Positions 1 to 64,000 of a DNA stretch of 64,000 bases are shown piece by piece. Positions within the stretch are counted from its first letter, which is position 1. Every line of letters begins with the position of its first letter. The position numbers and the translations under genes are program-made. This stretch comes from Eledone cirrhosa (taxonomy: Eukaryota), in contig OZ024741.1 in assembly GCA_964016885.1 (NCBI GenBank), positions 60,078,001-60,142,000 of the forward strand. Reading direction: 5' to 3'. The notes beneath the pieces are model-generated. The model did not search any database and was not told the origin of the DNA. It saw nothing but the letters and a program-made list of their open reading frames with translations.

Positions 1-1602
1 GAAACAAAATCACTGGAAGCTGGAGAAGTTAACATTAATTGTGGAATTTTTCAGGGTGACTCTTTATCACCGCTTTTATTCTGCATCGCACTTATACCAT
101 TAAGTAAAATGCTCAATGAAACAAAACATGGATATAGAGTCTATGACAAAACCATTAATCACCTGTTCTACATGGATGACCTGAAACTATTTGCAAAAAA
201 TGATGAACAATTGCAAGGGCTATTATCCACTGTGAAGCAGTTCAGTGATGACATTAAAATGGAGTTTGGACTGGATAAATGCGCCAAAGCAACGTTCACC
301 AGAGGAAAGCTGCTGAAGAGTTCAGACATTAATCTTGATCGGGGGAACGTGATAAGAGAGCTTGATCAAGAACAAACTTACAAATATCTAGGTGTTTGTG
401 AAGGAGACGGAATCAAGCACTCGACAATGAGGGAAAGGATAAGGAAGTAATGTTACCGCAGAGTCAGAGCAATCTTAAGAACGGAATTGAATGCAAGGAA
501 TAGGATCGATGCCATAAACACGCTTGCCATACCAGTAGTAACCTACAGTTACAATGTCATCAACTGGTCAAGCACAGAGATCCGTAGGCTCGATACAAAA
601 ATTCGAAAATTCTTAACCATGCACAGAATGCATCACCCTAAGGCAGACATAGATAGAATATATCTCCCTAGGAAAGAAGGAGGACGTGGGTTAATCCAGT
701 TAGACATTGCGTTGAAAACTGCAACAATTGGATTATCCACATATCTAAGGGAATCACATGATTGGATGATCAAACTCGTTTTGAAACACGAAAGCACCAA
801 AAGATCATATTCCATTACAAAAGATGCACAAAGATACAGTAATGGACTACAAATTTCAGAAGTCCCATTTACTGCTGAAATGGAAAACACAGATAAAGCA
901 AAGCAGGTAAAAGTAACTGCAAAGAAAGAACTGCTACAGAAACTGGCTAAGAAATGGCAAGAAAAGCCTCTGTATGGAAAATACCCAGAGCGAGCTAACA
1001 ATCATACATTGGATAATGTGTAAGCATTTTGACCTGCCCCATCAAAAGAATTGGTGGGAACATCAACCACTTCCCATACTTGAAAAAGATCACATCTCAA
1101 TCTTGTGGAACTTTAGCATCCAAACAGACCGAAAAATAGATGCAAATAGACCTGATATAATATTGAAGGACTTTCAAAGGAGGGTATGCCTGCTAATTGA
1201 TATGTCTGTTCCAATAGACAAGAATGTATCTATAAAAACATTTGAAAAATTGAGCAAGTATAAGGACCTGGAGATAGAAATTGGAAAAATGTGGAAATTG
1301 AGAACTAAAACAATACCAGTGGTTTTAGGCGCTCTGGGAATGATACCTAAGGGGTCTAACGACTACTTATCGCAAATCCCAGGAAACCCGCGTATAGGAG
1401 AAATACAAAAGATAGTACTAATGGGAACTGCCCATATACTAAGGAAGATCCTGTCAATATAAGTACATCACAAGTCTAAACACTAAGGATGCATGTGTGA
1501 ATATGTATGTTCTTTCTTGAACATGGCGGACCTTGTTGTCTCTTGAGGTCACTGGTTGTGACTTGGTGATAACTCGTATAAACATAAAGCAAGATAAATG
1601 CA
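1..1602 (+). mobile_element. R4/Dong-type non-LTR retrotransposon (family B), 3' part, defective
   Basis: Carries RT motifs IFQGDSLSPLLF and HLFYMDDLKLF and RLE motifs RPD..D..K..KY. It has a stop at 448-450 and a ~257 bp deletion at ~1003 that removes the CCHC finger. It is near-identical to 55714-57570 and ends in (AAT)22. Confidence 0.93.

Positions 1603-1668
<66 letters not shown>
1603..1668. repeat. (AAT)22 microsatellite shared as tail by converging Dong (+) and Tx1 (-) elements
   Basis: Read directly from the sequence. Confidence 0.98.
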
Positions 1669-4600
1669 TGTTTCTTTATTGGCCTCAAGTACATTACAGA
1701 CGGCACAGAACGGTACGGGACGATACAGTGTGAGTTTAGTTCGTGTAAAAAAGGGTTATAACAAAAAACAACATAAACAAATTAAGTAATTTAAACAACA
1801 AACATTCCACAGTAGGGGGAAACTTCCGAGGGTCACTCGTGGCGAAAACCACACAAAAGACCACGGCCACCCTGACCACCAGGGCAAGTGACCTCTCTCA
1901 CTTTTCTGACTCCTCAGTCTACAGGCTCATACTCAAAGCGGGCGCGGTCACACTTTTCATGGTTTATCCTTGCTCCTATCACCGCTTCGTATTACATGAG
2001 AGCGATGCCGAACATCTGGACATGTTTGGTGCTCGACACCACCACGGATCCCCCGCATCACAGTTCGCGTGGGACCCTCCCCCCCTCATCGTCTCCAATT
2101 TGTGCAGTAACGGCTCGAGGGCCTTTAAGTACAACAGGGACGAGAGGGGACAACCCTGGCAGTCTGAGCGCATGATGCTGAACGGCTGTTATAGGTGACC
2201 ATTCACCCTCACAGTCGAGCAGATATCGTTGTGCATTGAAGTGATCCAGCCCCTCAAAACGGGCCCGAAGCCGGCCGCCTCGAGGAGCGCAGCCAGGTAC
2301 CGATGGTCGACCTTATGAAATGCTTTAGATTGATCCAAGTTGATCAGAGCCCCACCCGTGCAAGATTCCTTAACCACCCTTAGTAAGATATATCGCATGA
2401 GATGGAGCTTGTCGTGGATATATATGTCCGGCATAGCGCATGTCTGCGCCTCTCCCATCAGATCACCGACGACAAGCGCCAATCCCATTGCTAACACCTT
2501 GGCCAAAATCTTGAACTCTGCCTTTAGCAAAGTTATGGGCATGAAGTTGTCTATAAGGTTTCCGGTCTTGTTCGGGTCTTTTCTCAGCAGCCCCACCGCT
2601 CCCCGGCTCACAAACTGGGAATGCTCCCGTTCTGCTGCCAGTTGCAGTAAACATCTGCCAAGAGGTCGCCGAACAAGTCTGGCACGTACGCATAATGGTC
2701 GTAAGGCAGACCATCCAAACCTGGCGATTTACCCCTCGTGCAGTCAGACATCGCTTCCCGTATTTCACCTACTGTTATCTGCTTTTCGCAGGCCTGCGCT
2801 GCGGTCGTCGAGAGCCGCAGCAGTCTGTCGAGGTATGCACCGTAGTCCATACTCCAAACCGGCCCGCCGCCGCTCCGAAAAATTGAGCAAAATGCTCTTG
2901 AAAATATGCACACATCTGCTCGAGATCGAGCAACTGCCCTCGTTTTGATCAGGCAAAGACCAAATTGTGGATTTGTTGCCACGTTCGCCTCCACCATCCG
3001 GCCCCACTGAACGGCTTTCGTCCGCTCGTGTCTCATAGCACGCGCTCTAGCTCTGATAACGCAGCCTTCGTACTGTGTGTTGAAGAATTGGTCGAGTGCC
3101 AACTTCGCCGCAAGCACGTCGGTTGCGATGCCTGTCTTGAACACCTCTTCTAGCTTTATAACTAGCTCTCCCTCTACTCTATTTTCCTCTATCACTACTC
3201 CTTTGCTAAACTTTATCAATTCTACTCTAATAGCCCTTTTCAGAGTAAACCACCACCTGTTTTTGACGATCACACCCGTCAACGCACGCTTAATTAATTC
3301 TCAAATCCGGTCTTTGTAAGCTTTGTGCTCTGGGAGCAACACGTTCAGCTTCCAGTAATCGGGCCCTTGCCTATGGAGTCTATCTAAGTCAACTTCACAG
3401 ATCACTAATTGGTGGTCCGTGTAGTCTTTAAATTGTGGACAGCCTACACTAGCCTTATCTGTTTCGATACAGAATACCCTATCTAGATGCGATCTGGATG
3501 ACCCGATGCGCTTTGCCCATGTCCACATTGGCACATTCGGATAATCCAGTCTATACCTGTCAGACTGTTCAAAATGTCTGAGCTGCTTGTTGAGGCTTTT
3601 ACACCCTCCTCCCCTTTCTACTAGCCCCACATATTCCCAGCGTACATCTAAGATACTGTTCCAGTCGCCCACTAACACTAAAGAGTGGGACGTTCCCAGA
3701 AAGATCTCTAGATGTCTGAAGAAATCTAGCCGTCCTGCCCCTGTTGGGGAGTAGACAGCTTCTAGCCTGAAAGCATTGCCTTCGCTGTCGGTCATGTCGA
3801 GCACTATCCACTTACCTTTTAGTCCAGGAAGATGCTTGTATGGCGAGATCGAAGCCTCTCCGAAAAAGCACAGCAACTCCTCCCCCTCGCCCCAGGGCGT
3901 CTGGGAGATGCGTACACTTCGTAGCCGCCGCAGATCGGTGCGAAGGCTCGTGCTTCGGAGATTGTGGTCTCGCTGATGGCCACCACATCTATGTATAGTG
4001 ACATGAAATCGCTGAGCAGGAGACCCTGCTTCCAAGATGACCCCATGCCACGTACATTTACACTGCGTATTCTAAGTAGGGCCATGCTGGGCAAGGAAAG
4101 GTGTGAGAAAGGATCACTTAACTAGATCGTGTGGGGAAGGGACAGTCGAATCCACACCATCTCTTCGGCTGGTCATGGGTATCTCCAAGATGATATATTT
4201 CTATATTTTCTTGGAGAGTGACCCTCTGAAATCCCCGACAGCGTTGGAGAATTTTTGTTTTAAATGATTATAATTTTCCAGTTTAATTTCGACAATGTTT
4301 ATATTTTTTGGTAATGTTCTTGGTTTTCGTTTGGTGTGGTAATTGTTGTCTGTAATGTCTGTATGCAGCTCTATATGTTTCATGAGTTCTTTGTTAGTAA
4401 TGTCTATGGTTGTGTAACTTTTTTTAGCGGGGAGGGGTTGTTTTGTTTCTGTTTTTTTGTTGTTGTTGCTGCTGTTGGGTGTGTGTGCCTTGTTTGTGTT
4501 TGTGATGTTGGTGTTTGTTGTGATGTTGGTCGTGGTGATGCTTGTCGTGGTGATTGTGGTGGTGTTGCTGCAAGTCACCTTGCAACCTTTACCCCTCCTT

Positions 4601-5320
4601 CTTTGTCCTCGCCTTTGGAGGGTGAAGTTGCGCTGTTATTTCGTTTGTTTTCTTGCAAACCATTTTCCCATCCTCTGCCGCCTCCTCATATTCCCTCTCC
4701 GACTGCTAGAGGTCGGGGAGGGGTATGAGTTCTACCCTCTCATTTGTTGCTGTTGTTGTTGGTGGTAGTTGTGATGGAGCATGGTCTGCCGTTCTTGGCG
4801 CAGGTGCAACTAGTGCAACTGTTTCTATTGCTGCCATTGCCAACACTGGTTTTGTTGTCCGTGGCTTTGGTGTGGGTACCACGGACGTTGTCTTCCTACT
4901 CTCTGTAGAAGACCCGACTTTCTCGCAGCCTGCTCTGTTTTTGATGGCAGCGGTTCCGGCGTTGTATGGAGGGTGAGTTTTGCCTTTCTCATCTTCTGTG
5001 GGCAGAAGGCTCTGAGATGTGACTTCGATCCACAGTTGAAGCACTTTGGGCGCCTTCCTTGTACAGATATGGGAAGTTGGGAGCAATACCCGAGGTCTAT
5101 TACGTCGGTAACAGCACTGATGAAGTCCTGTGTCTCTCTCTACACGATGTAATTTCATGTCAATTGTATTCAGAGAGATAAATGCTATCTTTGTTATGCC
5201 CTCTTCGAGAGACATACGTCTCTGTGTCTTTTCTCTGGTGAGACGCTTTCTCTCGATTAATTCTCATATTTTATTATAAGCGTCGTCGCATTTCCATAAA
5301 CCGAGTCCATCTTAAATTGA
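1669..5320 (-). mobile_element. Tx1-type (L1 group) non-LTR retrotransposon copy 1, 5'-truncated and internally deleted
   Basis: APE start MALLRIRSVNVRG lies at ~4085, with GDWN and TDH motifs. RT motifs include GKSPGLDGL and LINLDQSKAF. ORF1 has a zinc knuckle GRRPKCFNCGSKSHLRAFC at ~5000-5060. It is colinear with 41921-47807. The 5' boundary is approximate. Confidence 0.9.
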
Positions 5321-6099
5321 ACAAATATGAAGATATAATGCGTGCTAATACCTTTCAGATCTTCTTTGAGCTACCATCAGATGAAGTATATAAAAAGAAA
5401 AATAATTTCTAACCGAATTTTAGAATATGGTGAAGTGGAAACTATTTATCGATGACATCTTTAAGTCTTTTCAAGCATCCAATCTAATCTGATAGATATA
5501 AAGAGCGGAACAGTTTGATCTATGATGAAATATGAATAATAAAAATCAATGGAAAAGGAGGATTGATTCTGAATAAGTAAATCTGATATTAAAAATGTGA
5601 TTACATTTCAGAGTTTCTGTGAAATTAATCGTTTACGAGCCCCCAGTTTTTTCGTTAATGGATAATTGGAAAACATTGATCTATAATTCCGAGTTTAAAT
5701 ATGATTGACCTCACTTTAAAGTGAATCAACTCACTAATGTCTGTGATCCATAATACAAATTAAAACTGGATAAAAGAAACTTTTTTTTTAAATAGCTCTT
5801 TCCTACATATTGAATATGCACATATATACATAAGTCATAGGAAATCATTTAACTATTTTAATAGAAAACATAAAATTCTACAACCCATTTGCAAAGAAAT
5901 GTTGTTATGAAAAATCTTCAAATATTGAATTACTCAATAATACACAATCTATTATATTAAACTATTGTACATGACGTATAAAATGTTCGTCCAACTGAAA
6001 ATAGGAATGGTAAGAGTGTGCGTGTGGGAGAGAGAAAATGTCATTATAGAAAGGTGATGGCATCAACAGAACAGCCTAATCATGAAATTAAAGTATAAG

Positions 6100-6340
6100 T
6101 GACTCAGTATTATACAGACACGTCTAGCCTTAACTTATATCTTAAGGAGATTCAGCTTGAGACCAAAGTGTGTGACAAGTCTGGTTCCTTGAATTACAGG
6201 TACAATCCATCGGACGGTCTTCCAAATAGTTTCCACCTACCAACATTCATGTCGACCGGGTGTCATGATAAATATCATTTGTCCACGACACTACGCATTG
6301 AGATCGAAATCGCTATATCAAGATTACAAAACGAGCCCCC
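6100..6340 (+). mobile_element. Old SINE-like dispersed repeat (family 2), decayed
   Basis: The motifs tgtgacaag..ccttgaattacaggtaca and gagcactccacagacac recur at ~6975-7110(+), 8660-8830(-), 8990-9390(+), 17060-17290(-), 19380-19620(+), 21590-21900(+) and 22480-22690(-). Confidence 0.6.
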
Positions 6341-8077
6341 TAACAACTCTGCGATGCTGCCCCCCCACAATATAGTGTACCTGATGCTTCAGAAAACACA
6401 TACAACTCGTGTCCTGTCGTCTATATTGACAGTTAATTAGAATGGAAGAGTTCGGTGATTGTTGTTTCAGGATATATCAGAATAAGAGTGAATGGATAGC
6501 AATTACATACCTCTCAGCTTGTAATCTAACACTTTACCCTTTCAGCAACTTGAAAGCCTCGTTTACATGTACTTTTAAAATGTTACAGCTGAATGTAGTA
6601 AGAACAACACTCATTTTAAATGAAGTGGTTGTATTCTAAGTACTGTCAATGGCACACACACACGCACACACGCACGCACACACACACACGCACCTACACA
6701 CACACACACACAACATATATATATATATATACTGTGATAACTTTCTACTAAAGTCAATGCCTATTTCAATAGCTATCGTCATTTATGAATGCATGGAGCC
6801 TAGGAAAATATTACTTGAGGAGAACTCTGTTGATTTGATTCCAGGATGTATGACATCAATAAGATATACGTATGTGAAACTATTATTGTGCAAGTCTATT
6901 TCGATGTGAGTTATATGTTATTCCATTTTAAATGACTTTCTATGATTATTCACTAGAATAAGGTGAAATGGAATGGAATGGACCTCCGCCGGTTTCGACA
7001 ATGATTGTTCCAGTTGTTCGACCAGTCTAATCGTAATATTACAATATAAGAAGCTGAGCACTCCACTGACACGTAAACTATTAACGTAATTCTCAGGGAG
7101 ATTCAGCATGAGAGTAATATCCCATTTTCCAGCTGAATTTTCTGGTGCCACGTGATAGGAAGTATTTTGGTCAATGGCATAATGTGCAAGTAACTGGGCC
7201 TTCCACAGCTACGTATACCATTAACATAATTTTTCGGGAAATTGAGCGTCATATAGTATGTCACAAGGTTAGCGAATACAGCTATGACCCATTTCAAATA
7301 AAGCAACATGACACATAATTTGTGGATTGATCTCATGATGTTAGGACGGTGAGCCAAACACCTCGGCCACGAAGCCTATACACTACACAATATATACAGT
7401 AAAACAGCATAAACATGTGCTTAATTTACAAATCATTCAGCAAATATATAATCTGAAAATGTATGCTTTCCATTTTTGGAAGTCACTACAATACAAAGAA
7501 CTATACAAAAATTGTTGAATAAGTCAGATAAAATACCTCTGGCGTCCCTGTACCCATTCGTCGTCTTCAGGTCTACTTTACTCCATTTATTCGATTATTA
7601 TTTGTAGTTATCCTCAATGTGGTGACTTCCTCAAAGGAAAAGTAAATATATTTTTAAACGTATAATTTGCAAAATTACATGTTTCTCACAGAAGAATAAA
7701 ATCTCCTAAAATCAAAATTTTCTTCACCAAGGAACTGGAATTTATGAAGACGTCATACGAAAATTACACGGAAAAATAATTCCGAAACGAAACTGGAAAA
7801 GGAATAAAAAAAATGATAAATGAAAAATTGATTTATATCGTGTAAGCAACGAAATGATGTTTACTAAATAAAATAAACTCCAAGAGTTTACGATATTCTG
7901 AACATTTTGCAATCTCCATTTTGCCTTATGGTATCTGATAAACGGTAATTTCATATTCAGTTTTGCGATGCCCCCCACCCAACAAGAAAAATATTTATGA
8001 TTTACATATATGAAAATATGGTGCTTCCTGTAAAATTAGTATATTTATTTTAAACATATCTGATATGTTCACAGACA

Positions 8078-8200
8078 GCGAAATGGCAGAGTTGTTAGTA
8101 AGATGGATAGAATGATTTGCTGCATTAGATTCAGGTCTCTGCATTCGCAGTTCAAATCCCATTGTAGTCAACTTTGTTTTTCATAATTTCAGCCCATCAC
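8078..8200 (+). mobile_element. tRNA-derived SINE, old degenerate copy
   Basis: Contains tggcagagttgtt (A box-like) and gttcaaatccc (B box), followed by gtcaacttt. Confidence 0.6.
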
Positions 8201-9831
8201 AGTACTATAATCAATCTACTCTCTCTCTCTCTCTTTCGCTCCCCACCTCTCTCTCTCTCTATTTCTCTCCCCCTCTCTCTCTCTCTCTCTTTCCTACTCC
8301 GCTTCTGGAAGAAATCAGCTGCTTCAGAACTTGAGAAAGATGGGTTCCACCAGGTTTAGAATGTCATGACAGCACCCCTACAATTCCAACAGGTGTTATT
8401 GATCCACAGAAGGATATTTCCTAAGACGTTTTGTGACTGGTTGAAAACCGCACTTACTAATATTATAGGATAGAATATTTTTATTGGTCACATATATGAA
8501 GATTAGTGTCGTGTATGTGAGATTTCTGTGGTCACAGCAATCATTAGATCCCTCATTCCATCACACTACATGGCGTCTTTGTCAAATGTTATTTGACAAT
8601 AGCCTCGCGTCAATCCATGGGTTCTGAATGGGTTGACAGAAACTGTTCGGTAACCCTTCGGATGGGACGTACTTGTAATTCAAAGAGCCAGCTTTGTCTC
8701 ACAGTGTAATGCTGAATCCTCCTTAAACTTCCTTAAACGTTTAGACGTTTCTGTAGAATGCTCAGTCACATACACGCCATGTTCATGAGCAGGCTGTTCC
8801 GGTGATCGAACAGCCGGAGCACTCATCGTGAAAAATGACGTAGGTCGATTCTATCTTAGCTTTCTACAATAGTAGGAACTGAGAGGCAACAAACCTCATT
8901 ATTTAGTATCGAGCCATTTCCAATCTCGAATTGCACTAAATCCAATATGAAATTTGGGACCTGTTGAGACTCAATCATTTCCAGCGACAGGTGAACCGCT
9001 GGTTGTTTCCCCAACGGTACAGTCTACTAGTGAAATTAAAGGGGAAGTGATTGAGCATTCCACAGACATATGAGAACCCAAAACATAACTATGAGGGATG
9101 GGTATTTGAATTAGTGTTACAACTCAAATTTTGCAACAGACAGAATTGGAGCAGCGTGAAATAGTTTCTTGCTCAAGGATACAAAGCGCATCAAGGAATC
9201 GAACTTACATCATCATAATAGCAAATGGAACACTCTAAACACGGAGCCATGTGCCATTCTCTACTTGCAATAAATCTAATCTAACTCAAATGTTACTGAA
9301 GAATGGATTGGAGCAAATAAAGTCTTGTTCAAGGAATCGAATTCACTACCTTAAGTTCATGAGCGGAACACGAAACCACGCACCTTCAATTTAGGAATGT
9401 ATCAGTAATATATTGTTTTAAATGTTAGCCGGCTTCACATTTTATACGTAGTTTTGGAATGGAAAGTATTTCCAATTCATTTTTATCATGGTTTACATAT
9501 GATTCGACTTCGAATAAATAGAATTGTTTAATTTAAATCAGGATAAATAATTTTATTTTCCTAAAGGCTTCCAATTTACTAGAACATGTATAATTTAAAA
9601 TTTTTCGGAAACTATCAGTTCATATAGAGAAATTCCAGGTGTTTGTTTCCAGAAGGAAATGATACAATACAATGTCATTACGTATCAATGTCTGGTAATG
9701 ATATGTTTCAATTATTTTATGAATACCAACTTGGAATTATAGTACTGTCTCTCTAAATGCAAATCTCTCGCAAGTATGTGAACACTGTAATTTAGCTAAC
9801 GTAACAGTCATCATTATACAACTCGATAATG

Positions 9832-10045
9832 ATGGTTGATTAGTAGTATCGGTAAAGCGTCAGACTACATGCTATGCGGCATATAATTATGTCTCTTTAC
9901 TTTCTGAGTTCAAATCCCACCGTGGTTAGATTTGCCTTTCATCTTTACGGGCTCGATAAAATAAAGTACCAGTAACGCCATGGAGTCAATTTAATTGAAT
10001 TACCTTTCCCTAAAAATTGTTGGCCAAGTACCTAATCAGAAACCA
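9832..10045 (+). mobile_element. tRNA-derived SINE, degenerate copy
   Basis: Contains gagttcaaatccc and tttgccttttcatctttacgggctcgataaaataaagtacc, and ends in agaaaccattat. Confidence 0.8.
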
Positions 10046-10821
10046 TTATACAAAATTATAAAATTAATGCCTTTTAGCAGCACTAAACTACGATAAACAA
10101 TTTATTGTCTTTTATTACAACCAGCATGTTTCAAGTATCATTGTTGTTGATATTATACGCTTTCGATAATACTTCAATCCATGGCTATATTTTCTCTGTT
10201 GATTGAGACGAAAACAGTTCGTTTATTAATGTCTATGGATTTATAGTTGCGGATGCATACCAGATCCAGTTGACTTGGACTACGGATTTTATCCTACAAA
10301 CACAATAGTACATGGACTGCGACTGCTGCTGCCACTACTACTACTAATGGTAATAATTGTAATAATTATATATATATATAGTTCAAGGAGACAATAAACA
10401 GGGGTACATAAATTCTTATTAGTTTCACGCTTTATATTGAATTCTACTAGACTAGAACTGTTTTATTCGTTTCAAATCTTCAAGAATCAATATGAAATAA
10501 GATTGTACCTTTCATACAAATGTACTTACTATCTTATTTAACTGTAGGTTTTTTTTCCAACCACTTCGGGAAACCATTCTTAATTATATATATATACAAA
10601 GACCAAAATCCGAAATGTAATCGATAAGTATTGTATATATAAACCCGTAGAGCAACTATTTATTCGGTTTAAAGTAGTAATTTATTACTTAAACTTTTAA
10701 TCTGTACTAATAATTAGTATATATATATATATATATATACACTGCCAAATCAACTTTTTCAAATACAAGTCGATGTTGAACGGTATGTCAAATCTATTTA
10801 TCTATAAAACTGTCTATATTG

Positions 10822-10887
10822 TATTTTGTCTGAGGAAGGCATAACATATTGTTAATATGATATCCCTGAAATATATATAATGAAATA
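10822..10887 (+). ncRNA. Minimal type I hammerhead ribozyme motif in a Penelope-derived remnant (10740-11020)
   Basis: CTGAGGA (10830-36), stem II agg..cct, GAAA (10868-71), palindromic tatatata, and stem I tattttgt/atgaaata. The remnant is flanked by (TA)n. Confidence 0.7.
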
Positions 10888-11014
10888 AATATGGTTTTAT
10901 AAATATAGTTTCCATTTATTTAATATCGTAAATATACTCCAAATACTTGTTGAGTGCTTTTATATCAGTTATAAATATTTACTAGTTGTAACCCAACAAT
11001 TTAAATATAACTTT

Positions 11015-11064
<50 letters not shown>

Positions 11065-11179
11065 GTGTGTGTGTATATATATATATAACGAAGGAAATGT
11101 GGTAAGGAACCAGATAGACCATAACGCACCAGAGTACTCAATACTTAGGGTAGTAGAGTTGGTAATAGGAAAAAGTATG

Positions 11180-11276
11180 ACCCCCGACGGCAGAGCTCAA
11201 CCCATTTCGACGGCTATTTCTGGACTACATTAGAATTTTTAGCCTGGTAAATAAATAGCCGAACTTGTCAAGGGGT
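11180..11276 (-). ncRNA. Hammerhead ribozyme, U3-A8 variant (degenerate copy)
   Basis: Minus strand reads acccc-TTGACAA-stem II (cggctattt/aaatagccg)-GAAA-tgggttgagctctgcc-GTC-ggggg. Stem III is weakened. Confidence 0.65.
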
Positions 11277-12455
11277 ACTTCCTTATATGGGAAGATTGTA
11301 GTTGTCAAGAGGATTGGTCAAAATTTGTTGTAAACAAAAATAAGTCTGTCATGGCATTTTGGTGAGAGGTAGGGTTGGCTTAACTTGCCTGTAGAAAAAT
11401 GAGGGTGTGAGTGGATCTGGTCAAGCAGTTGAAAGTGAAATCTATACAGCTGATTCTAAGAATAGTGTATGAAAAGTCGAAAAATTGTTCTGGGGAAAAT
11501 GGAGGAGGGAAGCAATAGAATAGGTAAGTCAAATGAGAGTAGGAGACAATAAAAAATAATAGAGAGAAATATAAAGAAAATATATAAAATTAGATAATGA
11601 AAATTAATAAAAAAAACAATAAAAAAAAACAGTAGAGTCTAGAGACAGCTGCTATAATTAGTAGGTGTTGCTTGTACGACCAAAGCTATAGAAAAGGTTA
11701 ATAAGTTGAGAATGGAAAATACTAAATAAGAAATTGTAGAAGTGGGTAGTGAAAAAATATAATGCAAACTTTTCAGGGGTCTAACACAGCTGCTATGAAT
11801 AGTTAGTAAAGCGTATTCCGCCAATGCTATCTTACAATTACAGGTTAATAAGCTGAGAATAGAAAATACTAAATAAGAAATATTGAAATTGTAGAATTGG
11901 AGTAGTAACAACAATGATACAAAATTACAGGGATCTAACACATCTGTTATAAATAGTTAGTTGGTAAAGCGTAATCGGCCAATTCTATCTTAAAAATACA
12001 GGGGTGACGGTACTGTGGCTACAGAGGCCCCATGGGCTGCATCGGGGTAGGCGAAAGGGGAAAAACAGACGAGGGAGAAGATCGGGGGTGGAAGGAAGTG
12101 ATAGGATGAGACAGGGGGAAGAAGACAACACAGAGGAAAAGAAAAGAGGTACATCTACCTATGTAAGCTGGGGTTTCCTCTATCTTATTCGGCAAGTGTG
12201 TGTGTGGGGGGGGGGGGGCAGCCCTTGCCTACCCACCCGGGTCCATATGGGGTTTGAGGGCGAGGTAAGTCCTACGCAATCTGTGTTTGCATGCGGTTAC
12301 CAGCTTGCTTTACCGGCTCCACTCACTCACTCATTGTTCTACAGACAAGTTCAGCCAACCCTACCTCTCACCAAATGCCATGACAGACTTATTTGTGTTT
12401 ACAGCAAATTTTGACCAATCCTCTTGACAACTACAATCTTCCCCTATAATGAAGT

Positions 12456-12551
12456 ACCCCTTGACAAGTTCAGCTATTTATTTACCAGGCTAAACATTCT
12501 GATTTAGTCCAGAAATATCCGTCGAAACGGCTTGAGCTCTGCTGTCGGGGT
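12456..12551 (+). ncRNA. Hammerhead ribozyme, U3-A8 variant
   Basis: acccc-TTGACAA(12461-67)...GAAAcggc ttgagctct gctGTC(12544-46)-ggggt. Confidence 0.75.
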
Positions 12552-12573
12552 CATACTTTTTCCTATATATATA

Positions 12574-12639
<66 letters not shown>

Positions 12640-12723
12640 AATAATAATAAATTTGAAGACTACAATCCAAAGAGGGCTCGATAAGGATAAATAGCGATTC
12701 TTTGCTTAAACTATAATCTGTTA

Positions 12724-12755
<32 letters not shown>

Positions 12756-12767
12756 GGAACAAGTAAG

Positions 12768-12861
12768 ACCCCGACGGCTGAGCTCAAGCCGTTTCGACGG
12801 CTAATTCTGGACTGAATGAAAATTTATTCTGGTATTTAAATAGCCGAGCTTATCAAGCGGT
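12768..12861 (-). ncRNA. Hammerhead ribozyme, U3-A8 variant (inverted arm)
   Basis: Reverse complement of 16760-16853. Confidence 0.78.
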
Positions 12862-13991
12862 AATTCCATATATGGTCAAAGAGATAATCACCAGGATTGG
12901 TCACATCACAAGTTAGTAGTAAATCTGTGATGGCAAATTAGTGGGGGAAGGGGTAGCTAAACCTGCCGGTAGGAGAAAAAGGGAGAGGGGGTGGAGTAGA
13001 CCCATTCATGCGTTGGTAGTGCCGGCTACAACTGGGCGTTAGGTCAAAGAGGATACTGGGGAGGGGAGGGGGGGGGGGGAGGAAGTCGAAACGGTAAGTA
13101 GTACAATAGTACTGAGAATGAAAAAAATAAATAAATAAAATAAGCAAAGTCTGGTTACTAAGACTTAAGTCTCTCGCTATTGCTAAGCTAAAGAAATACA
13201 TAAATAAATAAATAAACAAATAAATGAATAAAAGAATAGATAAATAAATAAAAAAAAAAAATAAATAATAAAAAAATAATAAAATAAATAGACTAGGTGG
13301 GACGGAAATAAAGGGACCCTTATAAGAGGTATAAGTGCGTGTATCGTACGGTGACGGGTCAACAAAAGGGGGGGCCAAAATACTAAAGAGACTACCATGA
13401 AATAATAAAGGTTTCTACCCCAATCACAGGGCCAGCAACCCCCCAGTGCAAGAAAGTAAACTAGTACGAGAATATAATTCAGGGTCCCGAAAAAAATAGT
13501 AATGCTAACTCTAAGGGTACCGCCATGAAACAAAAAGTCTTATACAAGCTACAAGAAAGATCGTATGAAGTAAAAGTAAAGAACGGAAAATTAATACAGA
13601 AACACCCCCCCCCCCCCCAAAAAAAAAGAGAAAAAGAAGAAAGAACTACTGGATAAACGAGAAATTAAAGCAAAGATGCCATTAAGAAATATAGAAGGCA
13701 CGGAAAAAAGGCACAGCGGTCGGAGAAGGGGGCAAGTATCCGAAGTCTAACACCTCTGCTATAAAAAGCGGAGTCAGCCAAATCTATCATAGAATAGGGG
13801 ATAGGGGTGGGGGTGCTGAAGCTACAAGGGACCGAGGAGCTACCTCGGGTGGGCTAGAAAAAGACGACGACAAAGAAAAGGAACTGGGGTAGAAGGACTA
13901 GGGAGGCATGGGGGAAGAAGGAAATATAGAGGAAGCGATAAAAGAATGTAAAAGAAGATCTTACGTCTCCATTGGCAAGCAGGGGTTACCC

Positions 13992-15595
13992 ATTACACTG
14001 AAGGACCACAAATCCGATTTCGACCGTAAACTCAGGCTTATAAACCCAACGAAGTCCGACATAGGGAGAATCAGCAAAAAAATCCTAGACCGCGTGATAC
14101 CAAAAGTCAAGCAACACGCCCGACTTAGCCAATGGATCAACACCCAGGAAGTGATCTCATGGTTCAGCGATATGGAGGATAAACGAGACACTAAATTTAT
14201 CCAGTTCGACATAGAGAGCTACTATGCTTCAATCACCTTACCGCTATTTACTGCTGCCTTGGACTTCGCCGAAGCACTTGTGCCCATCACCGACCAGGAA
14301 AGAAAAATCATCATCCACGCCAGGAAGACAGTCTTACTCTTTGACAACTCCAAATGCATAAAAAGAGCTCCCGACTCACCCTTCGACGTCAGCATGGGCG
14401 CGACGGATTTGGCGGAGGTCACAGATTTTATAGGATTATTCCTTATAGCCAAACTCACCGATATGTTTCCTGCTTTCGGTGGTGGATTGTACCGTGATGA
14501 TGAGGCGCCTTACCCTTAAAGGGTACAACACCAGTTGTACAGATCGGGTCCGTAAACAATTAATCAGCTTCTTCCGCGACTGGGGATTTAAAATAACCCT
14601 ACAAACGTCCCTGGCCCGAGTTAATTTCCTGGACGTTACCCTTGATCTCAATAATGACCTGTACTACCCATACAGGAAATCCAATGACAACCTGCACTAC
14701 ATCCACCGCCAATCTAACCATCCTAGGAACATCACCAACAACCTGGTCAAAAACATCTCCCTCCGCATATCCCGTTTGTCAGCTAATGAGAAGATATTCG
14801 ATGAACATGCGCCTTACTACAACCAGGCCCTCAAGCGGAGTGGTTTCCGGGAGGAAATATCCTACTCTCCAGCTCCCACGCAATGTAACATGGTTCAATC
14901 CTCCCCACAACGCCGAGGTGACAACTCCCATCGGGAAAATTTTCTTTAGGCTCATTGAAAAACACTTCCCACTACAACACCGCTACCACAACATAATTAA
15001 CAAAAATACCATCAAACTCTCTTACAGCACTACACCTAACTTCGCACAAAACATCGTCTCCTCCAACAACAAAAAACTCAACCCCGATGGAAGAAACAAC
15101 CTAAATAGCAGTGGAGAGTCGACCAGGAGGTGCAACTGTCCTGATAGATCCATTTGCCCCCTCGACAACAGATGCAGAGACCGTAATGTGATCTACCAGT
15201 GCAACGTGAGCACGGACACCTCCAACAAAGCTTATATAGGATTAACCGCATGTGACTTCAAGACCCGGCTATACCAACACAGACATACCTTCCGAAACCC
15301 GGCCCGGCGTCACGCCACTACACTTTCGGGCCACATATGGGACCTCAAGGACAACAACATCAACTATGATCTCACTTGGAAATTACTGTCCAGAGCCAAC
15401 TCTTACACGGGAGGACGCCGTCCGTGCAATTTATGCTCGGAGGAAACTTTTCAAATGCTGTTTTCGACGGACCAACTCCTAAACAAGAAAGATGAACTGC
15501 TTACTGCATGTAAACAACTATTACGTAGGACTTACCTCGCCCTCAAACCCCATAATGACCCGGGGAGGGGGGGGGGGGGTAGACTAGGCCTATAA
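13992..15595 (+). pseudogene. Penelope RT-GIY-YIG ORF, N-truncated, two frameshifts (~14500, ~14875)
   Basis: RT motifs ITLKDHK..RLINP.KS, QFDIESYY, GLYRDD and NFLDVTLDL. The linker has CNCPDRSICPLDNRC (CxCx5Cx5C). The endonuclease reads VIY..AYIGLT..FKTRLYQH, with a CNLC motif. Confidence 0.93.
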
Positions 15596-16759
15596 CACCC
15601 CACTTGCCTATTTTGTAATGGGTAACTCCTGCTTGCCGATGGAGACGTAAGATCTTCTTTTACATTCTTTTATCGCTTCCTCTATATTTCCTTCTTCCCC
15701 CCATGCCTCCCTAGTCCTTCTACCCCAGTTCCTTTTCTTTGTCGTCGTCTTTTTCTCGCCCACCCGAGGTAGCCCCTCGGTCCCTTGTAGCTTCAGCACC
15801 CCCACCTCTATCCCCTATTCTATGATAGATTTGGCTGACTCCGCTTTTTATAGCAGAGGTATTAGACTTCGGATACTTGCCCCCCTTCTCCGACCGCTGT
15901 GCCTTTTTTCCGTGCCTTCTATATTTCTTAGTGGCATCTTTGCTTTAATTTCTCGTTTATCCAGTATTTCTTTCTTCTTTTTCTCTTTTTTTTTGGGGGG
16001 GGGGGGGGTGTTTCTGTATTAATTTTCCGTTCTTTACTTTTACTTCGTACGATCTTTCTTGTAGCTTGTATAAGACTTTTTGTTTCATGGCGGTACCCTT
16101 AGAGTTAGCATTACTATTTTTTTCGGGACCCTGAATTATATTCTCGTACTAGTTTACTTTCTTGCACTGGGTGGTTGCTGGCCCTGTGATTGGGGTAGAA
16201 ACCTTTATTATTTCGTGGTAATCTCTTTAGTATTTTGGCGCCCCTCCCCCCCTTTTGTTGACCCGTCACTGTACGATGCACGCACTTATACCTCTTATAA
16301 GGGTCCCTTTATTTCCGTCCCACCTAGTCTATTTATTTTATTATTTTTTTATTCTTTATTATTTTTTTTTATTTATCTATTCTTTTATTCATTTATTTGT
16401 TTATTTATTTATTTATGTATTTCTTTAGCCTAGCAATAGCGAGAGACTTAAGTCTTAGTAACCAGACTTTGCTTTTTTTTTTTTTTCTTTTTTCATTCTC
16501 AGTACTTTTTATAGTTTTACTCGTCATTGTTCTACTTACCGTTTCGACTTCCTCCCCCTCCCCAGTATCCTCTTTGACCTCACGCCCAGTTGTAGCCGGC
16601 ACTACCAACGCATGAATGGGTCTACTCCACCCCCACTCCCTTTTTCTCCTACCGGCAGGTTTAGCTACCCCTTCCCCCACTAATTTGCCATCACAGATTT
16701 ACTACTAACTTGTGATGTGACCAATCCTGGTGATTATCTCTTTGACCATATATGGAATT

Positions 16760-16853
16760 ACCGCTTGATAAGCTCGGCTATTTAAATACCAGAATAAATT
16801 TTCATTCAGTCCAGAATTAGCCGTCGAAACGGCTTGAGCTCAGCCGTCGGGGT
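16760..16853 (+). ncRNA. Hammerhead ribozyme, U3-A8 variant, in Penelope 3' pLTR
   Basis: accgc-TTGATAA(16765-71), stem II cggcta/tagccg, GAAA(16826-29), stem III acggct/agccgt around a palindromic tgagctca, GTC with predicted cleavage after 16848, then ggggt. Confidence 0.8.
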
Positions 16854-16948
16854 CTTACTTGTTCCTATTACCCACTCTACTACCCTAAGTATTGAGTTCT
16901 TTGGTGCGTTTTGGTCCACCTGGTCCCTTACCACATTTCCTTCGTTAC

Positions 16949-17052
<104 letters not shown>

Positions 17053-18002
17053 TTCTATTGAGCTAGTCCCTTTATGTCATGTTACTCCTGTCAAATCTGC
17101 TGGAGAAAATGTGTTGTACTTTGATTCAAAGGGTAAGTCTTGTCACACATAGATTAATGCGGAATCTGCATCAAAATCACATCAGAAATACTCGTGTCTA
17201 TGGAATCTTCAGCCATTATCACATTAATTCAACTAGTAAGCTTTTCCGTTGATCTGATCATCTGATTCACTCGTTGTCGAAACCTCTGGAGATTCAAGCA
17301 CAAATCCAACACTTATTCCATAATCTGAGCACAATTGCCTGATTCATGTCATTTCCGTTACTAGTTTGCAATTGATTGAACAATAACGATTGAAGAAATT
17401 TGATTAGATTAAGAAAAATAGACGGGAATAATATGCTAATAGAAAATAAACATTACGTAGCATCACTTGTCTGCCTATGAAAACATGGCACATATTGAAT
17501 TCATCTCTGGCAATTATATTCAGTGAGTTAACGTCATATTTGTTAAGAAATTTAAGTATTTATCGAAAATAGGGCTACAAACCACGAATATATTTGTTTT
17601 CCTTTTCTTTGCATTTATGTAGGACTTTTTAAATTTTGTTTTCGTCTGTGAGAATATCTTGAAAAGTATTGGAAAATAAATTCGCCTCCAGGCCTGTTTA
17701 CATGTTACATCTGGTATTCTAAGTGAGTAGATAAAAATCTAACTAAAATCTCTTGTCTGAATAATTGTAGAGAATGCTAATGTATTTAACAAAACAAGAC
17801 AAATACTGAAGCTTATGGTTATACTTTTTCTAAACACGAAAGTTTAAAATATATGCAGTCTGATCACCTGTTCCATTATATGAACACCCAGATAGGTTAG
17901 TAATTTATAAATCTCGAAATTACTTAATCTATATAGTGAGAAGCTTATTAGGGGATCAAATGTGTTGAGTTTTGAGCTCATCTGGTCAGATGTAACAAAC
18001 TA

Positions 18003-18800
18003 CATTACCGTTACCGATCCGGTCAAGGTCCATGGGAAAGCTGCAGAGTGGCGCATTGTCCCACATCCTTCCATCCACCTCTACCGGAAAACCAGGATCT
18101 TGCTTATAGTGAGGTTTTTAATGGTCAATTCCGTCGTGTTATTCGGCCATTTTTCCTTCGGTTTCGCTGATGGGAGTTCCTTAGGGGTTTTGGTAATTAT
18201 AGAGAAATTATTTTGTAGGGATCTCCTCATATCGATTGCGCCATGGGTCCATTTGACATAAAAGTTACACAGGCAAAAATACGAAGAGATATAATTACAG
18301 GCTGCACGGTATGGTGCGTTCTGAATGCCAAGACGAAAGAAAGACAACATTTTACTACTAAACTTGTTGATTGAAACCAAATTGCATTTTTACTGTTTTC
18401 GTCTGAGTCGAGAGTTCTATATAACGTCGCTTATTTTATAACTTTGATGAAGCTGCTACCAATGTATTCTAACAAACTGAGGCAGAGGTGCTCGTTCGGC
18501 GTCTCTTGTGGTAGTTGTAAGAATTAGTAGTATTGGCTTTCTTTGACGAAATATCTGGACTAGAAGAGAAGAAACATATGTTCCATAATCTAACAACATA
18601 TGGAAAAAGAAGGACATAAAGAAGGTTGAAAGGAAAGGAATGATTTTCAGCAACAAAGAACTGGGTGACCTCTATACAAAAAAAACAACACTTTTTCCAT
18701 CTGCTCAACATCGTCCCAAATAATTTGGAGTTTTATACTGTCGACGATGTCAAAGCATCTGCTGTTGATTTAAAAGTTGTGAATTACACTGATGGGCCAG
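18003..18800 (-). pseudogene. Possible eroded ABCC/MRP-like transporter segment (TMD2 to start of NBD2)
   Basis: Stitched minus-strand frames give CFDIVDSIKLQIIWDDVEQMEKVL, then a hydrophobic stretch, then TKTPKELPSAKPKEKWPNNTTELTIKNL/HYKQDPGFP. By eye these follow ABCC motif order. Several stops and frameshifts are present. Confidence 0.3.
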
Positions 18801-20815
18801 AAGTTTGTCTCATAAAGAGGTTTACTGATTCTACGAAGGACGTAAATCGGAAATAGTTTCTCCGAAACATTGTTGCGGAATAAAGAAAACAAGATTCCCA
18901 GAAGAGAAAGAGTGTCGTTTCCGATTATACATTTCATTCATAAAAAGTATTTCTCTCTTTATTATTGTGCACTTTAGAACGTATTCCTTCTGCTTACTTT
19001 CACTTTATTTGTCTGCTTATTATCATTTCACCAAATCGCTCAGAGGACAGAGGGAGCCGTTTCCGGTAGTAAATTCCATTCATAAAAAGTTCTCTCTATT
19101 TAACAACAATATTATTGTGCATTTAGAATATATCTCTTCTGCTTATGATCATTTCAGTTCGTTTTGTCGTTTTGTCATTGAACTTAGCAAAGTGAACAGA
19201 AAGGACAATATACTACAGGCCAGGTCCAAACAATCGTCATAAATAAAAAGATGTGAATGTGTCCAACATTTAACTATTATTCAATTGACCTATAATTCGG
19301 CAAACTCTGTTATTCCATCAACTCAAACACGGATGTAATCGATATGAGATGATTGGCCATAGTTTGTAAAATGAAACACCCTGGAGATTCTGTTGTTTGA
19401 TCAATGGAACAGCTTGCTCGGGAAATTAACATGTAGGTGAAAGAGCAGTCCACAGGCCCATATCGCAATTCTTAGAGAGATATAGTGTATCACAGTGTGT
19501 TACATGCGTTTTTTAAATGACAGATAGAGTATATCCGACGCACTCTAAATTGTTTCCGTCTACATAATTTCACTCGAAAGGAATTGGTTGAACTGAAATG
19601 AAACTTGCTCAAGATGTGTACCTCAAACACAGAAGAACAAATGTCCAAAATATTAAAATACTTCTATTAACTGACAAGTTTTAAGTTGAATGTAAGTAAG
19701 AAAAGGAGAAAATACATTAAAAACGTGGATTATAACGAAGAAACGAAGAGGAAGAAATAATGAAAGCAAAAACAGCAAATCAAAGAGGCTAAATAAAATA
19801 AAAAGTCCACCATTTTGAAGAGATGAAGTGGATTTTTTCCTGCAAATCAGACTGATACTTTCTGCTACACTACATCGTGATAGGAATGATATTGTTATAA
19901 AATATTCCAATATCGATCGCCTTAATATAGAATTTAAACGAATGCACAGCCGTGTTTTCTGCTTCCTCTTTTTCTATTTTATTTAATTCTTTTTTGTTCA
20001 CTTTTTATTGTTCTTATTGCCTTAGTTCTCTTTGATATCTTCGTTGTTGTTTTTGTTGTTGTTGTTGTTGTTTGTGTTGTTTTTGTTGTTTTTATTGTTG
20101 TTGTTGTTTTTGTTCCTCGCATCGAACCACAATATGTTCAGATAAGCAGTATCTATAACTTCAAAGTATATTATAAAGCACACACTTGATGCTTTGAAGC
20201 CATTCTTGGTTATTATTATTATTATTATTATTATTATTGATCGATTTTAATCAAATAAAATCGTAAAATGAAGTCAAAGATGTTGAATGTGTGCCATTAT
20301 CAGAAAATTCCAATTTTCTGCAAGGATTTTTGTTTCTGTTTTATTTCTCCAAACATTTCATTGTTACTCGTTAGAACACTTCGGATGTTTAAGTGTCTTT
20401 TCATGTACTGTTCTACACTTTCAGATCTAAATAATCATTTTGTTTTTTAGATAATTCATTGTTTTCTGTTATAGGAGAATTTTCAGCTACGCTGATTGTT
20501 TTTAATATATTACATATTGATTAATATACATATTTATTTAAAAGAAAAAAAAAGCAACGAAAATGTTTAGCAACTCTCAAGTAGAAGGTAAGACAATTTC
20601 TAAAGGTTATGCTTAGAAAAATGGGTATCTCGTCTTTGTTGCTTGCAATATTACATATGTTTCAACTTGTTAGCCTCATCATTATCATAGATTATCAGTT
20701 GCCAATCAGATCAGAAATTAATTTAATATAGTGGATTTCTGCATTGAAGTAACGCTTCTGTCTCTCTCGGCGTCTCTCTCTCTCCCTCGCTCTCTCTCAC
20801 TCTCTCTCTCTCTCT

Positions 20816-20854
<39 letters not shown>

Positions 20855-20940
20855 GGGGGGGGGGGATGTGTGTTGTGTGTTCTCATGAAAAACATATGGA
20901 ACTCAAGTCGAAACCACCTATAGTTCTTTCTCCTTCTCTC

Positions 20941-20988
<48 letters not shown>

Positions 20989-23491
20989 CACACACCGATA
21001 CATTCTTACCATCCCTCTTCTATAAAGACATGTTACAGCGTAGAATTAAATTGAAGAAAAAACATTTTTAGCGTTGCCTGTACCTCCGCTACCTCCATCG
21101 CTCACTGCTACATACACACACATAATCATACACACACACACGCTTTTATCTTCCAGTTTTACTCGGAATCTACAAAATCTTTAATATGATTGATACTATC
21201 AAAAATTGGGTTCCATACACTTTAAACAGAGAGAATATGTCTTGGTAAATATTTGAAAGGTTGCTTTGAAAGGTTTGACAATAATGAAGTTGGTTGTGCT
21301 TAGAGATGTCTTTGAGAAGATTGGCGTTAATGGGTTTTATTGAATAATATGCATTGTCTTTGAGTGTTTCACTGCTAATGGATTTACTAAATTTAGACTT
21401 GACTTTATTAACCTTGATGCTACTGCTACAGATTACAGTCTACACGGCCTATAGGAAAACACGGCAAACATATAAATCTCTACGTTGAAATGTTACAAGG
21501 TTTCTAGAGTTTCTTCAATTCCATAGTTCCAAGATGGTGTATAACATTGTCATTGTTTAACAGATTTGATCAATAATATGGTAGAGATCCATCGGTTCCG
21601 TGGATGAGTGTTCCACTTGTTTGATCAACGGAATAGCCTGCTCATCAAATCAACATGCATGAGTTTGAACACTCCACAGACACCAGTACACTCAACATAG
21701 TTTTCAGATAGATTGGGTTTGACACAGTAGGCCGTCCTTTGAATTACAGGTACACTCCATCTGACGGGCTTCGAAACAATGTCTGCCTCTCCGTTTTCTC
21801 TCGCATGCGTGGGTCCAGCTATGATAATTGAGACATACACAAGATGCCATCAAAAGATGAACCTAATGATTGCAAAGCGAACTCCTTAACCATTTGGTCA
21901 TAGTGCATTTACAATTGGCCATAAGCTCAAACACGGAGCCATAACAATGTTATAGACCTCAAAGGAGATGTTTTAGAGAGTTTCTAGGGTCTGCTCAATC
22001 GGACATTCTTCTTTTTATATACGTTTGTATTTGTTTACTGTTTTCAGCTATTAGAAACTTTAGGCCATCATAGCGATCTCAGTACTTATTTATTTTGGGC
22101 CCTATATCCTTTCAGTTATAATTTATGAATTTTTTGACTTTCAAAATGTTAGAGTATATTAGAAAAACATTAATACTGTCATAATATCGATACCTGAATG
22201 GTGAGGTTCTGGGCGTTGTGGAGGAGCAGTAAAAAAGTAAAAGAATACAAAAATATCCAATTGAACAGACGCTAGAACCTGTCTAAAACAACACCTTCGA
22301 GGTTTATAACATTGCTATGGTTTTGTGTACACCATGTGAAAGTTCATGCGCAGACCACCTCATAGTCTCAGCGGATAGAATGGAGGAAATGTTGCCCAAT
22401 TATTAGATTCATGGTTAAATCCCTATGCAGGGTAACTTAGGTTACTTTAGACTCGAGTTAACTCATGCGATCTGTGTGAAATTTGGCAGCTGGAATCTGT
22501 GCGGACATCCATCAAATGGAGTGCATCATACTGAATCTCCCTTAGAGCTATGTTAAGTGTACAAGTATCTGTGCAATGCTCAGCCACATACATGTAAAAT
22601 TTCACAACCAGGTTCTTCCTGTGATCGAAAAAGTAGTATTCTGATCGTCGAAGCCGACGGAGGTCCATTCCGATTCGAGCTCAACGCATTACGAATTCGG
22701 GCAACTGGACGTCTGTATGTGAAGTACACTGCTGCTATTGTTATATTATTAAGCAATGCATCACATTTACTAAAGTCCACTGTTGTTATTGTATAGAAGT
22801 TGGCATATCCTTTACATATGAAAACAATCTAGCCGCAAGTCTAACGACTAACAACGGGCTGCAGCAGTTGTATTTGAATAAGAAAACCGTGTGATGTCTG
22901 TTTCATACAAATCCTTTGTGACAATGTATAGAAATAAGAAATTAGTTTCAGGATAACTTTAATATTCTCTTCTGTTCGGTAGGTAATTATTTTCTATTCT
23001 ATCTGTTTTTATTATGATGGACAACGAAAGAGACTCAACTTTAAACCATCTGACTTCACAACTATTTAAAGTTTTTTTGCTGATATGTACTGTATCATTT
23101 GCATTCTAAAATATTTTCAGCTGCTGTCACTTTCAATTACACAGAAATATTGTGTTTAAAAAATATAGTACAGTGAATAAGTTCTAAATGTTTGGGATAT
23201 AAATACTTACATAATTCAATTCCTTGTTGAATCTTAGACGGCGAGAAGATATAGTTGCTATTTTCCGTAAATTATGTGTACCACTGTTGTTAGCTGACAT
23301 AAAATACGTGAAATTAGAAGCTGCCTATGTGGTCATATTGATATTCTGAATAACATATATGTCTCGTTTTTAATAATGCTGATATAATGTCTGCTGGTGA
23401 AAGATAGACTGATGGGAGAAAATGAAAATATCATGGTGATATATACATATAATTTGCAATTATAGTCAAAAGGTAAATGATTACTAAACAC

Positions 23492-25430
23492 TCTTCTTCT
23501 TCTTCTTCTTCTTCTTCTTTATGGTGGGGTGGAGGGGGCAAAGTCCTCAAACACACTTTTCAGAGGGTCCTATCAGAAGCAGCCACCACGAACTGATCCG
23601 GCTGGATCCCCAAGCGGGACGAGCTGAGCTCATAGATGGTATCCACACATTGGCGAGAGTGCTTAACACAGGGTCTCCTGTCGGTTGATTTGTTCCTAAA
23701 ATTTGTCCAGCAATTCTTTCCTGACACATTCTAACCGAAAGTCCGTATTAGCGGAGCTGTGATCTCTCAATTCAGAGAAGTAGTAACTCTACCTGGAGCG
23801 ATTCTTTGATGTAAGAGTTACGCCCTCTATCGCATAACATTACTCCAAATACTATTCTGATGAACCCCATTTCAGCCGCTTGTATTCGCGATTGTATTCT
23901 TTCGGTCATCACATAAGATTCATGACTATAGGTAAGGGTTGAGAGGAATACCGAATTTAAAATAGCGAGTTTAGCCTTTACACCTAACTCCATTCTTCTG
24001 ATTACTGAATGCTGATACTAGCGGATTATTGCGAGGATGAGTTTCACAGTCTTCGCCTCAAACCTATGAATTGCGTGTCGGAAATCACCTGCTGACGAGT
24101 TAGATAATACCTTGTCACCTGTAAACTACACCGACTGATTTTACACTTGCCAGTCGTGATAGTACTTCCAACCCAGCTTCGTATGTCAATCTTGTTCATG
24201 AAAATAATGAATGATAACGGTGTCAGTATGCGCCCTTCGCATATTCCGACTCCCACTTTCAATGGTTTCGATTTAGCACCATTTATCCGAACACAGATAC
24301 TCGAGCATTCGTATAGAAACATCAGAACAACAAGAAACTGACCATCGATCCCATTCTCTTGCAGTACCGTGGAGCGCGGTCATATGCCTTTTGTAGGTCT
24401 CCAAAGCAAGAGTACACTTCTTGATAATACTCTCGCAGTCTCTTAAAGACTTGCCGCAGTGTGAATATTCGGTCCGCGGTTCTACGTTCGGGGTGAAAAC
24501 TACAATCTTTATCAGCTATCCAGGACTAGACAATCTCCCTACATCTCTTTGGAGACGCTTAGCATAGAATTTTCTGGGGCGGCGTAACAAAGAAATTCCT
24601 TTATAATTACAGCAATCTCTCTTGGTTCCGCTTTATGAAAATTGTTATTAGCACTCCCGATTGCGATTGCTTAGGTGCTTTTCCAGAGATCCACGCCTCC
24701 CGGCACACACGAGTCAGCCAGGGTATACATTCTATATTTAGGGCTTTTAAAATCTCGGGCGGAATTTCATCCTCTAAAACGACCTTGCCACATTTTAGTT
24801 CTTTAATTGCTCTTGTGACCTCAGCGTCTAAGCGATTATCCCTGATTCCCCTTGTACGGTGTATATTTATGGAGATCTCTGTGCGGAAAGGTGTTCATAA
24901 TAGAGATCCTATTACTAGAACAGAAGTCAAATAAGGCCTATCCATTCGTATTTAGATCAGGGTCACCATTCATTCAAATCACTCCTGTCCATGTGTGGTG
25001 GTCAGTGCCAACATATGCACTGAGGTTTCCCATTAGGATACAAAACTACACAAATCGTTACAGTGACTTCATCAAGGAACATCTGTATTTGAACACCTTG
25101 TTTGCAAAAACATGCGTCACCTACCTTTCTTTCAACCTACGCTTCAAAAGGAAAATCCTTCATCCTTATGATATCACCTTCATAACTCAGTCTGATATCC
25201 GGGAACTTGTGAGCATATCCACTCTCACCTGTGCAGTCGGTTCTGGCGCCACAGTTGAATAGTAGAGTTTCTATCCTCCATCCAAATCTACGGTACTAGA
25301 GCCACAGAAATTTGTTGAGGAAACCCCGACTATAGCTATCCGCCACATGCGACCCATTCTCTAGTAGAGCTGCTCTGTCAAATACTATAACACTCGGTCG
25401 CTATAGATGATAGATGAGAAAATAAGGTAA
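23492..25430 (-). mobile_element. RTE-clade LINE, heavily decayed
   Basis: Peptides VRINGAKSKPLKVGVG..LTPLSFIIFM and LTYSHESYVMTERIQSRIQAAEMGF. APE remnants lie at ~24900-25400, and a (GAA)n tail on the minus strand at 23492-23519. Confidence 0.85.
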
Positions 25431-25535
25431 CGAATTTTTGAAGACGAGAAAAATTGGACAGAGGCGTCTCTGATCAAATTCTCCCGTCTCCATGGATATT
25501 TTACCTCATTTCCTCAACCGTTATTTATAGTGATC

Positions 25536-25628
<93 letters not shown>

Positions 25629-26068
25629 TATGTGTGTGTGTGTCTGTGTGTGTGTGATATCCGGGATTGTTCAACGGCTAGAGAGAGAGGGGGGATCACA
25701 AGCCTAGACCTATTGTCTTCTGGATGTAAAAAGTATGGAACACTGCTGATCTCACAACATTCACGCATAATTCTTCCTATAACATTGATCCTATAAATAT
25801 GTATAAGTTTGTTATTCTATATATATTTCCTGTTGGTGAGTCAATCCATAATTCATGCCTATAAAAATGTATTGACTATTTATCTAATAAGAAATCGATA
25901 TGTCTCGCAAGTGTGTGTATGTGATCGATGTAAATTCAAACTCTATCTGATCATCATAATCGTTGAGTATCAAATTTCGGAAGATGTATATACGGCAGAC
26001 ATATTTTGATGATTATTATTATTAAAATATATTGTTCTATTTTCAAATTCCTTAGATTCGCCATGTGC

Positions 26069-26095
<27 letters not shown>

Positions 26096-26099
<4 letters not shown>

Positions 26100-26175
26100 A
26101 TTGGGACGGCAAGTATGAAATTTGTAGAAATGTGTAGCAAAAAAGGAGATTTCTACAAATGTCATACTTGACGAC

Positions 26176-26182
<7 letters not shown>
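26096..26182. repeat. Short imperfect inverted repeat within (TA)n
   Basis: caagtatgaaatttgtagaaat / atttctacaaatgtcatacttg around a ~17 bp spacer. Confidence 0.75.
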
Positions 26183-26231
<49 letters not shown>

Positions 26232-26362
26232 GATAAATCTACCAAGAGTTTACGGTAGTGTCCAATCCGTATGAAGAACTCAATGTATTCCGGATATCAT
26301 GGAAAGAAGAGATGTAATGAAAAACCACTTTCGGTGAAAGATAAACGGTATACAGAGTCAAG

Positions 26363-26741
26363 ATAAAATATTAAACAAATAATGAATAAACAATTCCTTA
26401 TATTAAACAAAAAAAGTTCATTATTTAACGATCGTTTCTAGGATATATATGTGTTAGAATTGGTATGCATATTCAACAGATCTATGTACAAAATTATACA
26501 AAATTATACAAATTATCAAGATTAAATATACATACCAAACACATATATACGCCGAAGACGGCGTATATATGTGTTTGGTATGTATATTTAATCTTGATAA
26601 TTTGTATAATTTTGTATAATTTTGTACATAGATCTGTTGAATATGCATACCAATTCTAACACATATATATCCTAGAAACGATCGTTAAATAATGAACTTT
26701 TTTTGTTTAATATAAGGAATTGTTTATTCATTATTTGTTTA

Positions 26742-26750
<9 letters not shown>
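26363..26750. repeat. Perfect palindrome, 192 bp arms, 4 nt loop (AAGA, 26555-58)
   Basis: The arms are reverse complements by eye. Mirrored ORFs 26454-26648(-) and 26465-26659(+) are consistent with this. Confidence 0.97.
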
Positions 26751-26807
<57 letters not shown>

Positions 26808-26852
26808 ATAGGTTTATATATGTATATATATGTATATATATATATATGTGTG

Positions 26853-26976
26853 TGTGTGTGTATTTTATATATAAAATATGAATTTGAATATAAATATATA
26901 TGTATATATATATATGTATATATATACATATATATATATATTCAATTTCATATTTTATATATAAAATACACACACA
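26853..26976. repeat. Fold-back inverted repeat around TA-rich spacer
   Basis: tgtgtgtattttatatataaaatatgaatttgaata / tattcaatttcatattttatatataaaatacacaca. Confidence 0.8.
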
Positions 26977-26996
26977 TTCATATATATGTATATATA

Positions 26997-27091
<95 letters not shown>

Positions 27092-27580
27092 TTGTGTATA
27101 TAGATGTGTATGTGTGTGTATATATATATCTATGTATAAAGTGTTCACTGCCGAACCAGTTTTCCAACATATGAATTATTTATCTTAGATGACCAGGAAC
27201 TTGTTAAACAGAAAATACTACATCTGTAATATAACACATGAAATTATTCATCTGTTAGGTTGATTTTATTCTTGTTAACACGTTAATTATAACACACAGC
27301 AAATATTAATGCATATACAAATACAGACATCCTAAGACTCAAACAATATTCACACAAATATATTTCAATTACATGTTTTTTTGTATTTTTCTGAATATAA
27401 ATATCTATATTCGGTTTGATAAATGCCCTTAAGCACGAACCAGCTGAGCCGCAAGTCACTGCTGTATATGTACAAATATAATAAAACATGTCACTTGTAA
27501 TGTAGACGAGTCATGCAGTAAATAAAAACACGTACACGGAGTGAATTCTACTTCTGATTTTATTATTAATCAGTCAAGTA

Positions 27581-27789
27581 GGGCGGTGAATTGGCAGTAT
27601 CGGTAGAGGGTCGGACGTCATGCTTTGCAGCAAAGAGTTACGCCCCTTTATGATCTGAGTTCAAATCCCGCCGAGGTTAACTTTGCCTTTCATCCTTACG
27701 GGGTCGATAAAATGAAGTACAAGTCACGCACTGGATTAATCGACTTTCCCCTCCCCCAAATTGCTGGCCTTGTGTCTATATAAGAAATC
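27581..27789 (+). mobile_element. tRNA-derived SINE, full length, 19 bp TSD
   Basis: A box tggcagtatcgg, B box gagttcaaatccc, central gcctttcatccttacggggtcgataaaa. The TSD attattaatcagtcaagta lies at 27562-80 and 27790-808. Confidence 0.95.
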
Positions 27790-28602
27790 ATTATTAATCA
27801 GTCAAGTATCCCATCCATTACTTGAATAAATTCCGAAGTCTTCACAAGCAAATACGAAAGCGGATATGCGATAATATACGCAACGGTTATGAACATTTTA
27901 TACATTTAAAAAGGATATATATATTTGATTTTGTTACTGAGAGCACTACCATAAACATATGGAAACTAAACCTACATTCGTCACACATTTAAACATAAAT
28001 CACATTACAAACAATATATTAAATACAATATTACATTATTGATTATTATTCTATTAACTGCTGATATAATATGATCAGTTTATGAAATGCAGTTTAAATA
28101 TCTAAGAATACTGAACTAATAACATGTCAGCACACTTTCTGGAAAAAAATTCTATTCTACCATTTACAAAAAATGTTATAGAAACACTTTCCTGTTTTTT
28201 AGGAATTCGCTTCTTCTTGACATTAAACATTCATGCATTTTATTTGGAAAATATAATACATTGAAATCTGTAATCAGATTTACGAATTAAAGGTTAAAAT
28301 AATTTGCAAATAACCAGATTCTGGTCTAGACATAATAAGCGCTGCGTGTATCCTTATCATTCGTTATAAGAAAAATTACATACGGTATGATAGTTGTTTT
28401 GCAACATCAATATAGTAATTCTCTTATATCTCTCGCAATCTACAGAAGTCTTTGCTTTACTGAGGATCTATAAAAGACCGAAAGATGTCCAGAGCAGTCG
28501 ACCATGTTTGCTGAGATTAAATTAAATTAGTATTAGTCAGTCATATACATATATATATAATCATATATACATATATGTGTGTGTTTATATATATATATAA
28601 AT

Positions 28603-28645
28603 AAATAAATATGGTTTTATAAATATAGTTTCCATTTGTTAATAT

Positions 28646-28695
<50 letters not shown>

Positions 28696-28738
28696 ATATT
28701 AACAAATGGAAACTATATTTATAAAACCATATTTATTT
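28603..28738. repeat. Perfect palindrome centred on (TA)n
   Basis: 28603-28651 is the reverse complement of 28690-28738. Confidence 0.92.
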
Positions 28739-28789
28739 CATTATACATATTTCAAGGGCCACCAAGGTGCGCTTTCATCAGATAAAATA
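28734..28789 (-). ncRNA. Minimal hammerhead ribozyme motif
   Basis: Minus strand reads tattttat-CTGATGA-aagcgcaccttggtggccctt-GAAA-tatgtata-atgaaata. It belongs to the same family as 10822-10887. Confidence 0.75.
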
Positions 28790-28922
28790 TAATACAGTTT
28801 AGTTTTATAAATAAATATTGACATACCCTGAAAAAATGCAATCTTACCGGTTGGAGCTTCCTGGATATCAGTTATAAAAATATTTTAGCTTGTTGTATCC
28901 CAAAAAATTAAATATAACCTCT

Positions 28923-29011
<89 letters not shown>

Positions 29012-29018
29012 ATGCATA

Positions 29019-29064
<46 letters not shown>

Positions 29065-29213
29065 GGATTAAAATACTAGAGCGTGTTGGAGTTAAACACC
29101 CTCTTCGTATTATAGAAATTACAGTAAAAGGTATAGCTCAATGCAGTTAAACAGAGCCAAAAAATTAAGAGAGTAAAACAAAGAATCCTTTAATACATCA
29201 AAAGTTTTTATTA

Positions 29214-29251
29214 GCCGACAATGTTTCATCCTATTAAGGACTCATCAGGGC
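29214..29251 (-). ncRNA. Minimal hammerhead ribozyme, canonical core
   Basis: Minus strand reads gcc-CTGATGA-gtcct taat aggat-GAAAC att GTC-ggc. It lies in a pLTR-like remnant that starts at (TA)n ~29063. Confidence 0.82.
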
Positions 29252-29591
29252 AATCAAAACGACAAGAAGTAATATCGGCAGATACAAGCCGGAAGCTCCG
29301 AAGAATATGGAGTGTACATACACTAAAGTCTTGCAAAAATATATAATAAAAATAAAAATAAAAATAATAAAAATATATAATAAGAATAACTAAGGATGTA
29401 TATAACATTAAGAACCATATTACAAATATAGTTCAAAGCAACTAACCTAAAGCTAAACAAATGTGGTTATATAGAGCAGGAATTATATATAACACAATGT
29501 AATATAACATAATACATTATAATAATATACCTTTACCAACATTAAAATTACAATTAAAAATCAAAAAGCACAATATATACTTGTATATATG

Positions 29592-29623
<32 letters not shown>

Positions 29624-30047
29624 TACAACAATATGCACATCTATGTTCAACTACACAAATTAAGCCTTATTAGAAGTTAGAATATAAAAATAAGCATGAT
29701 AAGAGTGAAAATAATACCAATACATCTACCCAATATACATGAGGCAATAATATGATATAATTACAAGAGACACATATAATAAATAATAAACAATAAAATT
29801 ATATAATTCAATATAATATAATAGATAATCCCGGTTAATTTACACAAACAATATATATGTCACAATAATAATAATATAATGATAATATGTTAACAATGTA
29901 CTAACATTTACAATAAACAATATATACAAATCGATTCATACTGGGTTACAGAGTAAATGAGGAAAAATAAATTATACAATACTCAAAAAACAGTATGTAA
30001 TTTTAATGTTGGTAAAGGTATATTATTATAATGTATTATGTTATATT

Positions 30048-30222
30048 GGCAGTATCGGTAGAGGGTCGGACGCCAAGCTTTGATGCATAGAGTTACGGCC
30101 CTTGCTATTCTGAGTTCAAATCCCGCCGAGGTTAACTTTGTCTTTCATCCTTACGGGGTCGATAAAATGAAGTACAAGTAATTTACTGGGTAATTTCTGG
30201 CCTTGTGCCAATAGTAGAAACA
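30048..30222 (+). mobile_element. tRNA-derived SINE with 13 bp TSD
   Basis: The TSD attatgttatatt lies at 30035-47 and 30223-35. The SINE splits an inverted copy of 29470-29553. Confidence 0.95.
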
Positions 30223-30306
30223 ATTATGTTATATTACATTGTGTTATATATAATTCCTGCTCTATAATAAATAAAATTTCATCGTATCAACCTTAATATA
30301 TATAAT

Positions 30307-30686
30307 TGCTTCTACTTTTGGCACAAGGCCAGCAATTACCCAGTGCATTACTTGTACTTTATGTTATCGACCCCGTAAGGATGAAAGGCAAAGTTAACCT
30401 TGGCGGGATTTGAACTCAGAATGGAAAGGGTCGTATCTCTTTGCGTTAAAGTATGGTGTCCGACCTTCCACCTATACTGCCAATTTACCGCAAATCAATC
30501 CTTAATATATATATAATTGTTTCTACTTTAGGCACAAGGCCAGCAATTAAACAGTACATTATCGACCCCGTAAGGATAAAAGGCAAAGTTAACCTCGGCG
30601 GGATTTGAACTCAGTCTGTAAAGGGACGTAACTATGCTAGAAAGCATGACGTCCAACCCTCTACCGATACTGCCAATTCACCGCCC
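30307..30686 (-). mobile_element. Two tandem SINE copies (30307-30491, 30518-30686)
   Basis: Both match the reverse complement of the SINE consensus, with ttaatatatataat-like flanks. Confidence 0.92.
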
Positions 30687-30729
30687 TTATATATATATAT
30701 AATAATGAAGAATAAGGGTGTGTTCTTAC

Positions 30730-30938
30730 ATCCTTGTATAAATACCGTCATTGCTGTTATATGGATTTCAATCGCATCAATTGCATCCTCATCATATAGC
30801 TATTATGTATTTGTTTTGTATATATATTTGTTTTGTATATATATATATATATACAAAACAAATACATAATAGCTATATGATGAGGATGTAATTGATGCGA
30901 TTGAAATCCATATAACAGCTATGACGGTATTTATACAA

Positions 30939-30942
<4 letters not shown>
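30730..30942. repeat. Fold-back inverted repeat (~90 bp arms) centred on (TA)n, with degenerate hammerhead core
   Basis: 30730-30820 mirrors 30852-30942 with few mismatches. The right arm contains agctat-aTGATGA...GAAA-tccatata-acagct. Confidence 0.9.
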
Positions 30943-30979
<37 letters not shown>

Positions 30980-31560
30980 CTTATATAATGTTGAATAATT
31001 AGTTGTTGGGGTTGGGTTTACTCCAATCGGGAAAAAAATGGTGTAATTTGGATCAATATATTGATCGTCCTGACGAGAATCAGTTGAGTTCAAAATTCAT
31101 CGAACAATTTTTCCCCGAGCACCGCTGGGTGGCTTTAGCTGCCAGTGTTTTTCATAGCTATGGCTTTCTAAATGTTTATTTATAAACATACCATATTTGT
31201 TTAGAAATAAGAAATTCAATCACATACTTGTATACAGCTATGATCGAAATTAAATTCTAATTCCATTTTATATCGTATTTCATATAAAAGGTGTGAATTA
31301 TAGGCACCCTTTATTTTTTCGTTGCATCTACTTGATAAGACATAGTGTTTTATGACCTATAGCATACTGTGATTTATACTTGGTATTATTTCATAACTTG
31401 AGGCTGTATATCACATTATATCTTATATTATACTTTACTTGATATTTTATACTATATATACTTCATATATGCTTAGTAAATTTCTGATATGACGTGTCTC
31501 CATTCCAATAGCTAATGACTTACCATCTTCAAACATATATCACTTATTATCAATCATTAG

Positions 31561-32555
31561 CCGAGGTTGACTTTGCTTTCATACTTACGGGGTCGATAAA
31601 ATAAAGTACCAGTAATGCACTGGTTAATTGCTGGCCTTGTGCCAAAAGTAGAAACAATTAATGTTTTACTACTTATTAACTATTAATTAACTAGTAAATT
31701 CATTTTCCTATATGTTTCTATGTTTCATATATTATCTTATAGTATATCATTATTTTATTTTATTGAGGTTGACTTTGCCTTTCATCCTTACGGGGTCGAT
31801 AAAATAAAGTACCAGTAATGCTGGCCTTGAGCCTAAAGTAGAAACAATTATTTTATTTTATTGCGGTGGATTGGCAGTATCGGTAGAGAGTCGGACGCCA
31901 TGCTTTCCAGCATAGTTACGTCCCTTTACGATCTGAGTTCAAATCCCGCCGAGGTTGACTTTGCCTTTCATCCTTACGGGGTCGATAAAATAAAGTACCA
32001 GTAATGCACTGGGTAATTGCTGGCCTTGTGCCTAAAGTAGAAACAGTTATGAGTATATACGTAGGCAGTATCGGTAGAGAGTCGAACGCCATGCATTGTA
32101 GCATATAGTTACGTCCCTTTTCGGTCTCAGTTCAAATCCCGCTGAGGTTAACTTTGCCTTTCATCCTTACGGGGTCGATAAAATAAAGTACCAGTAATGC
32201 ACTAGGTAATTTGCTGGCCTTGTGCCTAAAGTAGAAACAATTATTTTATCTTATAGTATGTTTTATATTATATCCGTATGTATTTTGATATGACGCCACC
32301 CATTTGATACAGCACCAGCCCCCGACGTATATAACTAATACTTTTCAACTATGTACTTGCATATGTTTTACCTAATATTGGCAGTACCGGTAGAGGGTCG
32401 GGTGCCACGCTTTGACGCATAGAATTACGGCCCTTGCCATTCTGAGTTCAAATCACGCCAAGGTTAACTTTGCCTTTCATCCTTACGGGGTCGATAAAAT
32501 AAAGTACCAGTAATGCACTGGGTAACTGCTCAGCCTTGTGGCAAAAGTAGAAACA
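31561..32555 (+). mobile_element. Cluster of five co-oriented SINE copies
   Basis: Copies at 31561-31657 and 31764-31846 (3' halves), 31863-32046, 32064-32239 and 32379-32555. Confidence 0.92.
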
Positions 32556-33687
32556 ATTATGATTATAATCATACTCTCTACGTACTATATTGACCTCAAC
32601 CCTTTATTAATCTATATAATCTATCATGCCATGAACGATATTTTACCATTACCATTAAATTATCATTATCTGGTGTACGTTACCCCCACAGACTGACTAC
32701 ATGGCGGTCTTCTGAACTATATGCAAGATACCGGGATTTGCTTCTGTACTTTGAGTGCTTAGAATCAATTTTCTTTTTCTTCAGTAAATTGAAAATACTC
32801 GGTCACTGGAACCCTCCCTCGGATTTTGTAGAAATGGTAGTGGGTGGGGTAATTTTCTTCTAATCAATTAATGATTTACTTATAACTAATCACTAAAATT
32901 AGCATTATAATTACCCGCTTTTCGTAACCTTTTACTATTAATAATTTTCACAATTCCTTATAATCTTTATAATTAATTTTTTTAAATCTATTTAACGTAA
33001 CATTTACTTCTAGTTTTTATAATCTTTTATACTTTTATAGCACATTCTTTAATTGATTTTCATCAACACGCTCAGCTGGTTTTCAGTCACAGTCTGCTGC
33101 CGCACAATGTTTACTGTCCCGGACCTATCTGAGTGGCAAATTGTTGGTTCTGTTTAATGGCTTGGAATTATCTGAGTATAGCAGAATCTGTGTCACCATC
33201 AAACACCCCCTACCCTCCTTTGTCAGGCCTATCGACCCATCATGCTTAGCATTGCTGAGTGTGTGCCATTTGGATGGGTTTTGTCACTAGAATAACACCG
33301 AATAGCTGTTCATCATAACACTACCACCGAATAGTGGGCTGTCTCCAAATCAAATATATTCTCTGTTTATATTTACAGTAATCCTGTTATCGATTAGCTA
33401 ATCTTTGCAATCTACACCTGATGATGTCACCAAAGTCTTACGTGATTATCTGATGGTGCAACCAGGCCTTAGAAATACGTTTTGGGGTTTTGCAACATTA
33501 AAACAATGTTTGTAGTCCAGTTTTCTGTTGTCTTCTACATGAATATTTAACTCCGTCCTTGCACGAGCCACGAAATACTATATCTACGATGGATGATTTG
33601 CCTAAGTCGAGTGATTTAACTCATTACATAATACCTTACTAACCGGAATGACCAGATTTACCCATTGGTAAACCATACAACATAAAT

Positions 33688-33785
<98 letters not shown>

Positions 33786-33905
33786 AGAGAGAAATGTCTT
33801 CTATAGGACTAGAACTGTTTCATTCGAAGGAAATCATCTGCTATGTATTGGGTACCTTACTTACTGTTGTTATCCCCTATTGAACCTGGGATACAGACAC
33901 ACATG

Positions 33906-33938
<33 letters not shown>

Positions 33939-34009
33939 TTCGTTTCTGAATTTGTTTAGAAATGATTCTTTATCTGAAAACGTGATTTGAAACCGATATT
34001 GTTATACTT

Positions 34010-34060
34010 TGTTATACTGAAGAGGTCACAGAATGTGTGACGAAAGAACTTTGATAATAT
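34010..34060 (+). ncRNA. Hammerhead-like motif, degenerate
   Basis: CTGAAGA-g gtcac agaatgt gtgac-GAAA. Stems I and III are poor. Confidence 0.45.
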
Positions 34061-34403
34061 ATAAACAATCATCCGGTTGTGGACCCAACCAACCAACCGG
34101 AAATTTATAAATTTATTATAATAAATTGAAGTGAAAGCAACTGGTGCGTGTGTTTCTTAATGGCAACATGACCCTCCCAAAGTATAACAATATATATATA
34201 TATACATATATATATATTAAGTTGTTAAACAATATTCTATGATTATGTCAAAGAATGAGTTTTACACTAGATTGGAAGCACTCAATGGTTAAAAAAATTA
34301 TTTTCAGGAGTTATTAATATTAAAATATAAGTATTAATAAAACTTGACTACCTTGATTAAATCTTAACCATATAACATCTCAGGGTATGTCATGTATCAC
34401 TAT

Positions 34404-34456
34404 ATTGTGTCTGATAAGGACGTACTATTGTACATCCGAAATATGTATAATAAAAT
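34404..34456 (+). ncRNA. Hammerhead-like motif (CTGATAA core) in a small element with inverted repeat 34316-42 / 34480-505
   Basis: attgtgt-CTGATAA-ggacgtac tatt gtacatcc-GAAA-tatgtata-ataaaat. Confidence 0.6.
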
Positions 34457-35347
34457 GTAATTGATCAAAAGAACATCTATTTTATTAATACTTATATTTT
34501 AATATATATACATATATATATATATATGGTACGAGAGAGAGACAGAGAGTGAGAGAGAGAAAGAGAGAGGGAGAGTGAGAGTATATTAATATAAAAAGAG
34601 TATATTTTCTCTTTTGTTGTAATAGGAATATTATAATCCTACTATTGATACCGGAATGATTATTGGGAAATTCAAGTTATTTTGCCGCCATATCAGTAGT
34701 AAACAAGAAATCACTCATTATTGGATAAATATGTCCAGATATTTGATATTATGTTATTGTGTGACCCATATAAAGAAGACAGTCTGAAAGTTTGTTTTTA
34801 TGATTTTTATACAAAGGGGGGAAAAGGCGACAACGTAGACTAAGGTAGCTAAGCTACACTTCAAATAGCTGAAACGTAAATACACTCCAATATGCAATAA
34901 CTAATATTATGTGTAATTTATATTCACTTGACTTTTATTATCAACACGAAATATACTTCGTGTTGTTTCTCTATGTACATAAATTATTCCTTCGTTGGTG
35001 TGCATTATGAATAAACAAAATATGCAGGCCATTATTATTAAAAAAACATAGAGTATAGAAACACCTTTATATTTTTGTATAGATTATCCAGAAACGTTAT
35101 GGCATTATTTGTTCCAATGCAAAAATTACCAGACTGTGAGAGAGAGAGGAAGAGAGAGGGAGAGAGATAGAGAGGGTGAGCGAGAGAAAGAGAGAGAGTG
35201 AGAGAGAAAGAGATAAAAGACATAACAAAACTGGCCGTTAGATAACTATTGCGTATATTGACCACAGGCCTTTTGACCACAGCAATTTGATCGATACTCG
35301 AATGATTTTACCAATCGATTGAACTAGTAAATAACAAAGATAATAAT

Positions 35348-35460
35348 GTGTTTACTTTTGGCACAAGGCCAGCAATTAACCGAGGGTTTTACTGTTGCTT
35401 TATTTTATCAATCCCGTAAGGATAAAAGGCAAAGCTAAACTTGGCGGGATTGAACTCAGA
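35348..35460 (-). mobile_element. SINE, 5'-truncated
   Basis: ggcacaaggccagcaatt...ggcgggattgaactcaga. Confidence 0.85.
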
Positions 35461-35510
35461 ATGCAAATTGCCAATTCAATAATAATAATAATATTAATAA
35501 TAATAATAAT

Positions 35511-35787
35511 CAAGAAATTATGGAGAATCAGATATGTAGGAGCGGTACTGATTGTAGTTGGCGTACTGGGAGCAGTTAGTAAAAGGTTAGATCCATGGCT
35601 TGAGAAGTTAGGAATTAGCACCAGAACAGGGTTGTTGCAGAAAACAGCCTTGATAGGAACAGCAAAGATTCAAAGGATGGTGTTGGAAAGTTGAAATAGA
35701 AGAAATGACCCAAAGGAACTTTGGGCATTGGCTATGGCTCACTCCTTTGGAATAGTGTCGCTAAAATTCAAAAACCTTACGAATAGT
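35511..35787 (+). mobile_element. R4/Dong-type 3' fragment (family C) between two (AAT)n runs
   Basis: KKLWRI..VLIVVGVLGAVSK..LLQKTALIGTAKI matches the RLE C-terminus of the Dong ORFs. (AAT)n lies at 35478-510 and 35788-805. Confidence 0.85.
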
Positions 35788-36082
35788 AATAATAATAATA
35801 ATAATGATTTCATTTATTAGCCACAAGGGCCGACATGTAGGGGACAATACAAAGACAGGGACAGTGGGGGTTTACCATAAGGTCGAGTAAAAGTGCACAA
35901 TGGCAAGACTAATTTAACAATGAAAATATAAAATATAAAATAAACTATGCAAAATATAACAAAATAAATTCCCCGATAGGGGGGTGGACGACCCTGGGGT
36001 GATTCGGGTACCCCACCAATCCTGAACCACCCTGCGCTTCTAGGGCACCCAGGAGAGCACCCCTCTCCTCAAGTTAGCTAAC

Positions 36083-39000
36083 TTATAGGCGCATGGTCAG
36101 AGTAGGCCCATTCACACGAGCCATTCTTGCCACATTCACACACCATTTAGCAAATGTACTGGGGGGCAGCACTTCTCTCTCCACCCTCACCCTCCTTTCC
36201 AGGTGAAACTTGAAGAAGTTGATGAGGGATTGGCCGAAGAGAAAAGTGTCTGTCTTTAGTCCTTTCAACCTGGTCCACCATATAATCTCTTTCGCAACTG
36301 CCACCAGACAGAGGAAAATGTCCTGCTCTTCCTGACCTAAGGAAGGTGGCGGCTCGATCTTCACTATGGACTCGGCCGATAACTGGATTCGTTCCACACG
36401 CGATAGTAGCTGTTCGACATAACTCCACAAGTCAGTAATGCATGGACATTGGACAAGTGCGTGCAGAACGGTTTCGTCGTTCTGTGCGCATCTTGGGCAG
36501 GTCCGTCTGACAGCACTTCCGTGCCTGTAGAGTTTATCCCGAACCGGCAGTGCCCCCCGGTAGCACTACCAAGCGAGGGATTTCTGGAAATTGTCCATCG
36601 TCCCCGGCTCAAAAGTCCTCCGGTACAGACTGGTCAGTTCGACTTCGTCGAAGCCCAAAGCTTCTCCGAGTGCGTCATCGCACTGGCCCACCACTAATCC
36701 TCTATAAAACTCGAGAGTGGAAGTTCCACTGATCGCATTGCCCGCTTGGTAGAGGGCAGTGAGTGCCTGGCAACATTCCAGGTGCCAGTCACCCAGTCTC
36801 GGTTTCTTCTTGACCCAGGGCTGCAGCTCAGTCAAAGAAATGAGCTGCGGAAAGGCCCGTCTGATAAACGGCGACCACACCTGTTCACCATTGAGGCAGA
36901 ATATCTGGAGATGTCGCAGCCTCAACGCATGTTTGCGCATCATTAGCCACGGCATGCCCAGCCCTCCGTGTAGAGGGTGCTGGCAGCAGATGGACCGCCT
37001 CACCAACGGAACTTGTCCCCTCCACAAGAATTTGAAGAGGAGCCGTTCCAACTTGACGAGGCGCGGACGGGGGCAAGGCACGACGATTAGGCGGTAATAG
37101 ATGACGGGCGCGATGTACGCATTCGCCACCTCCGCGCAACCTTTCAGTGATAGCTTCCTCCCAGCCCATTTTTTGGGTGAGACTGGCTACTCTACTCGTT
37201 ACCTCGTCCCAATTCTTTTCCACCTGGAGGTCTGGTCCGAACCAAACCCCGAGCAACTTTACTGGTCCGTCCGTCCAGCGCCCCACGACGCTGTTGGACG
37301 GCATGGGCTTGCCTCTCCAGGTTCCGAGCTGCAAGCCCACCGACTTTTCCGGGTTAAGTTTGGCTCCTGTCAACCTTTCATATTCTTTCAATAAGGTGCC
37401 GACCACCTCGATTTCTGAGGTGTTCGACACCATCACGGTGATGTCGTCCGCATAAGCCGACACCGCCTTTCCACGTCCCGGTTCGAGCGGGATGCCCTGC
37501 AACAGCTCCAGCTTCCGCAGTAAAGGCTCGAGAGTCAATAGGTACAGAAGGGAAGAGAGAGGGCACCCTTGACGGACCGATCGGGAGAGCCGAAATGATT
37601 CCGAGAGGTGGCCATTACCTTTGACCACCGAGCGTGTGCCGCTGTGCATTGCAACGATCCAGCTTCTAAAGACAGGGCCGAAGCCAGCTGCTTTGAGGAC
37701 AAACTCCAGATACCGATGGTCGACCCTATCGAATGCTTTCGATTGATCTAAATTGATCAGTGCCCCACCGAAGCCAGGTTTACACCCTACCCTCTCTATG
37801 ATGTATCGCATGAGGTGGAGATTGTCGTGTATGGACCTGGCTGGGATTGCGCAAGTTTGCGCCTCCCCAACCAAATCCTCGACGACAAGCGCCTATCTCT
37901 TTGCTAACACCTTGGCCAAAATCTTAAACACTGTGTTGAGCAGAGTTATTGGCCTGAAGTTGTCTAATGTATCCTTATTGTTCTCGTCTTTCCTTATCAG
38001 CGTCACCACTCCCCTACTCACAGAACTGGGAATACTCCCATTCTGCTGCCAGTTACAGTAGAGTGCTTCAAGGAGTTCGGAGAACAAGTCTGGCATATTT
38101 ACGTAAAGCTAGTAGGGCAGGCCATCCAAGCCTGGTGACTTGCGCCTCATGCAGCCGACAAGGGCGTCCTGAATTTCGGCTGAAGTAATCGGACTTTCGC
38201 AGCGCTCAGCGTCGTCCGTCGAGATGCGCGGCAAGCCGTCAAGGTAGGGACTGAAATCCGCTACTCTCTCTGACCCGCCACTCTCCCCGAACAACCGAGC
38301 AAAGTGCTGGCGAAAGGCCTCACACATCCGCTTGGAATCGCTTATCTCGTGTCCGTCTCGGTCCGCCAAAGACCGAATTGTGGTTTTATTACCATGCTGC
38401 GCCTCCGCCACGCGGGCCCATCGAACAGCTTTAGTTCCCTCGTTTCTCAGCGCACGCGCCTTAGCTCTGACAATGCAACCTTCGTGTTTGGCATTGAAGA
38501 AATGGTCTAATGCCATTCTCGCCGCTAGCACGTCAGTTGCGATGCCACTACAAATAGCTAGTTCTTTGCTGAACTCTATCGAAGTTACTCTAATCTCTCT
38601 TTTGAGAGCCCCCCACCATCTGTTGTTGATGATTCCCCCTGCCAACTTTTGCTTAACTAACTTATTGACTCGGTCCCTGTAAGCCTTACGTGCCGGAAAT
38701 GACATGTTCAGCTTCCAGTAACCCGGTCCTAACCTACGCGTTTTATTTAGGTCGACCGTACAGATCACAAATTTGTGATCTGAATAGGCGACCGTTTTAA
38801 AAAGTGGACAGCCCACACTATTTCTATCTATTTTCCTAATGAAGATTCTGTCTATATACGATCTAGATGACCCCATTCGGTTGGTCCATGTCCATACTGG
38901 CACATTGGGGAAATCTAGTCGATACCTGTCAGACAGTTGAAACTGGCTGAGTAGGTGCTTGAGGCTTTTGCACCCCCCGCTCCTATCGGCTACTCCCACA

Positions 39001-39445
39001 CAATCCCAGCGTGCGTCTAAGATGCCATTCCAGTCCCCCGCTAACAGTAAAGGGCGAGACGTACCCAGAAAGGTCTCCAGGCGCCTAAAGAAGTCAGGTC
39101 GTCCGGCCCCTGTAGGGGCGTAGGCGGCCAGCAGTCTAAAGGCACCACCTTCGCTACTGCTCACATCCAAGACCACCAACTTACCGTCCGGGTCCCGGAA
39201 GATCGACCTTACCTCGAGATCCAGTCCTTTCCTAAACAGCACTGCCACCCCACCCCCCATTCTCGGCCTGCTAAGATCTGATAGTCGTCGAAAATGGGGG
39301 CTAGTGCACGCGTGTCGGAAATTCTGGTCTCGCTTACGGCAATCACATCCATTTCCAGCGACCGGAGGTCGTTGAGCAGGCGACCCTGCTTCCAGGGTGA
39401 CCCCAGGCCGCGAACATTTAAACTTCCTACTCTTAATATGGCCAT
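36083..39445 (-). pseudogene. Tx1 ORF2 (APE-RT-Zn finger), frameshifted
   Basis: Motifs MAILRVGSLNVRG, AGDWN, YSDH, LDQSKAFDRVDH, VRQGCPLS and AYADD, split over several frames. Confidence 0.93.
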
Positions 39446-39454
39446 ATTGGTAAG

Positions 39455-41442
39455 CTAAGAGAGAGAGAGAGAAGGTTTACTTACCTCCCGGGTCTTGTGA
39501 AGGTCGGGTGGTTCGACCTCCATGGTTGGTGGGGTTTCTTTTGGGGACCCCTTTAAAAGTCTTGATGTGGGTTTCACATTCGGGTTTCCCACGTCTTGAG
39601 GAAAGCTCTCTCGAATTTCTTTGAAGGAATTGAGTGACATTCGGACCAGAAGCAAATCTTCTGGCACGCAAAATGTGCTCATTTCAAAAATCTCCCCCTC
39701 TGTTTGAATGTCCTCGCTTCGCGCTAAGAGGGCCATCAGTTTATCGTTGGCCCTTCTGACAAGCACGAAGTTTTTAACATTTTGTTGGTGTGGTTTTATT
39801 TGTTTTCGTTTTGGTGAAGGTGGTGGCGATGGTTTTGGTGGTGTTGTTTCGGGTATGTCTATGTTTGTTGTAGGTGTGGTGACTGCAATTTCAGGTATTT
39901 GTGTGTCTATTTGTACTTGTGTTTGTTTAGGTTGTTTGCGTTTCGGGGATTGTGGAGGTGGTGTCGATGTTGCTGATGGTGCTGATGTTATTGGGGAAGT
40001 GTCTGCGTTAGTGGTGTCTGTATTTTTTGTTGTGTGTGTTTTTGTGTTTTGTAGGGGCTTTTTTTTTGTGTGAGTTTTCTCTGTTTTTTTGCACTTTTGG
40101 GTTTTCCTTCATCTTCGCTGCTGGAAGACAAAGGGTCTGTGTCTGTGAGTGTCTCTGTGTCTGTGTGTGCGTTTATTTTTTTGTTGTCTATGTATATAGT
40201 TGGGGGGGGGGGGGTAGGCGGAGTGGGAGAGCTTTCCTCGTTTTCTCCTTGGATTGGTTTTGGTGTTGGTGGTGATCCGGCTGCTTTTGATGTTGGTGTC
40301 CGTGTTTTTGTTGATGTTGTTTTTGGTGGTGGTGGTGGTGCAGCTTTCCGTGCTGACACTGGCGTTGGCAACAAAGGAGGTTTGCGACCCCCTGCATTTT
40401 TGCGCTGAGGGCAGAAGGCTTGAAGATGCGTGGCTTCCCCGCAAACGAAGCAGCGTGGCCTTCTTCCGTCAATCATTAGTTGGATTGTTGTCCCGTCCTG
40501 CAGGCGGGCAAAATCTGGGATGTTATTTACATCCCCCGGTTTCATTTGGAGAAGAATCTCCAAATCCATTCCGGACCAGTCTTCTCTCTCTGTCCTTTTG
40601 ATGTCCAGGAGGGTGGTGTCTGTCCCCTCCTCGATTACGCATCCCAGCAGCCACCATATGTTCATTCCTGGTGGGATGCTGGGAATGCGCACCTTCACTG
40701 TCCTTTTACCCATATAGGACGGATGCATGATAATGCGTTCCGTTCTGCAGGGGATCACCGAGCGCTTAATAGCGAGGGCCTCCGATTTGAACAGTACCGA
40801 GATGGTACCGAACTGTTTGCCTCTTGCTTTGTACTCTATGTTACTTCCGATGTACTCCAACGCAGCCTCTACCTCTGCTTGGCTCGCAAGTTCCACTTTT
40901 CGTGTCTGCACCGAAATACATCGAAAGAGCACCGTCCTCCTTTGCATGGCCGCTATTGCCTCGTCCGGGATGGTCAGGTTTGCCCAGGACTTCTCCCGTT
41001 TAATTAGCCTCCACGCTTTGGCTAACTGTTCGTCTTTATCGCTAATATCAATATCGATATTCAATAAGCGCTTTGTTTTTGCTGCTGCTGCTGCTGCAGC
41101 AAATGTGGTGTTTCTGATGCTCTTATTGTTGTTGTTGTCATTCTTGCTGTTGCCACCGCCATCCTTGTTTACATTGAAGCTGTCGGTGTTTTTCTCGTTA
41201 TTGCTCTGAGTTGTTGTTGTTGTGGTGGTGGTGGTGGTGGCGGTGGTGGTGATGTCGTTTTCAGATGATACTGCTGCTATACCAGAAGATTGTGATGGTA
41301 GCTTTTTAGTTTTGCCTTCACATTCAGTAGAGTGGATGACAGGCATGACTGTAGCCGTCGTAGTCGTGGTGAAATCTGGAGTGGCTGCCTTTAAACTTTT
41401 GACCTGAACGTTGTTTACCGTTTCAAGGTCGAAAATTTCCAT
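39455..41442 (-). pseudogene. Tx1 ORF1 (gag-like CCHC), frameshifted near ~40000
   Basis: Contains CFVCGEATHLQAFC with Thr/Pro low-complexity flanks. Confidence 0.88.
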
Positions 41443-41710
41443 AATTTTCTTTTGGTGGGGAGGCGATTTTTTTGTTTTTCGAAAATTTTAAAAATAAATC
41501 TGAATATTCGGGCTTAAAGCCCGAATATTGAGAGGTATCCCTCTCTTTAAATCAAGATGTGTACCTTAAGTTTCGTTAATGACAAGAAAATACAAAAAAA
41601 AAAAATTTAAAACAGCTTAAAGCTACGAACCGTTTCCCCCGCAGACTTGTCTGTCTTCACACATGTGCGGCCATAATAATAATAATAATAATAATAATAT
41701 TAATAATAAT

Positions 41711-41898
41711 TGTTTCTACTTTAGGCACAAGGCCAGCAATTACCCAGTGCATTACTGGTACTTTATTTTATCGACCCCGTAAGGATGAAAGGCAAAGTCA
41801 ACCTCGGCGGGATTTGAACTCAAATCATAAAGGGCCGTAACTCTATGCTGCAAAGCATGGTGTCCGACCCTCTACCGATACTGCCAATCCACCGCCCT
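41711..41898 (-). mobile_element. SINE inserted in the (ATT)n tail of Tx1 copy 3, ~22 bp TSD
   Basis: taataataatattaataataat lies at 41689-710 and 41899-920. Confidence 0.93.
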
Positions 41899-42164
41899 TA
41901 ATAATAATATTAATAATAATGATTTCTTTATTAACCACAAGGGTTTACATAAAGTAGACATTAAGGACAGTACAGGACAATACAGGACGGTACAAATGGG
42001 CATTTCTGCGTGTAAAAAAAACAGAGGATGAAATAAAATAACAAAGAAAAATTCCCCAATAGGGGGGAGACTTCCGAGGGACATTTGTGGAGAAAGCCCA
42101 TTAAAAGACCACAGTGGCCCTGACCACCAGGGCAAGTGCCCTCTCCCAGTTTTCCACCTTTAAT

Positions 42165-45100
42165 TTACAGACACATACTCATTCGGGCCATACTTGCCTG
42201 TCTCACCCATCTTTCAACAAAATGCTGGGAAGAGAGCACTTCCCTCTCTACCCTGATTTTCCTTTTCAGGTGAAATTTGAAAAAGTTAATCAGGGCATCA
42301 CCGAAGAGGTAAGTGCTCGTCTTCAGCCCTTTCAAACGTGTCCACCATACTATCTCTTTCGCCATGGCCACCAGACAGATAAAAACTGCCTGCCCTTCCC
42401 GGCTAAAGGAAGAGGGCGGGGCAATCCTCACGATGGACTCAGCTGATAGCTGGATCCGTCCTACACGTGACAGCAGGTGTTCGACATAAACCCACAAGTC
42501 AGCAATGCTCGGACACTGGACGAGTGCGTGCAGGACGGTTTCGTCGCCCTGTGCGCATCTCGGACATGCCCGGCTGACGGCACCTCCATGCCTGTAATGT
42601 TTATCCCGAACTGGCAAAGCACCCCGGTAGCACTGCCAGGCCAGGGATTTCTGGAAGTTGTCCATAGGCCCCGGCCCGAAAGTCCTTCCGAAGAGATTGG
42701 CTAGTTGATTTTCGTCGACGCCTAGAGTTTCTCCAAGTACGTCGTCGCTCTTCCCCTCCACTAATCCCCTATAGTACGCAAAGGTGGAGTTTCCACCGAT
42801 TACATTGCCCGATTGGTCGAGGGCTGTGAGCGCCTGAAGACATTCCAGTCTCCAAACGCTCCCTCTCGGTCTTCGCTTGACCCAGGACTGCAGCTCCGTC
42901 AAGGAAACGAGCTGGGGAAATACGTGTCTAGCAAACGGCGACCACACCTGATCACCGTCGAGGAAGAGGTGGAGATGTCGTAGCCTGAGCGCGTGTCTGC
43001 CCATCATAAGCCACGGCATGCCCAGCACTCCACGTAGCGGGTGTTGACAGCAGATGGACCGCCTGACCATCGGAGCGCGTCCCTTCCACAAGAAGCGAAA
43101 GAACAAACGCTCCAACGCACTCAGGCGGGGCTTAGGACAAGGTACGACGGTCAGGCGGTAGTAGATGACGGACGCGATGTACGCGTTAGCCACCTCCGCT
43201 CGACCTTTCGGGGATAGCTTCCTCTCGGCCCTTTTCTGGGTGAGAGAAGCCACCCTGCTCGTCACCTCGTCCCAGTTTTTGTTTGTCTGGAGGTCTGGAC
43301 CGAAACAGACCCTTAGCAATTTAACCGGTCCGTCCGTCCAGCGCCCGACGACGCTGTTGGACGGCATGGACCTGCCTCTCCAGGTGCCGAGCTGCAGGCC
43401 CACTGACTTTTCCTGGTTGATCATTGCTCCTGTCACCGCTTTGTATTCTCTTAGTGTAGTGCCGATCGCCTCGATGTGTTTGGCGTTCGACACCACTACG
43501 GTGACATCGTCGGCATATGCTGACACGGATCTTCCGCATCCTAGTTCGCGCGGGACCCCCCTCAACGTCTCCAGTTTGTGCAGTAATGGCTCGAGAGTCA
43601 ATACGTACAATAGGACGAGAGGGGACATCCTTGGCGGACCGAGCGCATGATGTTGAACGGTTCCGAAAGGTGACCGTTCACTCTCACTACAGAGCAGATG
43701 TCGCTGTGCATGGCAGCGATCCAGCCTCTGAAGACGGGCCCAAAGCCAGCCGCCCTCAGGACTGCCGCTAGGTAACGATGGTCGACCCTATCGAAAGCTT
43801 TCGACTGATCTAAATTGATCAAGGACCCACCCGTGCCAGGTTCCCTAGCTACCCTCTCTACGATGTATCGCATGAGGTGGAGTTTGTCGTGGATGCATCT
43901 GCCGGGAATAGCGCATGTCTGTGCCTCTCCCACCAGACCAACAACGACAAGCGCCAACTTCTTTGCTAGCACCTTGGCCAAAATCTTGAACTCTGTGTTT
44001 AGCAGAGATATGGGCCTAAAATTATCTATGTTATCCCCCTTGTTCGGATCCTTTCTCAGCAGCGCCACCGCTCCTCGGCTCACAGAGCTGGGAATTCTCC
44101 CGTTCTGTTGCCAGTTGCAGTAGACGTCCGCCAAGAGGCCTCCGAACAAGTCTGGCATTTGTACGTAAAGTTCATAGGGCAGACCATCCAAACCAGGCGA
44201 TTTACCCCTTGTGCAACTAGTCATTGCATCCCGTACTTCAGCGGTTGTTATCGGCTTTTCGCAACACTCCGCCTCAGTGGCCGAAAGCCGCGGCAGTCAG
44301 TCGAGGTAGACACTAAAGTTCATCCCTCGATCCGGCCCGCCACTCTCCCCGAACAGTTGAGCGAAGTGTCGCTGAAAAGCTTCACACATTTTCCCGGGAT
44401 CGAGTAGCATGCGCCGGTCGTGGTCCACCAAAGACCGGATCGTGGCTTTGTTGCCACGACGCGCATATGCCACTTGGGCCCATTGAACGGCTTTCGTCCC
44501 CTCGTGTCTGAGAGCACGCACCCTAGCTCTGACAACGCAGCCTTCATGCTTTGCATTGAAGAATTGGTCAAGGGCCAATTTCGACGCAAGTACGTCGGTC
44601 GCGATGCCTTTGCTAAGCGCCTCATCTAATTTTCTAACTAATTCTCCCTCTGCTCTATTTTTCTCTATTGCTAAAGTCTTACTAAACCTAATGGACTCTA
44701 TTCTAATTGCTCTTTTCAGAGCAAACCACCACTTGTTGTTGACGATGGCCCCCGTCAACGCCCGCTTAACTAGTTCGCTAATCCGGTCTCTGTAGGCCTT
44801 GCGCGCTAGTAAGGACGCGTTTAGCTTCCAGTAGCCGGGTCCTCGTCTATGAAGCCTATCTAAGTCAAGCACACAGATCACGAATTTGTGGTCCATGTAG
44901 CTGACTATCTTGAATTGTGGACAGCCTATGCTAGACCTATCTATTTCCCTACAAAATACTCTATCTAGATATGATCTGGATGACCCTATGCGATTTGTCC
45001 AAGTCCACATTGGTACATTCGGGAAATCCAATCGGTACCTGTCAGACAGTTGAAAACGCCTGAGCAGGTTGGTGAGGCTCTTGCACCCTCCTTCCCTATC

Positions 45101-45563
45101 CACTAATCCCACACAATCCCAGCGTGCATCTAAGATCCCGTTCGCCCACTAACACTAAAGAGCGGGACGTTCCAAGAAAGTTCTCCAGACGCCGGAAGAA
45201 ATCGGGCCGCCCTGCTCCTGTCGGGGCATAGACGGCCACTAACCTGAAAGCTTGGCTGTCTCCGCTGGTCACGTCCAGCACCACCAACTTACCTTATGGG
45301 TCCAGGAAGATGGCCCGTATGGCAAGATCCAAACCTCTCCGAAAAAGCACAGCAACTCCTCCCCCCGAACCCGGACGGCTGGGAGATGCGTACACATTGT
45401 AGCCGCCGAAGATCGGTGCGAAAGTCTGTGCTTCAGAGATTCTGGTCTCGCTGATGGCCACTACATCTATGTTTAGTGACCTGAGGTCGTTGAGCAGGTG
45501 GCCCTGCTTCCATGACGATCCCAAGCCACGCGCATTTATGCTGCCTATTCTGAGTGAGGTCAT
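42165..45563 (-). pseudogene. Tx1 ORF2 (APE-RT-Zn finger), frameshifted
   Basis: Motifs MTSLRIGSINARG, YMDH, GKSPGLDGLP, SAYADDVT and CPRC..ETVLHALVQC. Confidence 0.93.
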
Positions 45564-45597
45564 GTTGAAAAGGAGTGGAAAAGATGGGAAAGACCAC

Positions 45598-47598
45598 TTA
45601 CCTTACTTCTCGTAGGGGAAGGACGGTTTTTCCATCCTTTTCACTGCTTGTGGCCTCCTCAGGAAGGATGTCCTTATAAATCCTCCTGGAGAGTGCTTGT
45701 CGGAAGTCTCCGATGTCTTTGGGGAATTTTTTTTTTAGTGTCATGTACGTTTTCTGTGTGATGCGAGTGATTTGTATGTGTGGAGGTGGTGTGAATTTTG
45801 GGGTTGTTGTGTAGTCTTTTTCTGTGATGCTGGTGTTGTGTTGGATGTAGTGTAATAATTGCTTGTTGTTCAAATTTAATGCTGTGTAGTGTGTATCGTT
45901 TTGGATGTTTTGTTTTGTTTGCGTTTGTTGTGGGTTTGTCTCTGTTTCGCATTTTGGTGAATTTTGTGATGTAGGTGATGGTGGTGTTGGGGTTAATGAT
46001 GGTGATGGTGTTGGTGTTTGGGTTGATGGGGTTGGTGATGCTGGTGTGGATGGTGGCATATCTGTCCTAACTTTTTTGTTTCTTAGTTTATTTGTTTCCC
46101 TCTGTATTTTGTTTTTGGAGGGGGAAGGAAGAGAATTTTTTCTTTTTTGGTTTCTTTTATTTTCCGGATATCGTTTCCCACTCCTCGTCGTCACAATCTG
46201 TCTCCAGTTGTGATAGGCCGGAGAGTGGAAAATCCTCCACAGGCGTTAGTTTTGGTTGTGGCGTGGTGGATTTTGTAGGCGCTGGTGCTAGTTGTGAAGC
46301 GTTGGGTGGTGGTGGTGTTGGTTTTGTTGGTGGTGGTGGTGGTGTTGGTTTTGCTACTGTTGCTGGGGTTGTTGCTGTTATAGTTGCTTCTGTTGTTGCT
46401 GCTACAGTTGTTGCTGCCATCTCTGCTACTGGTGGTGTTGATGGTTGTGTCACTGGGGTGGGTAGGAGAGGTGGCCTCAACCTTTTAGCCTGAGGGCAGA
46501 AAGCCCTTAGGTGGGTTCCTTCACCACAAACGACACACCTAGGTCTTCTGCCCTCGACAATTACCGTGAGGTGGCTGCCGTCAGTGAGGTCTATTACCTC
46601 TGGGATCTCCTCAATGCTTTTTTGGTCCGCTTGGATCAGGAGCTCCATCCCAGATCCGGACCAGTTCTCCTGTTTTTCTTTTGCTATTGATATTATTTTT
46701 GTGTTGGCTTCGATGCCGGCGAGGACGGCCGCTATTAGCCAGGGAATTTCGATGGCCGGTTGAACGTGGGTCACCCTGATCTTTACGAGTCTCTGGCCAC
46801 AATAGCTTGGGACGAGTGTGAAGTCGTCACTTCTTAATGGGGCCATGGAGTGTTCTCTAGCCTCCTCTGGTGTTTCAAAGAACACGTCCACGGTTCCATA
46901 CTTTTGCCCACGTCTGATGTGGGTTTTTCTTGCCCACACATGTCCCAAAGCTTTTTGGATTTGGGACTCGGATGCCCGTTCCACTCGGCGCGATTTTACA
47001 TTTATCGTTCGATGCGACACGGTGCATAGGCGCCGATGCTCCATTTTATTAGGTGTGTGTGGGGGGGTGAGGCTGACCCTGTACCCATCTTTCTTTACCA
47101 TTTGTTTGGCATTTTCTAAATCCTCCTGGGTTACCGTAAATGCTTCGAACTGTTTTGCTACTCTGGCGAAACTGAGGGTGGTTTTTATAATGTCATTGTT
47201 GTTGTTGTTGCTATCGGTATTTGTGTTAATATTAATTTTAGTTTCAGTTGTGGTGGTGGTGACGTCAGTCGTCTTTGGTGGGGAAGAGTCCATTTTGCTT
47301 GATTTCATTTCGAGATCACGAGTTAATTTATTTTTTTCTTCTTTTGTTTCTGTTGTCGCGGTGGTGGTGGTGGTGGTGGTTGTCGCGGTGGTGGTGGTGG
47401 TGGTGGAGGCTTTAACACCTGCAGTCATTGGTAATGGCGGGAAATGAATGTCTGCCTGAGACAAATTTAAAATATTGCTACTGCTTATATTTTTGTAGTG
47501 TTGGCAAACGTAGTAACATTTACAATGGTGGTGTCGGTGTGAGGTGTTAATTTGTGAGGAAGGCTTTCAGCTGCTTGGTACAGAGGTGAATTAGCCAT
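45598..47598 (-). pseudogene. Tx1 ORF1 (gag-like CCHC), frameshifted
   Basis: Contains CVVCGEGTHLRAFC. The probable ATG is at 47598, with a 1 nt shift at ~47490 and a second shift at ~46170. Confidence 0.87.
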
Positions 47599-47807
47599 TT
47601 TCTTTCAAAGAAATTTTTTGATAATAATAAAAGTTTAAATTTTGGGCACAAGGCCCCAATCTTTTTGGGTGTCCTTTTCGGAAAACAATATATGTGCGCT
47701 TATATATGGTTAACAATAAAAATTTTCCATAAATGGCAATTTTTAACAAACGGAAATAACAAATCTTTGCGGAGCTCACGATGATACGATTTACTACGTA
47801 GGTCGCC

Positions 47808-47860
<53 letters not shown>

Positions 47861-48440
47861 GGGAAGAAGACGCACGAGGTGACGGAGGTCATGAAATCGC
47901 TCCCGTAAGTTTTGAATTTTTAACATATTTAAATCATTTGTGAAATAACAACTCTTAGTACAAATACTACGTAAAGCACCCGGCTTGAGCCCCAAAAAAT
48001 TCGGACCCAAAATATATTGTTATAAGGCTCAAATATTCAAATATTCAACTTTGTATTGTACACTGTATATCCAAAAAAGAAAATGGCTATAAATGGAAGA
48101 AGAACCCCTCCCCTCCTCCTCTGTCTACACTATATAGAACAGCCAAACTCACCAACACCAGAAACTAGATACACCACCCACCCCATCACCTGTGTACACT
48201 AAACCACCACCGCTCACTACGGCCATCATTACAACCATTATCCCATCACCGCCGCCACCACCCCTTCACTCCTTCACTGCTACCACCGCTACAGCACCAT
48301 CACTACAGTAATACGGTCACATCACCGCCACCACTGCCTCGGTATCGACATCACCACCACCAGTGTCTCAGTATCGCTACCGCCGCCAGTCACCCACTTC
48401 ACTCAGCTGGCTGCTGCCACCACATCATAGAATCCCTACT
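47861..48440 (+). repeat. Unit X, copy 1 (direct repeat of 52436-53037)
   Basis: gggaagaagacgcacgaggt...ctgccaccacat is present twice, each time immediately after (AAT)n. Confidence 0.92.
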
Positions 48441-48749
48441 GCTAAAAAAGAGGAAGGCATCAAAATATATATATAGACTCAAAAGAAAAAAGAAAAAACA
48501 AACAACAAAACCAAAGCAGCACAGCAACAACAGCAAAAAACGAGAAAAACAAACAGAGAAAAACAAAAACAAAAACAAAAAAAAGAAACCCCCAAAACGT
48601 AAAGAAAATAAGAATGAAGAGAGAAGCAGGCGGACGGACAGAGAAGAGGGGGGGGGGGGAAGTAAAACTTAAAAAACTTAAACTAAGTCAGACATTCGAA
48701 CACTACATTACAATGAAACTTATGCTTATTCATTTTTGGGGCCCTTTCT

Positions 48750-51700
48750 GCCTGTGTGTTTGTTTGTTTATGTGTGTTCGTATACAGCGTGGTGATAATG
48801 CCACACAAGGGCCAAGTGGAATGGCGGATCCATAGATGGATATGTAACCATACATTCGCCAATCCTCGATAAGAGTGTTTAAACATCGAACATAAACAGT
48901 TCGAATAACGGTGAAATGGAGACTAGAACGTCATGTGACAGACTCTCACCCAACAGGTGCCCCCTGGCTCAGCAGCAGGAACCTGACTGTCAACCAAATA
49001 CTGCTGATGTTGGAGGAAGGAGAAGAAGGAAAGGGGCCAGAACCAACTGGACGAAAGAATTGAATAGAACTGTTATGCAATGTTACCTGAAAAGTAACCC
49101 CAAGGAGAGGGGCTACAGGAGACGGATGCATAACATCTGGAACGAGATTGGTTTATTTAAATTAGATGAACAAAAATTGGCCGGGCAGGCTCGGGTAATA
49201 AGAACTAATGGATGGATAAGCGAGCTGGAACTGGAGGAACTGAGCAGAGAGAATGGCTTGGAGATGGCGGGTGTAGTATGCCAGACAAGCGAGCCAGTGG
49301 GAAATGATGGTGAAGAGGTCCTGAGAACGGAGGAACCACCCGAAGCAGACAATGATCTGAATACTGAGATAAATAATACCTGGAACAGAGATACGGCCAC
49401 TGAGGAGATGAATGCTGACGGGCTAGGACAAGATTCGGTTGACATCCTAAATTTAGTGGTAGATGAATTGAACAATGATAGTGGAAGACCTATGAACCTA
49501 AGATTTGTAGACAGGAAAAAGTTAAAAGAAACAACAGCTAAGGTAAACAAAGTCATCCCATACCTTGAGGCGAGGAGCCTTCACCAGTGCAACAATATCC
49601 TCAAAGCAACAGCAAATACGGTGAGGAAACTACTTGGTATAAAAGCGAGAGGAAACAACAGACAAGAAAGAGCAGAGCCGTGGTGGAAGAAGCGACTGAG
49701 TGGGCAAATCGGGGAAATGAGAAATGACATAGGAAAGCTTGAGTCACTACTGAATGGGACACTAAAAAACATAGGCACTAAAAATAGACTGGAAATAAAA
49801 TACAAAACTAGGAGGAAAAAGCTAAATAATATTATCATAGAGGAAATGAAGCAACGCATTGTAGCAAAGAGTGCAAAAATCAGGCGATACGAGAACAGAG
49901 TCAGTCAGTATAAACAGAACCGCATGTTCGACAACAACCAGAAGATGCTGTTTGGACAGCTTGAGGGGAAAGAAAGAGGCAACGACTTGATCCCTGGGGC
50001 GGAGCAAACTAAAACATTCTGGAGAAGAATATGGGAGCAGGATGTTAGACACAATGCCCAGGCAGGGTGGATTGAGACAGTACAGAGGGAGATCGGTGAG
50101 CAGGCACAACAACAAACTGATTTGAGTATCACAGTTGAAACTCTTAAGGGGCAGGCCAAAAAACTAACCAACTGGAAATCACCAGGCCCAGATGGTGTGC
50201 AGGGGTATTGGATTAAACATTTAACATCCCTCCACCCGAAGCTGACGGCCATGTTCAATGACTGCTTGGTGTCGGGTGAGGTGCCAGAGTGGTTGACAAA
50301 AGGTACCACAGTTCTGATAATGAAAGACCGAATCAAGGGTAATGATGTTACCAACTATAGACCTATCACATGTCTGTCCGTAATGTGGAAACTGTTGACG
50401 AGCATTGTGTCTGAGGAAATCTACCATCACCTCCACACAAACAACTTGTTACCGGACGAACAGAAAGGATGCCGAAAGAAGTCACGTGGTACAAAGGACC
50501 AGTTACTTATTGATAAGATGGTAATGGGGAATTGCAGGAGGAGACACACTGATCTTGCCATGGGATGGATAGACTACAGAAAGGCATTTGACATGGTGAC
50601 CCATTCCTGGATCACCAAAAGCCTGGAGATCTTCAGGGTGGCAGATAACATCAGACAGTTGCTAGGCAGGAGTATGGGGTCCTGGGAGACAGAGTTGACA
50701 TCAACTGGAGTATCCTTGGGAAGCGTGAAGATCAAGAGAGGTATCTTCCAGGGAGATAGCCTGTCCCCTCTGTTGTTTGTCCTTGCCCTGATGCCCTTGA
50801 CCATTATGCTGCGAAAAGTGAGAGCAGGATACAAGTTGGGAAGGGGAGAGCTTACCATCAATCACCTCCTCTTCATGGACGATCTTAAGCTCTTCGGGAA
50901 AAGTGAGAAGGAGTTGGATGTGCTTGTTGACACTGTCCGTATTTTCAGCAGTGATATATGTATGCAGTTTGCTATTGGTAAATGTGGAGTCATTGTGATG
51001 AAGAGGGGTAGGTTGAGCAGAAGTAACGGGATCCAGATACCAACAGGTGAGATGATAAAGGAAATTGCCTCTGAGGAAGGATACAAGTATTTGGGCGTTC
51101 TGGAGGCTGATGGCATAAAGAACAAAAAAATGAAGGAATTGTTAAGAACTGAATACATTCGGAGAGTAAGGAGCGTATTGAAGTCATATCTGAACAGCAG
51201 AAATGCCATAAGCGCAGTAAATTCCCGAGCTGCGTCTATTATTAGGTACAGTGCGGGAATTCTGAGATGGAATATTGCTGAACAAAAAGAAATGGATATG
51301 AAGACTAGGAAGCTATTGACTATCTACAACATGTTCCACAAGAGGAGTGATGTCGATAGACTCTACCTAAGGAGATTTGAGGGTGGAAGGGGTCTTATCA
51401 GCATAGAGGACTGTGTTCAGATGGAGAAAAACAACCTATACAAATACGTGACCTATAGTAAGGAGCCAATGCTCAGAACTGTACTGAAGGAGGGGACAGT
51501 AGGCCAGGGGATGTCCAAGGAGGAAATAACATCAAGGAGGAAGAGCAGCCTTAAGGGAAAATCCCTTCATAGTACCTTCTTTGAGAAAATTGAATTTAGA
51601 GATCCACAGACATGGAACTGGTTGAGAAGAGGAGACCTCAAAAAGGCTACAGAAGGAATGCTAATGGCTGCGCAGGAGCAGGCCCTCAAAACGAAGTGGT

Positions 51701-52385
51701 TGAAGCACCATATCTACAAGGAGGAGGCTAGCCCACTGTGCAGGATCTGTGGAGAGAGAGAGGAGACTGTGGCTCACATTGTAACCGAGTGTAAACACCT
51801 AGCCCAGACCCACTATAAGGGCTGGAGACACGATGTGATGGGCAGGGTGATCCACTGGCACCTGTGCAAAGTAAACAATTTACCACATTCTGAGAAATGG
51901 TATGAGCATAGGCCAGAGGCGGTGATGGAGAACAATCAGGTGAAGGTGCTGTGGGATTTTAGGATACAGACGGACAAAAAACTGGAACACAATAGACCTG
52001 ACCTGGTGGTTGTGGACAAAGAAAAAAGATCGTGTCTGATTGTGGATGTGGCCTGCCCGTTCGACACGAGAGTGCAAGAGAAGGAGAGGGAGAAAATTAA
52101 CCGATACCAGGACCTAAAGTGGGAGGTGAAAAGGATTTGGAACTGCCATGAAGTCAAAGTGATCCCGATTGTCATAGGCGCACTGGGGACTATCTCCAAA
52201 AGTTTCCAGGGATGGTTAAAGAAAATCGGCCCCATCACGCTTTTTGGAACGCTTCAAAAGGCATGCTTGCTTGGAACAGCAAGAACACTCCGATACGTCC
52301 TGAATATCTGAGGCTGCAGGTAGTGGCTTGATATTCAATCCAACGGACTTTCCAGTTAACCAACATCAATGACTGAGATTCAAGG
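48750..52385 (+). mobile_element. R4/Dong-type retrotransposon (family A), apparently full length
   Basis: The 5' limit comes from homology with 61290+. It has a single ORF, a ~75 bp 3'UTR and an (AAT)n tail at 52386-435. Confidence 0.95.
48916..52311 (+). CDS. Intact RT-RLE polyprotein, 1131 aa
   Basis: Has an N-terminal Myb-like segment (NWTKELN..CY), then KSPGPDG, IFQGDSLSPLLF, HLLFMDD, CRICGEREETVAHIVTEC, RHD and RPDLVV..D..K..Y. Confidence 0.96.
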   Translation: METRTSCDRLSPNRCPLAQQQEPDCQPNTADVGGRRRRKGARTNWTKELNRTVMQCYLKSNPKERGYRRRMHNIWNEIGLFKLDEQKLAGQARVIRTNGWISELELEELSRENGLEMAGVVCQTSEPVGNDGEEVLRTEEPPEADNDLNTEINNTWNRDTATEEMNADGLGQDSVDILNLVVDELNNDSGRPMNLRFVDRKKLKETTAKVNKVIPYLEARSLHQCNNILKATANTVRKLLGIKARGNNRQERAEPWWKKRLSGQIGEMRNDIGKLESLLNGTLKNIGTKNRLEIKYKTRRKKLNNIIIEEMKQRIVAKSAKIRRYENRVSQYKQNRMFDNNQKMLFGQLEGKERGNDLIPGAEQTKTFWRRIWEQDVRHNAQAGWIETVQREIGEQAQQQTDLSITVETLKGQAKKLTNWKSPGPDGVQGYWIKHLTSLHPKLTAMFNDCLVSGEVPEWLTKGTTVLIMKDRIKGNDVTNYRPITCLSVMWKLLTSIVSEEIYHHLHTNNLLPDEQKGCRKKSRGTKDQLLIDKMVMGNCRRRHTDLAMGWIDYRKAFDMVTHSWITKSLEIFRVADNIRQLLGRSMGSWETELTSTGVSLGSVKIKRGIFQGDSLSPLLFVLALMPLTIMLRKVRAGYKLGRGELTINHLLFMDDLKLFGKSEKELDVLVDTVRIFSSDICMQFAIGKCGVIVMKRGRLSRSNGIQIPTGEMIKEIASEEGYKYLGVLEADGIKNKKMKELLRTEYIRRVRSVLKSYLNSRNAISAVNSRAASIIRYSAGILRWNIAEQKEMDMKTRKLLTIYNMFHKRSDVDRLYLRRFEGGRGLISIEDCVQMEKNNLYKYVTYSKEPMLRTVLKEGTVGQGMSKEEITSRRKSSLKGKSLHSTFFEKIEFRDPQTWNWLRRGDLKKATEGMLMAAQEQALKTKWLKHHIYKEEASPLCRICGEREETVAHIVTECKHLAQTHYKGWRHDVMGRVIHWHLCKVNNLPHSEKWYEHRPEAVMENNQVKVLWDFRIQTDKKLEHNRPDLVVVDKEKRSCLIVDVACPFDTRVQEKEREKINRYQDLKWEVKRIWNCHEVKVIPIVIGALGTISKSFQGWLKKIGPITLFGTLQKACLLGTARTLRYVLNI

Positions 52386-52394
52386 AATAACAAC

Positions 52395-52435
<41 letters not shown>

Positions 52436-53037
52436 GGGAAGAAGACGCACGAGGTGGCGGAAGGTCATGAAATCGCTCCTGTAAGTTTTGAATTTTTAAC
52501 ATATTTAAATCAATTGTGAAATAACAACTCTTAGTACAAATGCTACGTAAAGCTTGAGCCCCAAAAAATTCGGACCCAAAATATATTGTTATAAGGCTCA
52601 AATATTCAAATATTCAACTTTGTATTGTACATTGTATATTCAAAAAAGAAAATGGCTATAAATGGAAGAAGAAACCCCCCCTCCTCTGTCTACACTATAT
52701 AGAACAGCCAAACAACACCAATCTCACCAACACCAGAAACTAGATACACCACCTACCCCATCACCTCTCTGTGTACACTAAACATAACAGCCAGATAACG
52801 GCAATTTCACCACCACCACTCACTACTGCCATCATTACCACCACTATCCCATCACCGCCGCCACCACTCCTTCATTGCTACCACCGCTACAACATCATCA
52901 CTACAGTAATACGATCACATCACCACCACCACTGCCTCGGTATCGACATCACCACCACCACTGTCTCAGCATCGACACCGCCGCTACTGTCACCCACATC
53001 TCCCTGCTGGCGGCTGCCACCACATTATAGAATTACT
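52436..53037 (+). repeat. Unit X, copy 2
   Basis: Matches 47861-48440, differing by substitutions and small indels. Confidence 0.92.
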
Positions 53038-53616
53038 ATTATAGAATTACTATTATTATTGTCTCAAATTAAAAAAAAAAATGTTTAATTCCAATTTTAC
53101 GGGAATATGTCAACACAAAATATAATAAAAATATTTATTAAACATACGAACACAAACTCATAGATACTACCACCCCACCCCATCCATCATTGCTACCACT
53201 ATCCCATCGTCGCCGCCACCACTCCTTCAATGCTACCACCACTATTCCCCTGTTAACTTGAGAGAGAAAGGGGAAGGTGGCGGTATCAGTAGACAAGGGA
53301 GAGGCTAGCAAAAGATATAAATAGATTGACTTAGTGATCTGGCCACCGGCCAAACGTCAACATCAACATCTATGGGACTGCTGGCTCACCCCTTCCTCAC
53401 CAACAATATAAAAAGCTCCGGCACCACCACCGACATAGCCAACAACAATAACAGCCAACTACAACAAAAAGTATATTATATTATTGTAATGCACTGGGTG
53501 ATTGCTGGCCTTGTGCCTGGAGTGGAGACAATTATTAATAATTTCATTCTTAAGCCACGCAATGCTCATATTAAGGAACCACTCATGATAATAACAATTT
53601 AAAAAAAAAAAGAAAA

Positions 53617-56600
53617 CCCCGTGACCAAGAAATACCAGGATGGCGGCCGGCGGGGAATAGCCGTGTCTCTAGGGGAGAACGACCCCTCTAGTCTTGGTTG
53701 ACACTCGTTCTAGAAGTGGTAACACGAAATGATTACCCCTTGGCGGATAAGGATAAAACGCGACAAAATAAAGTAAATGTCTAATGATAAAACCTCATAC
53801 CGGATCGGCCGTCACCCGGGTAAAAAAGGGCCGCATCCCTCAGAGAGGAACCAGACTGGGGTCGAAAAATCAGCTAATGGTTCAAACCTTCCCATCACTT
53901 CGGAGCTGGAGACCTCCCATAACCGGAATACTCCTACTGTTGGCCCTCCATGCTCACCACCAAGAAATCCAAAGAAAAAGAGAGAAAAATGGTCAAGGGA
54001 AGATAATAAAGAAGTCCTTGAGGCTTTCTACACTGCCATGTACTACCCATCAAATACATCAAATACAGAACAGACATATATCAACTGGAAAAAGAAACAT
54101 CCCGAAAACAGAGGCTATATGTCAATATAGTAACAAACTAGCCAATATACGAAGAAATATTGTAAGAAAAAAGTTACTAACTGATATAGAAATTGATCAG
54201 ATCAAGCTATTAACACAAAGTCAGCGAAGGGAAAATGAAACATGTGTCAGTGAAAACGAGGTAAACTGAAACACTTCGAATCCCAGGGTTGGGGCGGAAT
54301 CACTGGCAACAGAACAAATTAAAGAAAGGATCGAAAAAGTGGAGGGAGTGCATGCTCAGGATGAAACTCCAAATGAAAATAATGAGATCGTAAATGATAA
54401 AGAAATGAATGAGAATGAACTTGTCAACTTGAAGAATGAAATTATGATCGAATGGATGAAAATGAAAGAATCTGACATGGGGCAACGAGACACCCTCCCT
54501 AAGATCCAGAACTCCAAACAGAACCAACAGATAATACACAAGACTAACATAATTCTCAAAAACATTATCATCACAAACAAACTAAACATTACTGATTTAA
54601 ATCATCTCTATTATGCATCGGCTAAAGTCACCACTCACTTATGTGGAGTGAAGATGAAAAAACAAAGGAATTCCCATAAGAAATCTACTTGGCAAGAGAA
54701 TATCAATCGCCAAATAAACCTTCTCCGATCTGACATAGAAATTTTAGCAAACTATAAAGTAGGTGAACATGTTAAACAAACTAAACTTAGAAAAATTGAA
54801 AAAAAAGTACCGTATAAAATCAACATGTGACATAGACATGCTGATAGAAATAATCAAGCAAAAAGTGTCGGCCAAAGCTGCTCATATAAGGCGCTTTGAA
54901 AAACGATCTAGATTCTATAAGGACAATAATATGTTCAAAAACAACCAAAGAAACTTCTACAGAAAAATTGGTAAGTCAACAATAACTGCTAAATCAATAC
55001 CAACCAAGGAGGAAGTGCAAGAATTCTGGGAAAAGATCTGGGCCGAAGAAAAAGTTCATAACATACATGCCCCATGGATAGACAGACAAATGAAAGATAC
55101 AGCTCACCTTGAGGAACAAACATGGGAAAATATAACAGTTGAACAGTTGCGCTTGGCTCTAAGAAAAACCAGCAAATGGAAATCCCCAGGAAAAGACAAA
55201 ATACAAAACTTTTGGATAAATGCCTTCGCAGAGTCTCATGAGCTGTTAGCCCAACTTTACAATGAAATAGTTAAGGAGCCAGAAAAGATACCTTCATGGC
55301 TAGTTAACGGCATTACATTCCTGCTTCCGAAGAATGATGAGACAAACAATCCCAAAAATTACAGACAGATAACTTGCTTGACCACAATGTATAAAATTTT
55401 AACATCAGTCCTAACTGAATACACATATGACCACCTGATAACAAATGACCTATTTCCCATTGAGCAGAAAGGGTGTAAACGAGGCTGATATGGCTGTAAG
55501 GATCAGCTTCTGGTTAACAAAATGATACTGGAAGATTGTCATAATAGACACAAAAATCTATCGATTGCTTGGATAGATTATAAAAAAACATTTGATAGTT
55601 TGCCACACAGTTGGATTGAAAAATGTTTAGAGATTTTCAAAGTATCCTCCGTTGTCAGGAGGTTTTTGTCATTCAGTATGAAGACATGGAACACGACACT
55701 CCTTTTGAATAGTGAAACAAAATCACTGGAAGCTGGAGAAGTTAATATTAATTGTGGAATTTTTCAGGGTGACTCTTTATCATCGCTTTTATTCTGCATC
55801 GCACTTATACCATTAAGTAAAATGCTCAATGAAACAAAACATGGATATAAAGTCTATGTCAAAACCATTAATTACCTGTTCTACATGGATGACCTGAAAC
55901 TTTGCAAAAAATGATGAACAATTGCAAGGGCTATTATCCACTGTGAAGCAGTTCAGTGATGACATTAAAATGGAGTTTGGACTAGATAAATGCGCCAAAG
56001 CAACGTTCACCAGAGGAAAGCTGCTGAAGAGTTCAGACATTAATCTTGATCGGGGAACGTGATAAGAGAACTTGATCAAGAAAAAACTTACATATATCTA
56101 GGTGTTTGTGAAGGAGACGGAATCAAGCACTCGACAATGAGGGAAAGGATAAGGAAGGAATGTTACCGCAGAGTAAGAGCAATCTTAAGAACGGAATTGA
56201 ATGCAAGGAATAGGATTGATGCCATAAACACGCTTGCCATACCAGTAGTAACCTACAGTTACAATGTCATTAACTGGTCAAGCACAGAGATCCGTAGGCT
56301 CGATACAAAAATTCAAAAATTCTTAACCAGGCACAGAATGCATCACCCTAAGGCAGATATAGATAGAATATATCTCCCTAGGAAAGAAGGAGGACGTGGG
56401 TTAATCCAGTTAGACATTGCGTTGAAAACTGCAACAATTGGATTATCTACATATCTAAGGGAATCACATGATTGGATGATCAAACTCGTTTTGAAACACG
56501 AAAGCATCAAAAGATCATATTCCATTACAAAAGATGCACAAAGATACAGTAATGGACTACAAATTTCAGAAGTCCCATTTACTGCTGAAATGGAAAACAC

Positions 56601-57570
56601 AGAAAAAGCAAAGCAGGTAAAAGTAACTGCAAAGAAAGAACTGCTACAGAAACTGTCTAAGAAATGGCAAGAAAAGTCTCTGTATGGAAAATACCCAGAA
56701 CGAGCTAACAATCCTGATGTTGACAAATCTTTAACCCATCAGTGGTTGGCATCCTCTGGACTGAAATCGGAGACTGAAGGACTGATTATATCGGCACAAG
56801 ATCAGTGTCTGCCAACAAAAAATTTCCAAGCCAACATAATAAAAAATGGGTGCAGCCCATTATGCCGTGTATGCAAAAAACAACCAGAGACCATTGACCA
56901 TATAATTTCAATGTGCAGTCCTATAGCTCCAACCGAATACCTAAACAGGCATGACAGAGCTGCACAATACATACATTGGATAATGTGTAAGCATTTTGAC
57001 CTGCCCCATCAAAAGAATTGTTGGGAGCATCAACCACCTCCCATACTTGCAAAAGATCACATCACAATCTTGTGGAACTTTAGCATCCAAACAGACCGAA
57101 AAATAGATGCAAACAGACCTGATATAATATTGAAAGACCTTCAAAAGAGGGTATGCCTGCTAATTGATATGTCTGTTCCAATAGACAAGAATGTATCTGT
57201 AAAAACATTTGAAAATTTGAGCAAGTATAAGGACCTGGCGATAGAAATTGGAAAAATGTGGAAATTGAGAACTAAAACAATACCAGTGGTTTTAGGCGCT
57301 CTGGGAATGATACCTAAGGGGGCTAATGATTACTTATCGCAAATCCCAGGAAGCCCGCGTATAGGAGAAATACAAAAGATAGTACTAATGGGAACTGCCC
57401 ATATACTAAGGAAGATTCTGTCAATATAAATACATCACAAGTCTAAACACTAAAGATGCATGTGTGAATATGTATGTTCTTTCTTGAACATGGCGGACCT
57501 TGTTGTCTCTTGAGGTCACTGGTTGTGACTTGGTGATAACTCGTATGAACATAAAGCAAGATAAATGCAA
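53617..57570 (+). mobile_element. R4/Dong-type retrotransposon (family B), full length but defective
   Basis: The ORF 53777-57429 is broken by frameshifts and stops. Motifs include EKWSREDN, IFQGDSLS, YMDD, CRVC..ETIDHIISMC and RPD. An (AAT)n tail lies at 57574-645. Confidence 0.94.
53623..53711 (+). ncRNA. Candidate HDV-like self-cleaving RNA at the 5' end of Dong B
   Basis: P1 gaccaa/ttggtt, P2 agaac/gttct and P3 gac/gtc with loop ccctcta occur in HDV order. P1.1, P4 and the catalytic C are not clearly assigned. Confidence 0.4.
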
Positions 57571-57572
57571 CT

Positions 57573-57645
<73 letters not shown>

Positions 57646-58000
57646 GTGGTACAATCATCCTGTGAGGCTATAACTGACGTAGAAAAAGTAACAATTCTTT
57701 GGGACTTTCCTGCACATACTGACCGGGCCATGAAAGTTAATAGACCAGATATCACTGTAAAAGACCAAAATAGCAAGGTATTTTTATTGATTGATATGAG
57801 CATCCCATGTGATCACAATATCGTGGCAAAAGAATTTGACTAGCTAAGAAAAGATAAAGATCTGCTTATTGAAATCGAAAAAATGTGGCCGTTACAATAC
57901 CAATGATTGTACAAGCACTGAGAATGATCAAGAAAGGAACAGAAGAGTATTTGCGAATGATTCCCGGTTTACCCTCCCTGCAAGACTGGTACTGAACACA
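57646..58000 (+). mobile_element. R4/Dong-type 3' fragment (family D), decayed
   Basis: ILWDFPAHTDRAMKVNRPDI..LIDMSIP begins directly after (AAT)n. Confidence 0.85.
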
Positions 58001-58540
58001 CTATCTCTGTAAGAATGATATTTCTCCGTGTGTGGATGTGTGTGTGGTGCCTGCGTCCATGGATATCCTTTATTTATATATATAAATGTAAGTGTATGTA
58101 TGTGTATATATGTGTAAGGACATGTATTTGTATGTGTGTGTATGTATATATATATCGGAATATATATAAATGTCTGCATGTTTGTGTGAGTATATATATA
58201 TATATGTACATGTGTGTGTATGATGTATGTATGTATATGTGTGTAAGTATATATGTATGTATAACTGTGTGTGTATGTATATATATATATATATATTTAA
58301 AAGTTAAACAAGGTTCAATGAATACATCAAAGAACGAGTTTTACAATAGATTGGAAGCACTCAACAAGTAAAGGTTTTCTAATATATATATATATTAAAG
58401 CTGTAAATTATAATCAATATGGTGTATTAACTGGCTTACCAATGTATACAGTGAATTTATTTGCTCTAGGTGTCAGGAAGACATTCGGCAAATATCAGAA
58501 ACAATACTGAAGGAAAAGGAAAACGAATAATAATTATAAT

Positions 58541-59160
58541 TGTTTCTACTTTTGGCACAAGGCCAGCAATTATCTCAGTCTATTACTGGTACTTTATTTT
58601 ATCGACCTAGAAAGGATGATTGGGATGATTCCTGCGGGATTTGATCTTAGACCCTAAAGGACCGTAACTCTATGCTGCAAATGATGGCGTACGACCCTCT
58701 ACCGATACTGCCAATCGACCAATAGTAATTTTTTTTACTTTAGGCACAAGGCCAGTAATTCTTTTAAGGGAAAGGGAAAGTCGATTGAATCGACCCCAAT
58801 GCATTACTGGTGCTTTATTTTATCGACCCCATTAAGGATGAAAGGCAACGTTAACCTCGGCGGGATTTGAACTTAGACCTAAAGGGCCGTAACTCTGTGC
58901 TGCTTAGCATAGCGCCCGACTCTCTACCAATACTGCCAATCCACCGATAATAATAATAACTGTTTCTACTTTAGTCATAATGTAAACAGTTAGGGGGTTG
59001 GAAAGTAGTTTAAATCAACACTAGTACGTTACATATATTATATTTATCGATCCCGCAAAGATAAAAAGCAAACCTAACCTCGATGGCATTCGAACTCAGA
59101 ACGTAAGAGAACTTAGCCGAAATAAATACTGACAGTCCAACGCTCTAACAACCCCGTCGA
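58541..59160 (-). mobile_element. Three tandem SINE copies
   Basis: Copies at 58541-58720, 58735-58946 and 58960-59160 (oldest), each with an aat-rich sequence at its 3' end. Confidence 0.88.
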
Positions 59161-59707
59161 CAGTAAAATAGTATTAATAATGAAAACCATCCTTAAACTG
59201 GTAATTCATGAAAATGTAAACATCATAATCTCATTAATTTAAGTTGAATCATATCATACGATTCCTGCATGAGTTTCTTTACTGACAACAGATTTTCTAT
59301 TTCAAATCATTTCAGAGACAGATGTATTTAGAATATAATTGACACACTAACATAACAGTCATTTTTTTTACTTCCTTGCATCTGTCACTGAATACAGATA
59401 TGAAAATAATTTCAAATAAGTATTGGCTTTAAATCGGCATTTAATGACATGCATACCTGTATATATAGTTAAATTGACATAAATAAAATTATTTAAAGAA
59501 TATGCCATTTGACATAGGTGTGAGGAAAATCGTTAATATATTTTTCATATAATCCGTATTGAATATATATACACACACACATATGTATATATATAGTGTG
59601 TGTGTGTGTGTGTGTGTGAAACTAATAAGAATTTGTGCTGTTGCATCTATGTTTGCCTTATTTATTTTTGAACCATATATATATATACATATATATAAAT
59701 ACTTTAT

Positions 59708-59776
59708 AAAAATACTATACAAAACAAAACAAAGCTAGCAAAAATTATTTCGTACGTTCACACACACACACCCCAC

Positions 59777-59869
<93 letters not shown>

Positions 59870-59918
59870 CGTACGAACTCATTTTTGCTAGCTTTGTTTT
59901 ACTTTGTATAGCATTTTT
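59708..59918. repeat. Fold-back inverted repeat around (CA)n-(TA)n-(TG)n
   Basis: aaaacaaagctagcaaaaat..ttcgtacg / cgtacgaa..atttttgctagctttgtttt. Confidence 0.85.
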
Positions 59919-60805
59919 CCATCACATTACAGTTCATAACAGAAAGAAGAAATAAAAAATTGTCATCAATCTTCAATTATTATTATTATGAAGAGCTTGA
60001 TTATATTTTTTTCTATCTTCGGTCTTCAGCCATTCGTCTTCAGGCTGAATACTCTTCGAGGCCTTAGTTAATAAGAGTTCATGAATATGAAATTTGTGAT
60101 ATATTTTGCAAGAGAGAATAAATATAAGAAATCTGACAGTGTCGAATTGAAGGCAGTCTGACGGCACTAATCTAATGTCTTTACCAGCGAGAATATGTCT
60201 TAGGAATTATCTCAGCCTCACTTGCTATCTGACAAATTGAATTCTACACTTTTTGTTCCTGCTTCATTTTTTTCTTTCTTTGTGTATTTGTTTGTTTGTT
60301 TCTACTCAGCTTGACACTGATAACGAGTTTAGCCCACACATACATACATGACATGTAGACAACTCACACATACACACAGATATAAACTTATACACAGACA
60401 CACACATGAACCCACGCCATATATATATTTACATACATATTATATATATATATATATATGTGTGTGTGTGGGGGGGGGGGGTGTACTTGTGGGGATGATT
60501 CTGTATATCTCTAAAGGAACTGTGTTGCAGGATGTGCGTATGGTGGTGTTGGTGGGCGACTCTGTATGCGTGAATTAGTGACAAGTTTTCCACCATATTA
60601 TTACTGTCGGTTGCAATACTAAACATATTAAAACAATCGCATATACCGAATAATATTGTACGGAATAGGTATTCTAGCAAACATAATGTTATTTTCATAC
60701 ATTTGTTACACACTAATCCCAGGGTATATGTGTAAACATTCGTAGTAAATCTAACACGTCTCATTGTCTGTATATATTTCCATCTCTCTTTTTCATCATG
60801 TACGT

Positions 60806-61187
<382 letters not shown>

Positions 61188-61289
61188 AATTTGATAGCAG
61201 GAGAGAAACTTTGTCCCTATTGAATCGGTTTAAGTTTAATCGTAGGGGCATTTTTATTCTATAATAATAATAATAATAATAATTTTTTA

Positions 61290-64000
61290 CCTATTTGTTT
61301 GTTTGTTTATTTATGTTCGTCTACAGCGTGATAGTGCCACAATAAAATCACCGGGGGTGATGAAATCACCGGTGGTTATGTAACCATACATTCACCAATC
61401 TTCGATAAGAGTCTTTAAATGTCGAACCTAAACAGTTCGAATAACGGTGAAGTGGAGACTGGAATGTCATGTGACAGACTCTCACCCAGCAGGTGCTCCC
61501 TGGCTCAGCAGCAGGGACCTGGCTGTCAACCAAATACTACTGGTGTCGAAGGAAGAAGAAGAAGGAAAGTGACCAGAACCAACTGGACGAAAGAATTGAA
61601 TAGAACTGTTATGCAATGTTACCTGAAGAGTAACCCCAAGGAGAAAGGCTATAGGAAACGGATGCATAACATCTGGAACGAGATTGGTCCATTTAAATTA
61701 CATGAACAAAAATTGGCCGGGTAGGCTCGGGTAATAAGAACTAATGGGTGGATAAGCGAGCTGGAACTGGAGGAACTGAGCATAGAGATTAGGTTGGAAA
61801 TGGAGAGTGGAGTATGCCAGGCAAACGAGCCAGTGAGAAATAAAGGTGAAGAGGTTGAGAGAACGGAGGAACCATCCGGAGCAGAGAATGATCTGAATGC
61901 TGAAATAAATAATACCTGGAACAAAGATACGGCCATTAAGGAGATGAATGCTGACGGGCTTGGACAAGATTTGGTTGATGTCCTAAATTAGTGATAGATG
62001 AATTGAACAATGATAGTGGGAGACCTATGAACCTAAGATTTGTAGACAGGAAAAAGTTAAAAGAAACAACAGTTAGGGTAAACAAAGTCATCCCATACCT
62101 TGAGGCGAGGAGCCTTCACCAGTGCAACAATATCCTCAAAGCAACAGCAAATGCGGTGAGGAAATTACTTGGCATAAAAGCGAGAGGAAACAACAAACAA
62201 GAAAGATCAGAACCTTGGTGGAAGAAACAACTGAATGGTCAAATCAGGGAAATGAGAAATGACATTGGAAAGCTTGAGTCCCTACTGAATGGGACACTAA
62301 AAAATATAGACACTCAAAATAGACTGGAAATAAAGTACAAAACTAGGAGGAAAAAGCTAAATATTATCATAGAGGAATTGAAGCAACGCATTGTAGCAAA
62401 GAGTGCAAACATTAGGCGATACGAGAGCAGAGTCAGTCAGTATAGACAGAAGCGCATGTTTGACAACAACCAGATGATGCTGTTTGGACAGCTTGAAGGG
62501 AAAGAAAGAGGCAACGACTTGATCCCTGAGGCGGAACAAACTAAGACATTCTGGAGAGGAATATGGGAGCAGGATGTTAAACATAATGACCAGGCAGTGT
62601 GGATTGAGACAGTACAAAAGGAGATTAGTGAACAGGCACACCAACAAACTGATTTGAGTATCACAGTTGAAACTCTTAATGGGCAGGCCAAAAAATTAAC
62701 CAACTGGAAATCACCAGGCCCAGATGGTGTGCAGGAGTATTGGATACAAGTTGGGAAAGGGAGAACTTACTATCAATTACCTCCTCTTCATGGACGATAT
62801 TAAGCTCTTCGGGAAGAGTGAGAAGGAGTTGGATGTGCTTGTTGACACTGTCCGTATTTTCAGCAATGATATATGTATGCAATTTGGTATTAGTAAGTGT
62901 CCTTGTGATGAAGAGGGGTAAATTGAGCAGAAGCAACGGAATCCATGTACCAACAGGTGAGATGATAAAGGAAATTGACACTGAAGAAGGATACAAGTAT
63001 TTGGGTGTTTTGGAGGCTGATGACATAAAGAACAAAAAAAATGAAGGAATTGATAAGATCTGAATACATTCGGAGAGTAAGGAGCGTATTGAAGTCACAT
63101 CTGAACAGTAGGAATGCCATAAGTGCAGTACATTCCCGAGCTGTGTCTATTATTGGGTACAGTGCGGGAATTCTGATATGGAATGTTGCTGAACAAAAGG
63201 AAATAGATAGGAAGACTAGGAAGCTATTGACTATCTACATGTTCCACAAGAGGAGTGATGTCGATAGACTCTACTTAAGGAGATCTGAAGGTGGAAGAGG
63301 TCTTATCAGCATAGAGAACTGTTTTCAGATGGAGAAAAACAACCTACACAAATACGTGACTGATAGTAAGGAGCCAATGCTCAGAATTGTACTGAAGGAG
63401 AGGACAATAGAGCAGGGGATGTCCAAGGAGGAAATAACAACAAGGAGAAAGAGCAGCCTTCAGGAAAAATCCCTTCATAGTACCTTCTTTGAGAAAACTG
63501 AATTCAGAGATCCACAGACATGGAACTGGTTGAAAAGAGGAGACCTTAAAAAGGCTACAGAAAGATTGCTAATGGCGGCGCAAGAGCAGGCCCTCAAAAC
63601 GAAGTGGTTGAAACACCATATTTACAAGGATGAGGCTAGCCCACTGTGCAGGATCTGTGGAGAGAGAGTGGCTCACATTGTATCCGAGTGTAAACACCTA
63701 GCCCAGACTCACTATAAGGGGTGGAGACGTGATGTGATGGGGGGGGGGGGGAGTGTTCCACTGGCACCTATGCAAAGTAAACAATTTACCACATTCTGAG
63801 AAGTGGTATGAGCATAAGCCAGAGTCGGTGATAGAAAACGATCAGGTGAAGGTGCTGTAGGATTTTAGGATACAAATGGACAAGAAACTGGAACACAATT
63901 GACCTGACCTGGGGGTTTTGGACAAGGAAAAAGATCGTGCCTGATTGTGGATGTGGCCTGCCCATTCAACACGAGAGTGCAAGGGAAGGAGAGGGAGAAA
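61290..64000 (+). mobile_element. R4/Dong-type retrotransposon (family A) copy 2, defective, runs off window
   Basis: Colinear with 48750-52090 and preceded by (AAT)n at 61260-83. It has stops, frameshifts and a 617 bp deletion at 62742-45. Confidence 0.94.

What the first reader, a model, noticed from the sequence alone, without database searches (positions are those of the whole stretch)
27562..41950. SINE family shares 3' terminus and target with the Tx1 elements: a SINE-Tx1 partnership
Seen: SINE ends are ggccttgtgccaatagtagaaaca-attat (30199-227) and ggccttgtgtctatataagaaatc-attatt (27766-95). Tx1 ends are cttgaggccaataaagaaaca-attatt (copy 1), ggcccttgtggctaataaatgaaatc-attatt (copy 2) and cccttgtggttaataaagaaatc-attatt (copy 3). 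All three clean SINE TSDs (13, 19 and ~22 bp) begin ATTAT on the SINE strand. Known: tail-sharing SINEs usually pair with CR1/L2/RTE, while L1-group mobilisation is typically poly(A)-based. Inference: these Tx1 enzymes recognise a 3' motif and mobilise the dominant SINE here.
Basis: partly seen in the sequence, partly recalled or inferred. Interest (0 to 1): 0.75.

Follow-up and report, generated by a model that had tools for sequence, protein, structure and literature searches.

The report
Octopod SINE shares Tx1-like LINE tail
A very abundant short repeat of an octopus-type genome ends in the same small hairpin box as neighbouring L1/Tx1-like jumping genes and sits at the same ATTATT sites, so it is likely copied by their enzymes: a known kind of partnership, seldom seen in this LINE group.

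Summary
In 400 kb of randomly chosen genome, 39 of 48 SINE copies with an intact 3' end are followed by ATTAT, against a background of 0.3% per position. Of 57 target-site duplications found, 55 begin ATTAT, and a paralogous empty site in the window shows that ATTAT belonged to the target.

The LINEs have an endonuclease, a reverse transcriptase and a zinc-finger domain, and human L1 ORF2p is the best solved match. A Tx1 label comes only from the name of a related coral protein. All sampled copies end in (ATT)n and also have (ATT)n upstream.

SINE and LINE tails share 14-18 of the last 26 bases in the same register. They share a 4-bp hairpin with a CTTGT loop whose stem covaries; the SINE carries a compensatory flip.

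Three other LINE lineages found have unrelated tails: Dong-like (AAT)n, and two with (TGA)n or (AAG)n.

Trans-mobilisation is inferred, not shown. Precedents exist (SINEU with Tx1-Mar; three L1-clade tail-sharing pairs), so this is a new variant of a known kind.

The scan's earlier notes report the same pairing on other pieces of this genome.

The parts
27581..27789 (+). Full-length SINE, long subfamily A (209 nt), tail ...GGCCTTGTGTCTATATAAGAAATC. TSD of 19 nt at 27562-27580 and 27790-27808.
30048..30222 (+). SINE subfamily B, lacking about 12 nt at the 5' end. TSD ATTATGTTATATT at 30035-30047 and 30223-30235. An uninterrupted paralogous 'empty site' lies in the other arm of an inverted repeat (29470-29552).
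30307..32555 (.). Cluster of seven further SINE copies: 30307-30491(-), 30518-30686(-), 31560-31656(+), 31765-31846(+), 31863-32045(+), 32064-32239(+), 32377-32555(+). Several are 5'-truncated. Six of the seven are followed by ATTAT or ATTAA; 31863-32045 is followed by GTTAT.
35348..35467 (-). 5'-truncated SINE, preceded by (ATT)n and followed by ATTATTATC.
35521..35780 (+). 3' fragment of a Dong/R4-like LINE. It meets LINE copy 2 tail to tail across the ATT/AAT tract at 35781-35805.
35806..41672 (-). LINE copy 2 (L1/Tx1-like, frameshifted). 3' end ...GGCCCTTGTGGCTAATAAATGAAATC followed by (ATT)6. The 5' end abuts the (ATT)n tract 41673-41710.
41711..41897 (-). Full-length SINE B inserted in the (ATT)n tail of LINE copy 3. 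TSD of 22 nt at 41899-41920 and 41689-41710. It is 100% identical to a copy on another contig.
41921..47807 (-). LINE copy 3 (young family, frameshifted here). 3' end ...AACCCTTGTGGTTAATAAAGAAATC followed by ATT repeats; (ATT)n upstream at 47808-47858. The first 178 nt (47630-47807) are a 5' module that itself ends in a SINE-like hairpin box followed by ATTATTAT.
1669..4085 (-). LINE copy 1 (older, about 70% identical to copy 2). 3' end ...TTGAGGCCAATAAAGAAACA followed by (ATT)n at 1605-1668.
48883..52434 (+). Dong/R4-like LINE with an open 1142-aa frame (RT plus a C-terminal REL-type nuclease motif seen by eye). It ends ...GGAATAACAAC followed by (AAT)n at 52395-52434, which is the opposite strand of the same microsatellite.

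Best explanation
The SINE and the (ATT)n-tailed L1/Tx1-like LINEs end in the same 3' box and sit at the same ATTATT target, so the SINE is likely (inferred, not shown) reverse-transcribed and inserted by the LINE's ORF2 protein.

Shown:
- Both end in a 4-bp hairpin with a CTTGT loop, then a 12-13-nt A-rich spacer ending GAAAYM, then ATTAT.
- SINE TSDs of 8-28 nt (median 15) begin ATTAT(T), and that ATTAT pre-existed in the target.
- The LINEs have (ATT)n on both sides.
- Both have very young copies, and some LINE copies keep an intact ORF2.

Inferred mechanism:
1. The LINE's APE-type endonuclease would nick the bottom strand after 5'-AATAAT.
2. The freed 3' end would pair with AUUAU next to the hairpin box of LINE or SINE RNA.
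3. ORF2p would recognise the hairpin box and start cDNA synthesis there.
4. A second nick 8-28 nt downstream would give the TSD.
5. Each insertion restores ATTATT at both ends, which would explain the head-to-tail stacks of SINEs and LINEs.
For: Tail:
- 14-18 of 26 anchored bases are shared between four SINE variants and LINE tails c3, c1p and c1 (p 0.002 or less). Dong-like gives 8-10 of 26 and the RVT+PHD LINE 6 of 26, neither significant.
- Hairpin on 17 distinct tails: 89.7% of cells paired against 70.5% in shuffles (0 of 500 reach it), and 18-53% when the partner is slid. Three of 4 pairs change on both sides.
- The third stem pair is C-G in 11 of the 12 LINE 3' tails; the twelfth row (L083, misaligned by one column) is unpaired there. 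It is G-C in all 4 SINE variants and in the LINE 5' module.
- The hairpin is in the minimum-energy fold of 7 of 8 tails.

Target:
- 39 of 48 random-sample SINE ends are followed by ATTAT; 55 of 57 TSDs start ATTAT; position +6 is T in 50 of 57.
- The window holds an empty-site paralog.
- All 34 LINE c3-type 3' ends seen in 30 loci are followed by ATTAT.
- 12 of 12 full-length copies and 6 of 6 clear 5'-truncated copies have ATT repeats upstream.
- A paralogous copy of the LINE c3 upstream flank also carries the ATT tract.

Activity:
- SINE copies are 95-100% identical in 40 scored places.
- LINE c3 3' ends are 97-100% identical in 40 scored places.
- ORF2 of 1147 aa is intact in 2 of 7 full-length copies read.

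Other signs of LINE-type insertion: variable 5' truncation of the SINE. In the random sample, 10 of 75 SINE hits sit directly behind another element's tail junction.
Against: - No experiment was done; the link is correlative.
- The shared box is short, about 26 nt.
- The hairpin is weak (-3 to -7 kcal/mol; z-scores -1.95 to +0.59) and is not in the best fold of one SINE variant.
- I read the hairpin by eye from these same sequences and chose the 17 rows, so the covariation counts lean towards it.
- No sampled LINE 3' tail has the SINE's exact stem (G-C at the third pair); only the LINE's 5' module has it.
- LINEs leave long ATT runs (11 ends: 0-66 nt, median 16) and always have 3 or more ATT units upstream. 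SINEs show a median of 6 nt and unique sequence after ATTATT. The two therefore do not behave identically.
- LINE families were sampled from about 0.9 Mb plus targeted searches, not from a whole-genome repeat library. RTE and CR1 were not identified by name.
Confidence: 0.7

Rival explanations
1. The partnership is real, but the hairpin box is not what is recognised. Any RNA with AUUAU near its 3' end would be primed by pairing with the nicked AATAAT end (target-primed microhomology), and the box similarity is only a relic of how the SINE tail arose.
For: - The hairpin is thermodynamically weak.
- The SINE stem differs from every sampled LINE 3' stem.
- The sibling LINE lineage keeps the hairpin but uses (ATCT)n; 27 of 30 of its ends are followed by ATCTAT. 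The repeat, not the hairpin, therefore tracks the target.
Against: - The stem covaries and keeps pairing across diverged lineages: 89.7% paired, 0 of 500 shuffles reach it.
- The spacer length (12-13 nt) and the GAAAYM end are kept in SINE and ATT-lineage LINEs.
- Among the 87 junctions of the form N40 then ATTATTATT in 464 kb, the families with a conserved end at that junction were the SINE and these LINEs. The others were internal parts of other repeats.
Confidence: 0.15
2. Another LINE drives the SINE, either the Dong/R4-like elements that use the same microsatellite or an unsampled RTE or CR1 family. The resemblance to the Tx1-like tail is then secondary.
For: - Dong-like elements are intact here (1142-aa frame) and occupy the same ATT/AAT tracts. 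Ten of 30 LINE c3 copies abut one tail to tail.
- RTE is the LINE reported active in octopus (PMC9115989, passages read).
- My LINE survey is a sample.
Against: - Dong-like ends lie on the opposite strand of the repeat, (AAT)n on the sense strand, and share only 8-10 of 26 anchored bases.
- The (TGA)n and (AAG)n LINE tails are unrelated.
- Variable TSDs of 8-28 nt fit an APE-type LINE (recalled knowledge).
- The flanks upstream of 38 truncated SINE tails cluster only as SINEs, Tx1-like tails or one composite repeat.
Confidence: 0.1
3. The similarity is chance or low complexity (an AATAAA-like A-rich end in an AT-rich genome). The elements merely accumulate together in AT-rich microsatellites.
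For: The box is short and A/T-rich downstream of the hairpin, and the LINE part contains AATAAA.
Against: - Anchored identity has p 0.002 or less in 10,000 shuffles for 12 of 12 comparisons with c3, c1p and c1.
- The mismatches in the stem are compensatory.
- ATTAT follows 81% of SINE ends against a 0.3% background, including at unique-sequence sites.
Confidence: 0.03

Closest known systems
SINEU families and Tx1-Mar LINEs of crocodilians (Kojima 2015, PMC4494074; abstract, passages and section 16 read)
   Same: A SINE is assigned to Tx1-type LINEs because both share an insertion target and were active at the same time. Some of those LINEs also carry SINE-like sequence at their 5' ends, as LINE copy 3 does here.
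   Different: - There the target is a Mariner transposon and the heads derive from U1/U2.
- In the parts I read, the argument rests on the target, not on a shared 3' hairpin.
- Here the target is ATTATT/(ATT)n, the host is a mollusc, a tail box is shared, and the SINE is very abundant (about 190 hits per Mb in the sample).
Kibi (TC)n, Koshi (TTC)n and crocodilian Tx1 families in (TTCC)n/(TTTC)n (as described in PMC4494074 and PMC3812793, passages read)
   Same: APE-type L1/Tx1-group LINEs flanked on both sides by one microsatellite. Sister lineages use different repeats; here these are (ATT)n and (ATCT)n.
   Different: The repeat unit and host differ. No partner SINE is described for them in the passages I read.
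ZmSINE2/ZmSINE3 with LINE1-1_ZM and a green-algal pair: L1-clade LINEs with a conserved structured 3' end shared with SINEs (Ohshima 2012, PMC3472496, abstract and opening text read)
   Same: An L1-clade LINE that appears to need a specific structured 3' end, with SINEs sharing it. That survey found such pairs to be rare: three SINEs with L1 tails among 58 pairs.
   Different: Those are plants and algae. No microsatellite target specificity is mentioned in the text I read.
Stringent SINE/LINE pairs such as the eel UnaSINE1/UnaL2 and zebrafish ZfL2 (Kajikawa and Okada 2002 as cited in PMC4494074; PMC4176376 abstract in a search listing only)
   Same: A 3' stem-loop followed by short repeats, taken as the recognition and priming signal (partly recalled).
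   Different: Those are L2-clade LINEs without a strict target. Their mobilisation was shown by assay; here it is inferred.
Dong (R4 clade), specific for (TAA)n (PMC3812793, passage read)
   Same: It uses the same microsatellite, and a Dong-like element sits in this window.
   Different: It has a different nuclease type, the opposite strand orientation and an unrelated 3' end. It is a neighbour in the same niche, not the likely driver.

Membership tests
L1 superfamily LINE (L1/Tx1 group) | ORF2 with an N-terminal APE-type endonuclease, a reverse transcriptase and a C-terminal Cys/His motif, collinear with L1 ORF2p | tested here: met
   Pfam on the intact 1147-aa ORF2: Exo_endo_phos 6.6e-14, RVT_1 1.1e-28, zf-RVT 7.7e-08. 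The best solved relatives are human LINE-1 ORF2p, E 5.9e-52 over residues 17-868. R2 proteins match the RT only, at about 1e-21.
Tx1 clade (within the L1 group) | The RT domain groups with Tx1 reference elements in a phylogeny (RTclass1/Repbase) | not testable with these tools
   No reference Tx1 sequences were available. Indirect evidence only:
- A profile search reaches a coral protein that its source names 'Transposon TX1 uncharacterized 149 kDa protein' (E 1.1e-244, 31% identity over 60% of the query).
- An Octopus vulgaris repeat annotation lists L1-Tx1 as the only L1-type group among recently active LINEs (PMC13282606, Table 1 passage).
Tx1 clade (within the L1 group) | Target-sequence-specific insertion, typical of many members | tested here: met
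   - (ATT)n follows all 34 ends seen in 30 loci.
- (ATT)n lies upstream of 12 of 12 full-length and 6 of 6 clear 5'-truncated copies.
- The sibling lineage is followed by ATCTAT in 27 of 30 loci.
SINE | Short non-coding element with TSDs, variable 5' truncation and high copy number | tested here: met
   - Length 187-209 nt.
- TSDs found in 57 of 134 copies against 9.6 for decoys.
- Start positions spread from 1 to 165.
- 75 hits in 400 kb.
SINE | Head derived from a tRNA (or other small RNA) with an internal Pol III promoter | tested here: inconclusive
   Rfam gave no match at E up to 1 and ARAGORN found no tRNA. A-box-like and B-box-like motifs (TGGCAGTATCGG, GAGTTCAAATCCC) are seen by eye only, against a recalled consensus.
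Stringent-type SINE/LINE partner pair | SINE and LINE share the 3'-terminal sequence | tested here: met
   14-18 of 26 anchored bases, p 0.002 or less, and the same 12-nt spacing to the junction. The shared stretch is short.
Stringent-type SINE/LINE partner pair | Conserved 3' stem-loop | tested here: met
   Covariation on 17 tails. The hairpin is in the best fold of 7 of 8 tails, but the energies are not distinctive.
Stringent-type SINE/LINE partner pair | The LINE proteins mobilise the SINE in trans | not testable with these tools
   Needs a retrotransposition assay.

The most novel reading that the evidence does not exclude
A site-specific SINE that has reached roughly half a million copies. 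A sequence-specific Tx1-type endonuclease aims both LINE and SINE at ATTATT. A covarying mini-hairpin next to AUU repeats is the RNA signal. Each insertion rebuilds its own landing site, so the pair seeds and extends (ATT)n microsatellites across an octopod genome. The LINE has even taken a SINE-like module as its 5' end.
Probability: 0.35. Interest if true: 0.65.

Novelty: new variant of a known kind. Interest (0 to 1): 0.5.

Why it matters
SINEs are among the largest repeat classes of octopus genomes: 11.6% in O. vulgaris according to PMC13282606 (passage read). Octopus transposon activity is under active discussion, yet I found no paper naming the LINE that drives this SINE. The searches were made, in a library of open-access papers and bioRxiv preprints only.

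Naming a likely driver gives a testable system: an intact ORF2, a 26-nt tail box and a 6-nt target.

It would also add an animal case to the few L1-group LINEs that appear to need a specific 3' end, and a new repeat, (ATT)n, to the microsatellite targets of this group.

It would also explain local pile-ups of SINEs and LINEs, and part of the (ATT)n microsatellite load.

Tried and rejected
- **tRNA origin of the SINE head:** Rfam (E up to 1) and ARAGORN found nothing, so it stays unconfirmed. Rfam also found nothing in the LINE 5' module.
- **Naming the LINE clade:** The first protein search gave only unnamed or 'hypothetical' relatives. The protein-atlas search gave family content but no clade names. 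Only the profile search gave one Tx1-named protein.
- **A partner SINE for the (ATCT)n sibling lineage:** None appeared among 19 junctions of the form N60 then ATCTATCTATCT. Three junctions followed by a repeated AAGGCGGGTAAA... start are not SINEs.
- **The LINE 5' module as a free-standing element:** All 14 matches sit in records that also hold copies of this LINE: the window, 12 loci fetched for the LINE, and L092 of the random sample.
- **Folding energies as evidence for the hairpin:** z-scores are not significant, so only covariation is used.
- **Long inverted repeats:** The repeat finder with a minimum length of 80 missed the inverted duplication around 47860-53033; blastn found it.
- **Scripts:** My first LINE-tail regular expression was wrong and was corrected. 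In one search the SINE B query was 2 nt short, so TSD offsets there read 2 instead of 0; this was corrected.
- **SINEBase paper:** The look-up failed on a too-short search term and was not repeated, so I did not compare this SINE with the named octopus SINEs (OK, OR1, OR2).
- **Supplementary tables:** Those of PMC3472496 and PMC4494074 were not opened. They may list further L1/Tx1 pairs.


Full report
**What is in the window**

The finding's five sequence ends are all present as quoted. The short element is a SINE of 187-209 nt with two subfamilies.
- Subfamily A is long. It is full length at 27581-27789 and has the tail ...GGCCTTGTGTCTATATAAGAAATC.
- Subfamily B is short. It is full length at 41711-41897 on the minus strand and has the tail ...GGCCTTGTGCCTAAAGTAGAAACA.

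The window holds 18 SINE hits.

The long elements are three diverged copies of one LINE lineage, all on the minus strand.
- Copy 1 lies at 1669 to about 4085.
- Copy 2 lies at 35806-41672.
- Copy 3 lies at 41921-47807.
- Copies 2 and 3 are 74% identical over 3.4 kb. Copies 1 and 2 are 70% identical over 2.0 kb.

Each LINE copy ends in a related box followed by ATT repeats. Copies 3 and 2 lie head to tail. A full-length SINE has inserted into the ATT tract between them, with an exact 22-nt TSD made of that tract.

**The TSDs and the target**

The three TSDs are exact, at 19, 13 and 22 nt, and all start ATTAT.

For the 13-nt case the window holds a control. The SINE at 30048-30222 sits in one arm of an inverted repeat, and the other arm (29470-29552) is uninterrupted. 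Its bases 29501-29513 pair with both TSD copies. ATTAT therefore belonged to the target, and the SINE brought no ATT tail of its own.

**The same pattern in the rest of the genome**

The window is G000:C2:60078001-60142000 of a 3.0-Gb genome. I took 40 stretches of 10 kb at fixed round coordinates on nine contigs, and 30 loci around the best SINE matches.

- In the random 400 kb, 39 of 48 SINE copies that reach the 3' end are followed by ATTAT. The other nine begin with other five-letter words, and the five most frequent of them each differ from ATTAT at one letter. ATTAT occurs at 0.0030 per position and strand there.
- Over all four sets, 106 of 136 copies are followed by ATTAT.
- A TSD of 8 nt or more starting exactly at the body end was found for 57 of 134 copies, against a mean of 9.6 (maximum 12) when 3' flanks were swapped between copies.
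- Of the 57 TSDs, 55 start ATTAT. Position +6 is T in 50 of 57. The base before the site is never G. Lengths are 8-28 nt, median 15.

That finder only looks for TSDs starting at the body end. A looser finder placed them at the same point. There they read as offset 2, because that query was 2 nt short.

SINE copies are often 5'-truncated. In the random sample, 10 of 75 hits lie directly behind another element's tail junction. One locus holds three tandem copies, each followed by the same ATTATTTAGAACA. The density of 75 hits per 400 kb extrapolates to about 5 x 10^5 copies. This is a rough figure from a small sample.

**What the LINE is**

Copy 3's family is young. The last 301 nt found 40 scored places at 97-100% identity, out of 624 candidates. 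Seven full-length copies were read, and two of them keep an open ORF2 of 1147 aa.

ORF2 has Exo_endo_phos, RVT_1 and zf-RVT domains. Its best solved relatives are human LINE-1 ORF2p, at E 5.9e-52 and collinear over residues 17-868. R2 proteins match only the RT. ORF1 has a CX2CX4HX4C knuckle by eye and no significant Pfam family.

The nearest named protein is from Argonauta hians, at 68% identity, so the host is probably an octopod.

A Tx1 label could not be tested by phylogeny. It is supported only indirectly:
- A profile search hits a coral protein whose source calls it 'Transposon TX1 uncharacterized 149 kDa protein'.
- The insertion is site-specific.
- L1-Tx1 is listed among the recently active LINEs of O. 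vulgaris (PMC13282606, passage).

**The LINE's target**

- All 34 LINE ends seen in the 30 loci are followed by ATTAT, nearly always as long (ATT)n.
- All 12 full-length 5' junctions have ATT repeats directly upstream. Three of them lie behind SINE tails and two behind LINE tails.
- So do the 6 5'-truncated copies with a clear junction. Nine further apparent truncations are internal rearrangements or subfamily differences and were not counted.
- The sequence upstream of copy 3's ATT tract (47860-48433) recurs inverted at 52435-53033, at 85% over 618 nt. There too it adjoins the tract, but with a Dong-like element on the other side. I infer from this that the microsatellite pre-dated the insertions.

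The LINE therefore behaves like the microsatellite-specific Tx1 elements Kibi and Koshi.

One difference from the SINE is real. The perfect ATT run after 11 ATT-lineage LINE ends, in sets not chosen for LINE content, is 0-66 nt with median 16. After 63 SINE ends it is 0-21 nt with median 6.

**The shared 3' box**

Seventeen distinct tails were aligned: 12 LINE 3' tails from the ATT and ATCT lineages, 4 SINE variants, and the LINE 5' module. All show the same layout:
- a 4-bp stem;
- a 5-nt loop, CTTGT in most;
- the other half of the stem;
- an A-rich spacer of 12-15 nt ending GAAAYM in the ATT elements;
- then the repeat.

The stem pairs in 89.7% of cells, against 70.5% in shuffles (0 of 500 reach it) and 18-53% when the 3' partner is slid. 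Three of the four pairs change on both sides. Two of the mismatches between SINE and LINE tails are compensatory: the third stem pair is C-G in 11 LINE tails and G-C in the SINEs.

Caveats:
- I read the structure from these sequences and chose the rows.
- The sequences are related.
- The hairpin is weak. It is in the best fold of 7 of 8 tails, but the z-scores are not significant.

Anchored, ungapped identity of the last 26 nt between SINE variants and LINE tails with the same spacing is 14-18 of 26 (p 0.002 or less). LINE tails with one extra spacer base score lower in this ungapped count.

**Is another LINE a better match?**

The RT-bearing elements found in about 0.56 Mb not chosen for LINE content were as follows.
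- The Tx1-like lineage.
- Dong/R4-like elements, ending ...GGAATAACAAC followed by (AAT)n. This is the opposite strand of the repeat. Anchored identity is 8-10 of 26, not significant.
- A LINE with RVT_1 and a PHD-like motif, ending in (TGA)n. Anchored identity is 6 of 26.
- An APE LINE whose 20 fetched copies end ...CGGCCGAAGAAG, often followed by (AAG)n.
- A Penelope-like GIY-YIG frame.

In 798 kb, the motif CTTGT followed within 20 nt by ATTAT occurs 239 times. By upstream sequence:
- 114 are SINE.
- 72 are Tx1-like LINE 3' ends.
- Of the 53 unclassified, at least 13 are the LINE's own 5' module and 4 are a SINE fragment inside a composite repeat.

The flanks upstream of 38 truncated SINE tails cluster only as SINEs, Tx1-like tails or that composite repeat.

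I did not identify RTE or CR1 by name, and this is a sample, not a genome-wide library.

**A sibling lineage**

A related LINE, found by chance in L090, is very young. All 88 scored places are 99-100% identical at protein level, and many have a 1153-aa frame. It has the hairpin TGCC-CTAGT-GGCA and is followed by ATCTAT in 27 of 30 loci. No SINE with that tail appeared among 19 ATCT junctions.

**Mechanism**

Shown:
- the shared box;
- the covarying stem;
- ATTATT in the target;
- variable TSDs and 5' truncation;
- stacking of elements;
- concurrent young copies, with intact ORF2 in some LINE copies.

Inferred: the order of events given under Best explanation. That means a nick after AATAAT, pairing with AUUAU beside the hairpin, recognition by ORF2p, and a second nick 8-28 nt away. 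Whether the endonuclease or the RNA pairing sets the target cannot be told from sequence.

**Comparison with what is known**

- A SINE assigned to Tx1 LINEs exists: SINEU with Tx1-Mar, argued from a shared target (PMC4494074).
- Microsatellite-specific Tx1 elements exist: Kibi, Koshi and crocodilian families (PMC4494074, PMC3812793).
- L1-clade LINEs with a structured 3' end shared with SINEs exist in plants and a green alga: three SINEs with L1 tails among 58 pairs (PMC3472496).
- Dong is the known (TAA)n specialist.

The combination here was in none of the papers my five searches found. It comprises an animal L1/Tx1-like LINE, a shared hairpin box, an ATTATT target and a very abundant SINE. 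Subscription journals and Repbase Reports are not covered by those searches.

The scan's own earlier notes describe the same pairing on other pieces of this genome. I reached my reading before looking at them, and I do not count them as evidence.

**Verdict**

It is a new variant of a known kind, of moderate interest.

Noticed in passing
window 48883-52434 (+); also 53772-57429 (+), 61446-64000 (+), 1-1459 (+): Dong/R4-like LINEs. One has an open 1142-aa frame (RT plus a C-terminal REL-type nuclease motif seen by eye) and ends in (AAT)n. Ten of 30 fetched LINE c3 copies abut the 3' end of such an element tail to tail, so two unrelated LINE groups use opposite strands of the same microsatellite.
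   Followed up: partly
window 47630-47807 (-): The first 178 nt of the LINE c3 family end in a SINE-like box (GGGGCCTTGTGCCCAAAATTTAAACTTTT) followed by ATTATTAT, as if the LINE master had captured a short tail-bearing element as its 5' end. All 14 matches sit in records that also hold copies of this LINE. Rfam found nothing in it.
   Followed up: partly
L090:5854-7567 (-) and L121-L150: A sibling Tx1-like LINE family that is very young (88 of 88 scored places 99-100% identical, many with a 1153-aa frame). It is tailed by (ATCT)n, with hairpin TGCC-CTAGT-GGCA. In L090 it sits in front of a tandem satellite with a unit of about 49 bp.
   Followed up: partly
window 47860-48433 and 52435-53033: An inverted duplication (85% over 618 nt), each copy adjoining an ATT/AAT tract. 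One copy carries the Tx1-like LINE and the other the Dong-like LINE. The repeat also recurs in L044 and L047 with an embedded SINE-tail fragment (window 53486-53532).
   Followed up: partly
window 29470-29552 with 29996-30266: A perfect or near-perfect inverted repeat (a foldback-like element) whose right arm was hit by a SINE. A second SINE in the opposite orientation follows at 30307-30491.
   Followed up: partly
L085:4469-7100 (+); L102:8425-8727 (-); L114:824-3709 (+) and L151-L170: Two further LINE lineages with microsatellite tails. One has RVT_1 and a PHD-like motif and ends in (TGA)n. The other is an APE LINE of 88-92% identical copies ending ...CGGCCGAAGAAG, often followed by (AAG)n.
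   Followed up: partly
L114:4110-4300 (+): Another SINE-like family shares the central stretch (GAGTWCAAATYCCG..GAGGTYAAYTTTGCCTTTCAYCCTT) with the SINE studied here but has a different 3' part. This may be a conserved SINE core domain.
   Followed up: no
L101:8132-8791 (+): An open frame with a GIY-YIG domain (E 6.8e-05), probably a Penelope-like element.
   Followed up: no

Follow-up and report, generated by a model that had tools for sequence, protein, structure and literature searches.

AAT/ATT repeats in Eledone cirrhosa carry mixed arrays of APE- and RLE-type retrotransposons in opposite orientations, likely built by repeated insertion

The analysed window, a stretch of 64,000 nucleotides from Eledone cirrhosa, contains at positions 35348-58000 an array of eight elements. 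All seven inter-element junctions of this array are AAT spacers, which agrees with the original prediction of back-to-back elements joined by AAT-reading runs. The ten runs of at least three AAT units in this interval together form the seven spacers, and its single (ATT)3 run lies inside the 5' UTR of Dong B. The left edge of the array is a minus-strand SINE remnant (35347..35477; the 3' half and a short head-like piece), whose 3' flank has two ATT units only. A plus-strand spacer, (AAT)5-ATT-(AAT)5 (35478..35510), separates it from Dong C (35511..35787, +), the 5'-truncated end of an RLE-type element with 45% amino acid identity to Dong A residues 1086-1140. Dong C meets Tx1-2 (35806..41672, -) tail-to-tail across (AAT)6 (35788..35805, +). 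Both Tx1-2 and Tx1-3 (41921..47807, -) are full-length L1/Tx1-type elements with ORF1 and ORF2 and, as had been proposed, lie on the minus strand with an (ATT)n tail on their own strand. Between them, an AAT spacer (41675..41710, +) is followed by a full-length SINE of 189 bp (41711..41899, -), which over its final ~25 nt is similar to the 3' end of Tx1. This SINE is enclosed by a 21-bp target-site duplication (41690-41710 and 41900..41920, +), and the second copy starts directly at the 3' end of Tx1-3.

Tx1-3 and Dong A (47859..52385, +) stand head-to-head across (AAT)17 (47808..47858, +). Dong A is a full-length RLE-type element, and its tail (52386..52433, +) consists of family-specific AAC-containing units followed by (AAT)13; the AAC units recur at constant positions (in 20 and in 16 copies). 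Dong B (52434..57574, +) is full-length, RLE-type and frameshifted. After (AAT)23 (57575..57643, +), the array closes with Dong D (57644..57990, 3' limit approximate, +), a degenerate RLE-domain fragment that is cut at both ends, stops before the ORF's end and lacks an (AAT)n tail. The proposal that every RLE element points to the plus strand with an (AAT)n tail thus held for Dong A, B and C and failed for the tailless Dong D (one of four).

The window also touches a second, larger array of ~33 kb that begins 28 kb to its left. A Dong B copy (1..1602, +; 97% identical) is joined there tail-to-tail, across (AAT)22 (1603..1668, +), to Tx1-1 (1669..5130, -; 5' boundary approximate), a degenerate L1/Tx1-type element that lacks an ATT run at its 5' boundary. 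This recurrence of the tail-to-tail junction had been noted from the letters alone and belongs near the right end of the second array. At the right margin of the window, (AAT)7 precedes a 5'-truncated Dong A-type copy (61263..64000, +; 90%), which ends 288 bases beyond the window with (AAT)17. Arrays were 17-33 kb long.

Dong A has an open ORF at 48883-52311 (first Met at 48916) with RT, CCHC, RHD and PD..D motifs (FMDD at 664, CCHC at 953, RHD at 982, PDLVVVD at 1039 and DVACP at 1055), and Dong B has the same RLE-type C-terminal motifs. Pfam returned no APE match for Dong A, and its closest solved structures were R2 proteins (E 1e-30), with a weaker match to L1 (E 1e-14). Dong A and Dong B share 36-38% amino acid identity and have in common a 5' UTR of ~1 kb with 85% nucleotide identity. 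In Dong B, a plus-strand SINE piece (53486-53530) is a fixed component of this UTR. The segments "X" (47859-48740 and 52434-53040), originally counted as members of the array, are this common 5' UTR: genomic copies align through X into the ORF, which rules out a separate element with an ATT tail, and the first bases of X form the start of 14 of 29 Dong A copies among the best matches. An Rfam scan of 35000-59500 gave low-complexity matches only and no HDV-like ribozyme.

Dong A and Dong B are probably members of the R4/Dong clade, a label that derives from architecture and target; the relatives returned included no named R4 or Dong sequence. In keeping with the insertion pattern of this clade, Dong copies lie in TAA repeats and are flanked by (TAA)n in sense orientation. 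TAA repeats are the target of the R4-clade elements Bombyx Dong, DongAg and DongBg (PMC3812793, PMC3774820), with which the present elements share a single ORF, with RT followed by CCHC and a PD..D endonuclease, and the TAA target. Unlike the Dong elements of the literature, they comprise two lineages (36-38% amino acid identity) with a common 5' UTR, and share their target with an APE clade.

The Tx1 elements have the layout that defines the L1 group, an ORF1 and an ORF2 with N-terminal APE, RT and C-terminal CCHC. In Tx1-2, ORF1 (39988-41487) contains a CCHC knuckle, and ORF2 (APE-RT-zinc finger) is frameshifted here and open in copy L216. In Tx1-3, ORF1 (46157-47566) shares 37% amino acid identity with that of Tx1-2, and ORF2, 75% identical to that of Tx1-2, is broken here and open in copy L240; copies with open ORFs exist for both Tx1 and Dong. 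A further family, Tx1-4, has an ORF2 94% identical to that of Tx1-3. Pfam assigned Exo_endo_phos, RVT_1 and zf-RVT to Tx1 ORF2, the best solved relative of which was L1 ORF2p (E 6e-57, residues 6-855; R2, E 2e-18). Apart from a hypothetical protein of Argonauta hians (69%), the protein relatives returned were unnamed; none was a named Tx1L, Keno, Kibi or Koshi. Insertion into microsatellites has been described for the Tx1 families Kibi, (TC)n, and Koshi, (TTC)n, and for crocodilian families, (TTCC)n/(TTTC)n (PMC4494074). The present elements resemble these in having two ORFs, APE-RT and simple-repeat insertion, and differ from them in that the target is (ATT)n instead of a C/T repeat and at least three young lineages are involved.

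Each genome search scored the best 40 matches, and the samples thus lean to young copies. Among these best matches, sense (ATT)n preceded 26 of 29 Tx1-2 and 29 of 29 Tx1-3 5' ends (55/58 combined), and AAT none. Sense (AAT)n preceded 49 of 58 Dong 5' ends: 28 of 29 for Dong A in a scripted count (15 of these 29 copies are truncated, and the missed one shows the repeat on direct view) and 21 of 29 for Dong B, with two further copies behind an (AAG)n stretch and six without repeat. When positions were drawn at random from 480 kb of sampled genome, 1.6% had (ATT)3 no more than 24 nt upstream. The 3' flanks, again among best matches, carried the repeat in 18/19 Tx1-2, 18/18 Tx1-3 (ends found) and 20/20 Dong A copies. 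Random 5' flanks or a 50:50 orientation, the outcomes named beforehand as refuting the original prediction, were not seen. In a control RTE family, the end was (AT)n or (ATGT)n in all 19 cases and triplets never occurred.

The repeat might consist solely of RT-added tails, with elements accumulating passively where others lie. An older Tx1 family (median pairwise identity 85%) is consistent with such an origin, having 3' tails without 5' repeats, as is insertion of the SINE at short ATTAT sites. Among the best matches to this family, three ATT units were found at 18 of 29 3' ends, two at 25 of 29 and AAT at none, and (ATT)3 adjoined only one of 16 reachable 5' boundaries; many copies have internal deletions, so that these boundaries may not be insertion junctions. 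Measured against the threshold of more than 20% of flanks for a Tx1 target preference (PMC4494074), the two young families lie above it and the older family, at its 5' boundaries, below. Against passive accumulation, young copies, full-length and truncated, have the 5' repeat always in the orientation of the tail, including cases with unrelated DNA on the far side. Of Tx1 junctions truncated at positions 220-5867, 27 came after (ATT)n and none after (AAT)n; because variously truncated copies also follow the repeat, it is a target and not a tail alone. For the young families an origin as tails only is largely refuted, and as a general account it is very improbable.

Several observations deviate from the pattern. 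Two of six truncated young Tx1-3 copies lack a 5' repeat, two old Tx1-like ends adjoin (AAT)n before Dong A, and in copy L207 one SINE is inverted at a Tx1-2 tail. In the 480 kb of DNA sampled, nine of 14 runs of at least six units had none of these elements as a neighbour. No Tx1 or Dong copy, including 93 Tx1 ends and 16 old copies, showed a clean target-site duplication. An AAT-tailed sister Tx1 family, for which L104/L151 and L096/L152 were candidates, was rejected: both cases are single old copies adjacent to Dong A, no relative of the L151 end exceeds 89%, and none of 29 relatives is AAT-ended.

Polarity was kept at repeat junctions. In a table of 466 unique junction runs, Tx1 was associated with ATT in 225 cases and AAT in 2, Dong with AAT in 234 and ATT in 4, and the SINE with ATT in 144 and AAT in 5. 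The four apparent Dong violations trace to a piece of SINE that was scored as Dong B UTR and to an internal AAT/ATT palindrome. At 88 of 111 flanking repeats the far-side neighbour was another member, in the expected orientation in 86 of the 88, in line with the predicted polarised growth of arrays. Growth by segmental duplication, by unequal crossing-over or by co-mobilisation of neighbours through read-through, rather than by separate insertions, would account for head-to-tail Dong pairs being the most frequent junction (54), for modules shared between families (the Dong A/B UTR; the Tx1-3-like ORF2 of Tx1-4) and for some array junctions without a spacer. As the main mode of array growth this is nonetheless improbable, given that element order varies between arrays, that head-to-head (44) and tail-to-tail (29) junctions between the clades are frequent, and that truncation points vary by junction.

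The preferred reading is that young APE and RLE elements insert into one AAT/ATT repeat in opposite orientations and that the mixed arrays likely arose by repeated target-primed insertion (probability about 0.78). Each insertion would divide the repeat in two and duplicate part of it, leaving usable target on both sides. The original prediction that each insertion leaves a new target is seen directly for the SINE, which renews its target, and is a probable extension for the LINEs.

For the SINE, duplications of 14-19 bp were found in 46 of 58 informative cases. Its target is a relaxed (C/T)|ATTAT at short ATTAT sites and is not restricted to microsatellites. At 45 sites away from element tails, ATTAT was kept in 41-44 per position and the base at -1 was C in 24, T in 17, A in 4 and G in none (20, 42, 27 and 12% for C, T, A and G before ATTAT in sampled DNA), with positions -3 and -2 biased towards A and T. 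The minus-strand orientation proposed for intact SINEs held inside the array; outside it, copies lie in both orientations relative to the window array, and no long-range strand bias was found (20 same, 15 opposite).

The SINE and Tx1 also share CCTTGTG..AA..GAAA(C/T)C/A before ATTAT, a short match (~25 nt) for which LINE families were covered in part. Of 346 matches to this motif, 303 lay in SINE or Tx1 and 17 within the UTR fragment of Dong B, with 26 unplaced and mostly variant-like. Known Tx1 families mobilise SINEs sharing their target (SINEU; PMC4494074), and here too the SINE has the polarity of Tx1, its target in relaxed form and target-site duplications. The short 3' motif points to Tx1 as the likely mobiliser; RTE is excluded as the partner by its different 3' end and target. 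Neither ARAGORN nor Rfam found in the SINE a tRNA-like head with Pol III boxes, the mark of tRNA-derived SINEs such as the octopus families OK, OR1 and OR2.

In the proposed mechanism, Tx1 would nick the AAT strand and prime there, the site being 5'-ATAAT^R-3' provided that Tx1 mobilises the SINE, and would duplicate ~5-6 triplets; Dong would prime from the ATT strand and add several RNA-encoded units. The Tx1 end, ...C|ATTAT, would be a favoured site, and SINEs and later LINEs would therefore land at the Tx1 tail. Polarity would depend both on what the endonuclease prefers and on how the RNA tail pairs with the primer, and would persist because read-through copies this tail into the RNA that follows. 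Regarding the proposal that two endonuclease classes converged on one triplet repeat and nick opposite strands, the shared target, opposite polarity and array growth were upheld; priming from opposite strands follows from orientation, which identifies the primer strand only.

Pairing between RNA and primer might suffice by itself, with both enzymes nicking either strand of AT-rich repeats, (AUU)n priming from the AAT strand only and (AAU)n from the ATT strand only; the convergence would then reflect the tails, as a frozen accident, and not the endonucleases. This is a genuine though less probable possibility. T-A steps are present on both repeat strands, ATTAT is conserved on the primer side, Dong A tails are partly element-encoded, and AATAAA lies 6-7 nt before the Tx1 junction, which would, at the usual cleavage distance, place the RNA end inside the repeat. 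L1 priming requires at least four matching terminal bases (PMC3649969). Against pairing alone, the pyrimidine at -1 (41/45, G never) and the A/T bias at -3/-2, known from the SINE data only, are all on the side unable to pair. Pairing alone is insufficient for the -1 bias, since this position is on the other side of the inferred nick and is occupied by A in the SINE.

There are published precedents both for APE and RLE elements converging on one target and for opposite orientation within one repeat. Keno (Tx1, APE) and Utopia (RLE) reached the same U2 snRNA target in parallel (PMC4640811), with the same 3' flank and orientation in a low-copy gene, whereas here a dispersed microsatellite holds both classes in opposite orientation and in mixed arrays within one genome. 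TRAS and SART occupy (TTAGG)n telomeres in opposite orientations and in arrays (PMC10088271); both are of the R1 clade and their target is kept by telomerase, in contrast to two endonuclease classes in an interstitial, likely self-renewed repeat. Tandem TE dimers in Drosophila arise by double insertion from site preference (PMC5932611), unlike arrays that mix families and clades under a fixed strand rule. The literature search found no ATT- or TAA-targeting Tx1 and no mixed polarised arrays; Repbase Reports, Kojima and Fujiwara 2004 or the Octopus repeat library may already describe the families.

A further-reaching scheme, speculative and rather doubtful, would have the strands split between APE and RLE, each nicking only its own strand and building targets for the other, with 20-30 kb arrays as places of 5' module exchange (Dong A/B UTR, Tx1-3/Tx1-4), RTE holding an (AT)n niche and octopod LINEs dividing the microsatellites among them. 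The system is suited to deciding between endonuclease and RNA-primer pairing as the source of target and strand choice in non-LTR insertion, with two enzyme classes in one three-base repeat, open ORFs in both and readable SINE duplications. An ATT-targeting Tx1 lineage would add to the known list of Tx1 targets. In Octopus vulgaris, Dong-R4 elements occur in abundance and show recent activity (PMC13282606), and the mechanism is a candidate explanation for some of the TE hotspots mapped there; the text covered of that source holds no target analysis. Tx1-like sequence made up 2.8% and Dong-like sequence 0.6% of the 480 kb of E. cirrhosa genome sampled.

The polarised association of APE and RLE elements with AAT/ATT repeats is a real, genome-wide pattern. 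In the window, which belongs to a 3.0-Gb assembly, self-comparison, translation and Pfam matches resolved the array at 35348-58000 into the order SINE(-), Dong C(+), Tx1-2(-), SINE(-), Tx1-3(-), Dong A(+), Dong B(+), Dong D(+). Ten (AAT)n runs of at least three units made up seven spacers and, as anticipated in the original prediction, AAT spacers occupied the element junctions (7/7); the sole (ATT)3 run of this region was internal to an element. The proposal that every RLE element carries an (AAT)n tail did not hold for Dong D, which had none, and stretch 'X', initially read as a separate element, proved to be the 5' UTR of Dong elements (Dong A/B sites: window 47859-48480 and 52434-53040; L163:8666-10000, a further genomic locus). 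Alignments of genomic Dong A and Dong B copies continued from 'X' into the ORF, its first bases coincided with the start of full-length Dong copies, and truncated copies began within it. Mosaic variants of this 5' UTR also occurred; they feature a fixed fragment of the SINE and, in their interior, an AAT/ATT palindrome.

In the minus-strand elements, ORF1 carried a CCHC knuckle and ORF2 combined APE, RT and a zinc finger; their best solved relative was L1 ORF2p. The plus-strand elements carried a single ORF bearing RT, CCHC, RHD and PD..D motifs, and R2 proteins were their best solved relatives. Of the named proteins matched, one from Argonauta hians came closest to the Tx1-type RT (69%). Because named references were absent among the database matches, the labels Tx1 and Dong are presumptive and were assigned by architecture and target. 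Open-ORF copies were present for Tx1-2, Tx1-3, Tx1-4 and Dong A. Proteins of Dong A and Dong B were 36-38% identical and their common 5' UTR 85% identical. Tx1-4 (loci L153, L154 and L156) had a 5' UTR of its own, an ORF1 with ~53% amino-acid identity to Tx1-3, an ORF2 region 94% identical to Tx1-3 at the nucleotide level and the same ATT polarity; judged from sequence, its make-up is one of module exchange.

For own-genome searches, the best 40 candidates of each search were scored and the first 30 loci, the window among them, were examined. The 5' flanks were scored for sense (ATT)3 within 24 nt (Tx1) or, by script, for at least two AAT units within 14 nt (Dong A). Elsewhere in the genome, 5' flanks were non-random, as the original prediction implied: among the best matches, sense (ATT)3 was found at the 5' ends of 26/29 Tx1-2 and 29/29 Tx1-3 copies, and sense (AAT)n upstream of 28/29 Dong A copies (15/29 truncated), versus a background of 1.6%. 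The background sample comprised 48 stretches, each 10 kb long: 40 picked randomly among seven large contigs, plus 8 taken at round coordinates. No (AAT)3 occurred within 24 nt of the 5' ends of these 29 Tx1-2 and 29 Tx1-3 copies. Among the 29 best Dong B matches, 21 had sense (AAT)n upstream, 2 more had it behind an (AAG)n stretch, and six were without a 5' repeat. At three loci (L070, L085, L086), long (AAG)n separated (AAT)n from the Dong 5' end; this end starts GAAGAAG, and slippage at the 5' junction is the likely origin of the (AAG)n.

All 27 Tx1 junctions with truncation points from 220 to 5867, chosen for repeat contact regardless of repeat orientation, were preceded by (ATT)n; among unselected truncated Tx1-3 copies, a repeat was found in 4/6. 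Repeats also followed the 3' ends of the best-matching Tx1-2 (18/19), Tx1-3 (18/18) and Dong A (20/20) copies, three Tx1 ends being beyond reach. In the RTE control family, 3' ends were (AT)n or (ATGT)n in 19/19 copies and triplets in none. Best matches of an older Tx1 family showed three ATT units at the 3' end in 18/29 and AAT in 0/29, and abutted a repeat at 1/16 reachable 5' boundaries; this family may have been less specific when active, or its insertion junctions may be obscured by deletions. A search for target-site duplications yielded none that was readable for any LINE copy.

Opposite, fixed polarity of the two clades, the core of the original prediction, was borne out in a table of 466 unique repeat runs from loci L001-L310 and the window, query copies included. 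Tx1 ends read ATT in 225 cases and AAT in 2, versus AAT in 234 and ATT in 4 for Dong ends; SINE ends read ATT in 144 and AAT in 5. Upon inspection, the 4 Dong ends reading ATT were mis-assignments. Exceptions were two old Tx1-like ends that abutted AAT and one SINE inverted at a Tx1 tail. A far-side neighbour was present across 88 of 111 repeats and obeyed the rule in 86. Every junction type was found (Dong-Dong 54, Tx1-Dong head-to-head 44, tail-to-tail 29, Tx1-Tx1 26). A second array of 33 kb had its right end at window position ~5130, and further arrays of at least 16-17 kb lay near the window and on contig C28. The pad is unsaturated, since 9/14 long runs (at least six units) in sampled DNA were without such a neighbour. 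Five separate arrays or pads within ~210 kb of contig C2 (60.02-60.23 Mb; L162, L163, L170, L331-L337 and the window) all read AAT on the plus strand, and the C28 arrays (38.74-38.78 Mb) uniformly read ATT on that strand; this could reflect chance, the break-up of older arrays or a strand bias of the region, and no such bias was found in SINE clusters. Two Tx1 5' ends had one and the same repeat, which contains a SINE piece, on the far side of their spacer (L157:130-820, L158:162-930), the L157 spacer being (AAT)14 turning into (ATT)5.

The SINE was abundant outside arrays in both orientations, and near-full copies in sampled DNA had (ATT)3 upstream in 15/45. Among 147 near-full copies, 77 showed a duplication of at least 12 bp, 58 of which were not pure ATT, with a length of 14-19 bp in 46 of these 58. 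In 45 duplications away from other elements' tails, the initial ATTAT was kept in 41-44 per position, preceded by C in 24, T in 17, A in 4 and G in 0. As the SINE itself has A at that position, the excess of pyrimidines across the predicted nick suggests an enzyme preference. The window SINE at 41711-41899 had an interruption-marked 21-bp duplication beginning exactly at the Tx1-3 3' end. SINE and Tx1 had ~25 terminal bases in common, which were absent from the tested RTE, and Tx1 is the likely mobiliser of the SINE. A motif resembling this 3' end recurred within the Tx1-3 5' UTR (window 47620-47655, minus strand; 12 copies). Head-to-tail SINE chains with a period of ~190 bp occurred at window 31560-32567 and 30286-30703, each SINE end rebuilding the ATTAT site.

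In target-primed reverse transcription, sense ATT flanks correspond to priming from the AAT strand and sense AAT flanks to priming from the ATT strand. If the SINE is a proxy for the Tx1 enzyme, the initial nick would be 5'-ATAAT^R-3' and the second 14-19 nt away, a spacing that in pure repeat would duplicate five or six triplets. Dong A tails contained AAC units at fixed places that differed between subfamilies, so that several tail units are likely RNA-derived. In Tx1, AATAAA was located 6-7 nt upstream of the junction, and the RNA therefore likely ends inside the repeat. Tail pairing may therefore contribute to strand choice or determine it; as far as covered, PMC3649969 describes L1 priming as governed by short pairing.

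Each ingredient has precedent in the parts covered of the cited sources. Dong elements target TAA repeats (PMC3812793, PMC3774820), TC, TTC, TTCC and TTTC repeats serve as targets for Tx1 families, which also mobilise SINEs sharing their target (PMC4494074), Keno (APE) and Utopia (RLE) came in parallel to share one U2 site (PMC4640811), TRAS and SART occupy telomeric repeats in opposite orientations (PMC10088271), and tandem elements arise from site preference (PMC5932611). Octopus repeat papers report abundant Dong-R4 and L1-Tx1, with target analysis absent from the parts covered (PMC13282606, PMC8967140, PMC9115989), and the covered parts of PMC3747384 and PMC4758252 had nothing to add on this point. 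Neither an ATT-targeting Tx1 nor a mixed APE/RLE microsatellite array was found in the literature searched, which did not extend to Repbase Reports, to Kojima and Fujiwara 2004 or to supplementary libraries; both the combination and the target of Tx1 appear to be new.

The RTE-type control family, which has zinc fingers (L268:7517-10000, L352-L370), contained (ATT)n within its 3' UTR, and its truncated 5' ends followed (AT)n/(ATGT)n in 3/3 cases; it likely holds a microsatellite niche of its own. A different LINE type at L277:4000-5820 ended in (GATA)n, an additional class of tail. Broken ORF pieces at window 13902-15595 (plus strand), related to pieces at many loci, had no Pfam match; they resemble a Penelope-type RT and GIY-YIG endonuclease.
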